A stretch of DNA of 32,000 nt from an uncultured Erysipelotrichaceae bacterium (lineage in GTDB: Bacteria > Bacillota_I > Bacilli_A > Erysipelotrichales > Erysipelotrichaceae). The position numbers were made by a program, and so were the translations under genes. Positions 1 through 32,000 of this stretch are shown piece by piece. The notes below the pieces were generated by a model, which saw nothing but the letters and a program-made list of their open reading frames with translations, searched no databases and was not told the origin of the DNA. How positions within the stretch are numbered: the first letter of the stretch is position 1; each line of letters begins with the position of its first letter. The stretch is from positions 180,001 through 212,000 of the forward strand of contig OW818668.1 of assembly GCA_942493105.1 (NCBI GenBank), given 5' to 3'.

Positions 1-556
1 GTAAATATCGACGAAGATCTTGATTGACGATTTTAACAAAAGATTGGCGCAAGACCCCTTCTGTATTCTTATAATCACTGCTTCCAAAAAAGGCTGCCAT
101 TTTATCTTTATAAGGCGTCAATGGTTTTAATTTAAAAACCTGTTTGGCGGTTTTATAAAAAGCCAACTTGACATAATAATCTGGGCCTCGTCTTGGCTTA
201 AGTCCAGCAGCACCAGTTAAAATCAATTTATGAACTTTATACTGAGCTGCATACTGAATCGCGACTCTTGCCCCAAAAGAATGTGCAATCAAAATTGGAT
301 CATGAATGTCTAAGCGATCACAAAAGATCTTGAAATTTAAAGTATATTCTTCAACGCCCCAAGCAACAGGCGGTAAACTGCTTTCACCAAAACCAGGAAA
401 ATCAAGTAAAGTCACTTTAAAAGAAGGACTCAAAAAGTCTTGAGTTGCTTGAAACATCTCGATGTTTTGACCCCAACCATGCAAACACACGACATCGCGT
501 CCTTTGCCTTGTTGAGTATAGTTGATATTTACACCGTTGATTTGTAGTTGTGACAT
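1..556 (-). CDS. alpha/beta-fold hydrolase (C-terminus cut by window edge)
   Basis: Not in the ORF track because it runs off the window. Translation from the ATG at 556 gives MSQLQINGVNINYTQQGKGRDVVCLHGWGQN...DPILIAHSFGARVAIQY. It shows an HGWG oxyanion-loop-type motif and an AHSFG nucleophile elbow. It lies only 20 nt downstream of the kinase gene, so it is probably co-transcribed. Confidence 0.7.
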   Translation of the reverse strand, partial: MSQLQINGVNINYTQQGKGRDVVCLHGWGQNIEMFQATQDFLSPSFKVTLLDFPGFGESSLPPVAWGVEEYTLNFKIFCDRLDIHDPILIAHSFGARVAIQYAAQYKVHKLILTGAAGLKPRRGPDYYVKLAFYKTAKQVFKLKPLTPYKDKMAAFFGSSDYKNTEGVLRQSFVKIVNQDLRRYL

Positions 557-576
557 GGTCTTTCTAGATTAACCGA

Positions 577-1932
577 TTAGTTTAAGATTTCGGTTTCTTT
601 CATAACATTTTCAGGATTGATGATGAAGGTTACTCCATTATCTTCATTGTGGATTCTAATGGTATATCCATAAGCTGTGATGACTCTGTGTACGATGGAT
701 AGGCCTAAGCCAAACTGACCACCGGCACCTCTTTCATAGGGCTTAAAAAGCTGCTGCATACGGTTTTCAGGGATCTTTATCCCATCGTTATACACACTGA
801 GTTCATCTTTAGCCAAACGTATTTCAACCACAGTTTTAGCATAACGCAAAGCATTGTCCAACAGATTTTCAACAACGACACGCCAGGGTTCTTCTTGTCC
901 AAAGTATGAACAAGAGGTCAGTTCTGTAATCAGTTTGATTTCAGGCTTTAAGACTTTGACAGAACGGATTGCCTTTTCAACAACGATCTTCATGTCGGTC
1001 TTACCAGGCTTGGTATCTTGAATCATATATTCCATACGATTGAGCAGCAGTAAACTATGGACTTTCTTTTCTAGACGAGAAGCATGCTCAATGATGACAT
1101 CGACACTGGCTTCTAAAGTATTGTATGGATATATGCCATCTTTGATCGATTCACCATAAGACTTGATCGTTGCGATCGGTGTTTTTAAGTCATGAGAGAT
1201 GTTATGGATCATTTCTTCTTTGAGTTCTTCTTGACGTTTCAACTCTTTGTTCATGGTGACGATGGCAGTTGCCAGTTCACCGATTTCATCTTTACGATTG
1301 ATCACAAGCTCTATATTTTCACCTTTCTTATAATTGGTGATGTAGAATTCGATCTGTTTCAAAGAATGAATCAAATACCCTACCCAAGCCATCAAGAACA
1401 GAAAGATCAAACCAACCATGATCAAGATGATGTTGACAACCTCATTGATCAAGGTCGATCTAAACCGATTCATCGTATTGGTCACCATAAAGCTGACGAT
1501 CCAGACTTGATTGTTGATTCGAGTTGATGTGTAGGCAACATTAGGCTGCTCAAGTTTAGAGATCTGATCTGAAGACGTAGTCAACTGCATCGTGATTTTT
1601 TGTTTGAATTCCGCAAAGAGATCTGTTGAAATATGGGTTGCCGCATTGGTCAAGGTTTCGCAGGAGTTGTCCGTGAAAATAATGTAGTGAACGACGGTTG
1701 GATCAGAATTGTTAAAGAGGTCTTCTTCAGAAACAAAGTTATAATAATTGTCGATGACCGCATCTTGTGAACGATGAATCGACTCAAACATCTGATTTTG
1801 GGCAATATGATCAATATTTGAAAAGATATATGACATCAAGAAAAATCCGAATAGGAAAATAGAAATCAGTACCAAACTGACCAATTGTTGGGTCAAACTC
1901 ATATTTTGAATAAAGGTACTGATCTTTTTCAT
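577..1932 (-). CDS. sensor histidine kinase (2 TM, HAMP, HisKA, HATPase)
   Basis: H-box HNISHDLKTPIATIKSY, N-box ENLLDNALRYA, G-boxes YNDGIKIP and GLGLSIV. Two hydrophobic segments flank an extracellular loop of about 130 aa. The ATG at 1932 overlaps the regulator stop (TGATG); the ORF-track start at 1935 is a TTG one codon upstream. Confidence 0.9.
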   Translation of the reverse strand: MKKISTFIQNMSLTQQLVSLVLISIFLFGFFLMSYIFSNIDHIAQNQMFESIHRSQDAVIDNYYNFVSEEDLFNNSDPTVVHYIIFTDNSCETLTNAATHISTDLFAEFKQKITMQLTTSSDQISKLEQPNVAYTSTRINNQVWIVSFMVTNTMNRFRSTLINEVVNIILIMVGLIFLFLMAWVGYLIHSLKQIEFYITNYKKGENIELVINRKDEIGELATAIVTMNKELKRQEELKEEMIHNISHDLKTPIATIKSYGESIKDGIYPYNTLEASVDVIIEHASRLEKKVHSLLLLNRMEYMIQDTKPGKTDMKIVVEKAIRSVKVLKPEIKLITELTSCSYFGQEEPWRVVVENLLDNALRYAKTVVEIRLAKDELSVYNDGIKIPENRMQQLFKPYERGAGGQFGLGLSIVHRVITAYGYTIRIHNEDNGVTFIINPENVMKETEILN

Positions 1933-2588
1933 CAACCTAACCGATACCCATATCCATAAATCGTATGAATATTGAGCGCCTTAAGTTTCTTACGTAGTCT
2001 GCGTAACGTATCGTCAACCACCCGATCAGATCCAAAGTAATTGGTTTCCCACACTCTTTCTAGGATTTGTTCGCGTGAAAATGCGATGGTCTTGTTGCGG
2101 ACAAACATCATGAGTAGATCGAATTCTTTGGTGGTCAATTCAATCTCTGAATCGTGTTCATAGACTTTGCGTTGAACCAAATCGATCTCATAACCATCGA
2201 CTTCGATACGATCGTCGTCTTTATACACACGGCGCATGATGTTGTTGACTCTTAATACAAGTTCTTTGGGTGAAAAAGGCTTGGTGATATAATCATCTGA
2301 TCCTTTTTCTAGACCGATGATACGATCAAACTCTTTATCACGGGCAGACATAAAGATAACAGGAACCGAAGGATTGACTTTACGTATCTCTTCGATCAAA
2401 TCAAAACCGCTTCGATTGTCCAGCATAATGTCCAAAATCCATAAAAGAATATCCGGATTATGCGTCTGCATGCTCGCACTATCATAAGTCAAATGAGATC
2501 TGACTTCATAGCCTTCTTTCTCAAGATAACGTTTTACCAATTCATTGAGATCTTTTTCATCTTCGACGATCGAAATGATGCGTTTCAT
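1932..2588 (-). CDS. OmpR/PhoB-family response regulator
   Basis: Receiver domain with acidic pocket (VEDE, phospho-acceptor in WILDIMLD). C-terminal winged-helix trans_reg_C domain (LTTKEFDLL...IHTIYGYGYRL). Its start codon overlaps the glmM stop by 1 nt (TAATG). Confidence 0.92.
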   Translation of the reverse strand: MKRIISIVEDEKDLNELVKRYLEKEGYEVRSHLTYDSASMQTHNPDILLWILDIMLDNRSGFDLIEEIRKVNPSVPVIFMSARDKEFDRIIGLEKGSDDYITKPFSPKELVLRVNNIMRRVYKDDDRIEVDGYEIDLVQRKVYEHDSEIELTTKEFDLLMMFVRNKTIAFSREQILERVWETNYFGSDRVVDDTLRRLRKKLKALNIHTIYGYGYRLG

Positions 2589-3913
2589 TATAGGTGCTCT
2601 CTTTCAATGACAGCTACGATTTGGGATACTAAGTCATCACACAGATCTTGAGTCGAGGCCTCAGCCATGACCCGAACCAAAGGTTCAGTTCCAGATGGGC
2701 GAACCAAGATGCGTCCTTCTGTGCCTAATGTTTCTTGAAGCAAGGCGATGTGTTCACACAATACAGGATTCTTTAAGGCTTCATGCTTGTTTGCGACTTG
2801 CACATTGATCAAGGTCTGAGGATAAATGATGAGGTTTTTGGATAGTTCCGCAAGTCCCTTCTTTTCTTCAACCATGATCGATAATAAGCTAAGGGCAGTT
2901 AGTAGACCATCTCCGGTACTTAAGTACTGTTTAAAGATGATATGACCGGACTGTTCACCGCCTAAGCTCAGATCTTTCTGAAGCATTCTGTCATAAACAT
3001 ATTTATCTCCGACTTGAGTCTGTTCGGTTTTGATGCCTGCATCTTGCAGAGCTTTATAGAGACCAAGATTGGCCATGACGGTAGTAACGACCGTATCTTG
3101 ATTGAGTAACTTATGCTTCATCATATTCAAAGCACAAATGTAGATGGTCTTATCTCCATCGATCAAGTTACCTTGTTCATCAACCGCGATTAAGCGATCC
3201 GCATCTCCATCAAACGCAAGACCTACATGACACTTATTTTCAATGACGAATTTTTGCAGATCTTCAGGATGCGTCGATCCGCAATGATTGTTGATGTTGA
3301 TCCCATTAGGGTTATCATGCATGCTCACTACATTCGCATGCATCGATTCCAATACTCTTTTAGCACTGACACAGGCAGATCCATTGGCCGCATCGATCGC
3401 AATCTTCAACCCTCTTAGATCAATAGGATAGATTGAAGTAATATAATGGATATAATGGTCTAATCCTTGTGGGTATGCTTCTATCTTACCGATTTCAGTA
3501 TCATTGGCTAAAATCAAATGCGTTTCTTTATTGAGCACTTTTTCAATCAAAGCTTCGATTCGATCATCTATCTTTATGCCTTGATGATTAAAAATCTTGA
3601 TTCCATTATCATAATAAGGATTATGACTGGCAGAGATCATCACACCAGCGATAAAATCTTCTTTAGAGCACAAATAAGCAATGGTCGGTGTAGGAACTAC
3701 CCCAGCATCATAAGCATGCGCTGAAGACGCGGCTATGCCTGCACAGACTGCATACTTCAACATCCCTGAACTTAATCTGGTATCCATGCCTACAACGATC
3801 TTAGACTTTGGATAGATCGCACCTAGTGCTTGTCCAATTTGAAAAGCCATATCAACGGTCAACCCAACATTGGCTTTTCCTCTAACTCCATCTGTTCCGA
3901 AATATTGTCCCAT
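2588..3913 (-). CDS. glmM: phosphoglucosamine mutase
   Basis: N-terminus MGQYFGTDGVRGKAN, active-site phosphoserine loop SASHNPYYDNGIK, metal loop FDGDADR, GEQSGH sugar loop. AAGGAG lies 5 nt upstream of the ATG. Classic position after cdaA-cdaR. Confidence 0.95.
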   Translation of the reverse strand: MGQYFGTDGVRGKANVGLTVDMAFQIGQALGAIYPKSKIVVGMDTRLSSGMLKYAVCAGIAASSAHAYDAGVVPTPTIAYLCSKEDFIAGVMISASHNPYYDNGIKIFNHQGIKIDDRIEALIEKVLNKETHLILANDTEIGKIEAYPQGLDHYIHYITSIYPIDLRGLKIAIDAANGSACVSAKRVLESMHANVVSMHDNPNGININNHCGSTHPEDLQKFVIENKCHVGLAFDGDADRLIAVDEQGNLIDGDKTIYICALNMMKHKLLNQDTVVTTVMANLGLYKALQDAGIKTEQTQVGDKYVYDRMLQKDLSLGGEQSGHIIFKQYLSTGDGLLTALSLLSIMVEEKKGLAELSKNLIIYPQTLINVQVANKHEALKNPVLCEHIALLQETLGTEGRILVRPSGTEPLVRVMAEASTQDLCDDLVSQIVAVIEREHL

Positions 3914-3921
3914 GATGCTCC

Positions 3922-5289
3922 TTAATTCGTCACTTTGATTTTAATGGTCGATTTGACTAAGGTGTACTTAACCAATGGATTAGGTCCTTGGACATACAGT
4001 TGGACTTCGTTTTCACCTAAGACAACATTCTTCATATCAAAGTAAACATATAAATCTTCATTGGTGATCGATTCAATATTAGTCTGTGTTCCAAACACAT
4101 TAACGGACGTATAAACATCCTGAAGATCCACTAAGGTAAAACGATAACCCTTCACATTATTTGAATATTCAATGATGACATTAGGGATGGTTTTGGTGGC
4201 TCCAGGTGCCAACTTGATCTGCATATTGACAACCTTAACGGAAGTTTTAGTGATGCCTGAAGGTAATGGAATATCTGCTACCAAATTAACATCCGCCGTC
4301 AACGCTGTCGCATCTATAGGAACCAATACAGTATCAATCGCACCTAAAATAGAATCTTGACCATAAATCGTAATGGTCTGATGATCATAAGTCACAGTGT
4401 CAATGGCTAAACCACCTGGTATTTCACCAATCGGCGAGATCGCAACAGGAACACTCTTATTGGGCGATGAGACCCCTACTGTAACAGAAACCTTGGTCGG
4501 CAAAATATCGACAATCATGCGATCTCCGTTTTGATCATAGGCCACAACTGTTCCTTCTTTTGTAAAATCATTGGTGACTCCAGATACATCGATCAGGACT
4601 TTAACCATACCGATCTTATCCAAAGTATCTTGAGATGCACGGATGATGACTTCTTGGTCAGATAAGACAGGCACTCCTAAAACATATTCCTGATTCATTT
4701 GATCTTTGTTGACGAAATCATAAGACAAGGCAAAACGTTCTGAGATCTTCTTTTTTATGGTAATGACTGCTGTTGTTTGCGATAAAGCAACATCCAACCG
4801 AGTCGAAAAATCTTTAGGCGATAATCTGACTTCGTGCGTACCTTCAAGAAGCCCTGACAGATCCGCAACGACAGAATAAGCTTTTTGTGTATTCATTAGT
4901 GAAATATCTGACAGATCTCCAACCACATAAGCTGACACACTCTTCGGTAAACCTGAAATCTCATAGATTTCTGTATTCGCAATGACACTTACGGGGATCA
5001 GCGGAATCTTATATCCGGATTGAACCGGATTATTGAAGACAGATTCTCCAAGGTTGAAGTTGATGGCCGCATACAGGATAACTGCTAAAACCAATGAAAC
5101 AAGTTTGCTTGTCTTTTGGTTATACATCAATTTATCAAACCAACTGCTGATAAATCTTAAGATTCTTAAGATGAGCTGTTCAATATTGGTATAGGTCGTA
5201 ACAACTTTCTTACTTTGGTTGGCGATTTGCTTAGCCAGCTCTAGCTTTTCTTGGCCACTGCTTGGCTGTTGCTTTTTGGGCTTGCTCAT
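3922..5289 (-). CDS. cdaR: YbbR-domain protein, CdaA regulator CdaR
   Basis: N-terminal TM anchor (LVSLVLAVILYAAINF) followed by about four YbbR-like beta-rich repeats. Start moved to the ATG at 5289 (MSKPKKQQ), preceded by AAGGAGGTG. There is a 1-nt gap from the cdaA stop. Confidence 0.85.
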   Translation of the reverse strand: MSKPKKQQPSSGQEKLELAKQIANQSKKVVTTYTNIEQLILRILRFISSWFDKLMYNQKTSKLVSLVLAVILYAAINFNLGESVFNNPVQSGYKIPLIPVSVIANTEIYEISGLPKSVSAYVVGDLSDISLMNTQKAYSVVADLSGLLEGTHEVRLSPKDFSTRLDVALSQTTAVITIKKKISERFALSYDFVNKDQMNQEYVLGVPVLSDQEVIIRASQDTLDKIGMVKVLIDVSGVTNDFTKEGTVVAYDQNGDRMIVDILPTKVSVTVGVSSPNKSVPVAISPIGEIPGGLAIDTVTYDHQTITIYGQDSILGAIDTVLVPIDATALTADVNLVADIPLPSGITKTSVKVVNMQIKLAPGATKTIPNVIIEYSNNVKGYRFTLVDLQDVYTSVNVFGTQTNIESITNEDLYVYFDMKNVVLGENEVQLYVQGPNPLVKYTLVKSTIKIKVTN

Positions 5290-5290
5290 G

Positions 5291-6304
5291 CTATTCACCT
5301 CCTTGTTTATCATCATTATCTTCGAGAAGGACATCTTTAGAAACACTATATTCTAAATCTAGTTTTTCCATCAGTTCTTCTTTAGTCGCTTCAATAGTCT
5401 GTTCTAGAGGTTGTTGAGTTGACTTTGTTGATTTAGGTTTCCTACCAAAACGAAGTTTCTTTTCAGAATCAATCGGTAAGATGGTCAATGTCGTCTTGGG
5501 TTTGATGGACTTGGTATGATCGATCTCAGGCATATCTTGTATGATTGCTTTTTCTAAGAAAGGTCTTAATTCTGCATGTGTGATTGGAACAAGTTCGCCT
5601 TTTTCAGCAATCGATATCTGTCCGCTTTTTTCACTGATGACGATCGTAATGGAATCTGTGATCTCACTGATCCCAATAGCAGCTCTGTGACGAGCTCCAA
5701 TTTTGGATGGTAAATCAATCGTCGTCGGTGGAAAATAAGCAGATGCACAGGCAATGCGGTCCCCTTGGATGATGATGGCACCATCATGTAAAGGTGTGGT
5801 TTCAACAAAAATTGATTGAATCAGTTCTGAACTGACCAAAGAATTAAGTTGAGTCCCTGTTTCTATATAATTATTTAAAGAATGACCTTGTTCAAGTGTA
5901 ATCAAGGCACCTATTTTATTTTTAGATAAGTTATCTGTAGCATCTACTAAAGCTGAAACAAGTTTCTGACGTTCATTGCCTGATAGTGTTGATAGTCTAG
6001 AGAATACCGTGGTTTTTCCAATACGTTCAAGTAAAGATCTGATTTCAGGTTGAAAGATGATGATGATGGCCAGAAAGCCCCAAGTCACCAAGACGCCTGC
6101 CAACCAACTGACAGCCGTAAATCCAAAGAAATTAGCGACCGCTTGTAGCAATAAGATGAAAACAATGCCTTTGAAGATTTGCGATGTTCTGGCATTGTTT
6201 CTAACTATTTTTACCCCGTAATATAATAATATCCAAAGGATAAGGATATCAAAAATCATTCTGAACAGCTGGACAATGGTCTGTATGGTGTTATAACTGA
6301 ACAT
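5291..6304 (-). CDS. cdaA: diadenylate cyclase CdaA (membrane-anchored DAC domain)
   Basis: Three N-terminal TM helices. DAC motifs PLHDGAIII and GARHRAAIGISE...VISEKSG. Start moved to the ATG at 6304 (MFSYNTIQ), preceded by AAGGAGGG 6 nt upstream. The ORF-track 5' extension to 6436 crosses the promoter. Confidence 0.93.
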   Translation of the reverse strand: MFSYNTIQTIVQLFRMIFDILILWILLYYGVKIVRNNARTSQIFKGIVFILLLQAVANFFGFTAVSWLAGVLVTWGFLAIIIIFQPEIRSLLERIGKTTVFSRLSTLSGNERQKLVSALVDATDNLSKNKIGALITLEQGHSLNNYIETGTQLNSLVSSELIQSIFVETTPLHDGAIIIQGDRIACASAYFPPTTIDLPSKIGARHRAAIGISEITDSITIVISEKSGQISIAEKGELVPITHAELRPFLEKAIIQDMPEIDHTKSIKPKTTLTILPIDSEKKLRFGRKPKSTKSTQQPLEQTIEATKEELMEKLDLEYSVSKDVLLEDNDDKQGGE

Positions 6305-6329
6305 TACAAAACCCTCCTTAGTCTCAAAT

Positions 6330-6358
6330 ATTATAACATAACCGCAATTATGTGATAA
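6330..6358 (-). promoter_or_regulatory. sigma-A type promoter of the cdaA operon
   Basis: Minus strand reads TTATCA, then 17 nt, then TGtTATAAT (extended -10). It lies about 25 nt upstream of the cdaA RBS. Confidence 0.6.
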
Positions 6359-6412
6359 AGGCAACCTTGTGAAATTGTGTGAAGGAAAGCATAAGATTTG
6401 TGTGATACAATA

Positions 6413-7570
6413 ATGGATATGATTAGCACCATTCAACTAGAAGACAAAACAATCACTTTAATCGGTACAGCTCATGTTTCACATCAGTCTGCCCAAGAGG
6501 TTTTAGATGACTTAAGCAATGGATCTTATGATGCAATTGCCATAGAACTTGATGAAGAAAGATTCAAAGGCCTCAATCAAGAAAAAACTTGGAAAGATAC
6601 CGACATCATCAAGATCATCAAACAAAAACAAACAGGATTATTGATGACTCAGCTCATTTTAGCCTCTTATCAGAAACGTTTGGCGAAAGCCAATCAGATC
6701 AATGTCGGACAAGAAATGATCACTGCGATTCAATATGCCCAAGACCATGAGATCCGCTTACTTAAAATCGATCGAAGTGTCACCATTACCTTTCAAAGGA
6801 TCTGGAGATCCTTTAACTTTTTTGACAAAATAAAGCTCTTGACGGAATTGATCTTGTCGGTCTTTTCAACTGAAAAATTCAGTGAGGCTGATTTAGAAAA
6901 GCTGAAAGAACAAGATATGCTTCAAGCTGCTTTGGCTGAAGTGAGTCAGAAGTTTCCTAAGATTGCAGAAACCTTGATCTTTGAACGAGATCGGATCATG
7001 GCCTATAAACTAAGACATGCGTCGGGTTCAAACATCGTTGCGATCGTTGGCGCAGCCCATGTGTCAGGCATCATCAGTCATCTCACTAATGCAGATTTAA
7101 ACATTGATTCCTTAATGAGTGTGCCTCCTGCAGGTAAATTTAACAAGATCATTGCTTATATCTTTCCTTTATCGATCATTGCCTTACTTGTCATCACCAT
7201 GGCCTTAAGTCCTGATTTAGCCCTTAATACCATCTTGAAGTTCATTGTCTTCAATGGCTCATTAGCGGCCCTTGGGACCTTCATTGCCTTTGGTCATCCT
7301 TTAAGTATCTTGACAGCCTTTATCGCTGCACCAATCGGTATCTTATCACCTGTATTGGCAACAGGTTGGTTTGCGGGACTAACCGAAGCAACGATGCGTA
7401 AACCCAAAGTATCGGATTTTATGAATCTTCAGGAAGATGCCATGCATTTAAAAGGCTGGTGGAAAAACAGAGTCTTACGGATCCTGTTGGTGGTGATGAT
7501 GGCCAATATCTTTGCGAGTTTTGGATCGATCGTCACATCGATTGATTTGTTTAAAAATATATTCAATTAA
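6413..7570 (+). CDS. TraB/PrgY-family protein with C-terminal membrane domain
   Basis: N-terminal TLIGTAHVS signature and a second GAAHVSG motif typical of the TraB family. C-terminal third is strongly hydrophobic (4-5 TM). The start is uncertain (ATG 6413 or 6419; the ORF-track TTG at 6398 has no SD). Confidence 0.8.
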   Translation: MDMISTIQLEDKTITLIGTAHVSHQSAQEVLDDLSNGSYDAIAIELDEERFKGLNQEKTWKDTDIIKIIKQKQTGLLMTQLILASYQKRLAKANQINVGQEMITAIQYAQDHEIRLLKIDRSVTITFQRIWRSFNFFDKIKLLTELILSVFSTEKFSEADLEKLKEQDMLQAALAEVSQKFPKIAETLIFERDRIMAYKLRHASGSNIVAIVGAAHVSGIISHLTNADLNIDSLMSVPPAGKFNKIIAYIFPLSIIALLVITMALSPDLALNTILKFIVFNGSLAALGTFIAFGHPLSILTAFIAAPIGILSPVLATGWFAGLTEATMRKPKVSDFMNLQEDAMHLKGWWKNRVLRILLVVMMANIFASFGSIVTSIDLFKNIFN

Positions 7571-7597
7571 AAAGGGTGAAGATTCACCCTTTAGTTT
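7571..7597. terminator. bidirectional hairpin between convergent genes
   Basis: AAAGGGTGAAGATTCACCCTTTAGTTT: the AGGGTG/CACCCT stem is flanked by an A-run and a T-run. Confidence 0.7.
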
Positions 7598-8502
7598 GCC
7601 CATAGATCGAAAGGATATTTTCCTTCAGCCTTGTATTTTAAGAATTGTTCAACGACATACGGTTTATCATCATGATAGGTGACCCCAAACCATTCATTTT
7701 CAGATGGGATGACTTTGATCGAATATGTTTTTTCTTTGATGGTTTCACCAATCATCGTAGGGATGACATGCTCACACTTCAAAGGATTCTTTAAGAGTTC
7801 TCTATCAAGATAAGCACTTAATTGCTTTTCAGCGATTTCAAAGATTTTTGGAGTAAAACCCCAGAAATTCATAGAAACCAAATTGGTTTCATCTAAAGGG
7901 AACCAACCTGTCTCATCGTTACCACTGACGATTTGATCGTTGAGTCGTTTGATTTTCGCATGCTCTACAACATCGACCAATTGGTGATCTTCAACCACAC
8001 AGACTCCACGGCTTACAGTTCCTGAATCAGATAAAGTATTAGCTAAACGATAACCTACCATACTATAGACATCATCTTTAACTTCACGACTTAAGAAGTC
8101 AAACATTTGTTTAAAGGCATCTTTACCATAATAATCATCCGCATTACAAATCATAAAAGGTTCCTTGACTTGATCTTTGCATACCCATAATGCATGTGTC
8201 GTTCCCCAGGGCTTAACGCGATCTTCAGGTGCAACAAAACCTTCAGGCAAGACTTTCATATCCTGAAAGACGTATTGTACTTCTATGAAGGATCTGACCC
8301 GATCAACCAGAGCTTTATTAAAGGCATCTTCATGTTCCTTACGAATGATCAAATATACTTTTTTAAAACCAGCACGTATCGCATCATAGATTGAAAAATC
8401 AATGATGGATTCTCCGTTATTGCCTACCGTATCAATTTGCTTAAGTCCACCATAACGGCTTCCCATTCCGGCAGCTAAAATAACTAAACTTGGATGTTTC
8501 AT
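7591..8502 (-). CDS. sugar-phosphate nucleotidyltransferase family protein
   Basis: N-terminal LAAGMGSRYGGLKQ glycine-rich NTP-binding loop of the GlmU/RmlA-like NTP-transferase fold. AAGAGG RBS. Substrate not assignable. Confidence 0.75.
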   Translation of the reverse strand: MKHPSLVILAAGMGSRYGGLKQIDTVGNNGESIIDFSIYDAIRAGFKKVYLIIRKEHEDAFNKALVDRVRSFIEVQYVFQDMKVLPEGFVAPEDRVKPWGTTHALWVCKDQVKEPFMICNADDYYGKDAFKQMFDFLSREVKDDVYSMVGYRLANTLSDSGTVSRGVCVVEDHQLVDVVEHAKIKRLNDQIVSGNDETGWFPLDETNLVSMNFWGFTPKIFEIAEKQLSAYLDRELLKNPLKCEHVIPTMIGETIKEKTYSIKVIPSENEWFGVTYHDDKPYVVEQFLKYKAEGKYPFDLWAN

Positions 8503-8547
8503 AGTTAACCTCTTGTGATTATATTGTATAGGGATTTAAGCATTAAC

Positions 8548-8925
8548 TCAATGCGAAATGTTCGTAAGTACGATTATCAAAATAATCACTGGAGCATACG
8601 CAATAAAAATCAAACCCAATAACCAAAACTCAAGTCTCAAATCATCCTTGCGTTTATACCAAGCAACCATAAACAAAAAGTAAACCAAGACAGAAAGAAT
8701 ATTAAGAAAAAATGATTTCCATAAAAAGTCAGATGCGAAATAAATAATCTGTAAAGACATCCCTGCTAATCCTAATTTAATGATTTTAGGAAAACCTAAA
8801 AAGATCTGAGCTAAACGAATCAGGAAGTTTGGTTTTTCTTGATGATCTATACAATACGGACATTGATGATGTTTTGTTTCATCATATTCATATCCACATT
8901 GTGGACATTGATTCAGTTTCGTCAA
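8548..8925 (-). CDS. zinc-ribbon membrane protein, unknown function
   Basis: CPQCGYEY...HHQCPYC (CxxC-N13-CxxC) followed by three hydrophobic helices. The only in-frame start is a TTG with no clear SD, so the start and even expression are uncertain. Confidence 0.5.
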   Translation of the reverse strand: MTKLNQCPQCGYEYDETKHHQCPYCIDHQEKPNFLIRLAQIFLGFPKIIKLGLAGMSLQIIYFASDFLWKSFFLNILSVLVYFLFMVAWYKRKDDLRLEFWLLGLIFIAYAPVIILIIVLTNISH

Positions 8926-9059
8926 AGTTATAAAGTTCCATTTCTTTTTATGTTTACTATAAATAGTTTAGCATGTTTATAACAGATAAAAATTCACTTG
9001 TTTCTGTTCAAATTGAAAATGAATCCAGCTTAACTTATACTACCTGTGAGGAGAATCAA

Positions 9060-10097
9060 ATGGAACTAAGTCTAATACAAAATTTTCTCGACCAAGCGGT
9101 TGAAGACAAGCTTATCCCTGGTGCATGTTTTGCCTATGTTGATTTATTTGAAAAACATTTTATTTGTAGCGGATACAGACAAATAGTGCCCACTTTAGAA
9201 CTTAATACATTGGATACCCTTTATGATTTGGCTTCTTGTACAAAAGTCGTAGCAACAACGACAGCAATCTTATTGTTGCTTGAACAAGAGCGACTTACTT
9301 TAGATACCAAAGTGAGTTTCATACTGCCTCGCTATAAATACAAAAACATTACGATCAAAGATCTTTTAACCCATACCAGCGGCATGCCCAATAGTGATAA
9401 TAACTATAAGAACAATCATACAAAAGAAAGTTTCGTAGATTACATCTATAATTTGGAGTTGGAATATGAACCTAACACTAAAGTTCAATATACTGATTTC
9501 AATTTTATATTATTGGGTTTTGTGATTGAAGAGATCACAAAGATGTCGATCGATCAGTTTACATCAAAGTTTATCTTTGAACCCTTACAGATGAAAAGCA
9601 CCCGTTATTTAGGCCTAAACGGGAATCCAGAAAGATGTGCCAGTACAGAAGTCACCGCTCATCGAGGTGTGATCAAAGGAATCGTGCATGATGGAAAAGC
9701 TTACTTGTTGGAAGGCAAATCAGGTAATGCAGGTGTTTTTTCTAATGTTGATGATCTTAGCAATTTTGTTGAGATGATGTTAAACCAAGGATTATTTAGA
9801 GGCCATCGTTTTCTTCGTCAAGACACCATTGGTTTATTAAGACATTGCTTTACAGAAGGTTTAAATTTTAGAAGAACCTTAGGATGGCTCAATGATGAAC
9901 CTTCCAGTCCTCTAGGAGACTACTATTCTAATGATATGATCTTTCATACAGGTTTTACTGGAACCTCAATCTACATCGATTTTAAGAGACAATGCGGGAT
10001 TATATTATTGACCAATCGTATCCATCCTAATCGTGATAATGCACACATCGATCAGATCAGAAAAGAAGTCATGAACTTAGTTTTGTATAACAGGTAA
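9060..10097 (+). CDS. serine hydrolase, beta-lactamase/PBP4*-like family
   Basis: SxxK nucleophile motif (ASCTK) and a later HTG triad (FHTGFTGTS). Start moved to the ATG at 9060 (MELSLIQNF) behind GAGGAG. No signal peptide from that start. Confidence 0.8.
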   Translation: MELSLIQNFLDQAVEDKLIPGACFAYVDLFEKHFICSGYRQIVPTLELNTLDTLYDLASCTKVVATTTAILLLLEQERLTLDTKVSFILPRYKYKNITIKDLLTHTSGMPNSDNNYKNNHTKESFVDYIYNLELEYEPNTKVQYTDFNFILLGFVIEEITKMSIDQFTSKFIFEPLQMKSTRYLGLNGNPERCASTEVTAHRGVIKGIVHDGKAYLLEGKSGNAGVFSNVDDLSNFVEMMLNQGLFRGHRFLRQDTIGLLRHCFTEGLNFRRTLGWLNDEPSSPLGDYYSNDMIFHTGFTGTSIYIDFKRQCGIILLTNRIHPNRDNAHIDQIRKEVMNLVLYNR

Positions 10098-10098
10098 C

Positions 10099-10121
10099 AA
10101 AAAGGTGAAATTCACCTTTTT
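10099..10121. terminator. bidirectional hairpin terminator
   Basis: CAAAAAGGTGAAATTCACCTTTTTAA: AAAGGTG/CACCTTT stem with an A-run on one side and a T-run on the other. Confidence 0.7.
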
Positions 10122-10130
10122 AAATGCTTG

Positions 10131-10442
10131 TTACTCAAATACTTGAGTTCTTACGACACTTGATTCTAAAACATAGATTTTTCTTAAGGCTTGGACTTTC
10201 GCAAAATGAGGATAGGTTCGATGAAGATCCAAGGATGCTTGATCGACCCACTTCTCTACCAATAACAATTCATCTTCTGAACTGAGCGATAAGAAATAAT
10301 CATAGGCAATGTTGCCTGCTTCTGCACGAGAGTCTTCTTGAATATGTGCATCCAAGATGGCTTTATGAAAAACTTCTCTTTGGTTTGGATGTGTTTTATA
10401 CGTAACCAACATTAATAGATAGGATGATTTATTTTGAGTCAT
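10131..10442 (-). CDS. ABM-domain (antibiotic biosynthesis monooxygenase-like) protein
   Basis: A 103-aa ferredoxin-like protein. The pattern LV..K.....REVF...I........E.G...Y........E.LLLVEKW.D..SL..H is typical of YgiN/ABM proteins. AAGGAAGG RBS. Confidence 0.7.
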   Translation of the reverse strand: MTQNKSSYLLMLVTYKTHPNQREVFHKAILDAHIQEDSRAEAGNIAYDYFLSLSSEDELLLVEKWVDQASLDLHRTYPHFAKVQALRKIYVLESSVVRTQVFE

Positions 10443-10495
10443 AATGAATACCTTCCTTATGTTTATTATGACCTAAGCAACTCAATAATCCAATA

Positions 10496-10521
10496 AAAAC
10501 AATGGGTTTCCCCATTGTTTT
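10496..10521 (-). terminator. rho-independent terminator after nagA-like gene
   Basis: Minus strand reads AAAACAATGGG-GAAA-CCCATTGTTTT followed by TATT. Confidence 0.75.
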
Positions 10522-10526
10522 ACAAA

Positions 10527-11660
10527 TTAATCCATTTTAATGGCTTGACCATCGATGTATGTCTGTTCTAGGTGTAGTTTATCATCCAAAACCAAGAAAT
10601 CAGCAGCTTTACCAGAAGCGATAGAACCTGTTGTATGATCAATTCCAAGCAATTTAGCTGGATTCAATGCACCCATGACTACAGCTTCTTCAAGAGTTGC
10701 CAAACCGTTTTGAATCAGTCTACGAGTGTTTGGAAACAAAGGATAATAACAACCTTGAATCCAACCATTAGGATCCATGACTTTAAAATCTTCTGTGATG
10801 GTCATTTCAAGTCCTTTGATGAGATGTTTGCCTGGCTTTAATCCACCAAGATAGATTGAATCAGAAACCAAGATGGTCTTTTTATAACCCTTGACCTTGA
10901 GTATGATCGATAACATTTCATAACTGACATGAATGAAATCTGTGATGATTTCTGCATATACATTAGGATCAAGTAAACCAACGCCCATGACGCCAACATT
11001 ACGTTGGTGCATCTGTCCCATATTGTTTCCAGTATGCGTCAAGGCATCAATCAATCCTTCTTGATTAAAAACTTTAAAATCTTCGGCACTCATCAAAGTA
11101 TGTCCTGCAGAAACTTTGATCCCATTGGCTTTTAAATAACGCATGGATTCTTTGGCTTGGGGCAGTTCTGGGGCAATCATCACATATCTGAGTTTGTTTC
11201 CACAAGCCTCATTGAGTTCTTTGAGGTAATCGACACTTAGATCTTTGATCTTTTTGAACTGTTCACGAAAGAACGTATAATACTCTGTGCTAAAACGTCC
11301 TTCTAAAGTTAAACCTAGCAGTTTAGCGATCTGTGGGCTTTGGTGATACGTTTTGATGATGGGATACATATCTTCTTGTAGACTTGGACTACAAGAAGTT
11401 GTTCCATTTTGAGCCAAGACTCTTAAAAAGCCTTCAAGTTCTTGAGTCGTGAACGGTTTATTATAATCAATGTATCCGCCATATCCATGCAGATGAACAT
11501 CAATGAAACCTGGGATCAAGATCTTATCATCTAAAACCAAATCTATTTTTCCATGATAATCTGCTCTAGGAATAATGCTTCCAAAATTACCGCCATTCAC
11601 TTCTAATACGCCATCCACGATACCCTTCTCAGTATAAATACGTCGACTAGAAATGAACAT
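10527..11660 (-). CDS. nagA: N-acetylglucosamine/galactosamine-6-phosphate deacetylase family amidohydrolase
   Basis: PGFIDVHLHGYGG metal-binding HxH motif, SAGHT, and the distal DS/VSD motif of the NagA-type amidohydrolase fold. Length 377 aa. AAGGAGG RBS. Confidence 0.75.
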   Translation of the reverse strand: MFISSRRIYTEKGIVDGVLEVNGGNFGSIIPRADYHGKIDLVLDDKILIPGFIDVHLHGYGGYIDYNKPFTTQELEGFLRVLAQNGTTSCSPSLQEDMYPIIKTYHQSPQIAKLLGLTLEGRFSTEYYTFFREQFKKIKDLSVDYLKELNEACGNKLRYVMIAPELPQAKESMRYLKANGIKVSAGHTLMSAEDFKVFNQEGLIDALTHTGNNMGQMHQRNVGVMGVGLLDPNVYAEIITDFIHVSYEMLSIILKVKGYKKTILVSDSIYLGGLKPGKHLIKGLEMTITEDFKVMDPNGWIQGCYYPLFPNTRRLIQNGLATLEEAVVMGALNPAKLLGIDHTTGSIASGKAADFLVLDDKLHLEQTYIDGQAIKMD

Positions 11661-11700
11661 GATGACCTCCTTAAGGTGTGACCACGATGATTCGTCTAAC

Positions 11701-12195
11701 TTATTTTTTATGTGATTTTAACAAAGGAACCAAGTCGGTTGGATCGTATGTTTCAAATTGGCGACATTCAATCTTATATCCCAAATCATGCAGATATAGT
11801 AGATTATCAATTTCTAGCGGCGTTACACTGACAGTATCTGTCAATTCAATTTTGCCTTCTTTGAATTTCAAAGAGGCGATATTGATGAAGTCGATGGGTA
11901 ACTTGACCCCAGCTTTGGCAATTTTAGTAATCGCCACAGTATCTTTAAAAACCAGCATGACTTTATAGTTATCAAAAACACCTTTATTGTACTTTTCGAT
12001 AAATCCTTCAACACTTTGAGCAAACAACTTAACATTTGGCGGAGTCGTTAACGCAAAGATATCCAACTGAACTTTGTTTGCGGCAAGCACATCATCAACG
12101 AGAATAATGACATTGACGCCATAAGCAAGCGTCCACGATCCGATGGTTTTTCCTCTGATAAAACGTTCATCTATTCTGGCAAGTACGACTGGCAT
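11701..12195 (-). CDS. EIIB(Man/Lev)-fold protein, catalytically degenerate (His to Arg)
   Basis: MPVVLARIDERFIRGKTIGSW aligns to the LevE/ManX IIB N-terminus LARIDDRFIHGQ. The phosphorylated His is Arg and the following Gln is Lys. The rest of the IIB(Man) pattern is retained (IILVDD, PPNVK, SVE, INIA). Start moved to the ATG at 12195 behind GGAAAGGA. Confidence 0.75.
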   Translation of the reverse strand: MPVVLARIDERFIRGKTIGSWTLAYGVNVIILVDDVLAANKVQLDIFALTTPPNVKLFAQSVEGFIEKYNKGVFDNYKVMLVFKDTVAITKIAKAGVKLPIDFINIASLKFKEGKIELTDTVSVTPLEIDNLLYLHDLGYKIECRQFETYDPTDLVPLLKSHKK

Positions 12196-12242
12196 GGGTG
12201 TATCCTTTCCTGTTTGTTGTATATACATGTTATGCTACCCAC

Positions 12243-12272
12243 ATTTTACGTTTATTCCCTTGTAAAAGTCAA
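12243..12272 (-). promoter_or_regulatory. sigma-A type promoter of the IIB-like/nagA operon
   Basis: Minus strand reads TTGACT, then 18 nt, then TAAAAT, about 45 nt upstream of the ATG at 12195. Confidence 0.5.
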
Positions 12273-12284
12273 TAGTTTTAAAGC

Positions 12285-12313
12285 ATAAAAATACCCGATG
12301 ATTCATCGGGTAT
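12285..12313 (-). terminator. rho-independent terminator after the S8 protease gene
   Basis: Minus strand reads ATACCCGATG-AAT-CATCGGGTAT followed by TTTTAT. Confidence 0.8.
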
Positions 12314-12330
12314 CAAATGTTTGTGAATAT

Positions 12331-13695
12331 TTATGGTGTGTGTGATAAAGCTTGATCAGCTGTAATGAATCCAGCACCTGAGGCATCATTACCCCAAGAT
12401 ATTTGAGAAGTAGATCCACCATAAGTAATGGTTCTTGTTCCTGCTGGCAATGGATATGCTGCTGTTTCTAAAATGGTTTCTGCTTGAGTTTGATATAAAC
12501 TTGGTAGTTTTTGGGCCATTAAAGCAACAATACCTGCGACATGCGGACTAGACATTGAGGTTCCGCCTAAATAGTAGTAACTGGTTTGTCCGCTATTGTT
12601 TTGATATGGACCAACGATCCATGAACCAGGCGCTGCAACATCAAGATCTTGTCCATCTTTTTCACGACTCGAAAAATCTGTAATATAGAAGTTTTGTGGA
12701 TCAAAAGGATCAGGAACATCGGTAAGACGCCACCAAGATCCAGGCGTTGTCCATTCACCGACCCATCCAGCAGCCGCAACTGAAATGACTGGAGCATAAG
12801 CACCTGGATAACCCATACCTTGTTCGCCTTCATTTCCTGCTGAAGCGACAATAATGACTCCCTTTGAGATGGCATAGTCTATGGCTGCTTTTTCGATAGG
12901 ATCAAGTCTTGATCCGCCTAAACTCATGTTGATGATGACTGGAGAATCCGCTAATGGGCCTTCTTTTAAAGATGCAACATATAAGATGCCCTGGGCTATG
13001 ACAGAGGACCAGCCAGATCCATTTTGGTTCAATACTTTAACTGGGATAACGGTTGCTTTTGGAGCAGTTCCATTAACGAAGCCCGCACCCAATTGAAATC
13101 CTAATATCGTACTTGTGACATGAGTTCCATGAGAATTTTGATCATGTTCCCATTTATTCTTTTGCGAAGAAACAGTGCCTACTTCACCACCGCCTCCACT
13201 AAAGGATATGGCATATTCTTCAGCAATTCTTTCTTGTGGGAAGTATTGACGCCAAGCATCAACAAGACCGGTATCTAAGACTGCAACATAAACTCCCGTC
13301 CCATCAAAATCGACCTGACGTGTCGTGGTTCCAAAATCAGTTACATTGATGGCATCTTGGTCCCACGTATTGAGTCCACCTGCGAAATCTGTTGCAGCAA
13401 CCGTATCGATTGGGGCACCAGTTCTTTGGGCATCAGGAGCAGCTGCAACGACATAAGGTAATGCTTGTAGAACAGAAAGTTGATAGGATTTAATTCTCAT
13501 GGTTACCCCATCTATTTCAGAAATCACATTCAAAACAGTGCCTAGTCCTTTTAGTTCTTTTAAGATGGCTGAATCGATATCCCGATTCAACACTACATTG
13601 ACACCAATGGTGCCGGAAGTTGAAGCTGCTGATACACCAACACTAACGCTCAGCATCGCAACAATAATCAAGATCTTTAATCCTAATCTTTTCAT
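12331..13695 (-). CDS. secreted subtilisin-like serine protease (peptidase S8) with I9-like propeptide
   Basis: Signal peptide MKRLGLKILIIVAMLSVSVGVSAAS. Catalytic D (VAVLDTGL), H (HGTHVTSTI), N (NMSLGG) and S (GGTSMSSPHVAG). Start moved to the ATG at 13695 behind AAAGGGGA. Confidence 0.92.
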   Translation of the reverse strand: MKRLGLKILIIVAMLSVSVGVSAASTSGTIGVNVVLNRDIDSAILKELKGLGTVLNVISEIDGVTMRIKSYQLSVLQALPYVVAAAPDAQRTGAPIDTVAATDFAGGLNTWDQDAINVTDFGTTTRQVDFDGTGVYVAVLDTGLVDAWRQYFPQERIAEEYAISFSGGGGEVGTVSSQKNKWEHDQNSHGTHVTSTILGFQLGAGFVNGTAPKATVIPVKVLNQNGSGWSSVIAQGILYVASLKEGPLADSPVIINMSLGGSRLDPIEKAAIDYAISKGVIIVASAGNEGEQGMGYPGAYAPVISVAAAGWVGEWTTPGSWWRLTDVPDPFDPQNFYITDFSSREKDGQDLDVAAPGSWIVGPYQNNSGQTSYYYLGGTSMSSPHVAGIVALMAQKLPSLYQTQAETILETAAYPLPAGTRTITYGGSTSQISWGNDASGAGFITADQALSHTP

Positions 13696-13924
13696 GTGTT
13701 TAATCCCCTTTCTGAATAAACAGGATCCATTTAAAGTTGGAAACATAGGTCAAAAGCTAATTATAATAAACATATCATTCACTAAAAGGATGCCGTTTCG
13801 ACCTTTAATCACAGATGATGAAATGCTTCCGTTAACTTGGATTGAATATATTATACTCACTTTCTATAGGAAATAAACAGATGATTTATAAGATATTTGA
13901 TTCACAAAATATGATGGCTTTACA

Positions 13925-14734
13925 TCATCTTTTAATCAATGCATAGGGATCTTTATCAACTTGTTTAGGATCTTTTTGAATCGTCCCTAATGGAAATGCA
14001 TAGAAGATAAATTCCTCTTGACCATCAAGTTCAAAGGCCTCATCACATAAAGCCTGATCTATATAGCCTACAGCACATCCACCAAGTTGAATTGACGTCG
14101 CTGCAAGATATAGATTTTCTGTTATATGTCCAGCATCGATCAGAGCAACACGATGCGCATAAATCCCATAACGCCATTCACAGCGATAACAAACAACACT
14201 GTAGTAAAAGGTTACATTAGCTTTATTGGCCCAATCTTGACCGCCTAATGATTTCCCATTGAATGTTTTCAGGTCATCTCTGACTTTCAATAATTCAAGT
14301 TGATGGGTCATAGGCAAGTAATGATAGGTACCATCTTTTAGATCATCCACATTTTGAACAGTAAGGTAACACTCAAATTGGTGACGAGCACCACCGCAAG
14401 GGACTGTCCTGATGGTCGCATACTGATTGCCTCGTATTTCTTTGATGCCTTGTGTACACCACAAAAGATAAGACAAAGCCAATAGAGATATCTTTTCTTC
14501 TGTGTATATGCGATCAGATTTACGCTTATTGATGATTTTCAAAAAATCATGCTCGATCTTCAAGTCACTAAAGTTGATTGGAAGATCAGTGGCGACTTGT
14601 CTCATAGGTGCTTTAACCAAAGGCGGTTGAGGCAATTTCAATTCCTGATCAGATTGAACTTCAGGATCCTCAATGGGCATCTTCATAAAATCTCTTCCAT
14701 TTTTGATCAGATGATCAATGTGTTGTTTATCCAT
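13925..14734 (-). CDS. SagB-type / nitroreductase-family FMN oxidoreductase
   Basis: RKSDRIY...LSYLLWCTQG...RTVPCGGARH.FE.YL and a C-terminal LGGCAVG pattern, typical of the SagB/ThcOx nitroreductase subfamily. The start is probably the ATG at 14734 (AAGGAA SD). The ORF-track ATG at 14758 lies 2 nt after a TGtTATAAT promoter element. Confidence 0.75.
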   Translation of the reverse strand: MDKQHIDHLIKNGRDFMKMPIEDPEVQSDQELKLPQPPLVKAPMRQVATDLPINFSDLKIEHDFLKIINKRKSDRIYTEEKISLLALSYLLWCTQGIKEIRGNQYATIRTVPCGGARHQFECYLTVQNVDDLKDGTYHYLPMTHQLELLKVRDDLKTFNGKSLGGQDWANKANVTFYYSVVCYRCEWRYGIYAHRVALIDAGHITENLYLAATSIQLGGCAVGYIDQALCDEAFELDGQEEFIFYAFPLGTIQKDPKQVDKDPYALIKR

Positions 14735-14823
14735 TATCTGTTCCTTTTTGTGTTTCATTTATTATAACACTATGGAAAAAATGAGTACTTGTGAATCAGC
14801 ACAAGCTTGTCTTCAGATATACT

Positions 14824-14856
14824 AAACCCCAATTCAGAATTCCTAAATTGGGGTTT
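14824..14856. terminator. 11-bp hairpin downstream of the FN3 gene
   Basis: AAACCCCAATT-11 nt-AATTGGGGTTT. The flanks are only moderately T-rich, so its terminator function is uncertain. Confidence 0.5.
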
Positions 14857-14919
14857 AGTTATATATATTAATAACCACGATTGTGTATACAGTGTGGTTA
14901 CTTTGACTTAAAACCTTGA

Positions 14920-15837
14920 TTATTCTCTAATATACGTTGTGGCAAATTTATAGACAGGCGCAAATTCACTATAGATCTTCCCAGTCGATGTCTTAATATA
15001 AGATCTCACCCAAACAAAGTACTTTTTCCCTAAAGTTAAGCCAGTGAGTGATATGCGTGTTGTCTTAATGTCTTTGACCATTTTTGCAAACAGAAAGACG
15101 GAAGAATCACCAATAAAAACTTCGTATCCTGTAACTTTAGTTTGTGCATTCCATACGATATCAATACGTTTATCGTAAGCCGTAAGTGTAATATTAGGAT
15201 TCATTATGGGTTTCGCAATGATCACCAAAACCTGTGAAAACTCACCCATGAAGGTTTCTGTAGCCCCTTGTGTGATGGCTCTGGCACTGAAGTAGTAAGT
15301 TTTTGATTCAATAATGGGGATCGTACATGACGGAACTTCCGTTGTACAAACCAGTCTCTTTTCATAATCTCCAACATTTGAGACATAAACTTGATATCCT
15401 GTTGCGCCAACGATTGATGTCCAGGCAAGATAAACATCATCTGATATAAAACCTAAAGTGGATAATTCAGGGATCCCTAAATTACCGGTCTTGGTACTAA
15501 CGGTATTTGAGAAATTCTTATAGACCTTAACCCCATTTGTTTCTGAATAAGGCTTGACCTTATAGTAAGCAACAGAAAGTGGCATTAAACTGGTATCGAC
15601 ATATTTTAGTTCAGTCGTTGAATTTAAGAGTGTATATTCTTTAGATTGACTATGAGCAGCATACACTTCATATCCGGTCACATCAGGTACAGATTCCCAC
15701 ACAATGACTGCATATCCAGAACCTACCTCATCGATATCTATCAAAACTCCATTGGTTTGTTTTGGTGAACATGCGGCATTAGACAATAAAAACAGTATGA
15801 CGGTAACCCGAATCAAACAATTTTTTATGGTATTCAT
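14920..15837 (-). CDS. secreted/lipoprotein-like protein with three fibronectin type III-like domains
   Basis: Signal sequence ending LLSNAAC (Cys-containing, non-canonical lipobox). Three repeats of the pattern W......TGY(E/Q)V(Y/F) (VIVWESVPDVTGYEVY, LAWTSIVGATGYQVY, IVWNAQTKVTGYEVF). GAGGAG RBS. Confidence 0.7.
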   Translation of the reverse strand: MNTIKNCLIRVTVILFLLSNAACSPKQTNGVLIDIDEVGSGYAVIVWESVPDVTGYEVYAAHSQSKEYTLLNSTTELKYVDTSLMPLSVAYYKVKPYSETNGVKVYKNFSNTVSTKTGNLGIPELSTLGFISDDVYLAWTSIVGATGYQVYVSNVGDYEKRLVCTTEVPSCTIPIIESKTYYFSARAITQGATETFMGEFSQVLVIIAKPIMNPNITLTAYDKRIDIVWNAQTKVTGYEVFIGDSSVFLFAKMVKDIKTTRISLTGLTLGKKYFVWVRSYIKTSTGKIYSEFAPVYKFATTYIRE

Positions 15838-16038
15838 TGATACTCCTCACTTTTCCTTTATAAAGCGCGGTCTAGATACCCGAAGTCTAACACCCACTAT
15901 TGGCATAAAACCGGAATAAAAATGGAATAGTGATGTTTCGAAAGATTATTATGTGTTTTCTGTGTGATTTATACTTATTTTTCAACATTTAGCTTCATTA
16001 TGAGTTTATTGATTTTTAATAAATTAAACGAACCTTAA

Positions 16039-16065
16039 ATAAAAAAGCACTTCGATTGAAGTGCT
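16039..16065 (-). terminator. rho-independent terminator after E2 gene
   Basis: Minus strand reads AGCACTTC-AATC-GAAGTGCT followed by TTTTTTAT. Confidence 0.85.
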
Positions 16066-16074
16066 CTGAATGAA

Positions 16075-17304
16075 TTAGTCAACTAATAGTGTTAAAGGAT
16101 GTTCAATAAGATAAACTAAATCAGTTAAGAACAAGGCAGCAGGATAACCATCGATTGCTCTATGATCGAAACTGAGGCTCAAGGTCATTTTATTGACTTT
16201 GACTAAATTGTTGTTTGCATCAAATTCAACACGTTGAATCGTTCTGCCTACGCCTAAGATACACACTTCAGGGACATTGATGATCGGATTAAAATCTGTG
16301 ACGGCTGTAGTCCCCAAGGAAGTAATCGTAAAGGTTCCGCCCGTTATATCATCCGGTAACAAAGCATTGTTTTTTGGTTTGGATGTTTGAACTTTGATGG
16401 CTTTCGCTAATTCAACCAAGGATAATGCTTGTGCATTTTTAACATTAGGGACGATAAGTCCGTTGTCTAACGCAACCGCAATCCCAAGATTGACAGAAGG
16501 CAATACATGGATCCCGTCTTCTAGAGCCAAAGCATTCATATTTGGATGCTTCTTTAAGGTTTTAGCAACAAAATAAGCCAGAAGATGTGTTACTGTCAAA
16601 CGAACACCCTGTTCTTTTTCAACTTTATCCAACAATTCAGATCTAAGCTTCAACAAACCATCCACATTGACTTCCGCATTGATCGTAACGGAAGGTACTG
16701 TACTATGACTCTTTGACATTTGATCCGCAATCAATTTACGAATTCCTGTCCATGGGATGATTTTCTCTACGCCTGGTTCAACATAAGTCGATTTTGTGGA
16801 TGATGGGTTAAAATGCAACACATCCTTAAGATGAACTCTATGTAAACCTGGGGTAGATTGGAAAACAGTTTCTATACTGATGCCTTTTTCACGGGCAGCT
16901 TTACGGGCTGCAGGTGTAGCTCTTACTCCAAATCCATCGCTTGGTAAGGCTTGAGCTGAAATCGAGGTAACAGTTTGAGTTGGAGTTTGTGTCGCAACTT
17001 TTGTTTCCACAACAGGTTTCACAGGTGTATCAATTTTTGCAAGTGTTGGAGTCTCAACTTTTTCGCCGGCTTGACCAATGTGGGCAATGACTGAGTTTAC
17101 GGGAACGACTTGTCCAACTTCAATATATCGACCCAAAAGGATTCCAGCATCATAGGCTTCAACTTCAATCGCGATCTTATCGGTCATGACTTCAAAAAGA
17201 ACTTCACCGACTTTGATGGGATCGCCTACTTTTTTAAACCATTCTGTAACATGCCCTTTATCCATCGTTGAGGATAATTTGGGCATCAATACTTCTTTAG
17301 CCAT
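16075..17304 (-). CDS. dihydrolipoamide acyltransferase, E2 component
   Basis: N-terminal lipoyl domain (EVMTDKIAIEVEA, lipoyl-Lys), peripheral subunit-binding domain (RATPAARKAAREKGI) and a catalytic domain ending SFDHRAIDG. AAGGAGG RBS. Confidence 0.93.
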   Translation of the reverse strand: MAKEVLMPKLSSTMDKGHVTEWFKKVGDPIKVGEVLFEVMTDKIAIEVEAYDAGILLGRYIEVGQVVPVNSVIAHIGQAGEKVETPTLAKIDTPVKPVVETKVATQTPTQTVTSISAQALPSDGFGVRATPAARKAAREKGISIETVFQSTPGLHRVHLKDVLHFNPSSTKSTYVEPGVEKIIPWTGIRKLIADQMSKSHSTVPSVTINAEVNVDGLLKLRSELLDKVEKEQGVRLTVTHLLAYFVAKTLKKHPNMNALALEDGIHVLPSVNLGIAVALDNGLIVPNVKNAQALSLVELAKAIKVQTSKPKNNALLPDDITGGTFTITSLGTTAVTDFNPIINVPEVCILGVGRTIQRVEFDANNNLVKVNKMTLSLSFDHRAIDGYPAALFLTDLVYLIEHPLTLLVD

Positions 17305-17316
17305 AAATTGTCCTCC

Positions 17317-18300
17317 TTATTTCGCTGCCATGATTTTGCGGCAGGCTTCTACGATATCGTTGACTTGAGGAACAGCCAATTTTTCAAGATTGGGTTCATA
17401 GGGAATCGGTGTTTCTGCACCGGCTAAACGTACGATTGGATGATCTAAATAGTCAAAGGATTCTTCCTCTGAAATGACAGCGGCTAATTCTGATGAGAAA
17501 CCACTGCGTTTGACGGCTTCAGTTACAACTAAAGCACGACCTGTCTTCTTAACTGAGTCGACGATGGTTTTCTTATCGAGGGGAACCAAGGTTCTTGGAT
17601 CGACGATTTCAATATCAATGCCTTCTTTAGCTAAGATTTCAGCAGCTTCTAGAGCTTTGTGTACCATATAGGATGTCGCGATGACAGAAATATCTTTGCC
17701 TGCACGTTTGATATCGGCAACGCCGATTGGGATAAAGTACTTACCTTCTGGAACATCCCCTTTGGTTCTGTAGCAAAGTTTATGTTCATAAAACATGACA
17801 GGGTTATTGTTGGCGATGGCACTGTGCAATAAACCTTTCGCATCATAAGCCGTGGATGGTTGAATGACGATCAAGCCAGGAATATGGGCTGTCCAGTTTT
17901 CTAAAGATTGGGAATGTTGTGCAGCTGCACCAGTCCCTGATCCACCAGGTGTTCTCATGACCAAAGGAATCGTCACATTGCCGCCATACATATAGTGTAT
18001 CTTCGCAGCTTGATTGACCATTTGATCCAAAGCGATCGTTATAAAATCTGAAAATTGAAGTTCAAAGACAGGACGCATTCCTGTGATTGCTGATCCTACT
18101 GCAGCACCAGCGATGGCACTTTCAGATATGGGAGTTACTCTGATCCGCTCTGGTCCAAATTCTTCAATCATGCCTCTGGTAACGCCAAATGCTCCACCAT
18201 ATACCCCAATATCTTCACCCATGATAAAGACTCTGTCGTCTTCACGCATGGCTTCGCTAAGGGCTTCTCTTATGGCTTCTGTGTATGTTATTTCTCTCAT
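17317..18300 (-). CDS. 2-oxoacid/acetoin-type dehydrogenase E1 beta subunit
   Basis: [14 protein letters not shown]...GEDIG.YGG.F..T.G....FG.ER...TPISE and GAAAQHSQS motifs of transketolase-like E1 beta. Start moved to the ATG at 18300. The AAGGAG there overlaps the E1 alpha stop. Confidence 0.92.
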
Positions 18301-18310
18301 GGTTGGCTCC

Positions 18311-19300
18311 TTAATCCGCGTAAACGTCGACAAACAATTGATCAGCTGTTGGCTTTTCACCAGCTTCTGCGAAAGCAACGGCTGCTTCAATGGCTTCAGC
18401 GGCTTTGGCTTGAATATCATCCGCTTGGGCATCGGTTAAGAGTCCAGCTTCAATCAACTGTTTTCTGAAGTTAGCGATGGGATCGCGTTCTGATCTCCAC
18501 ATTTCTTCTTCTTCACGTGTTCTATATTTCTTAGCGTCGGATTTGGAATGTCCTTTCCAACGATAAGTCTTGGCTTCAATCAAAGTAGGACCTTCACCTT
18601 TTCGTGCACGTTCTACCGCATCATAAGTTGCATTGATGACTTCAATGAGGTTGTTTCCATCAATGGTAATGCTTGGAATTCCATAAGAAACCCCACGAAT
18701 CGAAAGATCTTTGACGTTGACCATTTCTTTGATGGATCCGCTCATTCCATACTGATTATTTTCAATAAAGAAAATAACCGGAAGTTTCCATATGGAAGCC
18801 ATATTGAGGGATTCATGGAAACTGCCTTCATTGGTTGATCCATCTCCCGCATGACACAAACAAACTTGATCTGTTTTCTTCATTTTAGCAGTCAAAGCAG
18901 CTCCAACCGCAATCGGATATCCTCCACCAACGACACCATTAGCACCAAGGTTACCGGTTTCGATTTCCGCTATATGCATGGATCCGCCTTTGCCTTTATT
19001 GGTTCCAGAAGTCTTCCCAAAAAGCTCAGCCATCATTTTATTGATGTCTGTTCCTTTGGCGATGGTTTGACCATGTCCGCGATGGGTGGCTGCCATCCAG
19101 TCGCTTTTTCTTAAGACAGCACCTGATCCAACAGCTGCTGCTTCTTCACCGACACATAAGTGGGTCGTCCCGTGAATCATGCCTTTGGCGAAAAAGTAAT
19201 CTACTTTTTCTTCAAATTGGCGAATGATCCACATCTTACGGAAGGCTTCAATGAGAGCCGCATCATCAAGATGGGCTTTGTTTGGGATTCTTTCTGACAT
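18311..19300 (-). CDS. TPP-dependent 2-oxoacid/acetoin-type dehydrogenase E1 alpha subunit
   Basis: [34 protein letters not shown] and the TPP motif GDGSTNEG...ENNQYG. From memory it is closest to AcoA/PdhA-type E1 alpha. Substrate not assignable. Confidence 0.9.
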
Positions 19301-19311
19301 AAGTGCTCCTT

Positions 19312-20697
19312 TTAAATGTGTATGGGATAACCGAGACCGGCTTCCGTATTATCCATGATGGCTTCTGAGACAGATGGATGCGGGAAGATGGTCAAGGCGA
19401 TGTCTTCTAAGGTAAGACCAGTTTCAATAGCCAAAGTGATCACAGAGATGATTTCACTGGCATTGACACCTGCGATCTGAGCTCCTAAGATCAGCTTTGT
19501 GTTTTCTTCAGAAATGATTCTTACAAAGCCTTCGGTCTTAGATGCAGCGATGGCTCTTGAATTCGCAGCCAATGGGAAATCTGTCGCAATGGCTTTGATG
19601 TTTAAAGCCAAACATTCTTCCAGAGATTTACCAGTGGTGGCAATTTCAGGGGTCGTATAACAGACTGCAGGCATGGCTTTATAATCAATTTCAACTTTAT
19701 GACCAGAGATGACTTCTGCGACGATTTTAGCTTCATAGGAAGCTTTATGAGCCAACGCAAGACCTAAGGTTATGTCTCCGATCGCATAGACTTTAGGATT
19801 GGTGGTTTTGGATTGTTTATTGACTTTAACGAAGCCTTTAGGATCGAGTTCGATACCAGAGACATTGATGTTGAGCTGATCGGTATTGGGACGTCTACCA
19901 ACGGATACCAATACAACTTCAGATTCAACGATCGTTTCAACATCACCTTTTTTATACGTCAACGCAACACGATCACTCTCTTCTTTTGAAGAAAGCACCA
20001 AGGCATCGGTCAGGATGGTTACTCCTAGTTTCGTTAAATTACGTTTAACCAAATCAGAAAGCTTGGTGTTAAAACCAGGCAAAATACCAGGTGTTGCTTC
20101 AATCAAAGTGACTTTGGTCCCAAAGGCAGCAAAAGCTTCAGCCAATTCGCAACCGATATAGCCTGCCCCAATGACACTTAAGGTTTGAGGTAAAGTGGGA
20201 ATATTTAAGATTCCTGTTGAATCAAGAATACGTTTTGAGAAAGGGGCTGCTTTGATTTCAATGGGACGACTGCCTACGGCTAAGATCGCAGTGTTGAAAC
20301 TATATTCCTCGGATTTACCATCGTTGGTTACAGTAATTGAATTCTTCGAACTGAATTTTGCTTCGCCAAATAAAACTGTGACTTTGTTTTTCTTTAGCAG
20401 TTGAGTTACACCAGATCTTAACTTCTGTACAACTTGGGTGTTTTTCCACACTTGTGTCTTTTCAAAGTCCAAGGTCGCGGTCGCATTGATCCCAAATTTA
20501 GAGGCATGCAACAGCTCTTGATAAGTATGGCCTGCCTGCAGTAAAGCTTTGGATGGAACACACCCTACGTTAAGGCATGTGCCTCCTATGACATTTCTTT
20601 CGATGAGGGTGACTTGTTGACCAAGTTGTGCTGCTCGGATGGCTGCAACATAACCTCCAGGACCAGATCCAATAATGACAGTATCTAATGCGTTCAT
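19312..20697 (-). CDS. lpd: dihydrolipoyl dehydrogenase, E3 component
   Basis: FAD fold GSGPGGY, redox disulfide GGTCLNVGCVPSK, NAD fold GAGYIGCE, C-terminal HPSVSE His-Glu dyad. Start moved to the ATG at 20697 behind GGAGAGGT. Confidence 0.93.
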   Translation of the reverse strand: MNALDTVIIGSGPGGYVAAIRAAQLGQQVTLIERNVIGGTCLNVGCVPSKALLQAGHTYQELLHASKFGINATATLDFEKTQVWKNTQVVQKLRSGVTQLLKKNKVTVLFGEAKFSSKNSITVTNDGKSEEYSFNTAILAVGSRPIEIKAAPFSKRILDSTGILNIPTLPQTLSVIGAGYIGCELAEAFAAFGTKVTLIEATPGILPGFNTKLSDLVKRNLTKLGVTILTDALVLSSKEESDRVALTYKKGDVETIVESEVVLVSVGRRPNTDQLNINVSGIELDPKGFVKVNKQSKTTNPKVYAIGDITLGLALAHKASYEAKIVAEVISGHKVEIDYKAMPAVCYTTPEIATTGKSLEECLALNIKAIATDFPLAANSRAIAASKTEGFVRIISEENTKLILGAQIAGVNASEIISVITLAIETGLTLEDIALTIFPHPSVSEAIMDNTEAGLGYPIHI

Positions 20698-20993
20698 TTT
20701 TACCTCTCCAATGTTTCTTTTCGAGACATGAATATGATTTGTCTTCCAAATCAAAATACTTCTTGAGTATTACTTCCAAGAGTTTATACGGGTGAAACAA
20801 CACATTGAATTCACGATTTCATCTAATAAGCAAAGAAGATAAAACGTCCAATGGATGCCTCTTAACGATTTCATCTTGAATGATTTGAATCAAGTCGTGA
20901 TGGTCCATTCAATTCGCTGCGGACATCGTCATTATTCCCGCAAACTCTACACACTAATCTTACAAGGTTATTGAACCATTTGGCTATAAGTGA

Positions 20994-21025
20994 AGTCAAA
21001 CTGCTTTCCACATTAATGTGGTAAA
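20994..21025 (-). promoter_or_regulatory. operator palindrome plus -35 element upstream of the E3-E1-E2 operon
   Basis: Minus strand reads TTTACCACA-TTAA-TGTGGAAA-GCAGT-TTGACT, followed after 18 nt by TTCAAT. The same module with the same spacing occurs at 29332..29363. Confidence 0.6.
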
Positions 21026-21062
21026 AGCAAACGCAAAGTTCTATACAGATTAAAAAGACAAA

Positions 21063-21704
21063 CTATTTCTTCTGTCCATAATTGTTGAATACGGCTACCG
21101 CATCAGCAATTTGATCATCAGACAGTTGCGCTATATGAGGCGACATAGATCGTGCAATCGTGTATGTTTTCGCAGCTTCTTCTAGATAAACACAGGCATA
21201 AAGTGCTTGACTTATGTCTTTTCCTACAGCGATGACCCCATGGTTTTTTAAAATGATGGCGAGTTTATCATCAAGATACTCAACAGCTTGTATACCCATA
21301 TCTAAGCTGGCAGCAGATGCATATTTGGTAACCAAAACATTACCTCTTGTTGCATTGGCCAAGGTGGTCAAACAACAAGGCAAATGATCTTCAACCAAAC
21401 CAACTGCAGTAGCATAAGGTTGATGGGTATGGATGATGGCGTTGATGTCTGGACGATGTTTAAAGATATAGAGTAAAGCTTGTGTATCGACAGACACTCG
21501 TCTTGTGCCTTCTATGACCTTGCCTTCAATATCTAACACGATGATGTCATCCTCAACCATGATTTCATACATCATGCCAGAAGGCGTGACCAATATCTTA
21601 TCTTCAAATCGGACACTGACGTTACCGCCTGATAGTGAGATCAGGTGATAACGATCCATTAAAATGCCCGTCTTGATGATTTGACGTTTGAGTTCTTCTA
21701 ACAT
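21063..21704 (-). CDS. class II aldolase/adducin-family protein (FucA/AraD/OtnC-like)
   Basis: The 213-aa protein is collinear with FucA (GNVSVR, TP.G..YE, RPD.NA.IHTH, NHG.IA.G). It carries the AraD/UlaF-like metal ligand context SVDT instead of the FucA SSE. Start moved to the ATG at 21704, overlapping the cyclase stop (TAATG). Confidence 0.8.
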   Translation of the reverse strand: MLEELKRQIIKTGILMDRYHLISLSGGNVSVRFEDKILVTPSGMMYEIMVEDDIIVLDIEGKVIEGTRRVSVDTQALLYIFKHRPDINAIIHTHQPYATAVGLVEDHLPCCLTTLANATRGNVLVTKYASAASLDMGIQAVEYLDDKLAIILKNHGVIAVGKDISQALYACVYLEEAAKTYTIARSMSPHIAQLSDDQIADAVAVFNNYGQKK

Positions 21705-22513
21705 TACACAATGGCCAATGGGACAACCGGGGTTCCTGTTGCACCTACAAATTTCATAGGATAACACATCAAAGTAAACACATAAACCTTATCTTTAGCC
21801 AATTCATCCAACTTCATATTTTCAATCATCGTGATCCCATCTACCACAAATAAATAGATATGAGCCCAATGAGTCGATCCGGTTTTTGGATCGAGTTCTT
21901 CAGGGATATCCCAAGAGAGCTGATCGACTCCAAATACGATGGGTTTGAATGTTCTGACCCAAGCACTGGCTTCACCATTAATACCTGCATATTTTAGAAA
22001 TTCTTTATTGTCATGCCACAAAGTATCATAGCCTGTTCGAACGATGATCGCATCACCTTCTTGGATGGTCACATTTTGAGCTTTCGCTGTTTCAATTAAA
22101 TCTTGAGCTGTGATGGCATAACGATTGGGCAGAACTGAAACACCTTTATAGGCAGCCACATCCAACATAACAGCACGTGCCATGATGGGCTCTAGTTCTT
22201 CTGCACCGTGGCTTGTGAAGCCTTTAGGGGTCTCAATAAGGTTGGTGACTTTAACATCACCATGCATGGTCAAATCAAGCGCCTGATGACATAGTGCATC
22301 CATGTGTGTCCCAGAATGATCATTCATGATGAAGAAACCATTAGCAGTAGAACGGGGACCTTTTGAATCAGGGAAGTATCCAGCCACATGACCTCTTGAG
22401 ATAAAGTAGTCATAATGAGGACGATGATGAGGATAAACCGGCATACCAATATAACGAGGCTGTTCAAGATTATAAATTTTTCTCTTCTTCAATTCATTTA
22501 GAAATAGTTCCAT
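21704..22513 (-). CDS. putative-cyclase family metal-dependent hydrolase (kynurenine formamidase-like fold)
   Basis: HSGTHMDALCH matches the HxGTHxDxPxH zinc motif of the putative-cyclase family (Pfam PF04199 from memory). AAGGAG RBS. Confidence 0.75.
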   Translation of the reverse strand: MELFLNELKKRKIYNLEQPRYIGMPVYPHHRPHYDYFISRGHVAGYFPDSKGPRSTANGFFIMNDHSGTHMDALCHQALDLTMHGDVKVTNLIETPKGFTSHGAEELEPIMARAVMLDVAAYKGVSVLPNRYAITAQDLIETAKAQNVTIQEGDAIIVRTGYDTLWHDNKEFLKYAGINGEASAWVRTFKPIVFGVDQLSWDIPEELDPKTGSTHWAHIYLFVVDGITMIENMKLDELAKDKVYVFTLMCYPMKFVGATGTPVVPLAIV

Positions 22514-22531
22514 ATTTTTCTCCTTGTTTGA

Positions 22532-23179
22532 TCAATCTTTAAACGATGCATCTATTCTTTGTTTGAAAGCACGGGCGACCGCAACTGGATCTTTGGCTTC
22601 ATACAATGAACGCCCAACGATAAACGAGAATATTTCTAGACCACCAAACATATCAATATCTTCAGGTCTTAGTCCACCTGTCACACTGACATGAAAACCA
22701 ATCTCTATCAAGGCTTTGATTTTATCGATATCAGTTTGAGTCCATGCTTGTGATGCATCTCTGGAGTGATGATAAATGATATGTGTCACCCCTGTTTTAA
22801 ACCATGCTTTGGCTAAATCAAAATCCCATCTTCCATATAACTCGATTTGAATGTTTTGATTGTTCTTCTGTGCCAACTTACCTGCAATTTCCATAGTAGC
22901 CAAATCAGCCGCAGCAATGACAGTGATCAAGTTGGCTCCAGCATCAAACAACATCCCACCGATCGTATTGACTGCATCAGCAATTTTAAAATCAGCCACC
23001 AACATTTTATGAGGATATGTTTCTCTTAGTCTGCGAGGTGCTGATGCCCCTTCTGCAGCTAAAAGAACTGTTCCTGCTTCAATGATATCTACTTCATCGA
23101 CAAGATTATTTAAACTTAAGATATTCTGTGCTTCTTGTATACTGACGACATCTAACGCAATCTGCAATTTCGGTTTCAT
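22532..23179 (-). CDS. ulaD: 3-keto-L-gulonate-6-phosphate decarboxylase-like (OMP decarboxylase suprafamily)
   Basis: Collinear with E. coli UlaD: LQIALD, VDIIEAGT, YPHK.LVADFKIADA, IQIELYG.W, IYHHSRDA, VTGGL..EDI, FIVGRS. Closer to UlaD than to hexulose-phosphate synthase by my recollection. AAAGGAG RBS. Confidence 0.8.
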   Translation of the reverse strand: MKPKLQIALDVVSIQEAQNILSLNNLVDEVDIIEAGTVLLAAEGASAPRRLRETYPHKMLVADFKIADAVNTIGGMLFDAGANLITVIAAADLATMEIAGKLAQKNNQNIQIELYGRWDFDLAKAWFKTGVTHIIYHHSRDASQAWTQTDIDKIKALIEIGFHVSVTGGLRPEDIDMFGGLEIFSFIVGRSLYEAKDPVAVARAFKQRIDASFKD

Positions 23180-23513
23180 TTATTCTCCTTTTTTTGATGG
23201 TCATCTCTGCCAAATTAAATCAAATGTAATATCTCTTATAAAATCTTCTCATCTTTCTTAAATTCATCGGTTGATTCTAGTGAACATTTTTTAAAATCAC
23301 TTACTTATTTAAAAAAATCTCGCCTTTCAACCAACAGTTTTCAGTTATGCTCATATAAGCTAATTTTTAATGAACATTTGTGGTAAAAATGCCTTAAATT
23401 ATTCACTAAGTTGTTCCTTATTTCTCAATTGTATCATACCTAAACCTGTTGAGATACTCATGTAATGTCTAGTCATAAAGTGTTCATTTAATATGGTCCA
23501 TGTTCATAAGTTG

Positions 23514-23542
23514 AAAAAAACCACGTATCATTTCGTGGTTTT
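23514..23542 (-). terminator. rho-independent terminator after the lipoyl transferase gene
   Basis: Minus strand reads AAAACCACG-8 nt-CGTGG followed by TTTTTTT. It could also terminate plus-strand transcripts weakly (T4). Confidence 0.8.
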
Positions 23543-23556
23543 AATCGTAGTTATGC

Positions 23557-24279
23557 TTATTGGGTATGAGCAGGAATCCCACTCTTATGCAAGATCTGGA
23601 TCATGTTTTCTTTGACATCCGCAACTGAAATGGTTCTATGAGTCAATGCACTGATGGTTTCCATGGATTGTAGATCGATAAGTGGATATTTGGGATCTTT
23701 TAAAGGATTAGCTAAGTCATAGAAGCTTTTGATCAGTGCACAACGTTTCTGTTGATTTCCGCTGACACATATCGTTATCATCAGCATTACCGCCTCTTTG
23801 CTTCGATATTGTGCCATTCCCGCAAACTTCTTTCCATTGACAGATAGATCATATTTTCCTGGGCAATAGGAATTTATAATTTCACCTTCTTGGATGTCTA
23901 GATGATAATCATGAAGTAAATGATGCAACAGTTGAACTCCAAAATCATAGGATTCATTCAACCCTCCAATCAACGGACACTCTTTAGAAAACAGAATACT
24001 TAGGTTTAATATCCCTTGATCACATACCACAGCTAAACCGCCTGCTTTACGTACAGAAGTTTTATATCCGCTATTTTGAAGGCTTTTGAGTCCCTTTTCA
24101 AACTCAGGTAACAGTGTATCCATCTTACCTAGAATAACACCCTGGGTGCTCCAAAAACGCACAATCAAGGTCTGTGGATTCAAGGTGTTGGCTAAGGTTT
24201 TATCAGTAAGAAGTTGGTTTTCTAAATCGACGTGTTGATCAATGATCGTCACACTTTTGAAATGTTGGTAAAGGTTCAT
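23557..24279 (-). CDS. LplA/LipM/LipL-family lipoyl/octanoyl transferase (catalytic domain only)
   Basis: RKAGGLAVVCDQGILNLS and SYCPGKYDLSVNGKKFAGMAQYR (Cys plus Lys motif of the octanoyl/lipoyl transferase clade). 240 aa, with no C-terminal LplA accessory domain. No convincing SD. Confidence 0.75.
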   Translation of the reverse strand: MNLYQHFKSVTIIDQHVDLENQLLTDKTLANTLNPQTLIVRFWSTQGVILGKMDTLLPEFEKGLKSLQNSGYKTSVRKAGGLAVVCDQGILNLSILFSKECPLIGGLNESYDFGVQLLHHLLHDYHLDIQEGEIINSYCPGKYDLSVNGKKFAGMAQYRSKEAVMLMITICVSGNQQKRCALIKSFYDLANPLKDPKYPLIDLQSMETISALTHRTISVADVKENMIQILHKSGIPAHTQ

Positions 24280-24315
24280 GTGTCTACAGTATACCCCAAG
24301 TCTTTCAGTTCACCT

Positions 24316-24345
24316 AATAAAAAGGCTGTCTCGGAAGACAGCCTT
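24316..24345 (-). terminator. rho-independent terminator ending the PTS operon
   Basis: Minus strand reads AAGGCTGTCT-TCCG-AGACAGCCTT followed by TTTTATT. Confidence 0.88.
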
Positions 24346-24348
24346 AGC

Positions 24349-24843
24349 TTATTTTGTTTTGATGAATGAGCGTTGTTTAAAGTTTTTCATCATCGGATGC
24401 TTGAGTTCAACCAAACTTTCAAGGAAAGCCTGAAGCTCTAAACCTTGACCAAACTGTTCGATTTGAAGCCAATATCTGCCTTTGGTTAAGCCTGCACCAT
24501 TGATCCGAACATAGATGCTTTTTGAGAAAGCAGTCTTGCGGATATTGATGCGTTGGATCTCTTCAAAGGTGTAATGATGATGCCTTCCAAAACAAGAGAA
24601 TTCAATGGATTGATCTGTGGTCTTGACTTTTTCAGGATGAGACAAAGACAGGTAATGATCCAGAAAGATGATCAAGGCCAAAACGGCGATGGGCACACTA
24701 TAGGATGTTGCCTTATTTGTCAAAACTTCAAAGATCATGATCAGAAAGACCAAAGCAGACAGAATCGTAGGGACATAGATCCCAAACATCGATTTCTGAG
24801 TGGTGTATTGATAGACTTTGTTCAAGTTGTCCTCTTTCAGCAT
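24349..24843 (-). CDS. small membrane protein: TM hairpin plus about 95-aa cytoplasmic domain, unknown function
   Basis: Two hydrophobic helices (IYVPTILSALVFLIMIF, VPIAVLALIIFL) then a soluble beta-rich domain. The architecture resembles bacterial PH-domain (YdbS-like) proteins, but that is only an architectural guess. Weak RBS; ATG at 24843. Confidence 0.55.
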   Translation of the reverse strand: MLKEDNLNKVYQYTTQKSMFGIYVPTILSALVFLIMIFEVLTNKATSYSVPIAVLALIIFLDHYLSLSHPEKVKTTDQSIEFSCFGRHHHYTFEEIQRINIRKTAFSKSIYVRINGAGLTKGRYWLQIEQFGQGLELQAFLESLVELKHPMMKNFKQRSFIKTK

Positions 24844-24858
24844 CAATCACATATTGGA

Positions 24859-26208
24859 TTAAGCTTGTTTAGCAATACGTTTGAAGTTGATGAAAGCCAT
24901 GACGCCAGTGATGGCAGTCAAGATGCCTAAACCAATCCATCTGAAGTTCATGAGTTGAACGAAAGCCCAGCTCAATGGTGAAGCTCCATCAGCAATACTT
25001 GAAATCAGGTCAGCACCTACAGGCAAGGTGAAGTTAGCAGCAACAGCAGCTTCGGTCAATAACGGAGCAATACCAGTTGCGATCCACAAGCCAGTAACAA
25101 CGATGAAGATACCAACAACTAAAGTTCTGAATAAATCGCCTTTAGTAATAGGAACAACCAAGACAAACAAGAAAGGCAATACCGCTAAGTCAGCAAACGG
25201 CAAGAACTGATTGCCTGGCAAAATAGCAGCGATCAAGACGGATAACGGAACAAGGATCAAAGAAACAGCCAAGGTTGTCGGATGACCGATACCTACAGCA
25301 GCATCCAAACCGATATAGATCTTGGTGTTGGATTTGAAATGTTTTTCAACGAATTCAGAAGCAGCATCAGAAATAGGAATCAAACCTTCCATGAGTAATC
25401 CAGCCATCTTAGGAATAAGAACCAAAGCAGCACCCATGGTGATACCCAAGGATAAGAAGCCTTTCAAATCGTAACCAGCTAAGACACCGATAATGGCACC
25501 TAAGACTGTTCCGACCAAGATCGGTTCGCCAAAGATTCCAAATTTCTTCTGAACAGCAACAGCATCCATATTGATTTTGTTGATGCCTGGGATATAATCC
25601 AAGATTTTATTGATGACTAAAGCCACAGGAACAAACGCTACTGATAATCCGTGAGGAATAGAAACGCCTGGTAAACCACAGTATTCTTCAACGCCTTTAG
25701 CAGTCCAGTCAGCCAAGATCAATGTCATGGCAGCTTGAATTGCAGCTGTTGCTAAACCAAAGACCAAGTCATTGGTAGCAAAATAAACCAAAGAACCTGT
25801 GAATGCATAATGCCAGAAGTTCCAAACGTCAATATTGACTGTTTGAGTCGTTTTGGTCAAGATCATAACAAAGTTGACAGCTAATGCAACAGGAATAACC
25901 AAAGCCCCTACATTGGTCGCAAACGCGATGGCTGCAGCTGCAGGCCACCCAACATCAATAACAGTTAAGCTTAAGCCATAATTCGTAACCATTTGTTGAA
26001 CGGCTGGGCCTAAGTTTCCACCCAACATCCCAATAACCAAATTCAAACCAATGAAACCAACGCCAACCGTTAGACCGGCTCTAATGGCCTTGCCTGGTTT
26101 TGCGCCCATGATCAAACCGATAAGGGTAATAACGATCGGCATCATGACTGATGAACCTAAGCCTACGACAAAGTTTATGCCATCCATAATGACTTTAAAA
26201 ATGTCCAC
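24859..26208 (-). CDS. PTS EIIC, L-ascorbate (UlaA/SgaT) family
   Basis: A 449-aa polytopic membrane protein whose size and glycine-rich hydrophobic pattern fit SgaT/UlaA permeases. It sits immediately after the cognate IIA and IIB genes. Confidence 0.85.
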   Translation of the reverse strand: MDIFKVIMDGINFVVGLGSSVMMPIVITLIGLIMGAKPGKAIRAGLTVGVGFIGLNLVIGMLGGNLGPAVQQMVTNYGLSLTVIDVGWPAAAAIAFATNVGALVIPVALAVNFVMILTKTTQTVNIDVWNFWHYAFTGSLVYFATNDLVFGLATAAIQAAMTLILADWTAKGVEEYCGLPGVSIPHGLSVAFVPVALVINKILDYIPGINKINMDAVAVQKKFGIFGEPILVGTVLGAIIGVLAGYDLKGFLSLGITMGAALVLIPKMAGLLMEGLIPISDAASEFVEKHFKSNTKIYIGLDAAVGIGHPTTLAVSLILVPLSVLIAAILPGNQFLPFADLAVLPFLFVLVVPITKGDLFRTLVVGIFIVVTGLWIATGIAPLLTEAAVAANFTLPVGADLISSIADGASPLSWAFVQLMNFRWIGLGILTAITGVMAFINFKRIAKQA

Positions 26209-26237
26209 AATTTTCTCCTTTTTTGTGTTTGTGTTGT

Positions 26238-26531
26238 CTACTTAAGACCTAATGACTCGAGTATATCTTGTAAAACTGGTTCAGTACCCCGACCTATAAG
26301 AAAAGCCACACCCATAATTACTTTGACCGGCATCGGTTTGCTGTTATGCGCCGTTGTGACGATCAAATCATATTTTGAAGCCTTAGACTCCATCTCTGCA
26401 ACTGTACAGGTTGATACTTCTACCAAATCACCAAAGCCTCTCTCTTTAAAGATATTTTCTAGCTTTTTAGCGACGGCAACGGATGTAGCAACGCCTGTAC
26501 CACAAGCAACCAGTACTCTTTTCTTAATCAT
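26238..26531 (-). CDS. PTS EIIB, ascorbate/lactose-type (UlaB-like)
   Basis: MIKKRVLVACGTGVATS carries the active-site Cys in a P-loop-like context. 97 aa. Start moved to the ATG at 26531 behind AAAGGAGGGTG. Confidence 0.88.
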   Translation of the reverse strand: MIKKRVLVACGTGVATSVAVAKKLENIFKERGFGDLVEVSTCTVAEMESKASKYDLIVTTAHNSKPMPVKVIMGVAFLIGRGTEPVLQDILESLGLK

Positions 26532-26550
26532 GCACCCTCCTTTCTTTTCA

Positions 26551-27012
26551 TCAAGCAATTTGAGCACTCATCAGCGCATAGAGCGCCTCAGGAGTGGCTG
26601 CTTCCTTAATTTGGGTCAGCAAGCTTTCGTTTTGGATCATATCCATCAAACTTTGCAAGACTGACATATGCGAATGCGATTCTTTTAAGGCCAACATAAA
26701 CATGACTTCAACGTCGATCAGTTCATCATGATTGCCCATCATACGAAACTGAACCGGATTTTTTAAAGTTGCGACAGCCAAGACCGACGTGTTGACGTAG
26801 CAAGGATCCGCATGTGGAATCGCTACCCCTCGGCCAAATCCTGGCAAACCTGTTGAGAATTCTGCTTCTCGATCAAGAATCGCCTGAATGAAAGTATCCT
26901 TTACATAGCCTTCTGCTTTTAACTTTTCAGCTAAGATCACTAAGGCTTCATCCGCGTTTTGAGCTTCAATATTCAATAAGATAACTTTTGAATTGAATAG
27001 AGATGCGCTCAT
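26551..27012 (-). CDS. PTS EIIA, mannitol/fructose/Ntr-type (UlaC-like)
   Basis: 153 aa with GVAIPHADP phospho-His motif. ATGA overlap with the upstream mini-gene. Confidence 0.88.
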   Translation of the reverse strand: MSASLFNSKVILLNIEAQNADEALVILAEKLKAEGYVKDTFIQAILDREAEFSTGLPGFGRGVAIPHADPCYVNTSVLAVATLKNPVQFRMMGNHDELIDVEVMFMLALKESHSHMSVLQSLMDMIQNESLLTQIKEAATPEALYALMSAQIA

Positions 27013-27206
27013 TTGGATGCTTCTTCCGCAACGATCAGTGTTGCCTTAAATTCACTGGGTGTAAAAGATATGGATTGGTTTTCCGCAAGTCTGCGTAAAC
27101 CAGTTCCTGTAATGTCTGCCATTTTAAACGTATATTCTTTGTGGTCTTCGCCGACAATCACGCCAGCACCTTTAACCAAACTATAGAATTTCACGATGCC
27201 CTTCAT
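27009..27206 (-). CDS. 65-aa cold-shock-domain-like OB-fold protein with degenerate RNP motifs
   Basis: Collinear with CspB (GIVKFY..VKGAGVIV......EYTFKMADI.G.G...L.ENQSISF). RNP1 KGFGFI is KGAGVI and RNP2 VFVHF is YTFKM. Good RBS (GAGAGG). The stop overlaps the EIIA start (ATGA). Confidence 0.65.
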   Translation of the reverse strand: MKGIVKFYSLVKGAGVIVGEDHKEYTFKMADITGTGLRRLAENQSISFTPSEFKATLIVAEEASK

Positions 27207-27260
27207 AGTTACCTCTCTTTATGACTTCTTTAATGCAACTTCTATTTCACAGCGTGAAAT

Positions 27261-29213
27261 TTAACTGCTTAATAAAACTTCACTGATGGCTTGTGCCACT
27301 TCTTCTTTATCCTTCATTGAACAGATTCGATTCCATAGGGCTAAGTCATCACTGTGATCGGCCAAATGACTGAAGAATGGGATCGTATCAGATGCATCTT
27401 CTTTGGTTGAGACTACGTTGAGGATCATTTTGACCTCAACATCTTTTTCCCAAAGGACGGGATGTGTCAGGATGACCACTTGGATACAACTTCTTAAGAC
27501 ATAAGCGAAGTCACCATGAGGAATCGCAATCATCGATGAGATGACAGTAGGTCCCAAAGCTTCTCTCTCAAGCATGCTTTCCAGATAACCTTCAGTAACG
27601 AGTTTACGTTTACTTAAAGTCTGATTTAAGAAATATAAGACATCTTCTTTGGTTTTCAGATCGACATTTAAGTGGATATCGTCTTTGGTGATCGCAGCTT
27701 TAGTAGGTGCAAATGTTTTCTTGCCTTCTACGATTTCTCGGATGGCATTCATATCGTACTGTGGTAGTAAAGGATTGATGATGATCGTTTTGATCTTCGA
27801 TTGAATGGCCACCGTTGAGATGATCAGATCGATCTTTGATTCATCGTAACTATCAACGTCCATCGTAGAGGTCACATCGACGATCTCAAGGTTATTGAAA
27901 GCGCGTTTTAGTTTCGCCACAATGAGTTGAGATGTTCCTAATCCGCTGGCACACATAACTAAGGTCCGGATCGGTTTGATATTGCGTTCTCTGGCTGCTG
28001 CAAAGTGTAAGACCAGATAAGCAATTTCATTGGGTGGCATTTCAATGTGGAACATAGATTTAAACAAAGATACATGGTTGGCTATGGCTTGATAGATCGT
28101 AGGATAGGAGAATTTAATCTCTTCAAACATTGGATTCTCTAGAGATAGCCCATAAAGCAGGCGGTTAATGGTGGGTTTAAGATGTAGGATCAAACTATTG
28201 AACAGTTGCGTATCTGTTTCTAGAAACAGATTGAGTTCCATTTGAACATTCTGGATGAATTTTAAGATGAGATCTTCTAGGACAGGTGTATCTGATGAGA
28301 GCTTGAAGTTAAAGACATTAAGACCTTCTTTAATACGTTTGGCTCCCATAAAATGAAGCAAGATATAATAGGTTTCTGTTTCAGATAAAACAACATTGAA
28401 GACAGAGTTGATGCGTTGAGCGGTTTCTAAGGCAATGGCGTATTCTTCTTGATGGTCTAGGGCTTGAATCAATTCGTCGGTCAAACGAATGTTGTTGCCT
28501 TGTTTTGTACGTCTTATCGCAATTGCGATGTGGATGATCAAGTTGATCCTGGCTTCCATAGAGAAGGAATAGCCTAACTTGATTTCTGATTCCGCTACGA
28601 TCTCTTCGACTTTCTTATAATCCAGTTGAAGTGACTCTTCAAAACGATTGACGAAGGAATGAGAACGGCGATCTGTGTTGTCTTGGTTGTAGTAAACAAG
28701 ATTCTTGTTTTCTTCAAAGGGGACAAGCTTAGCCATTGCTTTACGCTTATTGCTTTCTTCCCCAACAATCACAGTGCCTTCACCTTTTAAATATTCAATG
28801 ACTAAGTTGAAGTCTGCTAACATCGCATTGAGTTCACTGATGTCTTTGGTGATCGTAGAACGGCTGACATAATAGTCTAAACCCAGTTCTTTGATCATAA
28901 GCGGTCGGTTTTCCGCAAACAATTTCGATAAGATCGAACGTTGTCTTTCTTGAGGGGTTAAATAACTGGTATCTCTGCGAGTTTTAAAGGTAGATAGCAA
29001 TTGTTGTTTATCACTGGGATCCCCTTCAATGGTGATACCTTGACCCGGTTTTTTGATCATGACCAAATGATGATCTTGAAGGATGGGTTCTATCAGATCT
29101 AATTCATTGCGAACTGTCTTGGGTGAACTGTTGACTGCTTTGGCGATCAAGTCAACACTGACCAGATTCTTTTCACTCAGGATGAATTTAACGATATCTT
29201 CTTTTCTGTTCAT
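27261..29213 (-). CDS. PRD-domain transcriptional regulator of the MtlR/LicR/ManR class (HTH-HTH-PRD-PRD-EIIB-like-EIIA-like)
   Basis: N-terminal winged-HTH pair, two PRD-like helical regions with conserved His (LILHL, LVLHFAAA), an EIIB(Gat)-like LVMCASGLGTSQ and an EIIA-like AIPHGDF. Start moved to the ATG at 29213 behind GAGGAG. Confidence 0.88.
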   Translation of the reverse strand: MNRKEDIVKFILSEKNLVSVDLIAKAVNSSPKTVRNELDLIEPILQDHHLVMIKKPGQGITIEGDPSDKQQLLSTFKTRRDTSYLTPQERQRSILSKLFAENRPLMIKELGLDYYVSRSTITKDISELNAMLADFNLVIEYLKGEGTVIVGEESNKRKAMAKLVPFEENKNLVYYNQDNTDRRSHSFVNRFEESLQLDYKKVEEIVAESEIKLGYSFSMEARINLIIHIAIAIRRTKQGNNIRLTDELIQALDHQEEYAIALETAQRINSVFNVVLSETETYYILLHFMGAKRIKEGLNVFNFKLSSDTPVLEDLILKFIQNVQMELNLFLETDTQLFNSLILHLKPTINRLLYGLSLENPMFEEIKFSYPTIYQAIANHVSLFKSMFHIEMPPNEIAYLVLHFAAARERNIKPIRTLVMCASGLGTSQLIVAKLKRAFNNLEIVDVTSTMDVDSYDESKIDLIISTVAIQSKIKTIIINPLLPQYDMNAIREIVEGKKTFAPTKAAITKDDIHLNVDLKTKEDVLYFLNQTLSKRKLVTEGYLESMLEREALGPTVISSMIAIPHGDFAYVLRSCIQVVILTHPVLWEKDVEVKMILNVVSTKEDASDTIPFFSHLADHSDDLALWNRICSMKDKEEVAQAISEVLLSS

Positions 29214-29331
29214 AGGCTCCTCTTGTTTGTTAAACTCAAGCAATCTTTGCCAATGCACACGATGCGTTATTTCGTGCAATTCTACCTCACAATCATTCTA
29301 TAATGAACATTTGTGATTAGATGGTGTGACA

Positions 29332-29363
29332 AGTCAAGTTTATTTCCACATCATTGTGGTAAA
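29332..29363 (-). promoter_or_regulatory. operator palindrome plus -35 element upstream of the PRD regulator/PTS operon
   Basis: Minus strand reads TTTACCACA-ATGA-TGTGGAAA-TAAAC-TTGACT. It is identical in both half-sites, the 5-bp gap length and the TTGACT to the module at 20994..21025. Confidence 0.6.
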
Positions 29364-29480
29364 TATCGAACTTTGTTTCGATAATTCACTTCAATATAAT
29401 AATCGATTTCATCAATTTATGACACAGAAATACCTTTTCAACTTAGGTGCATAAAATTCACAATTGTTCAATCACCCTAT

Positions 29481-29508
29481 TGATTTGATTTTTTATCGTG
29501 CTATGATG
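29481..29508 (+). promoter_or_regulatory. sigma-A promoter with extended -10 driving the riboswitch leader
   Basis: TTGATT, then 16 nt ending in TGc, then TATGAT. It ends about 20 nt upstream of the aptamer. Confidence 0.6.
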
Positions 29509-29527
29509 AGTCTAGCAATGAACCATG

Positions 29528-29605
29528 AATGAAAAGGCAAACTATCCGAAAGGATAGGACGCAAAGCTAGAGGGCCTTCCTTAAGGATGGCAGCCAGTTT
29601 CCAAG
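29528..29605 (+). promoter_or_regulatory. c-di-GMP-I (GEMM-I) riboswitch aptamer
   Basis: AAAGGCAAAC-UAUCC-GAAA-GGAUA-GGACGCAAAGC-UAGAGGGCCUUCCUUAAGGAUGGCAGCC. It has the conserved GGCAAAC, a P2 hairpin with GAAA tetraloop, the GGACGCAAAGC junction, and a P3 hairpin with a CCUUAAGG/GAUGG receptor-like internal motif. Compare the Vc2 core GGCAAACCAUUCGAAAGAGUGGGACGCAAAGCC. Confidence 0.8.
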
Positions 29606-29692
29606 TTATCGTTCTTTTTATTTAGGTAAAAAATGTTTCTGAATCATAATGTATTGTGTATGTTTTGCGAAGCGCGATGAAAGGAGCACATC

Positions 29693-31084
29693 ATGCGAAA
29701 GCATCACATGAAGAAAATTATGTTGGGAAGTCTAGGAGCCATTTTAATCTTATCTTTATTGTTTCAACCTGTCATGGCGATGACTGGCAACGACTTTGAC
29801 TTGATGACCACGATTACATCATTATTTACGAGAGTCAATTCACAGGATGAAAAGATTGCTGTTCTTGAAAACAAGATTGAAGAACTAAAGGATCTTTTGG
29901 ATGCTAAAAAGAATCCTCCAGAAATCATCCCCAAGGAAGAGCCTAGGGATACAGTCATTGAAACTGATCCACCTAAAGAAGAAGAAAAGGTTGAGGAAGA
30001 AAAACCAGTCGATCCAAAACCTGATCCAGAGTTAACGTTGAAGTTAACCATTAAAACAGGTGATGCTGGCTTGAAACTGACGTGGACAAAGGAAACTGAT
30101 GAAAATCTTCGTGGAGTCAAGATCGTTATTTCAGAGTCTAATCCTAAACCATCTTATCCTGATGATGGCTATCTAGCTTGGATTACTGACCCAAATGTTA
30201 CCTCACTATTGATTGATGGTTCAGAAACCTATAATGGTGGGGATATCGATGGGTCACTTAAGAGCGATACTACTTATTACTTTACAGTTACTTATGTCTA
30301 TGAAGATAAAAAAATAACGACCTCTACTGTCACCTACAAGACCCCCTCCTTCCTCACTCAAGATGACGAAGAATTGCCTGTTGATCCTGAGTCATTGGCA
30401 CTAACCATCATAACTTTAGATGATTCTTTGCAGTTGAGTTGGACACCTGAACCAAGTAAATCTCTTTTAGGGTATAAGGTTGTCATCTCTGAATCCAATC
30501 CTAACCCTTCTTATCCTAATGATGGTTATTTAAAATGGATCACTGATCGTGCTCAGACCTCACTCACTATTGATAACGCAGAATCCTATAATGGCGGAGA
30601 TATCAATGGGACACTTAAAGGGGATACGATCTATTACTTTACCATTACCTATGTCTATGCGGATGAAAAAGTAACGACCTCAACTGTAACCTTTAAGACA
30701 CCATCTTCCTTCTCTCAAGATGAAGAAGAACAGCCAATAGATCCTGAATCCTTGGAGTTGATTTATAAAATTTGGGATAATACTGTTCAATTGAGTTGGA
30801 CACCTGAACCCAGTAAATCTCTGTTAGGGTATAAAGTTGTCATATCTGAATCCAATCCTAACCCTTCTTATCCAGACGATGGTTATCTTAGATGGATCAC
30901 CAACTGGGAAGAAAATTCAATAATTATCGATAACTCCGAATCCTACAATGGAGGCGACATCAACAGTTACCTCAAACCTAATACCAATTACTATCTAGCC
31001 ATCACCTATATTTATCAAGACCACAAGGTTACTACTGACCCAATTGTGGTGCTAACGCCCGCAACTTTACATACAAACCGATAG
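29693..31084 (+). CDS. secreted protein: signal peptide, coiled coil, Pro/Glu/Lys linker and three 119-aa repeats
   Basis: Signal peptide ending PVMA, a heptad-like DEKIAVLENKIEELKDLLD, a PEIIPKEEP...EEEKPVDPKPDPE linker, then three copies of L.W........GYKVVISESNP.PSYP.DGYL.WI......ID..E.YNGGDI.G.LK.DT.YYF.ITYVY.D.KVTT. AAAGGAG lies 6 nt before the ATG. No LPXTG or C-terminal anchor seen. Confidence 0.85.
   Translation: MRKHHMKKIMLGSLGAILILSLLFQPVMAMTGNDFDLMTTITSLFTRVNSQDEKIAVLENKIEELKDLLDAKKNPPEIIPKEEPRDTVIETDPPKEEEKVEEEKPVDPKPDPELTLKLTIKTGDAGLKLTWTKETDENLRGVKIVISESNPKPSYPDDGYLAWITDPNVTSLLIDGSETYNGGDIDGSLKSDTTYYFTVTYVYEDKKITTSTVTYKTPSFLTQDDEELPVDPESLALTIITLDDSLQLSWTPEPSKSLLGYKVVISESNPNPSYPNDGYLKWITDRAQTSLTIDNAESYNGGDINGTLKGDTIYYFTITYVYADEKVTTSTVTFKTPSSFSQDEEEQPIDPESLELIYKIWDNTVQLSWTPEPSKSLLGYKVVISESNPNPSYPDDGYLRWITNWEENSIIIDNSESYNGGDINSYLKPNTNYYLAITYIYQDHKVTTDPIVVLTPATLHTNR
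30008..31081 (+). repeat. three tandem 357-nt coding repeats inside the secreted protein gene
   Basis: Units start near 30008, 30380 and 30737. Units 2 and 3 share near-identical DNA over the first 100 nt or so (TTGAGTTGGACACCTGAACC.AGTAAATCTCT.TTAGGGTATAA.GTTGTCAT.TCTGAATCCAATCCTAACCCTTCTTATCC). Confidence 0.85.
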
Positions 31085-31100
31085 TTAAACAATGATACAG

Positions 31101-31130
31101 AAAAACCATGATATAAAATGGTTTTTTTCT
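31101..31130 (+). terminator. rho-independent terminator after the repeat-protein gene
   Basis: AAAAACCAT-GATATAAA-ATGGTTTTT followed by TTCT. Confidence 0.85.
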
Positions 31131-31230
31131 GCTTAAATATTGGGTTTTGTCGTGTTGTGTTTGACCTATAGTTTTGATAGAATGTGTTTAAATTAGATGA
31201 CATATCGCACATGCGCGGAAAGGGATCATC

Positions 31231-31917
31231 ATGAAGAAGAAGAGACATATCTTACGCAATATTTTCTTGGTTATTGTATTGCTTATCGTTATAGTCGTTG
31301 GCATGTTTTTTATCCCAAAAACAGTCAATGTTGCTTACACAGATAATGATCTTCAATCCTATTTGGACAAAGGTGGCATTACCTTAGATGAAAACAGTGC
31401 CAGTATTGAAGACATCTTTTTTGGGAATTATGTTTCTAAAGGAAGACGCTCTGTTGAGGGGGTCATCACCAGTGCCGAAGCCACAGCCATTCTTAATAAA
31501 GTTGCGGATGGAAACAGTATCTTAACCAACATTCGTGTTAAATTTGTCGGGGACAACAAATACATTGCTTCAGCTCAAATCGGCAGTGATTTCAGTATGG
31601 TCTATGATAGATTTCCTGCTGCGAAAGATTATTCTGGTTGGATCGATACGACCTTAAAAGGACGCTCGATCTATGGAGAAGGCACTTTGATTCAGGGCTC
31701 AAATAAGCCATTTGAAGCAACTTTCACCAACATCTCTGTTGGTTATATCCCTTTACCTGTTGATCAAGCCAATAACTACGGAACTGCTTTAGGAACAGAA
31801 ATGAATCGTATCTTTCAAACATTACCAGGGTTCAGTATGCAAAGCTTTAAGATTGATAAAGAAGGCCTTCATTTTAAAGGGACCATTCCAACAGAAATTG
31901 AAGCGCTCGGTTCTTAA
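31231..31917 (+). CDS. N-terminally membrane-anchored protein of unknown function
   Basis: MKKKRHILRNIFLVIVLLIVIVVGMFFI signal-anchor followed by a soluble domain of about 195 aa with no motif I recognise. It has its own upstream region after a terminator. Confidence 0.6.
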   Translation: MKKKRHILRNIFLVIVLLIVIVVGMFFIPKTVNVAYTDNDLQSYLDKGGITLDENSASIEDIFFGNYVSKGRRSVEGVITSAEATAILNKVADGNSILTNIRVKFVGDNKYIASAQIGSDFSMVYDRFPAAKDYSGWIDTTLKGRSIYGEGTLIQGSNKPFEATFTNISVGYIPLPVDQANNYGTALGTEMNRIFQTLPGFSMQSFKIDKEGLHFKGTIPTEIEALGS

Positions 31918-32000
31918 TTCCTTCTCTTAAACCATTCATATCGATCTTACGCATTTCATTGATGGGCATTGCTTTTATAATAAAAAACTTTTGAGGTTGA

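Follow-up and report, generated by a model that had tools for sequence, protein, structure and literature searches.

Organization of the locus

The locus lies in a 32 kb stretch of DNA from an uncultured Erysipelotrichaceae bacterium (hereafter the window), and all 14 of its genes were recovered on the minus strand, where their positions equal or closely approach those given in a preliminary description of this DNA (16075-29213). They form three modules: a phosphotransferase system (PTS) operon (module A), a lipoyl transferase with a dehydrogenase complex (module B), and a trio of a UlaD-like decarboxylase, a cyclase-family hydrolase and an aldolase-fold enzyme that separates the two parts of module B (module C; Table 1). 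The loci used for comparison (numbered with the prefix L) were all taken from metagenome-assembled genomes (MAGs) or contigs of metagenomes; several of them, such as L100-102, nearly duplicate one another.

Table 1. Genes and signals of the locus in window coordinates, listed in the direction of transcription
Feature	Coordinates	Strand	Characteristics
Module A	24349 to 29213	-	PRD regulator, small ORF, IIA, IIB, IIC, p165
PRD-containing transcriptional regulator	27261..29213	-	HTH_11/Mga HTH, two PRD stretches, EIIB-like and EIIA_2 domains
65-aa ORF	27009..27206	-	weak cold-shock-domain likeness: PF00313 20.4 bits (gathering score 27)
PTS EIIA (EIIA_2 type)	26551..27012	-	PF00359 2.1e-38
PTS EIIB (Lac/Gat type)	26238..26531	-	PF02302 3.9e-13
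PTS EIIC, galactitol (Gat) family	24859..26208	-	TIGR00827 4e-148, 494 bits (cut-off 542)
p165	24349..24846	-	165 aa, two predicted transmembrane helices and a soluble domain
Intrinsic terminator, end of PTS operon	24322..24345	-	10-bp stem and U-run; -15.2 kcal/mol, z = -5.05
Module B	23557-24279 and 16075-20696	-	lipT and E3-E1alpha-E1beta-E2
lipT, LipL/LipM-like lipoyl (octanoyl) amidotransferase	23557..24279	-	PF21948 1.5e-26
Intrinsic terminator after lipT	23518..23541	-	8-9 bp stem, 8-nt loop, U7; -13.6 kcal/mol, z = -4.48
AT-rich spacer upstream of trio	23180..23517	-	promoter-like TATGATACAAT segment, four TGAACA/TGTTCA repeats
Module C (trio)	21063-23179	-	decarboxylase, hydrolase, aldolase-fold enzyme
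UlaD-like 3-keto-L-gulonate-6-phosphate decarboxylase (OMPDC suprafamily)	22532..23179	-	PRK13306 246 bits (cut-off 250); UlaD equivalog 241 bits
Cyclase-family metal-dependent hydrolase	21704..22513	-	PF04199 9.7e-24
Class II aldolase/epimerase-fold protein	21063..21704	-	213 aa; PF00596 2.9e-44
Conserved element upstream of E3	20994..21032	-	GTTTGCTTTTACCAC-N6-GTGGAAAG then TTGACT
E3 dihydrolipoyl dehydrogenase	19312..20696	-	TIGR01350 508 bits (cut-off 409)
E1alpha, TPP-dependent, mitochondrial-PDH/AcoA ('y') type	18311..19300	-	PF00676 3e-90; TIGR03182 370 bits (cut-off 394)
E1beta	17317..18300	-	PRK09212 391 bits (cut-off 321); Met start 18300
E2 dihydrolipoyl acyltransferase	16075..17304	-	PF00198 1.3e-71, PF00364, PF02817
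Intrinsic terminator, end of dehydrogenase operon	16044..16067	-	after E2; -13.1 kcal/mol, z = -5.99

Strong intrinsic terminators follow p165, lipT and E2; that of lipT had been overlooked by an automatic scan, and none of 200 shuffles was equally stable. The gap between the aldolase-fold gene and E3 contains none, as the preliminary description had maintained, and the terminator after E2 is the first one downstream of the trio. The same description had noted that UlaG and UlaE are missing, and this too is borne out: the 32 kb window encodes neither a Lactamase_B nor an AP_endonuc_2 protein, and tblastn searches of it with a UlaE and a PTE lactonase from related loci returned zero matches.

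A Gat-type PTS operon

Module A is an inducible Gat-family PTS belonging to a widespread yet uncharacterised operon family of Firmicutes. The gene content first proposed for the locus stands except for its assignment of this PTS to the Asc family, which we reject: galactitol TIGR00827 is the sole NCBIfam match of the EIIC, and no ascorbate IIC model matches it. Against NF006919, genuine Asc-type IICs of related loci reach 344-390 bits, and searches with them found nothing in the window at E<=1e-3. The EIIB (Met start at 26531, picked from the translation) likewise has the galactitol IIB model NF007643 as its sole NCBIfam match, and the best specific models for the EIIA are fructose and galactitol IIA, every one under its cut-off. 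The regulator, with an in-frame ATG at 29213, matches PRD (1.4e-36) and PTS_EIIA_2 (4.7e-26) in Pfam, along with HTH_11, Mga and PTS_IIB; this MtlR/LicR/UlaR-type protein is an activator and not an RNA antiterminator. The regulator is 94% and 77% identical to its counterparts in L004 and L093, where the 65-aa ORF is also kept within the PTS operon (86% and 78%).

Although p165 matched no family in Pfam or NCBIfam, it is the constant partner of this Gat-type IIC, its homologues lying directly 3' of the Gat IIC and 5' of an aldolase gene in L084, L100 and L171-173. The EIIC shares 58-60% identity with the IICs of the last three, which are Firmicutes PTS-p165-aldolase operons. Members of the operon family, with the order PRDreg-IIA-(FBA-TIM-YjbQ)-IIB-IIC(Gat)-p165-aldolase, occur in Thermoanaerobacterium, Acidilutibacter and Pectinatus; the gene that normally follows p165 there encodes a class II aldolase-fold protein from the subfamily represented in the window.

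A dehydrogenase complex accompanied by a lipoyl transferase

Module B is a lipoamide complex of the PDH/acetoin-dehydrogenase type with its own LipL-like transferase. The latter matches NF053589 (182 bits) and NF047857 (154 bits), both under cut-off, and the PDB entries 2p5i and 2p0l. In relatives the module usually carries a SorC regulator too: lipT lies directly upstream of (SorC-)E3/E1 in L091, L093-096 and L103, with the order lipT-SorC-E3-E1-E2 in L091, L094-096 and L103. This recurrence agrees with the earlier suggestion that the transferase is part of a self-contained module. As read from the sequence, E3 starts at the ATG at 20696 with GGAGAGG ahead of it. The E2 has lipoyl, E3-binding and 2-oxoacid_dh catalytic domains and scores under the cut-off of each NCBIfam equivalog. 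A bkd-like E1 can be rejected because the E1alpha scores 225 bits against human PDH E1alpha and 145 against BCKDH (Geobacillus PDH, 133). The E3-first gene order had been taken to be that of bkd and not of pdh operons; this rule is unreliable, as the pdh operon of S. mutans, pdhD-pdhA-pdhB-pdhC, has E3 first like the complex in the window (PMC5462986), and relatives with ~69% E1alpha identity, treated here as orthologues, have E3 last.

Enzymes of the trio

The UlaD-like protein aligns with E. coli KGPDC (1kv8; E = 4.7e-50) with identity at D11, E33, D62, K64, D67, E112, H136, R139 and T169, which we take to be the KGPDC-specific residues of work from the Gerlt laboratory. The cyclase-family protein matched no NCBIfam model; its HxxxHxDxxxH metal site is intact (H66-x3-H70-x-D72-x3-H76), and H66, H70, D72, H76, H218 and E231 are invariant across 65 homologues. 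5IBZ is the top match in a PDB sequence search (2.4e-21) and in a Foldseek search with an AF2 model of pLDDT 82 (7.7e-17, TM 0.74), followed in the latter by isatin hydrolases, cyclase-phosphotriesterase and KFases. This structure (MGS0169) is a metal-dependent carboxylesterase, and its family includes trans-dienelactone hydrolase (PMC5341072).

Of 10 contexts that could be interpreted, 8 place the cyclase gene beside one for a UlaD-like protein (a distant homologue adjoins zwf-opcA). It lies within Asc-type PTS operons of four other genomes, all four without UlaG; UlaE is present in L084 and L086. Given its intact metal site and the metal-dependent esterase that is its nearest relative of solved structure, the cyclase is well supported, though unproven, as an ascorbate-6-phosphate-type lactonase, and the proposal of the preliminary description that it replaces the usual lactonase is probably correct. 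It may instead catalyze another hydrolysis, such as a de-esterification: L086 and L088 combine an Asc PTS and the cyclase with a PTE lactonase present or absent, and the occurrence of this PTE-type phospho-sugar lactonase alongside the cyclase would fit such a reaction.

The true start of the aldolase-fold gene, at 21704, shares 1 nt with the cyclase stop. The product of this gene falls in a Firmicutes subfamily that is large but uncharacterised, with 2071 homologues at E<=1e-20; its best NCBIfam model is PRK06557 'L-ribulose-5-P 4-epimerase' (177 bits, cut-off 251), and in the PDB it matches FucA (105 bits) and AraD (89 bits). Set against what we take to be the E. coli reference sequences, it has Asn at the catalytic Asp120 site of AraD and lacks both the AraD-specific insertion and Tyr113 of FucA, which makes an epimerase assignment weak; judged by these residues, it is neither canonical AraD nor canonical FucA.

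Evolutionary and functional implications

The closest relative is the Erysipelotrichaceae MAG L004 (WSYG01000039), which is collinear with the window (cyclase 97% identical at the protein level; DNA ~79-88% over aligned blocks) and has lost the aldolase. The promoter-like TATGATACAAT of the spacer upstream of the trio is kept in its alignment; the TGAACA/TGTTCA motif shows no window-wide enrichment. L093 has the order PRDreg-csp-IIA-IIB-IIC-p165-lipT-E3-E1a-E1b-E2 without the trio, and its lipT-E3 spacer is merely 360 bp. The GTTTGCTTTTACCAC..GTGGAAAG-TTGAC element is common to all three loci, lying in that spacer in L093 and in the aldolase-E3 gap in the window and L004. Module C has thus been inserted into the ancestral lipT-E3 spacer. 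The hairpin of this element has no U-run behind it, and the stability of the region does not exceed that of shuffles (z = -0.35); the element probably comprises an operator and a -35 box serving the dehydrogenase operon, kept after the insertion.

The cassette that forms module C is portable, occurring by itself or within Asc-type PTS/UlaE operons. The trio stands alone in L003 and L005, as does the UlaD-cyclase pair in L006; the trio adjoins Asc-IIC/IIB/SorC in L001, and L084 has PRDreg-AscIIC-IIB-UlaE-UlaD-cyclase. Neither these loci nor L086 and L088 contain UlaG. In L003 and L005 the flanking genes encode a nitroreductase and fn3 proteins. The PTS here is Gat-type, but that found with the cyclase elsewhere is Asc-type, so the importer serving module C may lie beyond the window.

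We therefore favor, with a probability of roughly 0.55, the view that the locus is a mosaic of three modules lying side by side in the genome of a gut-type Erysipelotrichaceae bacterium, each conserved separately. In module C, the cyclase, as a Zn/Mn hydrolase, would act on L-ascorbate-6-phosphate, or on a phospho-lactone closely related to it, by opening the lactone ring, the step performed on L-ascorbate-6-phosphate by UlaG in E. coli; the UlaD-like enzyme would decarboxylate the resulting 3-keto-L-gulonate-6-phosphate to L-xylulose-5-phosphate, which the aldolase-fold enzyme would convert in one step to an intermediate of the pentose phosphate pathway. This last reaction would most likely be 4-epimerisation to D-ribulose-5-P, making UlaE unnecessary. 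Such a bypass may exist: it fits the distribution, with the aldolase present where UlaE is absent, but the residue differences from AraD tell against it, as do the canonical AraD and the UlaE-like gene beside the trio in L001. Module B, its E2 lipoylated by the adjacent transferase, would start from pyruvate or from an alpha-hydroxyketone to which the PTS substrate gives rise, and the acyl-CoA that it makes would most likely be acetyl-CoA.

L004, L093 and L171-173 make it less likely, though still conceivable, that the E1 complex is fed by the product of the aldolase. A single integrated pathway of all 14 genes is not supported: read-through past the aldolase could couple the trio and the dehydrogenase genes, which would then be co-transcribed, and the aldolase family also neighbors SorC and an E complex in L084 and L097-104, but adjacency of the trio and the E complex is limited to the window and the aldolase-less L004, L093 lacks the trio altogether, and elsewhere the trio or pair occurs alone or with Asc-type PTSs. 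The single catabolic locus envisaged at the outset is thus not one conserved unit, as its gene adjacency is largely not conserved in relatives.

The association that does recur is that of module B with a polyol-type PTS, to which it is physically linked in nearly every case. Among relatives whose upstream flank extends for 5 kb or more, 12 of 12, representing at least 5 E1alpha lineages, have a Gat- or Gut-type PTS next to module B, whether or not the trio is present; a PTS also adjoins it in Brevibacillus laterosporus B9. This recurrent link between a PTS and a dehydrogenase complex is unexplained and of interest.

Organization of the locus

All 14 genes previously named in this locus were recovered, and all lie on the minus strand of the window, whose G+C content is about 39%. 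They comprise a phosphotransferase (PTS) module (a regulator, a 65-aa csp-like ORF, IIA, IIB, IIC and the membrane protein p165), a trio encoding a UlaD-like decarboxylase, a cyclase-family hydrolase (hereafter the cyclase) and a class II aldolase-fold protein, and an E complex (E3, E1alpha, E1beta and E2) with an accompanying lipoyl transferase gene, lipT. The regulator is a MtlR/LicR/UlaR-type activator. The genes for p165, the lipoyl transferase and E2 are each followed by a good intrinsic terminator and the aldolase-fold gene is not, which gives three or four transcription units: the regulator with the PTS genes, lipT, and the trio, from which read-through into E3-E2 may occur. The earlier statement that no convincing terminator lies between the trio and the dehydrogenase genes therefore stands, the first one downstream of the aldolase-fold gene being that after E2.

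Features of the window discussed in the text
Feature	Coordinates	Strand	Description
Regulator	27261-29213	-	HTH_11/Mga, PRD, EIIB-like and EIIA_2 domains
ORF after regulator		-	65 aa; cold-shock-domain score 20.4 bits against a cut-off of 27, sub-threshold
IIB	start Met at 26531	-	
p165	24349-24846	-	165 aa; two predicted transmembrane helices and a soluble domain; no Pfam or NCBIfam family
lipT	23557-24279	-	240 aa, short; LipL/LipM-like; passes PF21948 (94 bits)
UlaD-like gene	22532-23179	-	KGPDC-type decarboxylase
Cyclase gene	21704-22513	-	PF04199
Aldolase-fold gene	21063-21704	-	start at 21704 overlaps cyclase stop by one base
Element 5' of E3	21032-20994	-	conserved in L093 and L004
E complex	16075-20696	-	E3 start 20696; E1beta start 18300
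TGAACA/TGTTCA copies	23270-23510		lipT-ulaD spacer
Inverted ATGAACA pair	29207-29309		flanks regulator start
c-di-GMP-I riboswitch	29526-29605	+	RF01051, 70 bits, E = 5e-12
fn3-domain gene	29693-31084	+	463 aa
Stretch absent from L004	~29416-31143		riboswitch and fn3 gene
S8 subtilase, nitroreductase-family protein, fn3-containing protein	12331-15837	-	fn3-containing protein of 305 aa
Orphan EIIB and amidohydrolase	10527-12228	-	EIIB of sorbose/mannose family (PF03830)
cdaA, cdaR, glmM	2588-6436	-	c-di-AMP operon

UlaG-like, UlaE-like, PTE-like and SorC-like genes, as well as an Asc-type IIC, are all missing from the 32-kb window. The claimed absences of UlaG and UlaE hold at this scale: there is no Lactamase_B-type protein among the ORFs of the window and no AP_endonuc_2 protein, and a tblastn search with the UlaE of locus L084 was negative (L numbers denote comparison loci, mostly from metagenome-assembled genomes or metagenome contigs). 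Rfam and tRNA scans detected no RNA element inside the locus. Four TGAACA/TGTTCA copies in the spacer between lipT and the UlaD-like gene, and an inverted ATGAACA pair flanking the regulator start, are possible operator sites. We rejected the motif as a shared operator: its copies cluster 5' of the trio, but across the window the 12 occurrences of ATGAACA (10.4 expected) amount to no enrichment. Elsewhere the window carries a canonical c-di-AMP operon with cdaA (DAC domain), cdaR (YbbR) and glmM (phosphoglucosamine mutase).

Our overall reading is that the locus probably encodes a pathway resembling the Ula system of ascorbate utilization, with a putative non-orthologous lactonase and without UlaE, embedded in a conserved and unexplained association of a PTS with a dehydrogenase complex. 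The proposal that all 14 genes form a single undescribed pathway is unsupported because the adjacency of the trio and the complex, on which the preliminary description had itself made that proposal depend, is not conserved in relatives.

A dehydrogenase complex joined to polyol-type phosphotransferase systems

E1alpha is of the mitochondrial-PDH/AcoA type, scoring 225 bits with human PDH E1alpha, 145 with BCKDH and 133 with Geobacillus PDH. E3 (508 bits against 409) and E1beta (391 against 321) exceed curated cut-offs, whereas E1alpha (370 against 394) and E2 (257 against 445) fall below those of the PDH equivalogs. The likeness to bkd operons formerly read from the E3-first order does not hold up, as E1alpha is nearer to PDH than to BCKDH, ptb and buk are absent, the S. 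mutans pdh operon has the order pdhD-A-B-C (PMC5462986), and relatives with about 69% identity in E1alpha carry E3 last. The lipT product is below the cut-offs of both LipL equivalogs (182 bits against 400 and 154 against 450), and its gene is syntenic with the E complex in at least six relatives. That the complex and lipT constitute a module of their own was borne out by the recurrence of lipT-SorC-E3-E1-E2 in relatives.

Searching metagenome contigs with E1alpha yielded 80 loci, the close relatives being 69-89% identical. Among these the order lipT-SorC-E3-E1a-E1b-E2 is seen in L091, L092, L094-096 and L103, and SorC-E1a-E1b-E2-E3 in L097-105 and L110. In all 12 informative loci, those with at least 5 kb of upstream sequence, a polyol-type PTS lies directly upstream. 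It is of the Gat type in L093, L097, L099-102, L104 and L110, often together with a Zn-ADH and an SDR, and of the Gut type in L094, L096, L103 and L105, all of which have a divergent DXR-like oxidoreductase (PF21135, 6e-58). The PTS-linked loci span at least five E1alpha lineages, and a single lineage with 95% identical E1alpha carries either a Gat (L097) or a Gut (L105) system. More distantly, the order in L156 is SorC-E1a-E1b-E2-IIA-IIB-IIC(Gat), SorC-E1a-E1b of L086 adjoins EI-HPr and an Asc PTS, and a locus of Brevibacillus laterosporus B9, recovered by a search of a plasmid collection with E1alpha, has IIA-IIB-IIC(Gat)-PRD/EIIA regulator-E1a-E1b-E2-E3-SorC. This pairing of a PTS with a dehydrogenase complex is itself the conserved, unexplained feature that the preliminary description missed, and we found no description of PTS-linked PDH/Aco-type complexes in the open-access literature.

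In the four Gut-type loci (in L096 at 3251-15051) GutM, IIC and IIBC stand in series with lipT-SorC-E3-E1a-E1b-E2, and neither a sorbitol-6-P dehydrogenase nor a Gut IIA was seen in them; this set would fit the catabolism of a branched or deoxy polyol. In L096 a split transketolase lies downstream of the Gut PTS and the E complex. A SorC pseudogene between the aldolase-fold gene and E3 of the window was considered and rejected, as the 20-residue, 40% match to one SorC protein (E = 0.057 when four sequences were searched, E = 8.2 with tblastn) is not convincing, and such a relic is unnecessary because L093 is also without SorC.

Module B, that is the E complex with lipT, resembles known PDH and acetoin dehydrogenase clusters (S. 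mutans pdhDABC, streptococcal acoABCL-lplA, and the Pelobacter aco cluster with acoS) in its heterotetramer-type E1alpha/beta of the 'y' clade, an E2 with one lipoyl domain, E3 and an adjoining lipoyl-attachment gene, and it shares the leading position of E3 with S. mutans pdh. It departs from them in its transferase, which resembles LipL and is not an LplA or LipA, in the SorC-family regulator of its relatives, and in its systematic joining to Gat- or Gut-type PTS genes, which to our knowledge has not been described for such clusters.

These likenesses bear on the alternative that the complex is a plain pyruvate dehydrogenase of the streptococcal pdhD-A-B-C type with LipL, its position among sugar genes being meaningless, and that the trio is a remnant of a ula system whose UlaG, UlaE and Asc PTS are encoded elsewhere. 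Its E3-first order, the E1beta that passes the PDH subfamily cut-off, the E3 that passes its equivalog and the nearest E1alpha structure, that of human PDH, are all in keeping with this, as are the occurrence of the trio in unrelated contexts in L003, L005 and L006, in the manner of a stray cassette, and the fact that the visible part of the genome is 32 kb. We nevertheless regard it as unlikely. The adjacency of complex and PTS holds in every informative locus and in Brevibacillus, and since the PTS family, the PTS position and the E3 position all vary, it points to selection rather than inherited synteny. A regulator of the sugar-phosphate SorC type is usually attached, two subunits fail the PDH equivalog cut-offs, and UlaG is absent from all cyclase-containing Asc-type loci that we examined. 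Homologues with 65-72% identity are also present, under a generic name, in Vagococcus and Enterococcus, genera that have a separate pdhABCD.

A galactitol-family phosphotransferase system

The IIC of the window belongs to the galactitol family, TIGR00827 (4e-148, 494 bits) being its only NCBIfam match. The preliminary description was thus largely right as to genes and terminators but wrong in its 'Asc' label, which is probably explained by the Pfam family PF03611 spanning both Gat and Asc systems. The Asc-type IICs of L084, L001, L086 and L088 score 344-390 bits with NF006919 and never match TIGR00827, and as tblastn queries they matched neither the window IIC nor anything else in the window. 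At the family level the module fits the Firmicutes galactitol PTS (GatABC, TC 4.A.5): IIA, IIB and IIC are separate, IIC fits the GatC model (PF03611, 3.6e-87), the only match of IIB is GatB, and the regulator is of the PRD/Mga type with EIIA and EIIB domains, as in Gat operons. Galactitol specificity is not supported, as the TIGR00827 score lies below the cut-off of 542 bits, gatD, gatY and gatZ are absent, and the module, unlike GatABC operons, has no galactitol-1-P dehydrogenase, tagatose kinase or GatYZ.

What marks its family instead is p165 together with an aldolase-fold enzyme of PF00596, joined in other genera by FBA, TIM and YjbQ. Aldolase homologues with 62-65% identity end the PTS operons of Thermoanaerobacterium thermosaccharolyticum, Acidilutibacter cellobiosedens and Pectinatus frisingensis, in the order PRD/Mga regulator, IIA, (FBA, TIM, YjbQ), IIB, IIC(Gat), p165, aldolase, and the core IIC(Gat)-p165-aldolase recurs in a second operon of L084 and in L097, L100-102 and L104. 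This common core makes the first transcription unit of the window a member of the same operon family, from which it differs in having the aldolase-fold gene behind the cyclase gene rather than behind p165. The operons of the three named species (L171, L172 and L173, respectively, that of A. cellobiosedens being in CP035282) are uncharacterised; their regulator is of the PRD/Mga or sigma-54/PRD type, the FBA-type class II aldolase belongs to PF01116 and the TIM is a paralogue. We found no description in the literature of an operon combining a Gat PTS with aldolase, TIM and YjbQ. In the window, L084, L100 and L171-173 p165 always follows immediately on the Gat-type IIC, and it may be an accessory PTS component. 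The window also has an orphan sorbose/mannose-family EIIB adjoining an amidohydrolase, the IIC, IID and IIA of that family being absent from the window.

The trio and its insertion beside the dehydrogenase genes

The cyclase and its companions occur in diverse settings.

Gene contexts of the cyclase in comparison loci
Locus	Context
L003, L005	UlaD-like, cyclase and aldolase alone between nitroreductase and fn3 genes
L006	UlaD-like and cyclase only
L002	Trio at contig start
L001/L007	Asc-IIC, HAD, IIB, SorC, then trio; upstream operon with canonical AraD, UlaE-like gene and split transketolase
L084/L085	PRD regulator, Asc-IIC, IIB, UlaE, UlaD, cyclase
L086/L087	PRD regulator, different aldolase II, IIA, IIB, Asc-IIC, cyclase; beside Asc PTS, PTE, UlaD, UlaE
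L088	Like first operon of L086, plus PTE-type 'phospho-furanose lactonase' homologue

The closest locus, L004 (an Erysipelotrichaceae MAG, WSYG01000039), encodes a cyclase 97% identical at the protein level, with DNA about 79-88% identical over aligned blocks and the same gene order as the window. Here (10805-11200) the aldolase-fold gene is cleanly absent and the cyclase stop is joined to the E3-upstream spacer, indicating a precise deletion in L004 or, alternatively, a gain in the window. L004 is also without the c-di-GMP riboswitch and fn3 gene upstream of the regulator; in the window the riboswitch lies in the divergent spacer beside the PTS regulator and precedes the fn3-domain gene. At the far end of the locus the window has genes for an S8 subtilase, a nitroreductase-family protein and a further fn3-containing protein. 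In L003 and L005 the trio lies between nitroreductase and fn3 genes in the opposite orientation, so this neighbourhood may be a hot spot for the cassette.

L093 has the order regulator-csp-IIA-IIB-IIC-p165-lipT-E3-E1a-E1b-E2 (E1alpha 80% and IIC 93% identical to those of the window), with a spacer of 360 bp between lipT and E3 and without trio, aldolase or SorC. The element GTTTGCTTTTACCAC-N6-GTGGAAAG, followed by TTGAC, is conserved 5' of E3 in L093, L004 and the window. Its presence in the trio-less L093 places the trio inside an ancestral lipT-E3 spacer. The trio has its own promoter-like segment, conserved with L004, and a separate control region for the dehydrogenase operon has probably survived. 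The hairpin within the element lacks a U-tract and shows no unusual stability, and read-through from the trio into E3 is possible. Capture of the dehydrogenase promoter by the trio was rejected, the similarity of the lipT-proximal spacer of L093 to the trio promoter region of the window (about 55%) being too weak; of the spacer comparisons, only that of the E3-proximal element is sound.

This arrangement allows an integrated scheme to be weighed, in which the PTS imports a lactone or keto-sugar, the trio degrades it, and a small keto product of the aldolase is oxidised to an acyl-CoA by the AcoA-like complex. It draws on the lack of a terminator before E3, the lipoyl transferase embedded in the locus, the retention of the arrangement in L004, and the neighbours of the aldolase family in L084, L097, L100-102 and L104, namely Gat PTS-p165 and SorC with the E complex. 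Against it, L004 lost precisely the aldolase while keeping the UlaD-like gene, the cyclase and the E complex; L093 joins the PTS, p165, lipT and the E complex with neither trio nor aldolase; L001, L002, L003 and L005 have the trio, and L006 the UlaD-cyclase pair, with neither an E complex nor a Gat PTS; the aldolase-PTS operons L171-173 are without the E complex; and the operator- or -35-like element 5' of E3 predates the insertion. The formerly proposed hand-off from aldolase to E1 is weakened accordingly by L004, L093 and L171-173, and the integrated scheme appears quite unlikely to us.

A cyclase-family hydrolase as a probable replacement for the ascorbate lactonase

The cyclase matches PF04199 with 84.6 bits against a gathering threshold of 23.1, no NCBIfam model matches it, and a look-up by exact sequence found no record of it. 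Across 65 aligned homologues the metal motif H66-x3-H70-x-D72-x3-H76, H218 and E231 are invariant. An AlphaFold (AF2) model built with these 65 sequences reached a pLDDT of 82 (a run with 16 sequences, with a pLDDT of 66 and the metal-site region unmodelled, was discarded), and all 34 of its Foldseek matches at E ≤ 1e-3 are PF04199-fold hydrolases. The best solved relative is 5IBZ, both by sequence (2.4e-21) and by fold (7.7e-17, TM 0.74). The protein in that structure, MGS0169, belongs to the cyclase-like family and is a metal-dependent carboxylesterase stimulated by Mn2+; PF04199 also includes the trans-dienelactone hydrolase of Pseudomonas reinekei (PMC5341072). Both cut ester or lactone bonds rather than amides and so provide a precedent for a lactonase role. 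The cyclase shares the fold of MGS0169, whose H286 and E299 are equivalent to H218 and E231, but is only about 23% identical to it and has His-His-Asp-His where MGS0169 has Gln-Gln-Asp-His; its phosphosugar-catabolism context sets it apart from both enzymes. Its automatic JGI name, kynurenine formamidase, was rejected: by sequence KFase structures match only at E ~3e-4, by fold they rank below the esterase and isatin hydrolases, and the neighbours of the cyclase are PTS, UlaD and aldolase genes, with no tryptophan or kynurenine context.

Cyclases with at least 58% identity form about 15 protein clusters in a collection of 5.8 billion proteins, the next identity being at most 51%. Of ten interpretable contexts (the window and L004 counted), the cyclase gene touches a UlaD-like gene in eight and lies inside an Asc-type PTS operon in four. 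UlaG was found in none of the cyclase contexts examined, including the Asc-type loci L001, L084, L086 and L088, and in such operons the cyclase occupies its place. L084 is the cleanest case, having all Ula functions except the lactonase and UlaF, plus the cyclase. On this contextual evidence the cyclase is a candidate lactonase for L-ascorbate-6-P or a related lactone phosphate, in agreement with the earlier suggestion that it replaces the missing lactonase, and this is the best-supported new idea to come from the analysis. We found no description of a PF04199 enzyme in ascorbate-type operons in the open-access literature, and the plasmid collection contained no close homologue of the cyclase.

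In every comparison (with L003, L005, L006, L002, L001 and L084) the cyclase is far more conserved than its cassette neighbours: identities of cyclase, aldolase and UlaD-like protein are 90%, 72% and 63% with L003 and 74%, 62% and 51% with L001. This could mean that the cyclase is strongly constrained or that the cassette has undergone mosaic recombination. Distant homologues (30-48% identity) occur in mixed contexts, with zwf-opcA, AKR, aldolase II, aminotransferase, MFS and D-Glu cyclase genes, and we rejected them as a functional guide on account of this heterogeneity, the support that they lend to a lactonase role being weak. One of them, P0072 (JGI 3300047160), lies directly 5' of zwf-opcA on one metagenome contig, and in Conexibacter (L015, 9899-11490) the stop of the cyclase homologue and the start of a class II aldolase-fold gene overlap; the two cyclase homologues are about 39-46% identical to the window cyclase. 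These contexts hint that both sugar-lactone chemistry and the cyclase-aldolase pairing predate the Firmicutes clade.

The companion decarboxylase scores 246 bits with PRK13306 (cut-off 250) and 241 bits with the UlaD equivalog, and aligns to E. coli KGPDC (1kv8) with E = 4.7e-50. D11, E33, D62, K64, D67, E112, H136, R139 and T169 are identical in the two proteins, so that the Mg and Lys residues are kept along with E112, H136, R139 and T169, which we take, from work of the Gerlt laboratory, to distinguish KGPDC from hexulose-phosphate synthase.

It is very improbable, in our estimation, that the cyclase instead performs some other hydrolysis or cyclisation of a PTS-derived phosphosugar (for example acyl or formyl removal) in a cassette whose substrate is not ascorbate-like: its closest characterised relative is indeed an acetyl-esterase, L086 and L088 have a PTE-type phospho-furanose-lactonase homologue beside it, and aminotransferase, AKR and MFS genes are among the heterogeneous neighbours of its distant homologues, but it is tightly paired with a decarboxylase keeping all KGPDC-specific residues, it stands where the lactonase step is missing in the Asc PTS-UlaE-UlaD-cyclase operon of L084, and kynurenine, isatin and aromatic-catabolism genes are absent from the window.

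The aldolase-fold protein has the AraD-like HTH...H metal ligands, an Asp at the FucA-E73/AraD-D76 position and a C-terminal Tyr, together with non-canonical residues (Asn at AraD Asp120, Thr at FucA Tyr113) and no AraD insertion, in a comparison with the E. coli sequences. It stays below cut-off with every NCBIfam model for epimerases and aldolases, and its catalytic residues are mixed between epimerase and aldolase types; it is a separate subfamily, and a large one (2071 matches at E ≤ 1e-20). Members follow either UlaE-less UlaD cassettes or Gat PTS operons without an isomerase, and these two settings are consistent with a single enzymatic step acting on a pentulose-5-phosphate, for example L-xylulose-5-P. 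The earlier idea that this enzyme is an epimerase bypassing UlaE is plausible.

Set against the Ula/Sga system (ulaABCDEF-ulaG in E. coli and, in S. pneumoniae, a ula operon with UlaR as its PRD regulator), the locus shares a KGPDC-type decarboxylase with all catalytic residues, a PRD-type regulator, a phosphorylated substrate delivered by a PTS and a class II aldolase-fold enzyme in the UlaF position, and other genomes supply a further link in cyclases encoded inside genuine Asc-type PTS/UlaE/UlaD operons. It differs in having a PF04199 cyclase-fold hydrolase instead of the metallo-beta-lactamase-fold lactonase UlaG, in the absence of UlaE from the window, in an aldolase-fold enzyme that is not canonical AraD/UlaF, and in an adjacent PTS that is Gat rather than Asc. 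Phospho-sugar lactonases of the PTE family (amidohydrolase superfamily) in Listeria, Bacillus and Mycoplasma have reportedly been described by the Raushel laboratory. They parallel our proposal as non-UlaG lactonases of PTS operons, and a homologue adjoins the cyclase in L086 and L088, but they have a TIM-barrel amidohydrolase fold and none is encoded in the window.

Implications

A PDH/acetoin-type complex with a LipL-like transferase and SorC is joined to Gat or Gut PTSs in at least six lineages. This link is hard to explain by redox because polyol fermentation needs less NADH, not more, which leaves either a novel regulatory link between PTS-derived pyruvate and acetyl-CoA formation or a new substrate for this enzyme class. 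One improbable but far-reaching version of the latter is that the lipoamide/TPP complex is not a PDH but the catabolic enzyme of its adjacent PTS, cleaving a PTS-generated phospho-alpha-hydroxyketone to acetyl-CoA and a triose or tetrose phosphate. The substrate would be, for example, a 1-deoxy-2-ketose phosphate such as 1-deoxy-D-xylulose-5-P (an oxidative reversal of DXS). Together the PTS and its acetoin-dehydrogenase-like complex would make up a hitherto undescribed route for branched polyols or deoxy-sugars, and in the Gut-type versions, which have the DXR-like oxidoreductase, methylerythritol could be broken down by way of MEP and DXP. In this reading the locus would also supply, in the cyclase-fold enzyme, the first ascorbate-6-P lactonase outside the MBL fold and, in the aldolase-fold enzyme, a 4-epimerase of L-xylulose-5-P that bypasses UlaE. 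The large, uncharacterised family of Gat PTS-p165-aldolase operons is present in the cultured and tractable Thermoanaerobacterium, Pectinatus and Acidilutibacter.

Should the cyclase prove to be the lactonase, there would be two unrelated ways of carrying out the first committed step of anaerobic ascorbate breakdown, and the 'kynurenine formamidase/cyclase family' label that thousands of proteins of gut Firmicutes bear would be wrong for the cyclase clade. As current rules seek UlaG and UlaE, ascorbate-type fermentation would then be under-called in Erysipelotrichaceae, Lachnospiraceae and Oscillospiraceae.

Follow-up and report, generated by a model that had tools for sequence, protein, structure and literature searches.

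The window, that is, the whole 32,000-nucleotide stretch of DNA from an uncultured Erysipelotrichaceae bacterium that we analysed, carries two operons on its minus strand: one for a lipoamide-dependent dehydrogenase complex, and one for a galactitol-family PTS together with a regulator. A gene for lipoyl transfer and a module of three further genes lie between them. The genes, the E3 leader and the terminators are as follows.

16044-16067, minus strand: terminator-like hairpin closing the E3-E1-E2 operon.
16075-17304, minus strand: E2 acyltransferase with lipoyl, E3-binding and catalytic domains (domain search).
17317-18300, minus strand: E1 beta, 327 aa, true start at 18300 (profile matches).
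18311-19300, minus strand: E1 alpha, TPP-dependent, mitochondrial/acetoin 'y' type (profile and structure matches).
19312-20697, minus strand: E3, dihydrolipoyl dehydrogenase (TIGR01350, 508 bits, above the cut-off), true ATG at 20697, placed by alignment with the orthologous locus L001.
20698-20950, minus strand: E3 leader, about 250 nt, degenerate remnant of a gene for a SorC-type (Sugar-bind) regulator, recognized by blastn and tblastn comparison with the intact L094 sorC.
21063-23179, minus strand: genes for an OMP-decarboxylase-family (UlaD-like) protein, a cyclase-family protein (PF04199) and a class II aldolase/epimerase (domain search).
23557-24279, minus strand: LipL/LipM-like lipoyl/octanoyl amidotransferase (lipL), which always adjoins the E3 operon in relatives.
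24322-24345, minus strand: terminator of the PTS operon.
24349-24846, minus strand: small conserved membrane protein, encoded by the last gene of the PTS operon and kept in relatives.
24859-26208, minus strand: PTS EIIC, galactitol family (GatC-like; domain search).
26238-26531, minus strand: PTS EIIB (domain search).
26551-27012, minus strand: PTS EIIA (domain search).
27009-27206, minus strand: 65-aa ORF overlapping the EIIA start, with weak cold-shock-domain similarity (E 5e-4, below the cut-off).
27261-29213, minus strand: PRD-containing activator of the MtlR/ManR/LicR class by domain order, true ATG at 29213.

Elsewhere in the window, an operon of cdaA (DAC domain), a YbbR-domain gene (cdaR) and a glmM-like phosphoglucosamine mutase gene is found on the minus strand (2588-6436), and a two-component system at 577-2588. 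A c-di-GMP-I riboswitch (29526-29605, plus strand; 70 bits, E 5e-12), divergent from the regulator promoter, precedes the gene for a 463-aa secreted repeat protein (29693-31084).

The regulator has the domains of a PTS-controlled activator. HTH_11/Mga (residues 104-184) is followed by two PRDs, PTS_IIB (440-515) and PTS_EIIA_2 (530-667). With LicT as the alignment reference, the PRD histidines align at 4/4 positions (LIIHIAIA, YILLHFMGA, LILHLKP, YLVLHF), and an EIIB-type Cys in VMCASGLGTS and an EIIA His in IAIPHGD can be read off the translation. By its predicted domains and phosphorylatable residues, the protein belongs to the MtlR/ManR/LicR class. In the window and the orthologous operons compared, the regulator gene is always trailed by EIIA, EIIB and EIIC-GAT genes. 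The small ORF ahead of EIIA, 64-65 aa long, keeps the same position in the operons of L081-L084, L096 and L097, and is not present in that of the 46% regulator orthologue (L099).

The dehydrogenase operon encodes a full part list: E1 alpha and beta (TPP), a three-domain E2 and the flavoprotein E3. E1 beta scores over the PDH subfamily cut-off (391 vs 321); E1 alpha scores slightly under the 'y-type' PDH cut-off (370 vs 394) and has mitochondrial PDH E1 alpha as its nearest solved structure; E2 scores well under every equivalog cut-off. These matches fit a complex of the pyruvate/acetoin type, an assignment that leaves the substrate unfixed. In a distant genome (L098, 13354-14651), lipoylation genes cluster with the complex: downstream of the E2 gene come a second LplA-B_cat gene and one for a radical-SAM (LipA-like) protein. 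A search of the 250-nt E3 leader for known RNAs and riboswitches gave no credible match, the sole hit (a snoRNA model, E = 6) being noise.

Near-identical composite sites precede the two operons, as a sequence-only reading of the window had claimed. On the minus strand, site A (21025-20994), upstream of E3, reads TTTACCACATTAATGTGGAAAGCAGTTTGACT, and site B (29363-29332), upstream of the regulator gene, reads TTTACCACAATGATGTGGAAATAAACTTGACT. Their layouts, TTTACCACA-TTAA-TGTGGAAA-GCAGT-TTGACT and TTTACCACA-ATGA-TGTGGAAA-TAAAC-TTGACT respectively, are identical at 23/23 specified positions. The same reading had judged chance recurrence of such a composite very unlikely, and our scans agree. 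With up to 3 mismatches allowed over the whole window, the 32-nt composite gave just two matches, sites A and B, and dinucleotide-preserving shuffles gave matches in 0/100 cases (chance expectation, 0). A relaxed scan with the 17 dyad positions alone (up to 3 mismatches) again found sites A and B and nothing else in the window. The elements of the two sites and of the promoters predicted below them are listed here.

20957-20962, minus strand: predicted -10 of site A, TAAGAT, 31 nt past TTGACT and 42 nt past the dyad.
20980-20985, minus strand: putative weak -35 of site A, AGCCAA, 17 nt upstream of the -10, placed by anchored alignment.
20994-20999, minus strand: TTGACT of site A, 5 nt past the dyad; both site families keep it as [TC]TGAC.
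21005-21025, minus strand: site A dyad, candidate operator of the PRD activator 5' of the E3 operon (sequence and conservation in relatives).
29295-29300, minus strand: predicted -10 of the regulator/PTS operon, TAGAAT, 31 nt past TTGACT of site B.
29332-29337, minus strand: TTGACT of site B, predicted extended operator element (conservation across sites).
29343-29363, minus strand: site B dyad, candidate autoregulatory site 5' of the regulator gene (identical dyad in orthologues).

The half-sites are arranged as CCACA-N4-TGTGG, which is opposite to the TGTGA-N-TCACA order of Rex or CRP/FNR operators. Interpretations of the dyad as a Rex, CRP or cre site were dropped, because either the half-site order or the consensus is wrong.

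The promoter does not sit where TTGACT alone would place it. The sequence-only reading had taken this hexamer for a -35. At none of 15 sites (the window's two and 13 orthologous ones) is there a conserved -10 at the downstream spacing of 16-18 nt that a -35 would require, and a consensus promoter scan of the window did not report a TTGACT-based promoter. At 15/15 sites, the predicted -10, TA[AG][AG]AT, instead lies 31-32 nt past TTGAC and 42-43 nt past the dyad, which would put the dyad centre near -64, with transcription starts predicted near 20950 (site A) and near 29288 (site B). Weak -35 candidates lie 17-18 nt 5' of the -10: TGGTCA/GGTCA at most E3 sites and CATCAT/CATCTA at most regulator sites. 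The window's own candidate at site A, AGCCAA, is very poor, the weakest of the aligned set. In both site families TTGAC stands exactly 5 nt from the dyad, and it is lost in regulator orthologues of 51% and 46% identity. The element TTGACT/TTGAC thus probably belongs to an extended operator, and not to a -35, as judged from this spacing.

Two observations concern the leaders. The regulator leader at 29245-29294 (minus strand), GGTAGAATTGCACGAAA(A)ACAACGCATCGTGTGCATYGGCAA, is almost invariant among orthologues and folds no better than shuffles; it holds a second TAGAAT, and may contain a second promoter or a protein site. A hairpin shared by the two leaders (TGCGG..CCGCA vs TGCAC..GTGCA) looked covarying at first sight. 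It was rejected, since its stability is not beyond that of shuffles (z +0.6 to +2.6), and the copy at site A coincides with where the sorC coding sequence used to begin.

The regulator's own site is conserved without exception among close orthologues. All organisms compared are uncultured MAGs. Regulator orthologues of 77-94% identity were found in 11 loci, the window included, of which eight are distinct (L001, L081, L082, L084, L088, L093, L096 and the window; over the stretch compared, L083, L089 and L092 are the same as L082). The dyad TTTACCACA-N4-TGTGGAAA stands upstream of the regulator's own gene with 0 mismatches in 8/8 of these, whereas the spacer, the 5-nt gap and the 31 nt between TTGACT and the -10 differ between loci. 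In more distant regulator orthologues, the site reads TTTTCCACA-TTGT-TGTGGAAA, 42 nt from TAAAAT (51% identity), and TTTGCAACA-TTGA-TGTGGAAA (46% identity). Some close relatives have the PTS operon with neither lipL nor E3 adjoining.

Six E3 or sorC-E3 operons, with flanks that are no longer alike, carry the dyad upstream with 0-2 mismatches (L001, L090, L093, L094, L095 and L096). A metagenome-wide scan for the composite returned six loci; a match in L091 was discarded as chance, as it falls inside an unrelated ORF. In L090, whose E3 is 88% identical, the order is lipL, dyad module, E3-E1alpha-E1beta. L093 and L096 have regulator, PTS, membrane protein, lipL, module (1 mismatch) and E3-E1-E2. 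In L094 and L095 (E1 alpha 89% and 87% identical, respectively), gutM, EIIC(Gut), EIIBC(Gut) and lipL precede the module (1-2 mismatches), which is followed by a SorC-type gene and E3-E1-E2; these two loci tell the most, as their operon adjoins another PTS, one of the glucitol type. L094 lies on one 456-kb contig with L081, a regulator-PTS operon, and about 124 kb separate the two dyads. Unlinked operons thus keep the operator link as well. At the E3 site of L090 (2990-3060, minus strand), the distance from TTGAC to the -35-like hexamer TGGTCA is longer by about 10 nt, or one helical turn, which offers two alternative -10 choices, TAAAAT or TAAAGA.

The two site families have only the dyad, TTGAC and the -10 spacing in common. 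Their conserved upstream flanks differ (GTTTGYT at E3 sites vs GTTCGAWA at regulator sites), which indicates selection on the common elements. This pattern is the one expected of two old copies of one binding site, each apparently maintained separately. A distant genome, L098, has a gut-lipL-sorC-E3 operon without such a dyad; with the dyad lacking before sorC-E3 in the L098/L099 lineage, where the regulator is 46% identical, the wiring is clade-specific.

The sequence-only reading had proposed comparative genomics as a check, and the dyad does co-occur with the gene pair in relatives, before the six E3 operons and 8/8 regulator orthologues, with the unlinked arrangement among them. Its central claim, that E3-E1-E2 is induced with the sugar PTS by one factor, is well supported at the level of sequence by dyad conservation before both operons. 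To judge from the genomes compared, the dyad is a real, conserved, predicted operator with an unusual target for a known class of regulator. Very probably, the E3-E1-E2 operon belongs to the regulon of the factor controlling the PTS operon, and the two operons are probably switched on together.

The operator wiring is, as these comparisons suggest, older than the present gene order. The E3 leader aligns with the sorC of L094 over 57 nt at 86% (E 2e-15; HPYKLLE..LKK.FDLED). It retains the start region of the gene, an N-terminal piece (QDEI...) and the 3' end, which abuts the E3 ribosome-binding site; a large internal deletion has removed about 230 codons. The SorC-type gene is intact in L094, L095 and L098. 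An AT-rich, terminator-like hairpin in the leader (about 20760-20790) was considered as an attenuator and rejected as former sorC coding sequence. The order gut-lipL-sorC-E3 is common to distant lineages (L094/L095 and L098) and is thus probably ancestral. In the window's lineage, the block appears to have been relocated beside the PTS operon of the regulator, with decay of the SorC-type gene to what is now the E3 leader. The nitroreductase and subtilase genes on the flanks are consistent with the block's present place there.

The trio at 21063-23179 is a conserved three-gene module that is found elsewhere without E3 or the PTS of this locus (L002, L085, L086 and L087). In the window it has been inserted between lipL and site A, the E3 promoter, and has its own conserved, dyad-free promoter-like block near 23440-23470. 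Across Erysipelotrichaceae the trio occurs in varied contexts, one of them with a SorC regulator, EIIC-GAT, a split transketolase and HAD phosphatases. In the 97%-related MAG (L001, 10808-11650), the aldolase gene is missing and the cyclase gene is directly followed by site A; the E3 gene there has a frameshift or deletion near 11620, which could be real decay or an assembly error. The sequence-only reading had called the trio an 'ulaD-like operon'. The L-ascorbate (ula) operon comprises the UlaG lactonase, UlaD, UlaE and UlaF together with a SgaT-type PTS; UlaG and UlaE have no counterpart here, where a cyclase-family protein occurs in their place and the EIIC resembles GatC, so that the ula label does not hold. 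The UlaD-like protein scores 246 against a cut-off of 250, and the class II aldolase/epimerase 177 against 251. The cyclase may stand in for the lactonase.

A degenerate half-copy of the operator had also been proposed upstream of these genes, at 23367-23387, and it did not hold up. Only the left half-site is present (TTTACCACA-aatg-TTCATTAA); the element fails the 3-mismatch scan, its stretch is missing from L001, and no -10 lies at the operator distance. As a third site it was also rejected for its position downstream of the promoter-like block of the UlaD-like gene. The surrounding sequence (23360-23395, minus strand), TTTTTACCACAAATGTTCATTA, looks like a site B promoter from which the part between two CACA repeats has been deleted. 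Its left half-site is fused to AATGTTCATTA, which precedes the -10 of site B, and it is found in the window only. The element may be a rearrangement scar.

We think it likely that sites A and B are operators of the PRD activator at 27261-29213, an MtlR/ManR/LicR-class protein, and that the dehydrogenase is induced with the transporter. What the DNA itself shows is the two sites, how they are conserved and spaced, and which domains the regulator has; from these we infer binding, activation, the inducer and the transcription starts along the following lines. By analogy with MtlR, the presence of the PTS substrate and the resulting phosphoryl flow through the PTS would leave the regulator active. 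The active regulator, as a dimer, would bind the 8-4-8 pseudo-palindrome, with the adjacent TTGAC as an extra contact. At the dyad it could then recruit RNA polymerase to a weak sigma-A promoter, one with a poor -35 and a -10 at 42 nt past the dyad. Site B would drive the genes for the regulator, the 65-aa ORF, EIIA, EIIB, EIIC and the membrane protein, and site A would drive E3-E1alpha-E1beta-E2, which would make the dehydrogenase complex co-induced with the transporter.

The dyad might have another binder. Where a SorC-type gene lies directly 3' of it, in L094 and L095, a SorC-type protein is an alternative candidate, since this position is typical of autoregulation; the window's E3 leader is itself what is left of such a gene. 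The dyad would then be functional and bound by a SorC-type protein or by an unlinked factor, and co-regulation would stay, without PTS-dependent phosphorylation of the neighbouring regulator. However, the dyad is kept before the PRD regulator gene in every orthologous locus, and its CACA-N4-TGTG box (8-4-8) and distance to the promoter match those of MtlR boxes. Furthermore, it persists in the window, L093 and L096, which have lost the SorC-type gene, and it is absent from L098, where the sorC-E3 operon is intact. These last two observations disfavour a SorC-type or other binder, which we consider unlikely; control by the PRD activator is the reading that we prefer.

Site A might also be an inherited idle copy, with E3-E1-E2 expressed mainly by read-through from the dyad-free promoter 5' of the UlaD-like gene. 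No terminator was found between the aldolase gene, which stops at 21063, and the dyad, so read-through from an upstream promoter could also express E3. The window has the weakest -35 candidate of the set, and the adjacent SorC-type gene has already decayed. Nevertheless, the dyad, TTGAC, the spacing and the -10 are intact in both the window and L001, amid diverged or deleted surroundings, and an unselected 32-nt element would not hold 23/23 positions. An idle site A is less probable still. Lastly, it is hardly credible that the two copies simply stem from a promoter fragment duplicated locally and recently, with no regulation in common: the two regions do align loosely over about 120 nt, but each copy has orthologues with their own distinct flanks in several lineages, the unlinked arrangement included, so that the copies must be old and separately maintained.

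The sequence-only reading had suggested that the substrate of the complex comes from the PTS sugar; this may or may not be so, as the sequence is that of an ordinary complex of the pyruvate/acetoin type. One suggestion, which we regard as doubtful, is that lipL-E3-E1-E2 encodes a dedicated enzyme of a carbohydrate pathway (e.g., for oxidative cleavage of a sugar-derived 2-oxo acid or of an acetoin-like ketose phosphate) and not a housekeeping pyruvate dehydrogenase. Such a role would account for its repeated association with PTSs of two families (galactitol-type and glucitol-type) and for its control by sugar-responsive regulators, a PRD activator and a SorC-type protein. It would also account for the decarboxylase-cyclase-aldolase module that has been inserted, in this genome, between lipL and the promoter of the complex. 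The wiring is accounted for no less well if pyruvate oxidation is co-induced with a particular carbon source.

PRD-containing activators are known for governing the uptake of a single sugar and the initial steps of its breakdown. If our interpretation is true, a direct, conserved operator before a lipoamide-dependent dehydrogenase would extend a PRD regulon into central or acyl-CoA metabolism. As far as sequence can tell, the switch is of an ordinary kind and its target is unusual. A literature search returned nothing relevant on a PRD activator controlling a pdh or aco operon, or on this cluster in Erysipelotrichaceae, although this does not prove absence. The related genomes would also give the order of events: an operator link with the operons far apart, after which the target moves beside the regulator and loses its SorC-type regulator. 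Sites A and B form a clean, testable pair. Practical value is modest, since none of the organisms is in culture.

Several known systems resemble parts of this locus. ManR and LicR of B. subtilis are PRD activators with EIIB-Gat/EIIA-Mtl-like domains and autoregulated PTS operons, and the regulator described here is in their class; their regulons are not known to reach beyond uptake of the sugar and the enzymes that begin its catabolism. Among E3-first Firmicute operons are pdhDABC of Streptococcus mutans and enterococcal bkdDABC, and acoABCL has a neighbouring lipoate ligase gene. The window shares with these the order E3-E1alpha-E1beta-E2, a heterotetrameric E1 and an adjacent lipoyl-attachment gene. 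We know of no PRD activator among the regulators of the pdhDABC, bkdDABC and acoABCL operons (e.g., sigma-54/AcoR serves B. subtilis aco). Repressors of the SorC/CggR/DeoR 'Sugar-bind' type are encoded first in catabolic or glycolytic operons, and a gene of this type also opens the E3 operon in L094, L095 and L098; unlike these arrangements, the window has a non-coding relic.

The closest parallel is the mannitol regulator MtlR. The present system differs from it in its half-sites (ACCACA/TGTGGA vs GTCACA/TGTGCC), in its cognate PTS, which is of the galactitol family and co-transcribed with the regulator, in its second target, a 2-oxoacid dehydrogenase complex and not a sugar-phosphate dehydrogenase, and in that no cre site is evident at the -10. 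Like B. subtilis MtlR, the regulator has an equal domain order, and the 8-4-8 operator TTnnCACA-N4-TGTGnnAA is that of the MtlR boxes of B. subtilis, Geobacillus stearothermophilus and B. licheniformis. MtlR binds such a pseudo-palindromic box in EMSA (PMC10992428). PmtlA of B. subtilis reads TTGTCACA-GTCA-TGTGCCAA, then 18 nt, a -35 TTGTAT, 17 nt and a -10 TAACAT; the mtlA transcription start was located by primer extension, and the palindrome is needed for activity (PMC3217849). The dyad here likewise lies 18 nt upstream of a weak -35, and its predicted distance to the -10 is 42 nt, vs 41 nt in PmtlA. The conserved flanks of PmtlA run toward the -35 (PMC3217849), and conserved sequence also runs from the dyad toward the -35 in the sites described here. 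MtlR autoinduction proceeds via a similar operator at PmtlR (PMC3217849), and a second operator stands, by sequence, before the regulator's own gene in this system too.

Follow-up and report, generated by a model that had tools for sequence, protein, structure and literature searches.

Among the sigma-A-dependent PRD activators of PTS operons are ManR (mannose) and LicR (lichenan) of B. subtilis and UlaR (ascorbate) of S. pneumoniae, whose binding sites are located upstream of the -35 of their own PTS operons or overlap it, and whose activity is under the control of HPr and the cognate EII. The operators of these three regulators differ from the CACA-N4-TGTG type that is the subject here, and the closest described systems are those of MtlR. 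In B. subtilis, the transcription starts of PmtlA and PmtlR have been mapped, and the MtlR operator spans 42 bp, located 7 bp from the -35, with a short palindrome between two conserved flanks of 11 bp; promoter activity was lost when 5 bp within this palindrome were exchanged (Heravi et al. 2011, PMC3217849). According to the primers of that study, the box TTGTCACAGTCATGTGCCAA is followed, after 18 nt, by the -35 TTGTAT and, after a further 17 nt, by the -10 TAACAT, which places 41 nt between palindrome and -10, and MtlR was argued to act close to the -35 in the manner of a class II activator (PMC3217849). Binding of MtlR to the MtlR box has been demonstrated by EMSA, with the pseudo-palindrome being essential (PMC10992428), and in E. 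faecalis scrambling of TTTGGCACAATGGTTTGTGCCAA abolishes MtlR-dependent activation (bioRxiv 10.1101/2022.02.04.479212).

An MtlR-box-like dyad at two sites

The dyad that resembles these boxes (site 1) lies at 29343..29362 on the minus strand of the window, the 32,000-nt stretch of Erysipelotrichaceae DNA that was analysed, within a 479-bp divergent intergenic region. Sequence comparison and genome scans mark it as a probable operator core; it reads TTACCACA-ATGA-TGTGGAAA, or TTACCACAATGATGTGGAAA when written without breaks, and the order on the minus strand is GTTCGATAT-TTACCACA-ATGA-TGTGGAAA-TAAAC-TTGACT-TGTCAC, with the dyad reaching 29363 when an extra T is counted. CCACA-N4-TGTGG is a perfect inverted repeat, the 8-nt arms are symmetric at 7 of 8 positions (TTACCACA versus TTTCCACA), and TTGACT follows after the 5 nt TAAAC, exactly as the initial annotation had described. 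The B. subtilis box TTGnCACA-N4-TGTGnCAA and TTACCACA-N4-TGTGGAAA are identical at 14 of 20 positions with equal spacing. Site 1 has the form of an MtlR box, namely, a CACA-N4-TGTG core with TTR/YAA outer bases, the outer bases being TTA..AAA here and TTG..CAA in B. subtilis. The MtlR site of E. faecalis (mtlA2) is likewise a GCACA...TGTGC palindrome upstream of a PTS operon promoter, needed there for activation by the PRD regulator, but its spacer is 6 nt (TTTGGCACA-ATGGTT-TGTGCCAA) rather than 4 nt and it belongs to a mannitol regulon. The match to the box, taken together with the boxes proven for MtlR in B. subtilis and E. faecalis, leads us to read the dyad as an MtlR-box-type operator core.

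A second copy (site 2) is found at 21005..21024 on the minus strand as TTACCACA-TTAA-TGTGGAAA; over 21025..21005 (TTTACCACA-TTAA-TGTGGAAA) it is identical to site 1 at all 17 specified bases, and it is followed, after the same 5-nt gap, by its own TTGACT (20994..20999, minus strand). The pattern TTTACCACA-N4-TGTGGAAA with up to 3 mismatches gave four matches in the window (the two sites on both strands) compared with 0.16 expected from the shuffled window, and a count of four was reached by none of 100 shuffles. Across the whole genome (2,032,407 bp), ACCACA-N4-TGTGGAAA occurs exactly at two places only; many scattered copies of the 21-mer, which had been named at the outset as evidence against an operator, are absent, with two exact sites in 2.03 Mb. 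A position weight matrix derived from sites of the same genus scored the two sites at 34.5 and 31.1 bits, while the next genomic match reached 17.8 bits and shuffled genomes 16-22 bits, and its scan of the whole genome yielded no third site. Nor did a 2-mismatch pattern search of the whole genome point to a wider regulon (18 matches versus 27 for the reversed control).

Genes downstream of the two dyads

The gene downstream of site 1 (27261..29213, minus strand, with the ATG at 29213) encodes a PRD-containing activator of 650 aa, in which domain searches identified HTH_11, Mga (residues 82-162), PRD twice, an EIIB-like PTS_IIB (418-493) and an EIIA-like PTS_EIIA_2 (508-645); further matches were to LicT and AtxA for the PRD part and to EIIA-Mtl for the EIIA part. 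This order of HTH, Mga-like HTH, two PRD, EIIB-like and EIIA-like domains fits the MtlR/LicR/ManR class of PRD activators and is that of B. subtilis MtlR (HTH, Mga-like, PRD1, PRD2, EIIB-Gat-like, EIIA-Mtl-like). A CAT RNA-binding domain would mark an antiterminator and a sigma-54 AAA+ domain the LevR class; the domain searches found neither in this regulator. The recognition helix of the first HTH is SPKTVRNE (residues 30-37). The phosphorylatable motifs comprise H228 and H287 in PRD1, H344 and H403 in PRD2, C421 (VMCASGLGTS) and H566 (IAIPHG), of which we take H344, H403, C421 and H566 to be equivalent to H342, H399, C419 and H599 of MtlR. Since these motifs are kept, HPr-dependent activation and EII-dependent inactivation would be expected.

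The regulator gene is followed by putatively cotranscribed genes (24349..27206, minus strand) for a 65-aa cold-shock-like ORF, EIIA, EIIB, a galactitol-family EIIC and a 165-aa membrane protein, after which there is a terminator-like hairpin at 24322-24345. The order of the PTS operon is syntenic in the related genomes G001, G006 and G014. The EIIC assignment is based on PF03611 and on a match to TIGR00827 whose 494 bits fall under the 542-bit cutoff of that family, and the gene annotation of the cluster contains no mtlD. With a galactitol-family EIIC and no mtlD, the operator is MtlR-like, yet the system is not the mannitol system itself. The 65-aa ORF (27009-27206, minus strand) matches the cold-shock domain weakly, at an E value of 5e-4, which does not reach the Pfam cutoff; in G001 (77%) and G006 (62%) it is conserved in the same place, between the genes for the regulator and EIIA, which argues for a real, constant member of the operon.

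Downstream of site 2, the predicted target operon (16075..20697, minus strand) carries the genes for lpd (E3), E1 alpha, E1 beta and E2 of a 2-oxoacid dehydrogenase complex. As with B. subtilis MtlR, one operator precedes the regulator gene and one precedes the target operon; the two systems differ in that the PTS here is of the galactitol family, mtlD is lacking and the predicted second target is the dehydrogenase operon. The stretch of about 260 nt between site 2 and lpd (20698-20956, minus strand) is the remnant of a SorC/DeoR-type regulator gene, which accounts for the long leader before lpd: only residues ~24-78 can be aligned (44% identity), the gene is interrupted by an internal stop and a frame break, and the genome contains no other copy of the SorC-type gene. 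At the corresponding position, an intact SorC-type gene (325 aa) is found in G001 and G006. In relatives with the intact gene, the TTGACC after the dyad belongs to a second palindrome, TTGACC-N8-GGTCAA, of which it forms the left arm and which is seen in the class-2 sites (defined below) L054 (1521-1540), L050, L044, L046 and L058; this palindrome may be the operator of the SorC-type repressor. In the present genome its right arm has decayed (TTGACT-N9-GCCAAA, 20980-20999), alongside the loss of the SorC-type gene.

The region between the operons of site 1 and site 2 contains an LplA-like gene and a cassette with genes of UlaD-like, cyclase and class II aldolase type; UlaR of S. pneumoniae is presumably linked to a UlaD-type pathway like that of the cassette at 21063-23179. 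Upstream of the UlaD-like gene (23368-23386, minus strand), TTACCACA is fused directly to AATGTTCATTA, that is, the left dyad arm to the 11-nt sequence located immediately before TAGAAT at site 1. The stretch reads like a copy of the site-1 promoter minus the part between the two CACA tetramers, and it lacks both the right arm and a -10 at the usual offset. The 377-bp spacer upstream of the same gene also carries TGAACA/TGTTCA four times.

Conservation and promoter layout

Among 40 related genomes, orthologues of the regulator (47-95% identity) were found in 6 genomes of the same genus, and the dyad is present in each. Where the regulator gene is complete (six loci, counting that of this genome), the distance from the dyad to the start codon downstream of it is 97-147 nt, and the partial orthologue in G019 has the dyad as well. 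In five orthologous loci the dyad core is invariant save for one spacer base. Of the 20 other genomes in the genus, 12 contain one or two copies of the motif each; counts for the reversed control were almost always zero. Class 1 sites are upstream of the regulator orthologue, and the distal operator flank GTTCGATAT (29363..29371, minus strand) is invariant across five loci of this class. Class 2 sites are upstream of the lpd operon; in G001, G004, G005, G006 and G019, the 325-aa SorC/DeoR-type gene stands first. Class 3 sites (L040, L043 and L051 in G010, G011 and G013; L025 in G020; L035 in G014) lie in the divergent region between the gene for a paralogous, 27-28%-identical PRD regulator and a lactose/cellobiose-type EIIA-like gene, the identity of the latter being read by eye from the N-terminus only. 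Sites before both the regulator gene and the target operon are also present in G001, G006, G007, G014 and G019, and the class-2 site of G006 is on another contig than the regulator, which implies action in trans, as a regulon operator should show. A related-locus search of the genome contigs returned one locus only, from a 95% relative, and did not enlarge this footprint. In G014 (L062, C1, 1022000-1040000; 47%-identical regulator), one dyad is found before the regulator-EIIA genes and another before EIIB-EIIC-aldolase; after each comes AAGTGAAAC in place of N5-TTGACY, and each locus has a cre-like TGTAAGCAATTACA just past the -10-like box.

The initial annotation had taken TTGACT (29337..29332, minus strand) for a -35 with a weak -10, ACAAAT (29314..29309), 17 nt beyond. 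This was not borne out when 12 class-1 and class-2 sites were anchored on the dyad. Column conservation, calculated over 11 of them with the class-2 site of G006 omitted (its spacer is 1 nt longer), was 0.95 for the 20 nt of the dyad, 0.62 for the N5, 0.92 for TTGACY, 0.56 for the 31 nt after TTGACY and 0.91 for a hexamer TA(A/G)(A/G)AT that comes next. The offset of this hexamer from the dyad is +42 in 11 of the 12 sites and +43 in one, so that the spacing is kept despite the diverged spacer sequence, and a conserved or -10-like hexamer 17±1 nt after TTGACY is absent across the 12 related sites. At 31 nt from the sole conserved -10 candidate, TTGACY is too far away to be its -35. The candidate -10 of site 1 is TAGAAT (29295..29300, minus strand), 42 nt past the dyad, and sites of classes 1 and 2 alike keep a hexamer at this offset; the candidate at site 2 is TAAGAT (20957..20962, minus strand), also 42 nt past the dyad. 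Counting 17 nt upstream of TAGAAT gives CATCTA (29318..29323, minus strand) as the likely -35 position, a poor one. The layout originally proposed is not supported in this form: dependence on an activator is still suggested by the combination of a good candidate -10 with a poor -35, which would make transcription rely on the bound activator, but the dyad would be centred near -64 and not beside the -35.

This geometry resembles that of B. subtilis PmtlA, in which 41 nt separate palindrome and -10, compared with 42 nt (to TAGAAT) here; the -35 position, on the other hand, is poorer than TTGTAT, and no cre overlaps the -10. TAAAC together with TTGACT (29332..29342, minus strand) is exactly 11 nt long, like the proximal flank of the B. 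subtilis operator, and its conservation and the 11-bp flanks of the MtlR operator (PMC3217849) suggest that it is part of an extended operator; it differs from the B. subtilis flank in that it contains the -35-like TTGACY. The most economical reading of these data is that TTGACT is probably part of the operator rather than the promoter -35, an operator role of the flank being suggested by the B. subtilis precedent and the function of TTGACY by its position. The orthologous loci of G014 and G016 (47-53% identity) keep the dyad without TTGACY, which makes the flank lineage-specific; they combine the dyad with a -10-like box at 40-41 nt. In the class-3 sites, the -10 box follows at 31 nt, which is one helical turn closer, and TTGAAT/C could plausibly serve as the -35; their core CTACCACAATAATGTGGAAA is 31 nt from TAGAAT, 11 bp closer than at site 1, and the regulator shares the SPKTVRNE helix. 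A link between TTGACY and the second (Mga) HTH was also considered; G016 shares the SRSTITKD helix without having TTGACY, and no simple link exists.

Two other assignments of the promoter elements have to be weighed against this one. TTGACT as a true -35, with ACAAAT as a weak -10 and the dyad abutting the -35, centred near -50, would draw on the 5/6 match of TTGACY to the -35 consensus, on the conservation (0.92) of this hexamer, always 5 nt from the dyad, across 12 sites that represent two promoter classes and on the class II-like action near the -35 described for MtlR by Heravi et al. (PMC3217849). We consider it unlikely, as the hexamers 17±1 nt after TTGACY (ACAAAT, GCATGA, AAATGC, CTTAGC, ATCGAT and GCCCTT) are not -10-like in any class, TA(A/G)(A/G)AT is conserved 31 nt after TTGACY instead, the sites of G014, G016 and class 3 have a dyad and a TAGAAT-type box without TTGACY, and a consensus promoter scan called no promoter with the TTGACT hexamer. 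Somewhat more room is left for the same operator serving a different -10. Class 1 has two tandem TAGAAT hexamers, and transcription could therefore begin 16 nt further downstream: the second, invariant TAGAAT (29279..29284, minus strand), which opens a conserved leader block, could be the active -10, or both could be used, and the dyad centre would then be near -80 for the downstream start. The invariance of this hexamer and its surroundings (GGTAGAATTGCACG) in all five class-1 loci favours such an arrangement, which is possible but the less probable choice, given that class-2 sites have a single -10-like box at +42, the offset of the first TAGAAT, and that the 41-nt geometry of B. subtilis fits the first TAGAAT (PMC3217849).

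The leader (29214..29278, minus strand) contains a conserved block TTGCACGAAA..ATCGTGTGCATYGGCAAA and the ribosome-binding site GAGGAG (29222..29217). Read from the second TAGAAT onward, the block GGTAGAATTGCACGAAA..ATCGTGTGCATYGGCAAA (29214-29284, minus strand) is nearly invariant in five species, in which nearby DNA has diverged, and GCAUYGGC within it could pair with GCCYAUGAA around the start codon. The block could represent a second promoter, a protein site or a means of translational control. An RNA-level reading of the dyad, as well as a RAT/antiterminator reading of the leader, was rejected: an Rfam E-value scan of 29180-29420 gave no match, and RNAalifold on five leaders revealed no compensatory pairs. 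On the divergent side, a c-di-GMP-I riboswitch (RF01051, 29526-29605, plus strand, 70.1 bits) was the only match of the Rfam gathering scan; it precedes the gene for a secreted protein with three fn3-like repeats (29693-31084), and a TG-extended promoter-like site is located at 29480-29507.

The binding protein and the predicted regulon

The initial annotation attributed the dyad to the regulator encoded at 27261-29213 and proposed autoregulation. Both proposals are very probably correct in view of the two sites, the footprint among orthologues, the helix type and the MtlR-box likeness. The regulator orthologues and the class-3 paralogues share the helix SxKT(V/I)RNE. Thirteen regulators carry this helix, and for 10 of them CCAYA-N4-TRTGG is present no more than 150 nt upstream of the start codon; in an 11th (G014b) the dyad is just after the gene. 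Among 10 regulators whose helix is different or was not recognised (SKRTLFRE, SLRTAHTD, TVRTLRND, SNRTILRD), a convincing dyad is lacking throughout, and the single pattern match, in G022, is weak. In G020, where the helix is STKTIRNE, the symmetric variant CCATA-AGGT-TATGG occurs in the class-3 frame, and this change in both arms is what a selected dimer site would show. Since the genomes are kin, the association of helix and dyad rests on ~2-3 independent lineages.

Other binders were considered as well, together with the absence of any regulatory role. A SorC/DeoR-type protein, a global regulator of the CcpA, Rex or Crp/Fnr type or a paralogous PRD regulator could in principle recognise the dyad; the SorC-type gene follows site 2 in G001, G004, G005, G006 and G019, and paralogous PRD regulators of other species adjoin the same core, so the core alone cannot prove which paralogue binds. 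Each of these is nevertheless very improbable in this genome. The SorC-type gene is only a remnant here, without a second copy, and both dyads are still perfect, so that its product was rejected as the binder. The established consensus sequences are TGTGAA-N4-TTCACA for Rex, TGTGA-N6-TCACA for Crp and TGWAANCGNTNWCA for cre; set against these, CACA-N4-TGTG has its half-sites in the opposite order to those of Rex and Crp, and a fit to cre is lacking, so that Rex, Crp/Fnr and CcpA were rejected on half-site orientation and spacing, and the presence of only two sites per genome also speaks against a global regulator. The class-3 paralogue does not occur in this genome, where the sole other match is 24% identical; as the core is common to paralogues in other species, specificity must lie in the flanks or the spacing. 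As for a palindrome that arose by chance or as a hairpin, terminator or repeat element, its perfect stem is indeed only 5 bp, but this reading is effectively refuted by the two identical copies at equal distances from TTGACT and a -10-like box, the conservation of the site while its flanks diverge, the lack of a T-run after the dyad and the lack of further copies in the genome.

Taken together, we assign a probability of roughly 80% to the reading, made from sequence comparison, that the dyad is an MtlR-box-type operator core bound by the adjacent PRD activator, that it forms part of a two-operator regulon and that TAGAAT is the -10, with the dyad centre at about -64. According to this model, an activator dimer most likely binds TTACCACAATGATGTGGAAA through the N-terminal winged HTH with the helix SPKTVRNE, the operator probably covers ~42 bp (the dyad plus 11-bp flanks, the proximal one being TAAAC+TTGACT), and the dimer, bound with its centre at about -64 relative to the start site of a sigma-A promoter, would recruit sigma-A RNA polymerase. 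Site 1 would provide positive autoregulation together with control of the galactitol-family PTS genes, the direction of control being a prediction, and site 2 would couple the lpd-E1-E2 dehydrogenase operon to the same signal. By analogy with MtlR, LicR and ManR, HPr would phosphorylate PRD2 (His344/His403) when a preferred sugar is lacking, and when the substrate is absent the cognate EIIA/EIIB would phosphorylate the EIIB-like Cys421 and the EIIA-like His566, turning the regulator off.

A broader proposal is more tentative. A shared code may exist in which SxKT(V/I)RNE reads CCAYA-N4-TRTGG in at least two paralogous lineages, with specificity provided by the flanks and by helical phasing (42 versus 31 nt to the -10, the latter in a cellobiose-type regulon); TTGACY might be a second contact, made either by the Mga-type HTH or through docking of sigma region 4, and the PTS sensor might directly coactivate the dehydrogenase complex. 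We regard this combination as doubtful at present. To our knowledge, there is no protein-DNA structure for MtlR-class regulators, and the association of helix and dyad, together with the CCATA/TATGG variant, amounts to a small natural data set on how such regulators read DNA.

To conclude, the dyad would be in other respects an ordinary activator site of the known MtlR-class operator type. Its interest lies in a concrete promoter architecture (the dyad, an 11-bp flank and 42 nt to the -10) and in a predicted regulon, comprising two operators, that would tie a galactitol-family PTS to a pyruvate/acetoin-type dehydrogenase complex under an uncharacterised PRD activator of a little-studied, gut-type lineage of Erysipelotrichaceae.

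Follow-up and report, generated by a model that had tools for sequence, protein, structure and literature searches.

The leader of a gene for a secreted Fn3-type protein in an Erysipelotrichaceae bacterium was confirmed to contain a genuine, ordinary and canonical class I c-di-GMP (GEMM-I) riboswitch, for which c-di-GMP binding is predicted from sequence. In this leader, the aptamer appears to sit as the "loop" inside its own weak intrinsic terminator, the stem of which is an extension of P1 that ends at a U-run. The most probable mode of action (probability roughly 0.6) is a transcriptional OFF switch in which c-di-GMP clamps P1 and so makes an effective terminator of the weak stem, with the direction of control deduced from the architecture. 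The core reading, namely that the gene starting at position 29693 is under the control of a class I c-di-GMP aptamer in its 5' leader, is supported by the Rfam score, the canonical G/A/C ligand contacts, the conservation of the aptamer-gene pairing in about 11 lineages, and the protein model. All positions refer to the window, i.e., the whole 32-kb stretch of DNA that was analysed, and the features are compiled in Table 1.

Table 1. Coordinates of the riboswitch leader, the regulated gene and other features in the window
Feature	Position	Strand	Basis
Sigma-70-type promoter	29480..29507	+	Motif scan, 9/12 matches, TG before -10
Putative terminator stem, 5' strand	29520..29531	+	P1 extension GAAC-c-AUGA (29520-29528) and P1 UG (29530-29531)
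c-di-GMP-I (GEMM-I) aptamer	29526..29605	+	Rfam RF01051, full-length match
G, equivalent to Vc2 G20	29536	+	Model position 11 of the alignment; invariant across orthologues
First hairpin (P2)	29537..29562	+	Rfam alignment; changes on both sides in 5/6 stem pairs (orthologues)
A, equivalent to Vc2 A47	29563	+	Window reads GACGCAAAG; A invariant among orthologues
Second hairpin P3, compact	29565..29599	+	Rfam alignment; pairs kept in orthologues
C, equivalent to Vc2 C92	29601	+	Model alignment; invariant among orthologues
Putative terminator stem, 3' strand	29602..29614	+	P1 CA (29602-03) and P1 extension UUAU-c-GUUC (29606-29614)
U-run UUUUUAUUU, proposed termination site	29615..29623	+	Directly abuts the 3' end of the stem at 29614
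Shine-Dalgarno (SD) AAAGGAG	29680..29686	+	Sequence; 6 nt upstream of ATG 29693
Regulated gene, 463 aa	29693..31084	+	ORF and translation
Hairpin and U-run past the stop codon	31098..31131	+	Fold -12 kcal/mol, z-score -2.7
cdaA (DAC domain)	5291-6436	minus	Domain content
cdaR (YbbR)	3922-5346		
glmM	2588-3913		

Identification and architecture of the aptamer

Both strands of the entire window were scanned with cmscan against 4227 Rfam families, and the sole match above the gathering threshold was the c-di-GMP-I model RF01051 (70.1 bits versus a gathering score of 35, E 5.2e-12), which was matched over its full length (model positions 1-87) with a score far beyond chance. The GEMM-I aptamer that a previous sequence-only reading of this DNA had claimed was thus borne out, every sequence feature quoted there was found where it had been placed, and the quoted leader string maps to 29533-29595. 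The same reading had called the element unannotatable by ORF analysis, which is true yet trivial, as a standard Rfam scan picks up the riboswitch. The aptamer itself is routine, and any annotation based on Rfam would label it.

The promoter upstream consists of a -35 element TTGATT (29480-29485), a 16-nt spacer ending in TGC and a -10 element TATGAT (29502-29507), together forming an extended -10 TGcTATGAT (29499-29507), as had been read before and as the motif scan also detected; transcription would start at approximately 29514. The pattern TTGAAT/TTGACC/TTGATT-N16-TGTGnTATGAT was kept in the orthologous leaders L004, L008 and L046-L050. The SD and the gene start were likewise as previously described, with GAAAGGAG of the SD kept in the orthologues and the aptamer ending 88 nt ahead of ATG 29693. 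Promoter, aptamer and gene lie in this order on one strand, an arrangement conserved in the orthologous loci. In addition, 15 further genomic and metagenomic loci carry the aptamer ahead of a homologue of the downstream gene; these aptamer-gene pairings represent about 11 distinct lineages, across which compensatory changes in P2 were seen.

According to the published description of the GEMM family, the first hairpin, which shows covariation, starts with 2 bp, continues through an internal loop of 3 nt into a 6-bp helix and is closed by a GNRA cap, and an AAA linker follows (PMC1950547). The window resembles the Vc2-type GEMM (RF01051) in all of these features, as its two adjacent hairpins are joined by AAA (29563-65), and in the first, an internal loop of 3 nt separates the pairs G29537-C29562 and C29538-G29561 from a stem of 6 bp (29542-47 with 29552-57) capped by the GAAA tetraloop 29548-51. 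It also shares the GGCAAAC and GACGCAAAG cores, the equivalents of G20, A47 and C92, and a location 5' of an envelope or extracellular gene, as in the family description (PMC1950547). P3 is built from 29565-68 paired with 29596-99, 29572-76 with 29589-95 (AG bulge 29592-93), and 29578-80 with 29585-87. Moreover, P2 and P3 covary, with 94.3% of cells paired and 15 pairs changed on both sides, a result that 0 of 500 shuffles matched.

The tetraloop-receptor-like internal motif previously seen in the second hairpin was not recovered: the Rfam alignment leaves gaps at the columns that hold the receptor (CUAAg / uAuG), P3 is short, and no 11-nt tetraloop receptor was found in it. The receptor is optional and occurs in about 50% of GEMM family members (PMC1950547), so that its absence is not disqualifying. 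GAAA loops are usually accompanied by a receptor (PMC1950547); unlike receptor-bearing GEMM members, the window combines a GAAA first loop with a short second hairpin lacking the 11-nt receptor, in place of which unpaired A residues lie near the P3 base (29569, 29571).

Ligand-contacting positions and variant classes

Three nucleotides of the aptamer are equivalent to ligand-contacting positions of Vc2, where, in the crystal structures, G20 (here G29536) contacts one ligand guanine, A47 (A29563) intercalates between both ligand bases, and C92 (C29601) pairs in Watson-Crick fashion with the second guanine of the ligand. In the alignment to the model, all three are canonical and all are invariant in the orthologous leaders, and the aptamer is therefore assigned to neither the GGC nor the c-GAMP variant. 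An A at position 20, the mark of c-GAMP (GEMM-Ib) variants, was found neither in the window nor among the orthologues, where G is invariant. The nucleotide at this position of Vc2 determines the specificity for G versus A (PMC9481103). The GGC variant (c-di-GMP-I-GGC, RF03167), with the consensus GACGCGAAg, is defined by G at position 47, and it was rejected, as the sequence in the window, and likewise in every orthologous leader, is GACGCAAA(G/A), with A at this position.

It is very improbable that the aptamer senses another ligand, be it c-GAMP or whatever the GGC and UAU variants bind. Clan competition in Rfam does place four of the orthologous leaders (L001, L002, L006, and L049) in RF03167, but these four carry A, not G, at position 47, as does the window, and RF03167 wins them only through its short P3 and annotated P1, while the top-scoring model for the window is RF01051. 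Clan competition labels some canonical aptamers as orphan "GGC" members, a caveat for surveys of variant riboswitches.

An extended P1 stem flush with the U-run

The sequence-only reading had reported no canonical terminator hairpin before the U-run. Inspection of the sequence and a terminator scan likewise found no separate hairpin between the aptamer and the U-run; a stem nevertheless exists in the form of an extended P1, and it escapes notice just before the U-run because it brackets the aptamer, its two strands being the complementary segments 29520-29531 and 29602-29614. RNAalifold predicted this flanking helix on a MAFFT alignment (A3) that was not fitted to the helix and in which CG to UA and AU to UA/CG double changes occur. 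In an alignment fitted to a covariance model, both partners change in six of the nine stem pairs, with pairing in 88.9% of cells, counts that lean towards structure and come from related sequences; for instance, 29523:29611 is CG, UA or UG, and 29525:29609 is AU, UA, CG or GU. RNAalifold returned no flanking helix on an 11-sequence MAFFT alignment (A2), as an additional nucleotide in each of four sequences puts these out of register there, whereas A3 is in register. Furthermore, the helix was present in the nascent-RNA minimum free energy (MFE) structure of nine of ten orthologues, and all ten orthologous leaders have 6 to 8 U among the first 9 nt after the stem. Both the flanking helix, with its compensatory changes, and the U-run are kept in about 10 orthologous leaders.

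As a terminator, this stem is weak and unusual. It has one feature of intrinsic terminators, as it ends directly at the U-run in the window and in the 10 orthologues. Usual terminators, however, are stable, G+C-rich hairpins with a short loop, whereas this stem encloses a 70-nt aptamer, its base GAAC/GUUC is AU-rich, and a simple consensus terminator scan did not call it. Capped with a tetraloop, the stem reached -2.0 to -5.5 kcal/mol, and in a fold that already contained the aptamer hairpins, the extension contributed only about -1 kcal/mol (from -19.9 to -20.9 or -21.3). No antiterminator was found, and blocking either strand uncovered no recurrent alternative partner across the 10 orthologues; with the putative transcription start only 6 nt ahead of the stem, no RNA upstream of the stem would be available as a competitor. 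Two other folds were considered and set aside. A second register, GAAUGA/UCGUUC, is possible in the window and fits the 3' changes of the orthologues less well than the main register. A rod-like fold of the window (CUAUCC with GGAUGG; MFE -26.9 kcal/mol, barrier 11.7 kcal/mol) is absent from most orthologues and was regarded as incidental.

Direction of control

In the OFF mechanism that we favour, an RNA initiated at the promoter would extend its short P1 into an AU-rich, interrupted helix of approximately 10 bp that ends at the U-run. By itself, this stem would be too weak for good termination, and no antiterminator would be involved. Binding of c-di-GMP by G29536, A29563 and C29601 would close P1, which would stack on the extension and stabilise it, and RNA polymerase would then terminate at the U-run, releasing a short RNA of approximately 105-110 nt instead of the mRNA. 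High c-di-GMP would therefore repress the Fn3 protein. Since P1 is part of the ligand-bound fold, binding and stem would reinforce each other. A distant homologue locus, L029, has the same P1 extension covering an SD, GGAAGG, with no U-run following; by analogy with SAM-I riboswitches that hold the ribosome-binding site (RBS) in the 3' side of P1, this layout would be a classic OFF switch.

Nearest-neighbour folding provides a counterweight to the OFF mechanism. The flanking helix is already present in the ligand-free equilibrium ensemble (p about 0.9 at length 29614) and the folding barriers are low (4-6 kcal/mol), so that termination could be partly constitutive. These values also favour a rather unlikely alternative, in which the aptamer is real, the P1 extension and U-run form a largely constitutive attenuator, and c-di-GMP acts on something else, the candidates being translation (P3 CUUCCUU, 29576-29582, pairing with the SD), the stability of the mRNA or the short RNA, and the fold of the read-through RNA. 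Strong constitutive termination is, however, hard to square with a stem of such low stability. For the read-through RNA, folding of the window paired 29526-36, including G29536, with 29614-24 (p 0.99), by which the aptamer would be locked shut, as its 5' A-rich strand is taken up by the U-run; outside the window, only L050 has this helix in strong form. With regard to RNA stability, a preprint reports that Vc2 controls the stability of an upstream small RNA (bioRxiv 10.1101/617340).

Translational control through P3, which the sequence-only reading had raised as a speculation, is compatible with the six pairs that UUCCUU (29577-82) can make with AAGGAG (29681-86). Comparative analysis gave it no backing: the 60-nt spacer between U-run and SD shows little conservation, no element able to pair with the SD is found repeatedly among the orthologues, and the apical sequence of P3 varies (UUCCGU, UUCAUA, CUCCGU) without matching changes in the SD. 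P3 is moreover stable in both states, so its pyrimidine strand would not be free. What is conserved is the P1 extension and the U-run rather than an SD-sequestering partner. A different sequestration of the SD, by pairing of 29634-40 with 29682-88, appeared in the window MFE and was rejected, as it is not conserved across the orthologues.

The folding results also raise the opposite direction of control. Without ligand, the stem can be lengthened by an alternative junction, AAAA-GGC with GCC-A-GUUU, and the apo form could then be the better terminator. In an ON switch of this kind, the ligand-free junction would give a terminating stem of approximately 15 bp, and the ligand would restore the aptamer fold by pulling G29536-C29538 and the P3 base back, leaving the weak 8-bp extension and allowing read-through. 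The alternative junction with the extension is the MFE in most orthologues (in the window, -24.3 versus -20.9 kcal/mol for the aptamer fold, although nearest-neighbour energies ignore tertiary and ligand energy), and the commonest described GEMM terminator layout is ligand-ON. On the other hand, substitutions in the alternative junction (AC, AG, CU) break pairs and do not compensate, the 8-bp extension beside the U-run, which is the most important part of a terminator, persists in the ligand-bound fold and should be made more stable by it, and the SD of L029, lying in the same P1-extension strand, reads as OFF. An ON switch is considered quite improbable.

More generally, this clade of c-di-GMP-I riboswitches may constitute a minimal transcriptional OFF switch that works without an antiterminator, with the aptamer looping a sub-threshold terminator that the c-di-GMP clamp lifts over the threshold. 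We put this forward tentatively, as a generalisation somewhat more doubtful than even.

The regulated protein and its genomic context

The sequence-only reading had described a secreted triple-repeat protein, and the predicted features of the product of the regulated gene support this. It contains a Sec-type signal peptide (~1-29, VMA|M), a coiled-coil helix (37-73) and, after a disordered linker rich in Pro and Glu (74-112), three Fn3-like domains of ~119 aa each, the gene containing a 357-nt tandem repeat. The protein had a Pfam fn3 match (E 1.9e-6), AlphaFold2 modelled three beta-sandwiches with pLDDT near 90, and the best Foldseek matches of the model were fibronectin Fn3 tandems (E 1e-13). 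No LPXTG motif, SLH domain or C-terminal anchor was found in the 463 aa. The number of Fn3 domains in the family is two or three, and some members are co-transcribed with a protein resembling RsgI.

Class II c-di-GMP ON switches drive clostridial adhesins, and the sequence-only reading had likened the gene to riboswitch-controlled adhesins of clostridia. Control by c-di-GMP is retained from that proposal, whereas the architecture predicts repression rather than the activation exerted by the class II ON switches. Through the riboswitch, a conserved, uncharacterised secreted family is connected with the c-di-GMP regulon in Erysipelotrichaceae and in related Bacillota, which provides a handle on the role of this family, probably in a low-c-di-GMP (planktonic or dispersal) state.

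The hairpin and U-run past the stop codon probably act as a terminator, and on this basis the transcript is probably monocistronic. For the 228-aa gene that lies downstream (31231-31917), there was no Pfam or NCBIfam match and no similarity to the RsgI_M protein of L001. A 305-aa Fn3-like ORF elsewhere in the window (14920-15837) was rejected as a close paralogue (24% identity over 131 aa), and the covariance-model scan detected no riboswitch at this ORF. The c-di-AMP synthase operon noted earlier in the window is indeed present, with cdaA, cdaR and glmM. No GGDEF, EAL or HD-GYP domain was found among the ~40 ORFs of the window, which counts against the OFF mechanism.

Comparison with known riboswitches

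Class I c-di-GMP riboswitches of C. difficile are transcriptional OFF switches, including one for the secreted protease PPEP-1 (PMC11477304). The window resembles C. difficile Cd1 (flgB) and other class I OFF switches in combining a Bacillota class I aptamer with predicted ligand-induced premature termination. In Cd1, a separate terminator hairpin lies downstream and an antiterminator competes with the aptamer (PMC9262584), whereas the window has neither, and the flanks of the aptamer itself form the stem. With the common GEMM layout, in which the 5' arm of the terminator overlaps the 3' side of the second hairpin (78 of 322 instances; PMC1950547), the window shares an intrinsic terminator with a U-run near the aptamer. 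In that layout, aptamer and terminator are mutually exclusive and the ligand turns expression ON; in the window, aptamer and stem are compatible and mutually reinforcing, and the ligand should turn expression OFF.

The HMP-PP (thiS motif) riboswitch is likewise very compact, with aptamer and terminator sharing a stretch of RNA, and in all other riboswitch classes the conserved aptamer is located largely upstream of the terminator (PMC6478431); in view of this statement, the layout of the window looks uncommon. A literature search, which does not prove absence, found no earlier report of c-di-GMP-I riboswitches in which P1 serves as the terminator. The HMP-PP aptamer is made from the terminator stem itself and excludes the terminator (PMC6478431), whereas in the window a complete three-way-junction aptamer forms the loop within the stem and supports it.

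The window also resembles the direct translation attenuation of SAM-I riboswitches with the RBS in the 3' side of P1 (PMC2258182), in that an expression signal is appended to the 3' strand of P1. In the SAM-I type, ligand-stabilised P1 acts directly, with no further platform, and L029 with its SD is arranged in the same manner; in the window, the appended signal is a U-run, acting on transcription, and not an SD, acting on translation. The platform seems to need no alternative pairing. If confirmed, it would offer a natural example of ligand-induced termination in a very compact form, from which both the study of terminator thresholds and the construction of synthetic switches could benefit. 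If this clade does work as a minimal OFF switch of this kind, it would represent the mirror image of the HMP-PP "terminator-embedded aptamer" and the transcriptional counterpart of riboswitches with the RBS in P1.

Aptamer identity and variant membership

Among all 4227 Rfam families, the sole match above the gathering threshold in the window was RF01051 (c-di-GMP-I) at 29526-29605 (+), which scored 70.1 bits (threshold 35; E 5.2e-12) and spanned model positions 1-87. This Rfam search had been proposed with the sequence-only reading, which placed a class I c-di-GMP riboswitch before the gene at 29693, a fibronectin type III (Fn3) gene in the present analysis, and named a score under the threshold as refuting; the observed score lies above it. 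The core interpretation is supported, and the promoter, leader string, U-run, SD and ATG were all confirmed when the sequence was read. In the model alignment, G29536, A29563 and C29601 occupy the three ligand-contacting positions, which we take from the Vc2 structures to be G20, A47 and C92, and the aptamers of the window and its orthologues are canonical G/A/C aptamers.

The c-GAMP variant was ruled out due to the G at position 20. The GGC variant (RF03167, c-di-GMP-I-GGC) has the consensus GACGCGAAg with G at position 47, and it was likewise ruled out because position 47 is not G, the window and every orthologue reading GACGCAAA at this site. Several orthologous leaders nevertheless received the RF03167 label from Rfam clan competition (L001, L002, L006, and L049; 59-66 bits) despite the canonical A at position 47, and they score well only because RF03167, like them, has a second hairpin that is short, and because its P1 (the closing helix) is annotated. 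False members of this kind could enter surveys of the orphan GGC variant. When the window aptamer is aligned to the Rfam model, the 11-nt tetraloop receptor falls in deleted columns, and thus the receptor-like motif of the sequence-only reading is absent. About half of GEMM RNAs are without the receptor, whereas GAAA loops usually have one (PMC1950547).

Coordinates of the features of the leader, the gene product, and the c-di-AMP operon
Feature	Position	Strand	Basis
Promoter-like site	TTGATT 29480-85, 16-nt spacer ending TGC, TATGAT 29502-07	+	sequence; promoter scan agrees
Flanking helix, outer pairs	29520-29523 with 29611-29614	+	sequence, window
Flanking helix, inner pairs	29525-29528 with 29606-29609	+	sequence, window
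P1 pairs beside C92, past small internal loop	U29530:A29603, G29531:C29602	+	window
Leader string quoted in the sequence-only reading	29533-29595	+	sequence
Second hairpin (P3), compact	29565-29599	+	Rfam model alignment
U-run	29615-23	+	sequence
SD AAAGGAG	29680-86	+	sequence
Start codon ATG of Fn3 gene	29693	+	sequence
Signal peptide, Sec-type	MRKHHMKKIMLGSLGAILILSLLFQPVMA/M		product N-terminus
Long helix	residues 37-73 of 463-aa product
Disordered Pro/Glu-rich linker	residues 74-112 of 463-aa product
Three beta-sandwich domains	~119 aa each		predicted structure, pLDDT near 90
cdaA (DAC domain), cdaR (YbbR), glmM operon, c-di-AMP synthesis	2588-6436	-	window

Regulated gene and its neighbourhood

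The gene at 29693 encodes a four-part product of 463 aa, and its DNA contains a 357-nt repeat; among homologues, the number of repeats is two or three. The beta-sandwich domains match tandem Fn3 domains (Foldseek E 1e-13; Pfam fn3 E 1.9e-6), and together with the signal peptide they bear out the secreted triple-repeat protein described earlier. The product has neither an LPXTG motif nor an SLH domain, nor any anchor at its C-terminus, and is predicted to be extracellular or N-terminally attached. Its stop codon is followed by a hairpin with a U-run.

Clustering at 90% identity groups several window proteins with those of MAGs labelled "Erysipelotrichaceae bacterium", and the nearest genome loci belong to Erysipelotrichaceae or Bacillota MAGs. 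No GGDEF, EAL, or HD-GYP protein is encoded within the 32-kb window; the c-di-AMP synthase operon noted earlier is present as cdaA-cdaR-glmM, adjoined by a two-component system at 577-2588. A regulator of the PRD/Mga type that contains PTS EIIB and EIIA domains (27261-29279, -) is encoded divergently from the riboswitch promoter, followed by a galactitol-type PTS (EIIA, EIIB, EIIC; 24859-27012, -). A second, unrelated Fn3-like ORF of 305 aa (14920-15837, -) adjoins a nitroreductase (13925-14758, -). In L046, L049, and L050 (probably also L004), a small ORF and a nitroreductase come after the Fn3 gene that the riboswitch controls, and thus this neighbourhood has been rearranged in the window.

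Conservation of the aptamer-gene pairing

The downstream protein had 168 homologues with E <= 1e-3, and homologous loci were fetched from genomes, metagenomes, and assemblies. A c-di-GMP-I aptamer lies 5' of homologues with 46-66% identity in L001, L002, L004, L006, L008-L010, L046-L050, and L052, and also 5' of that in L029, whose best-matching segment is 31% identical, giving about 11 distinct leader sequences including the window. The orthologues also keep the promoter (TTGAAT/TTGACC/TTGATT-N16-TGTGnTATGAT). The association is not universal: no aptamer occurs in the 2.5 kb of upstream sequence of L053, and it is also missing from more distant homologue loci. Many distant homologues have SLH or RsgI domains, with RsgI_N/RsgI_M or SLH fused to the same Fn3 module.

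In one clade (L001 1867-4410; L002 1799-4389; L006 1365-3889) the riboswitch, together with its flanking helix and U-run, precedes a two-gene unit: the first gene encodes a membrane protein of 318 aa that contains an RsgI_M domain (the central domain of anti-sigma RsgI), and the second encodes the Fn3 protein. L004 also contains a borderline c-di-GMP-II-GAG match (RF03169, 40.4 bits vs 40) at 2915-3000 (+), ~1.5 kb 3' of the Fn3 homologue and with no same-strand ORF >= 70 aa after it within the locus, and L047 a tmRNA gene (RF00023, 144.7 bits) at 3715-4059 (+), ~0.8 kb 3' of the homologue.

A flanking helix as candidate terminator stem

The leader alignment revealed a conserved flank GAAC(n)AUGAAUG directly 5' and another, CAAGUUAU(n)GUUC, directly 3' of the aptamer core, the latter abutted by the U-run in every aligned leader (6 to 8 U among the first 9 nt). 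By sequence, the aptamer is enclosed by an extended P1 ending flush with the U-run, and this is the stem where the sequence-only reading had found no terminator hairpin. RNAalifold predicts the helix when given seven in-register leaders aligned simply with MAFFT, among which 29523:29611 changes from CG to UA/UG and 29525:29609 from AU to UA/CG. A covariance model including the helix returned 16 matches from all loci; in its alignment, which leans towards the model and makes the RNAalifold result the more independent evidence, six of the nine helix pairs changed on both sides with 88.9% of cells paired (whole structure: 15 pairs, 94.3%). None of 500 shuffles matched the whole-structure pairing, and slid controls paired at 28-50%. 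The helix is also in the nascent-RNA MFE of nine of ten orthologues.

Some further pairings were predicted. In the read-through RNA, 29522-29536 (the aptamer's A-rich 5' strand, including G29536) pairs with the U-run region, 29614-29627 (p 0.99); the resulting helix would lock the aptamer shut, and only the window and L050 form it strongly. Roughly half of the orthologues have an AU-only hairpin of U-run, short loop, and complementary A-run, e.g., UUUUUA-UUUAGG-UAAAAA (window 29615-29633; L046, L049, L008-L010, L001, L002). GGAUAG (29552-29557) and GGAUGG (29585-29590), the 3' strands of P2 (the first hairpin) and P3, can both pair with CUAUCC (29542-29547), yielding a rod-like MFE alternative in the window (-26.9 kcal/mol, 11.7 kcal/mol barrier) that is not conserved.

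Proposed mechanism

The aptamer hairpins reach -19.9 kcal/mol, and only -20.9 to -21.3 with P1 and its extension. The stem alone, tetraloop-capped, has -2.0 to -5.5 kcal/mol across orthologues, well under the stability usual for intrinsic terminators. P1 is part of the fold that binds the ligand, and so c-di-GMP should stabilise the flanking helix and the helix in turn favour binding. Without ligand, the stem would be too weak to halt polymerase and the gene would be transcribed; with c-di-GMP, the clamped junction would make stem and U-run an effective terminator, turning the gene OFF. The best reading is thus a transcriptional OFF switch acting via a ligand-stabilised stem, OFF being the presumed direction. 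Two analogies support OFF: in L029 the equivalent P1-extension strand contains the SD GGAAGG and does not lead into a U-run, a layout called direct translation attenuation (PMC2258182), and in C. difficile the class I riboswitches for c-di-GMP turn transcription OFF, among them one for the secreted protease PPEP-1 (PMC11477304).

Since the helix is predicted to form without ligand and an alternative junction could arise, two other readings keep some probability. At equilibrium the flanking helix is predicted to be populated even when no ligand is present (p about 0.9), with low barriers to folding, as expected if helix and U-run were a constitutive attenuator, which we consider unlikely. An ON switch is more doubtful still: the apo RNA could gain a longer stem through the alternative junction (AAAA-GGC with GCC-A-GUUU), but substitutions there break pairs with no compensation. 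No antiterminator was seen, because no alternative partner for either stem strand (other strand blocked) recurs across orthologues and the inferred transcription start (~29514) is only 6 nt 5' of the stem. The P3-SD pairing suggested earlier can form six pairs in the window but found no comparative support.

Comparison with known designs

The proposed OFF-switch layout in the window differs from Cd1, whose terminator and antiterminator are separate elements (PMC9262584), and from the common GEMM design, in which terminator and second hairpin compete (PMC1950547). Among published designs, the HMP-PP "terminator-embedded aptamer" (PMC6478431) comes closest; there, aptamer and terminator are mutually exclusive. 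In summary, the window element belongs to a known riboswitch class, its association with the gene is conserved, and its putative expression platform is uncommon.
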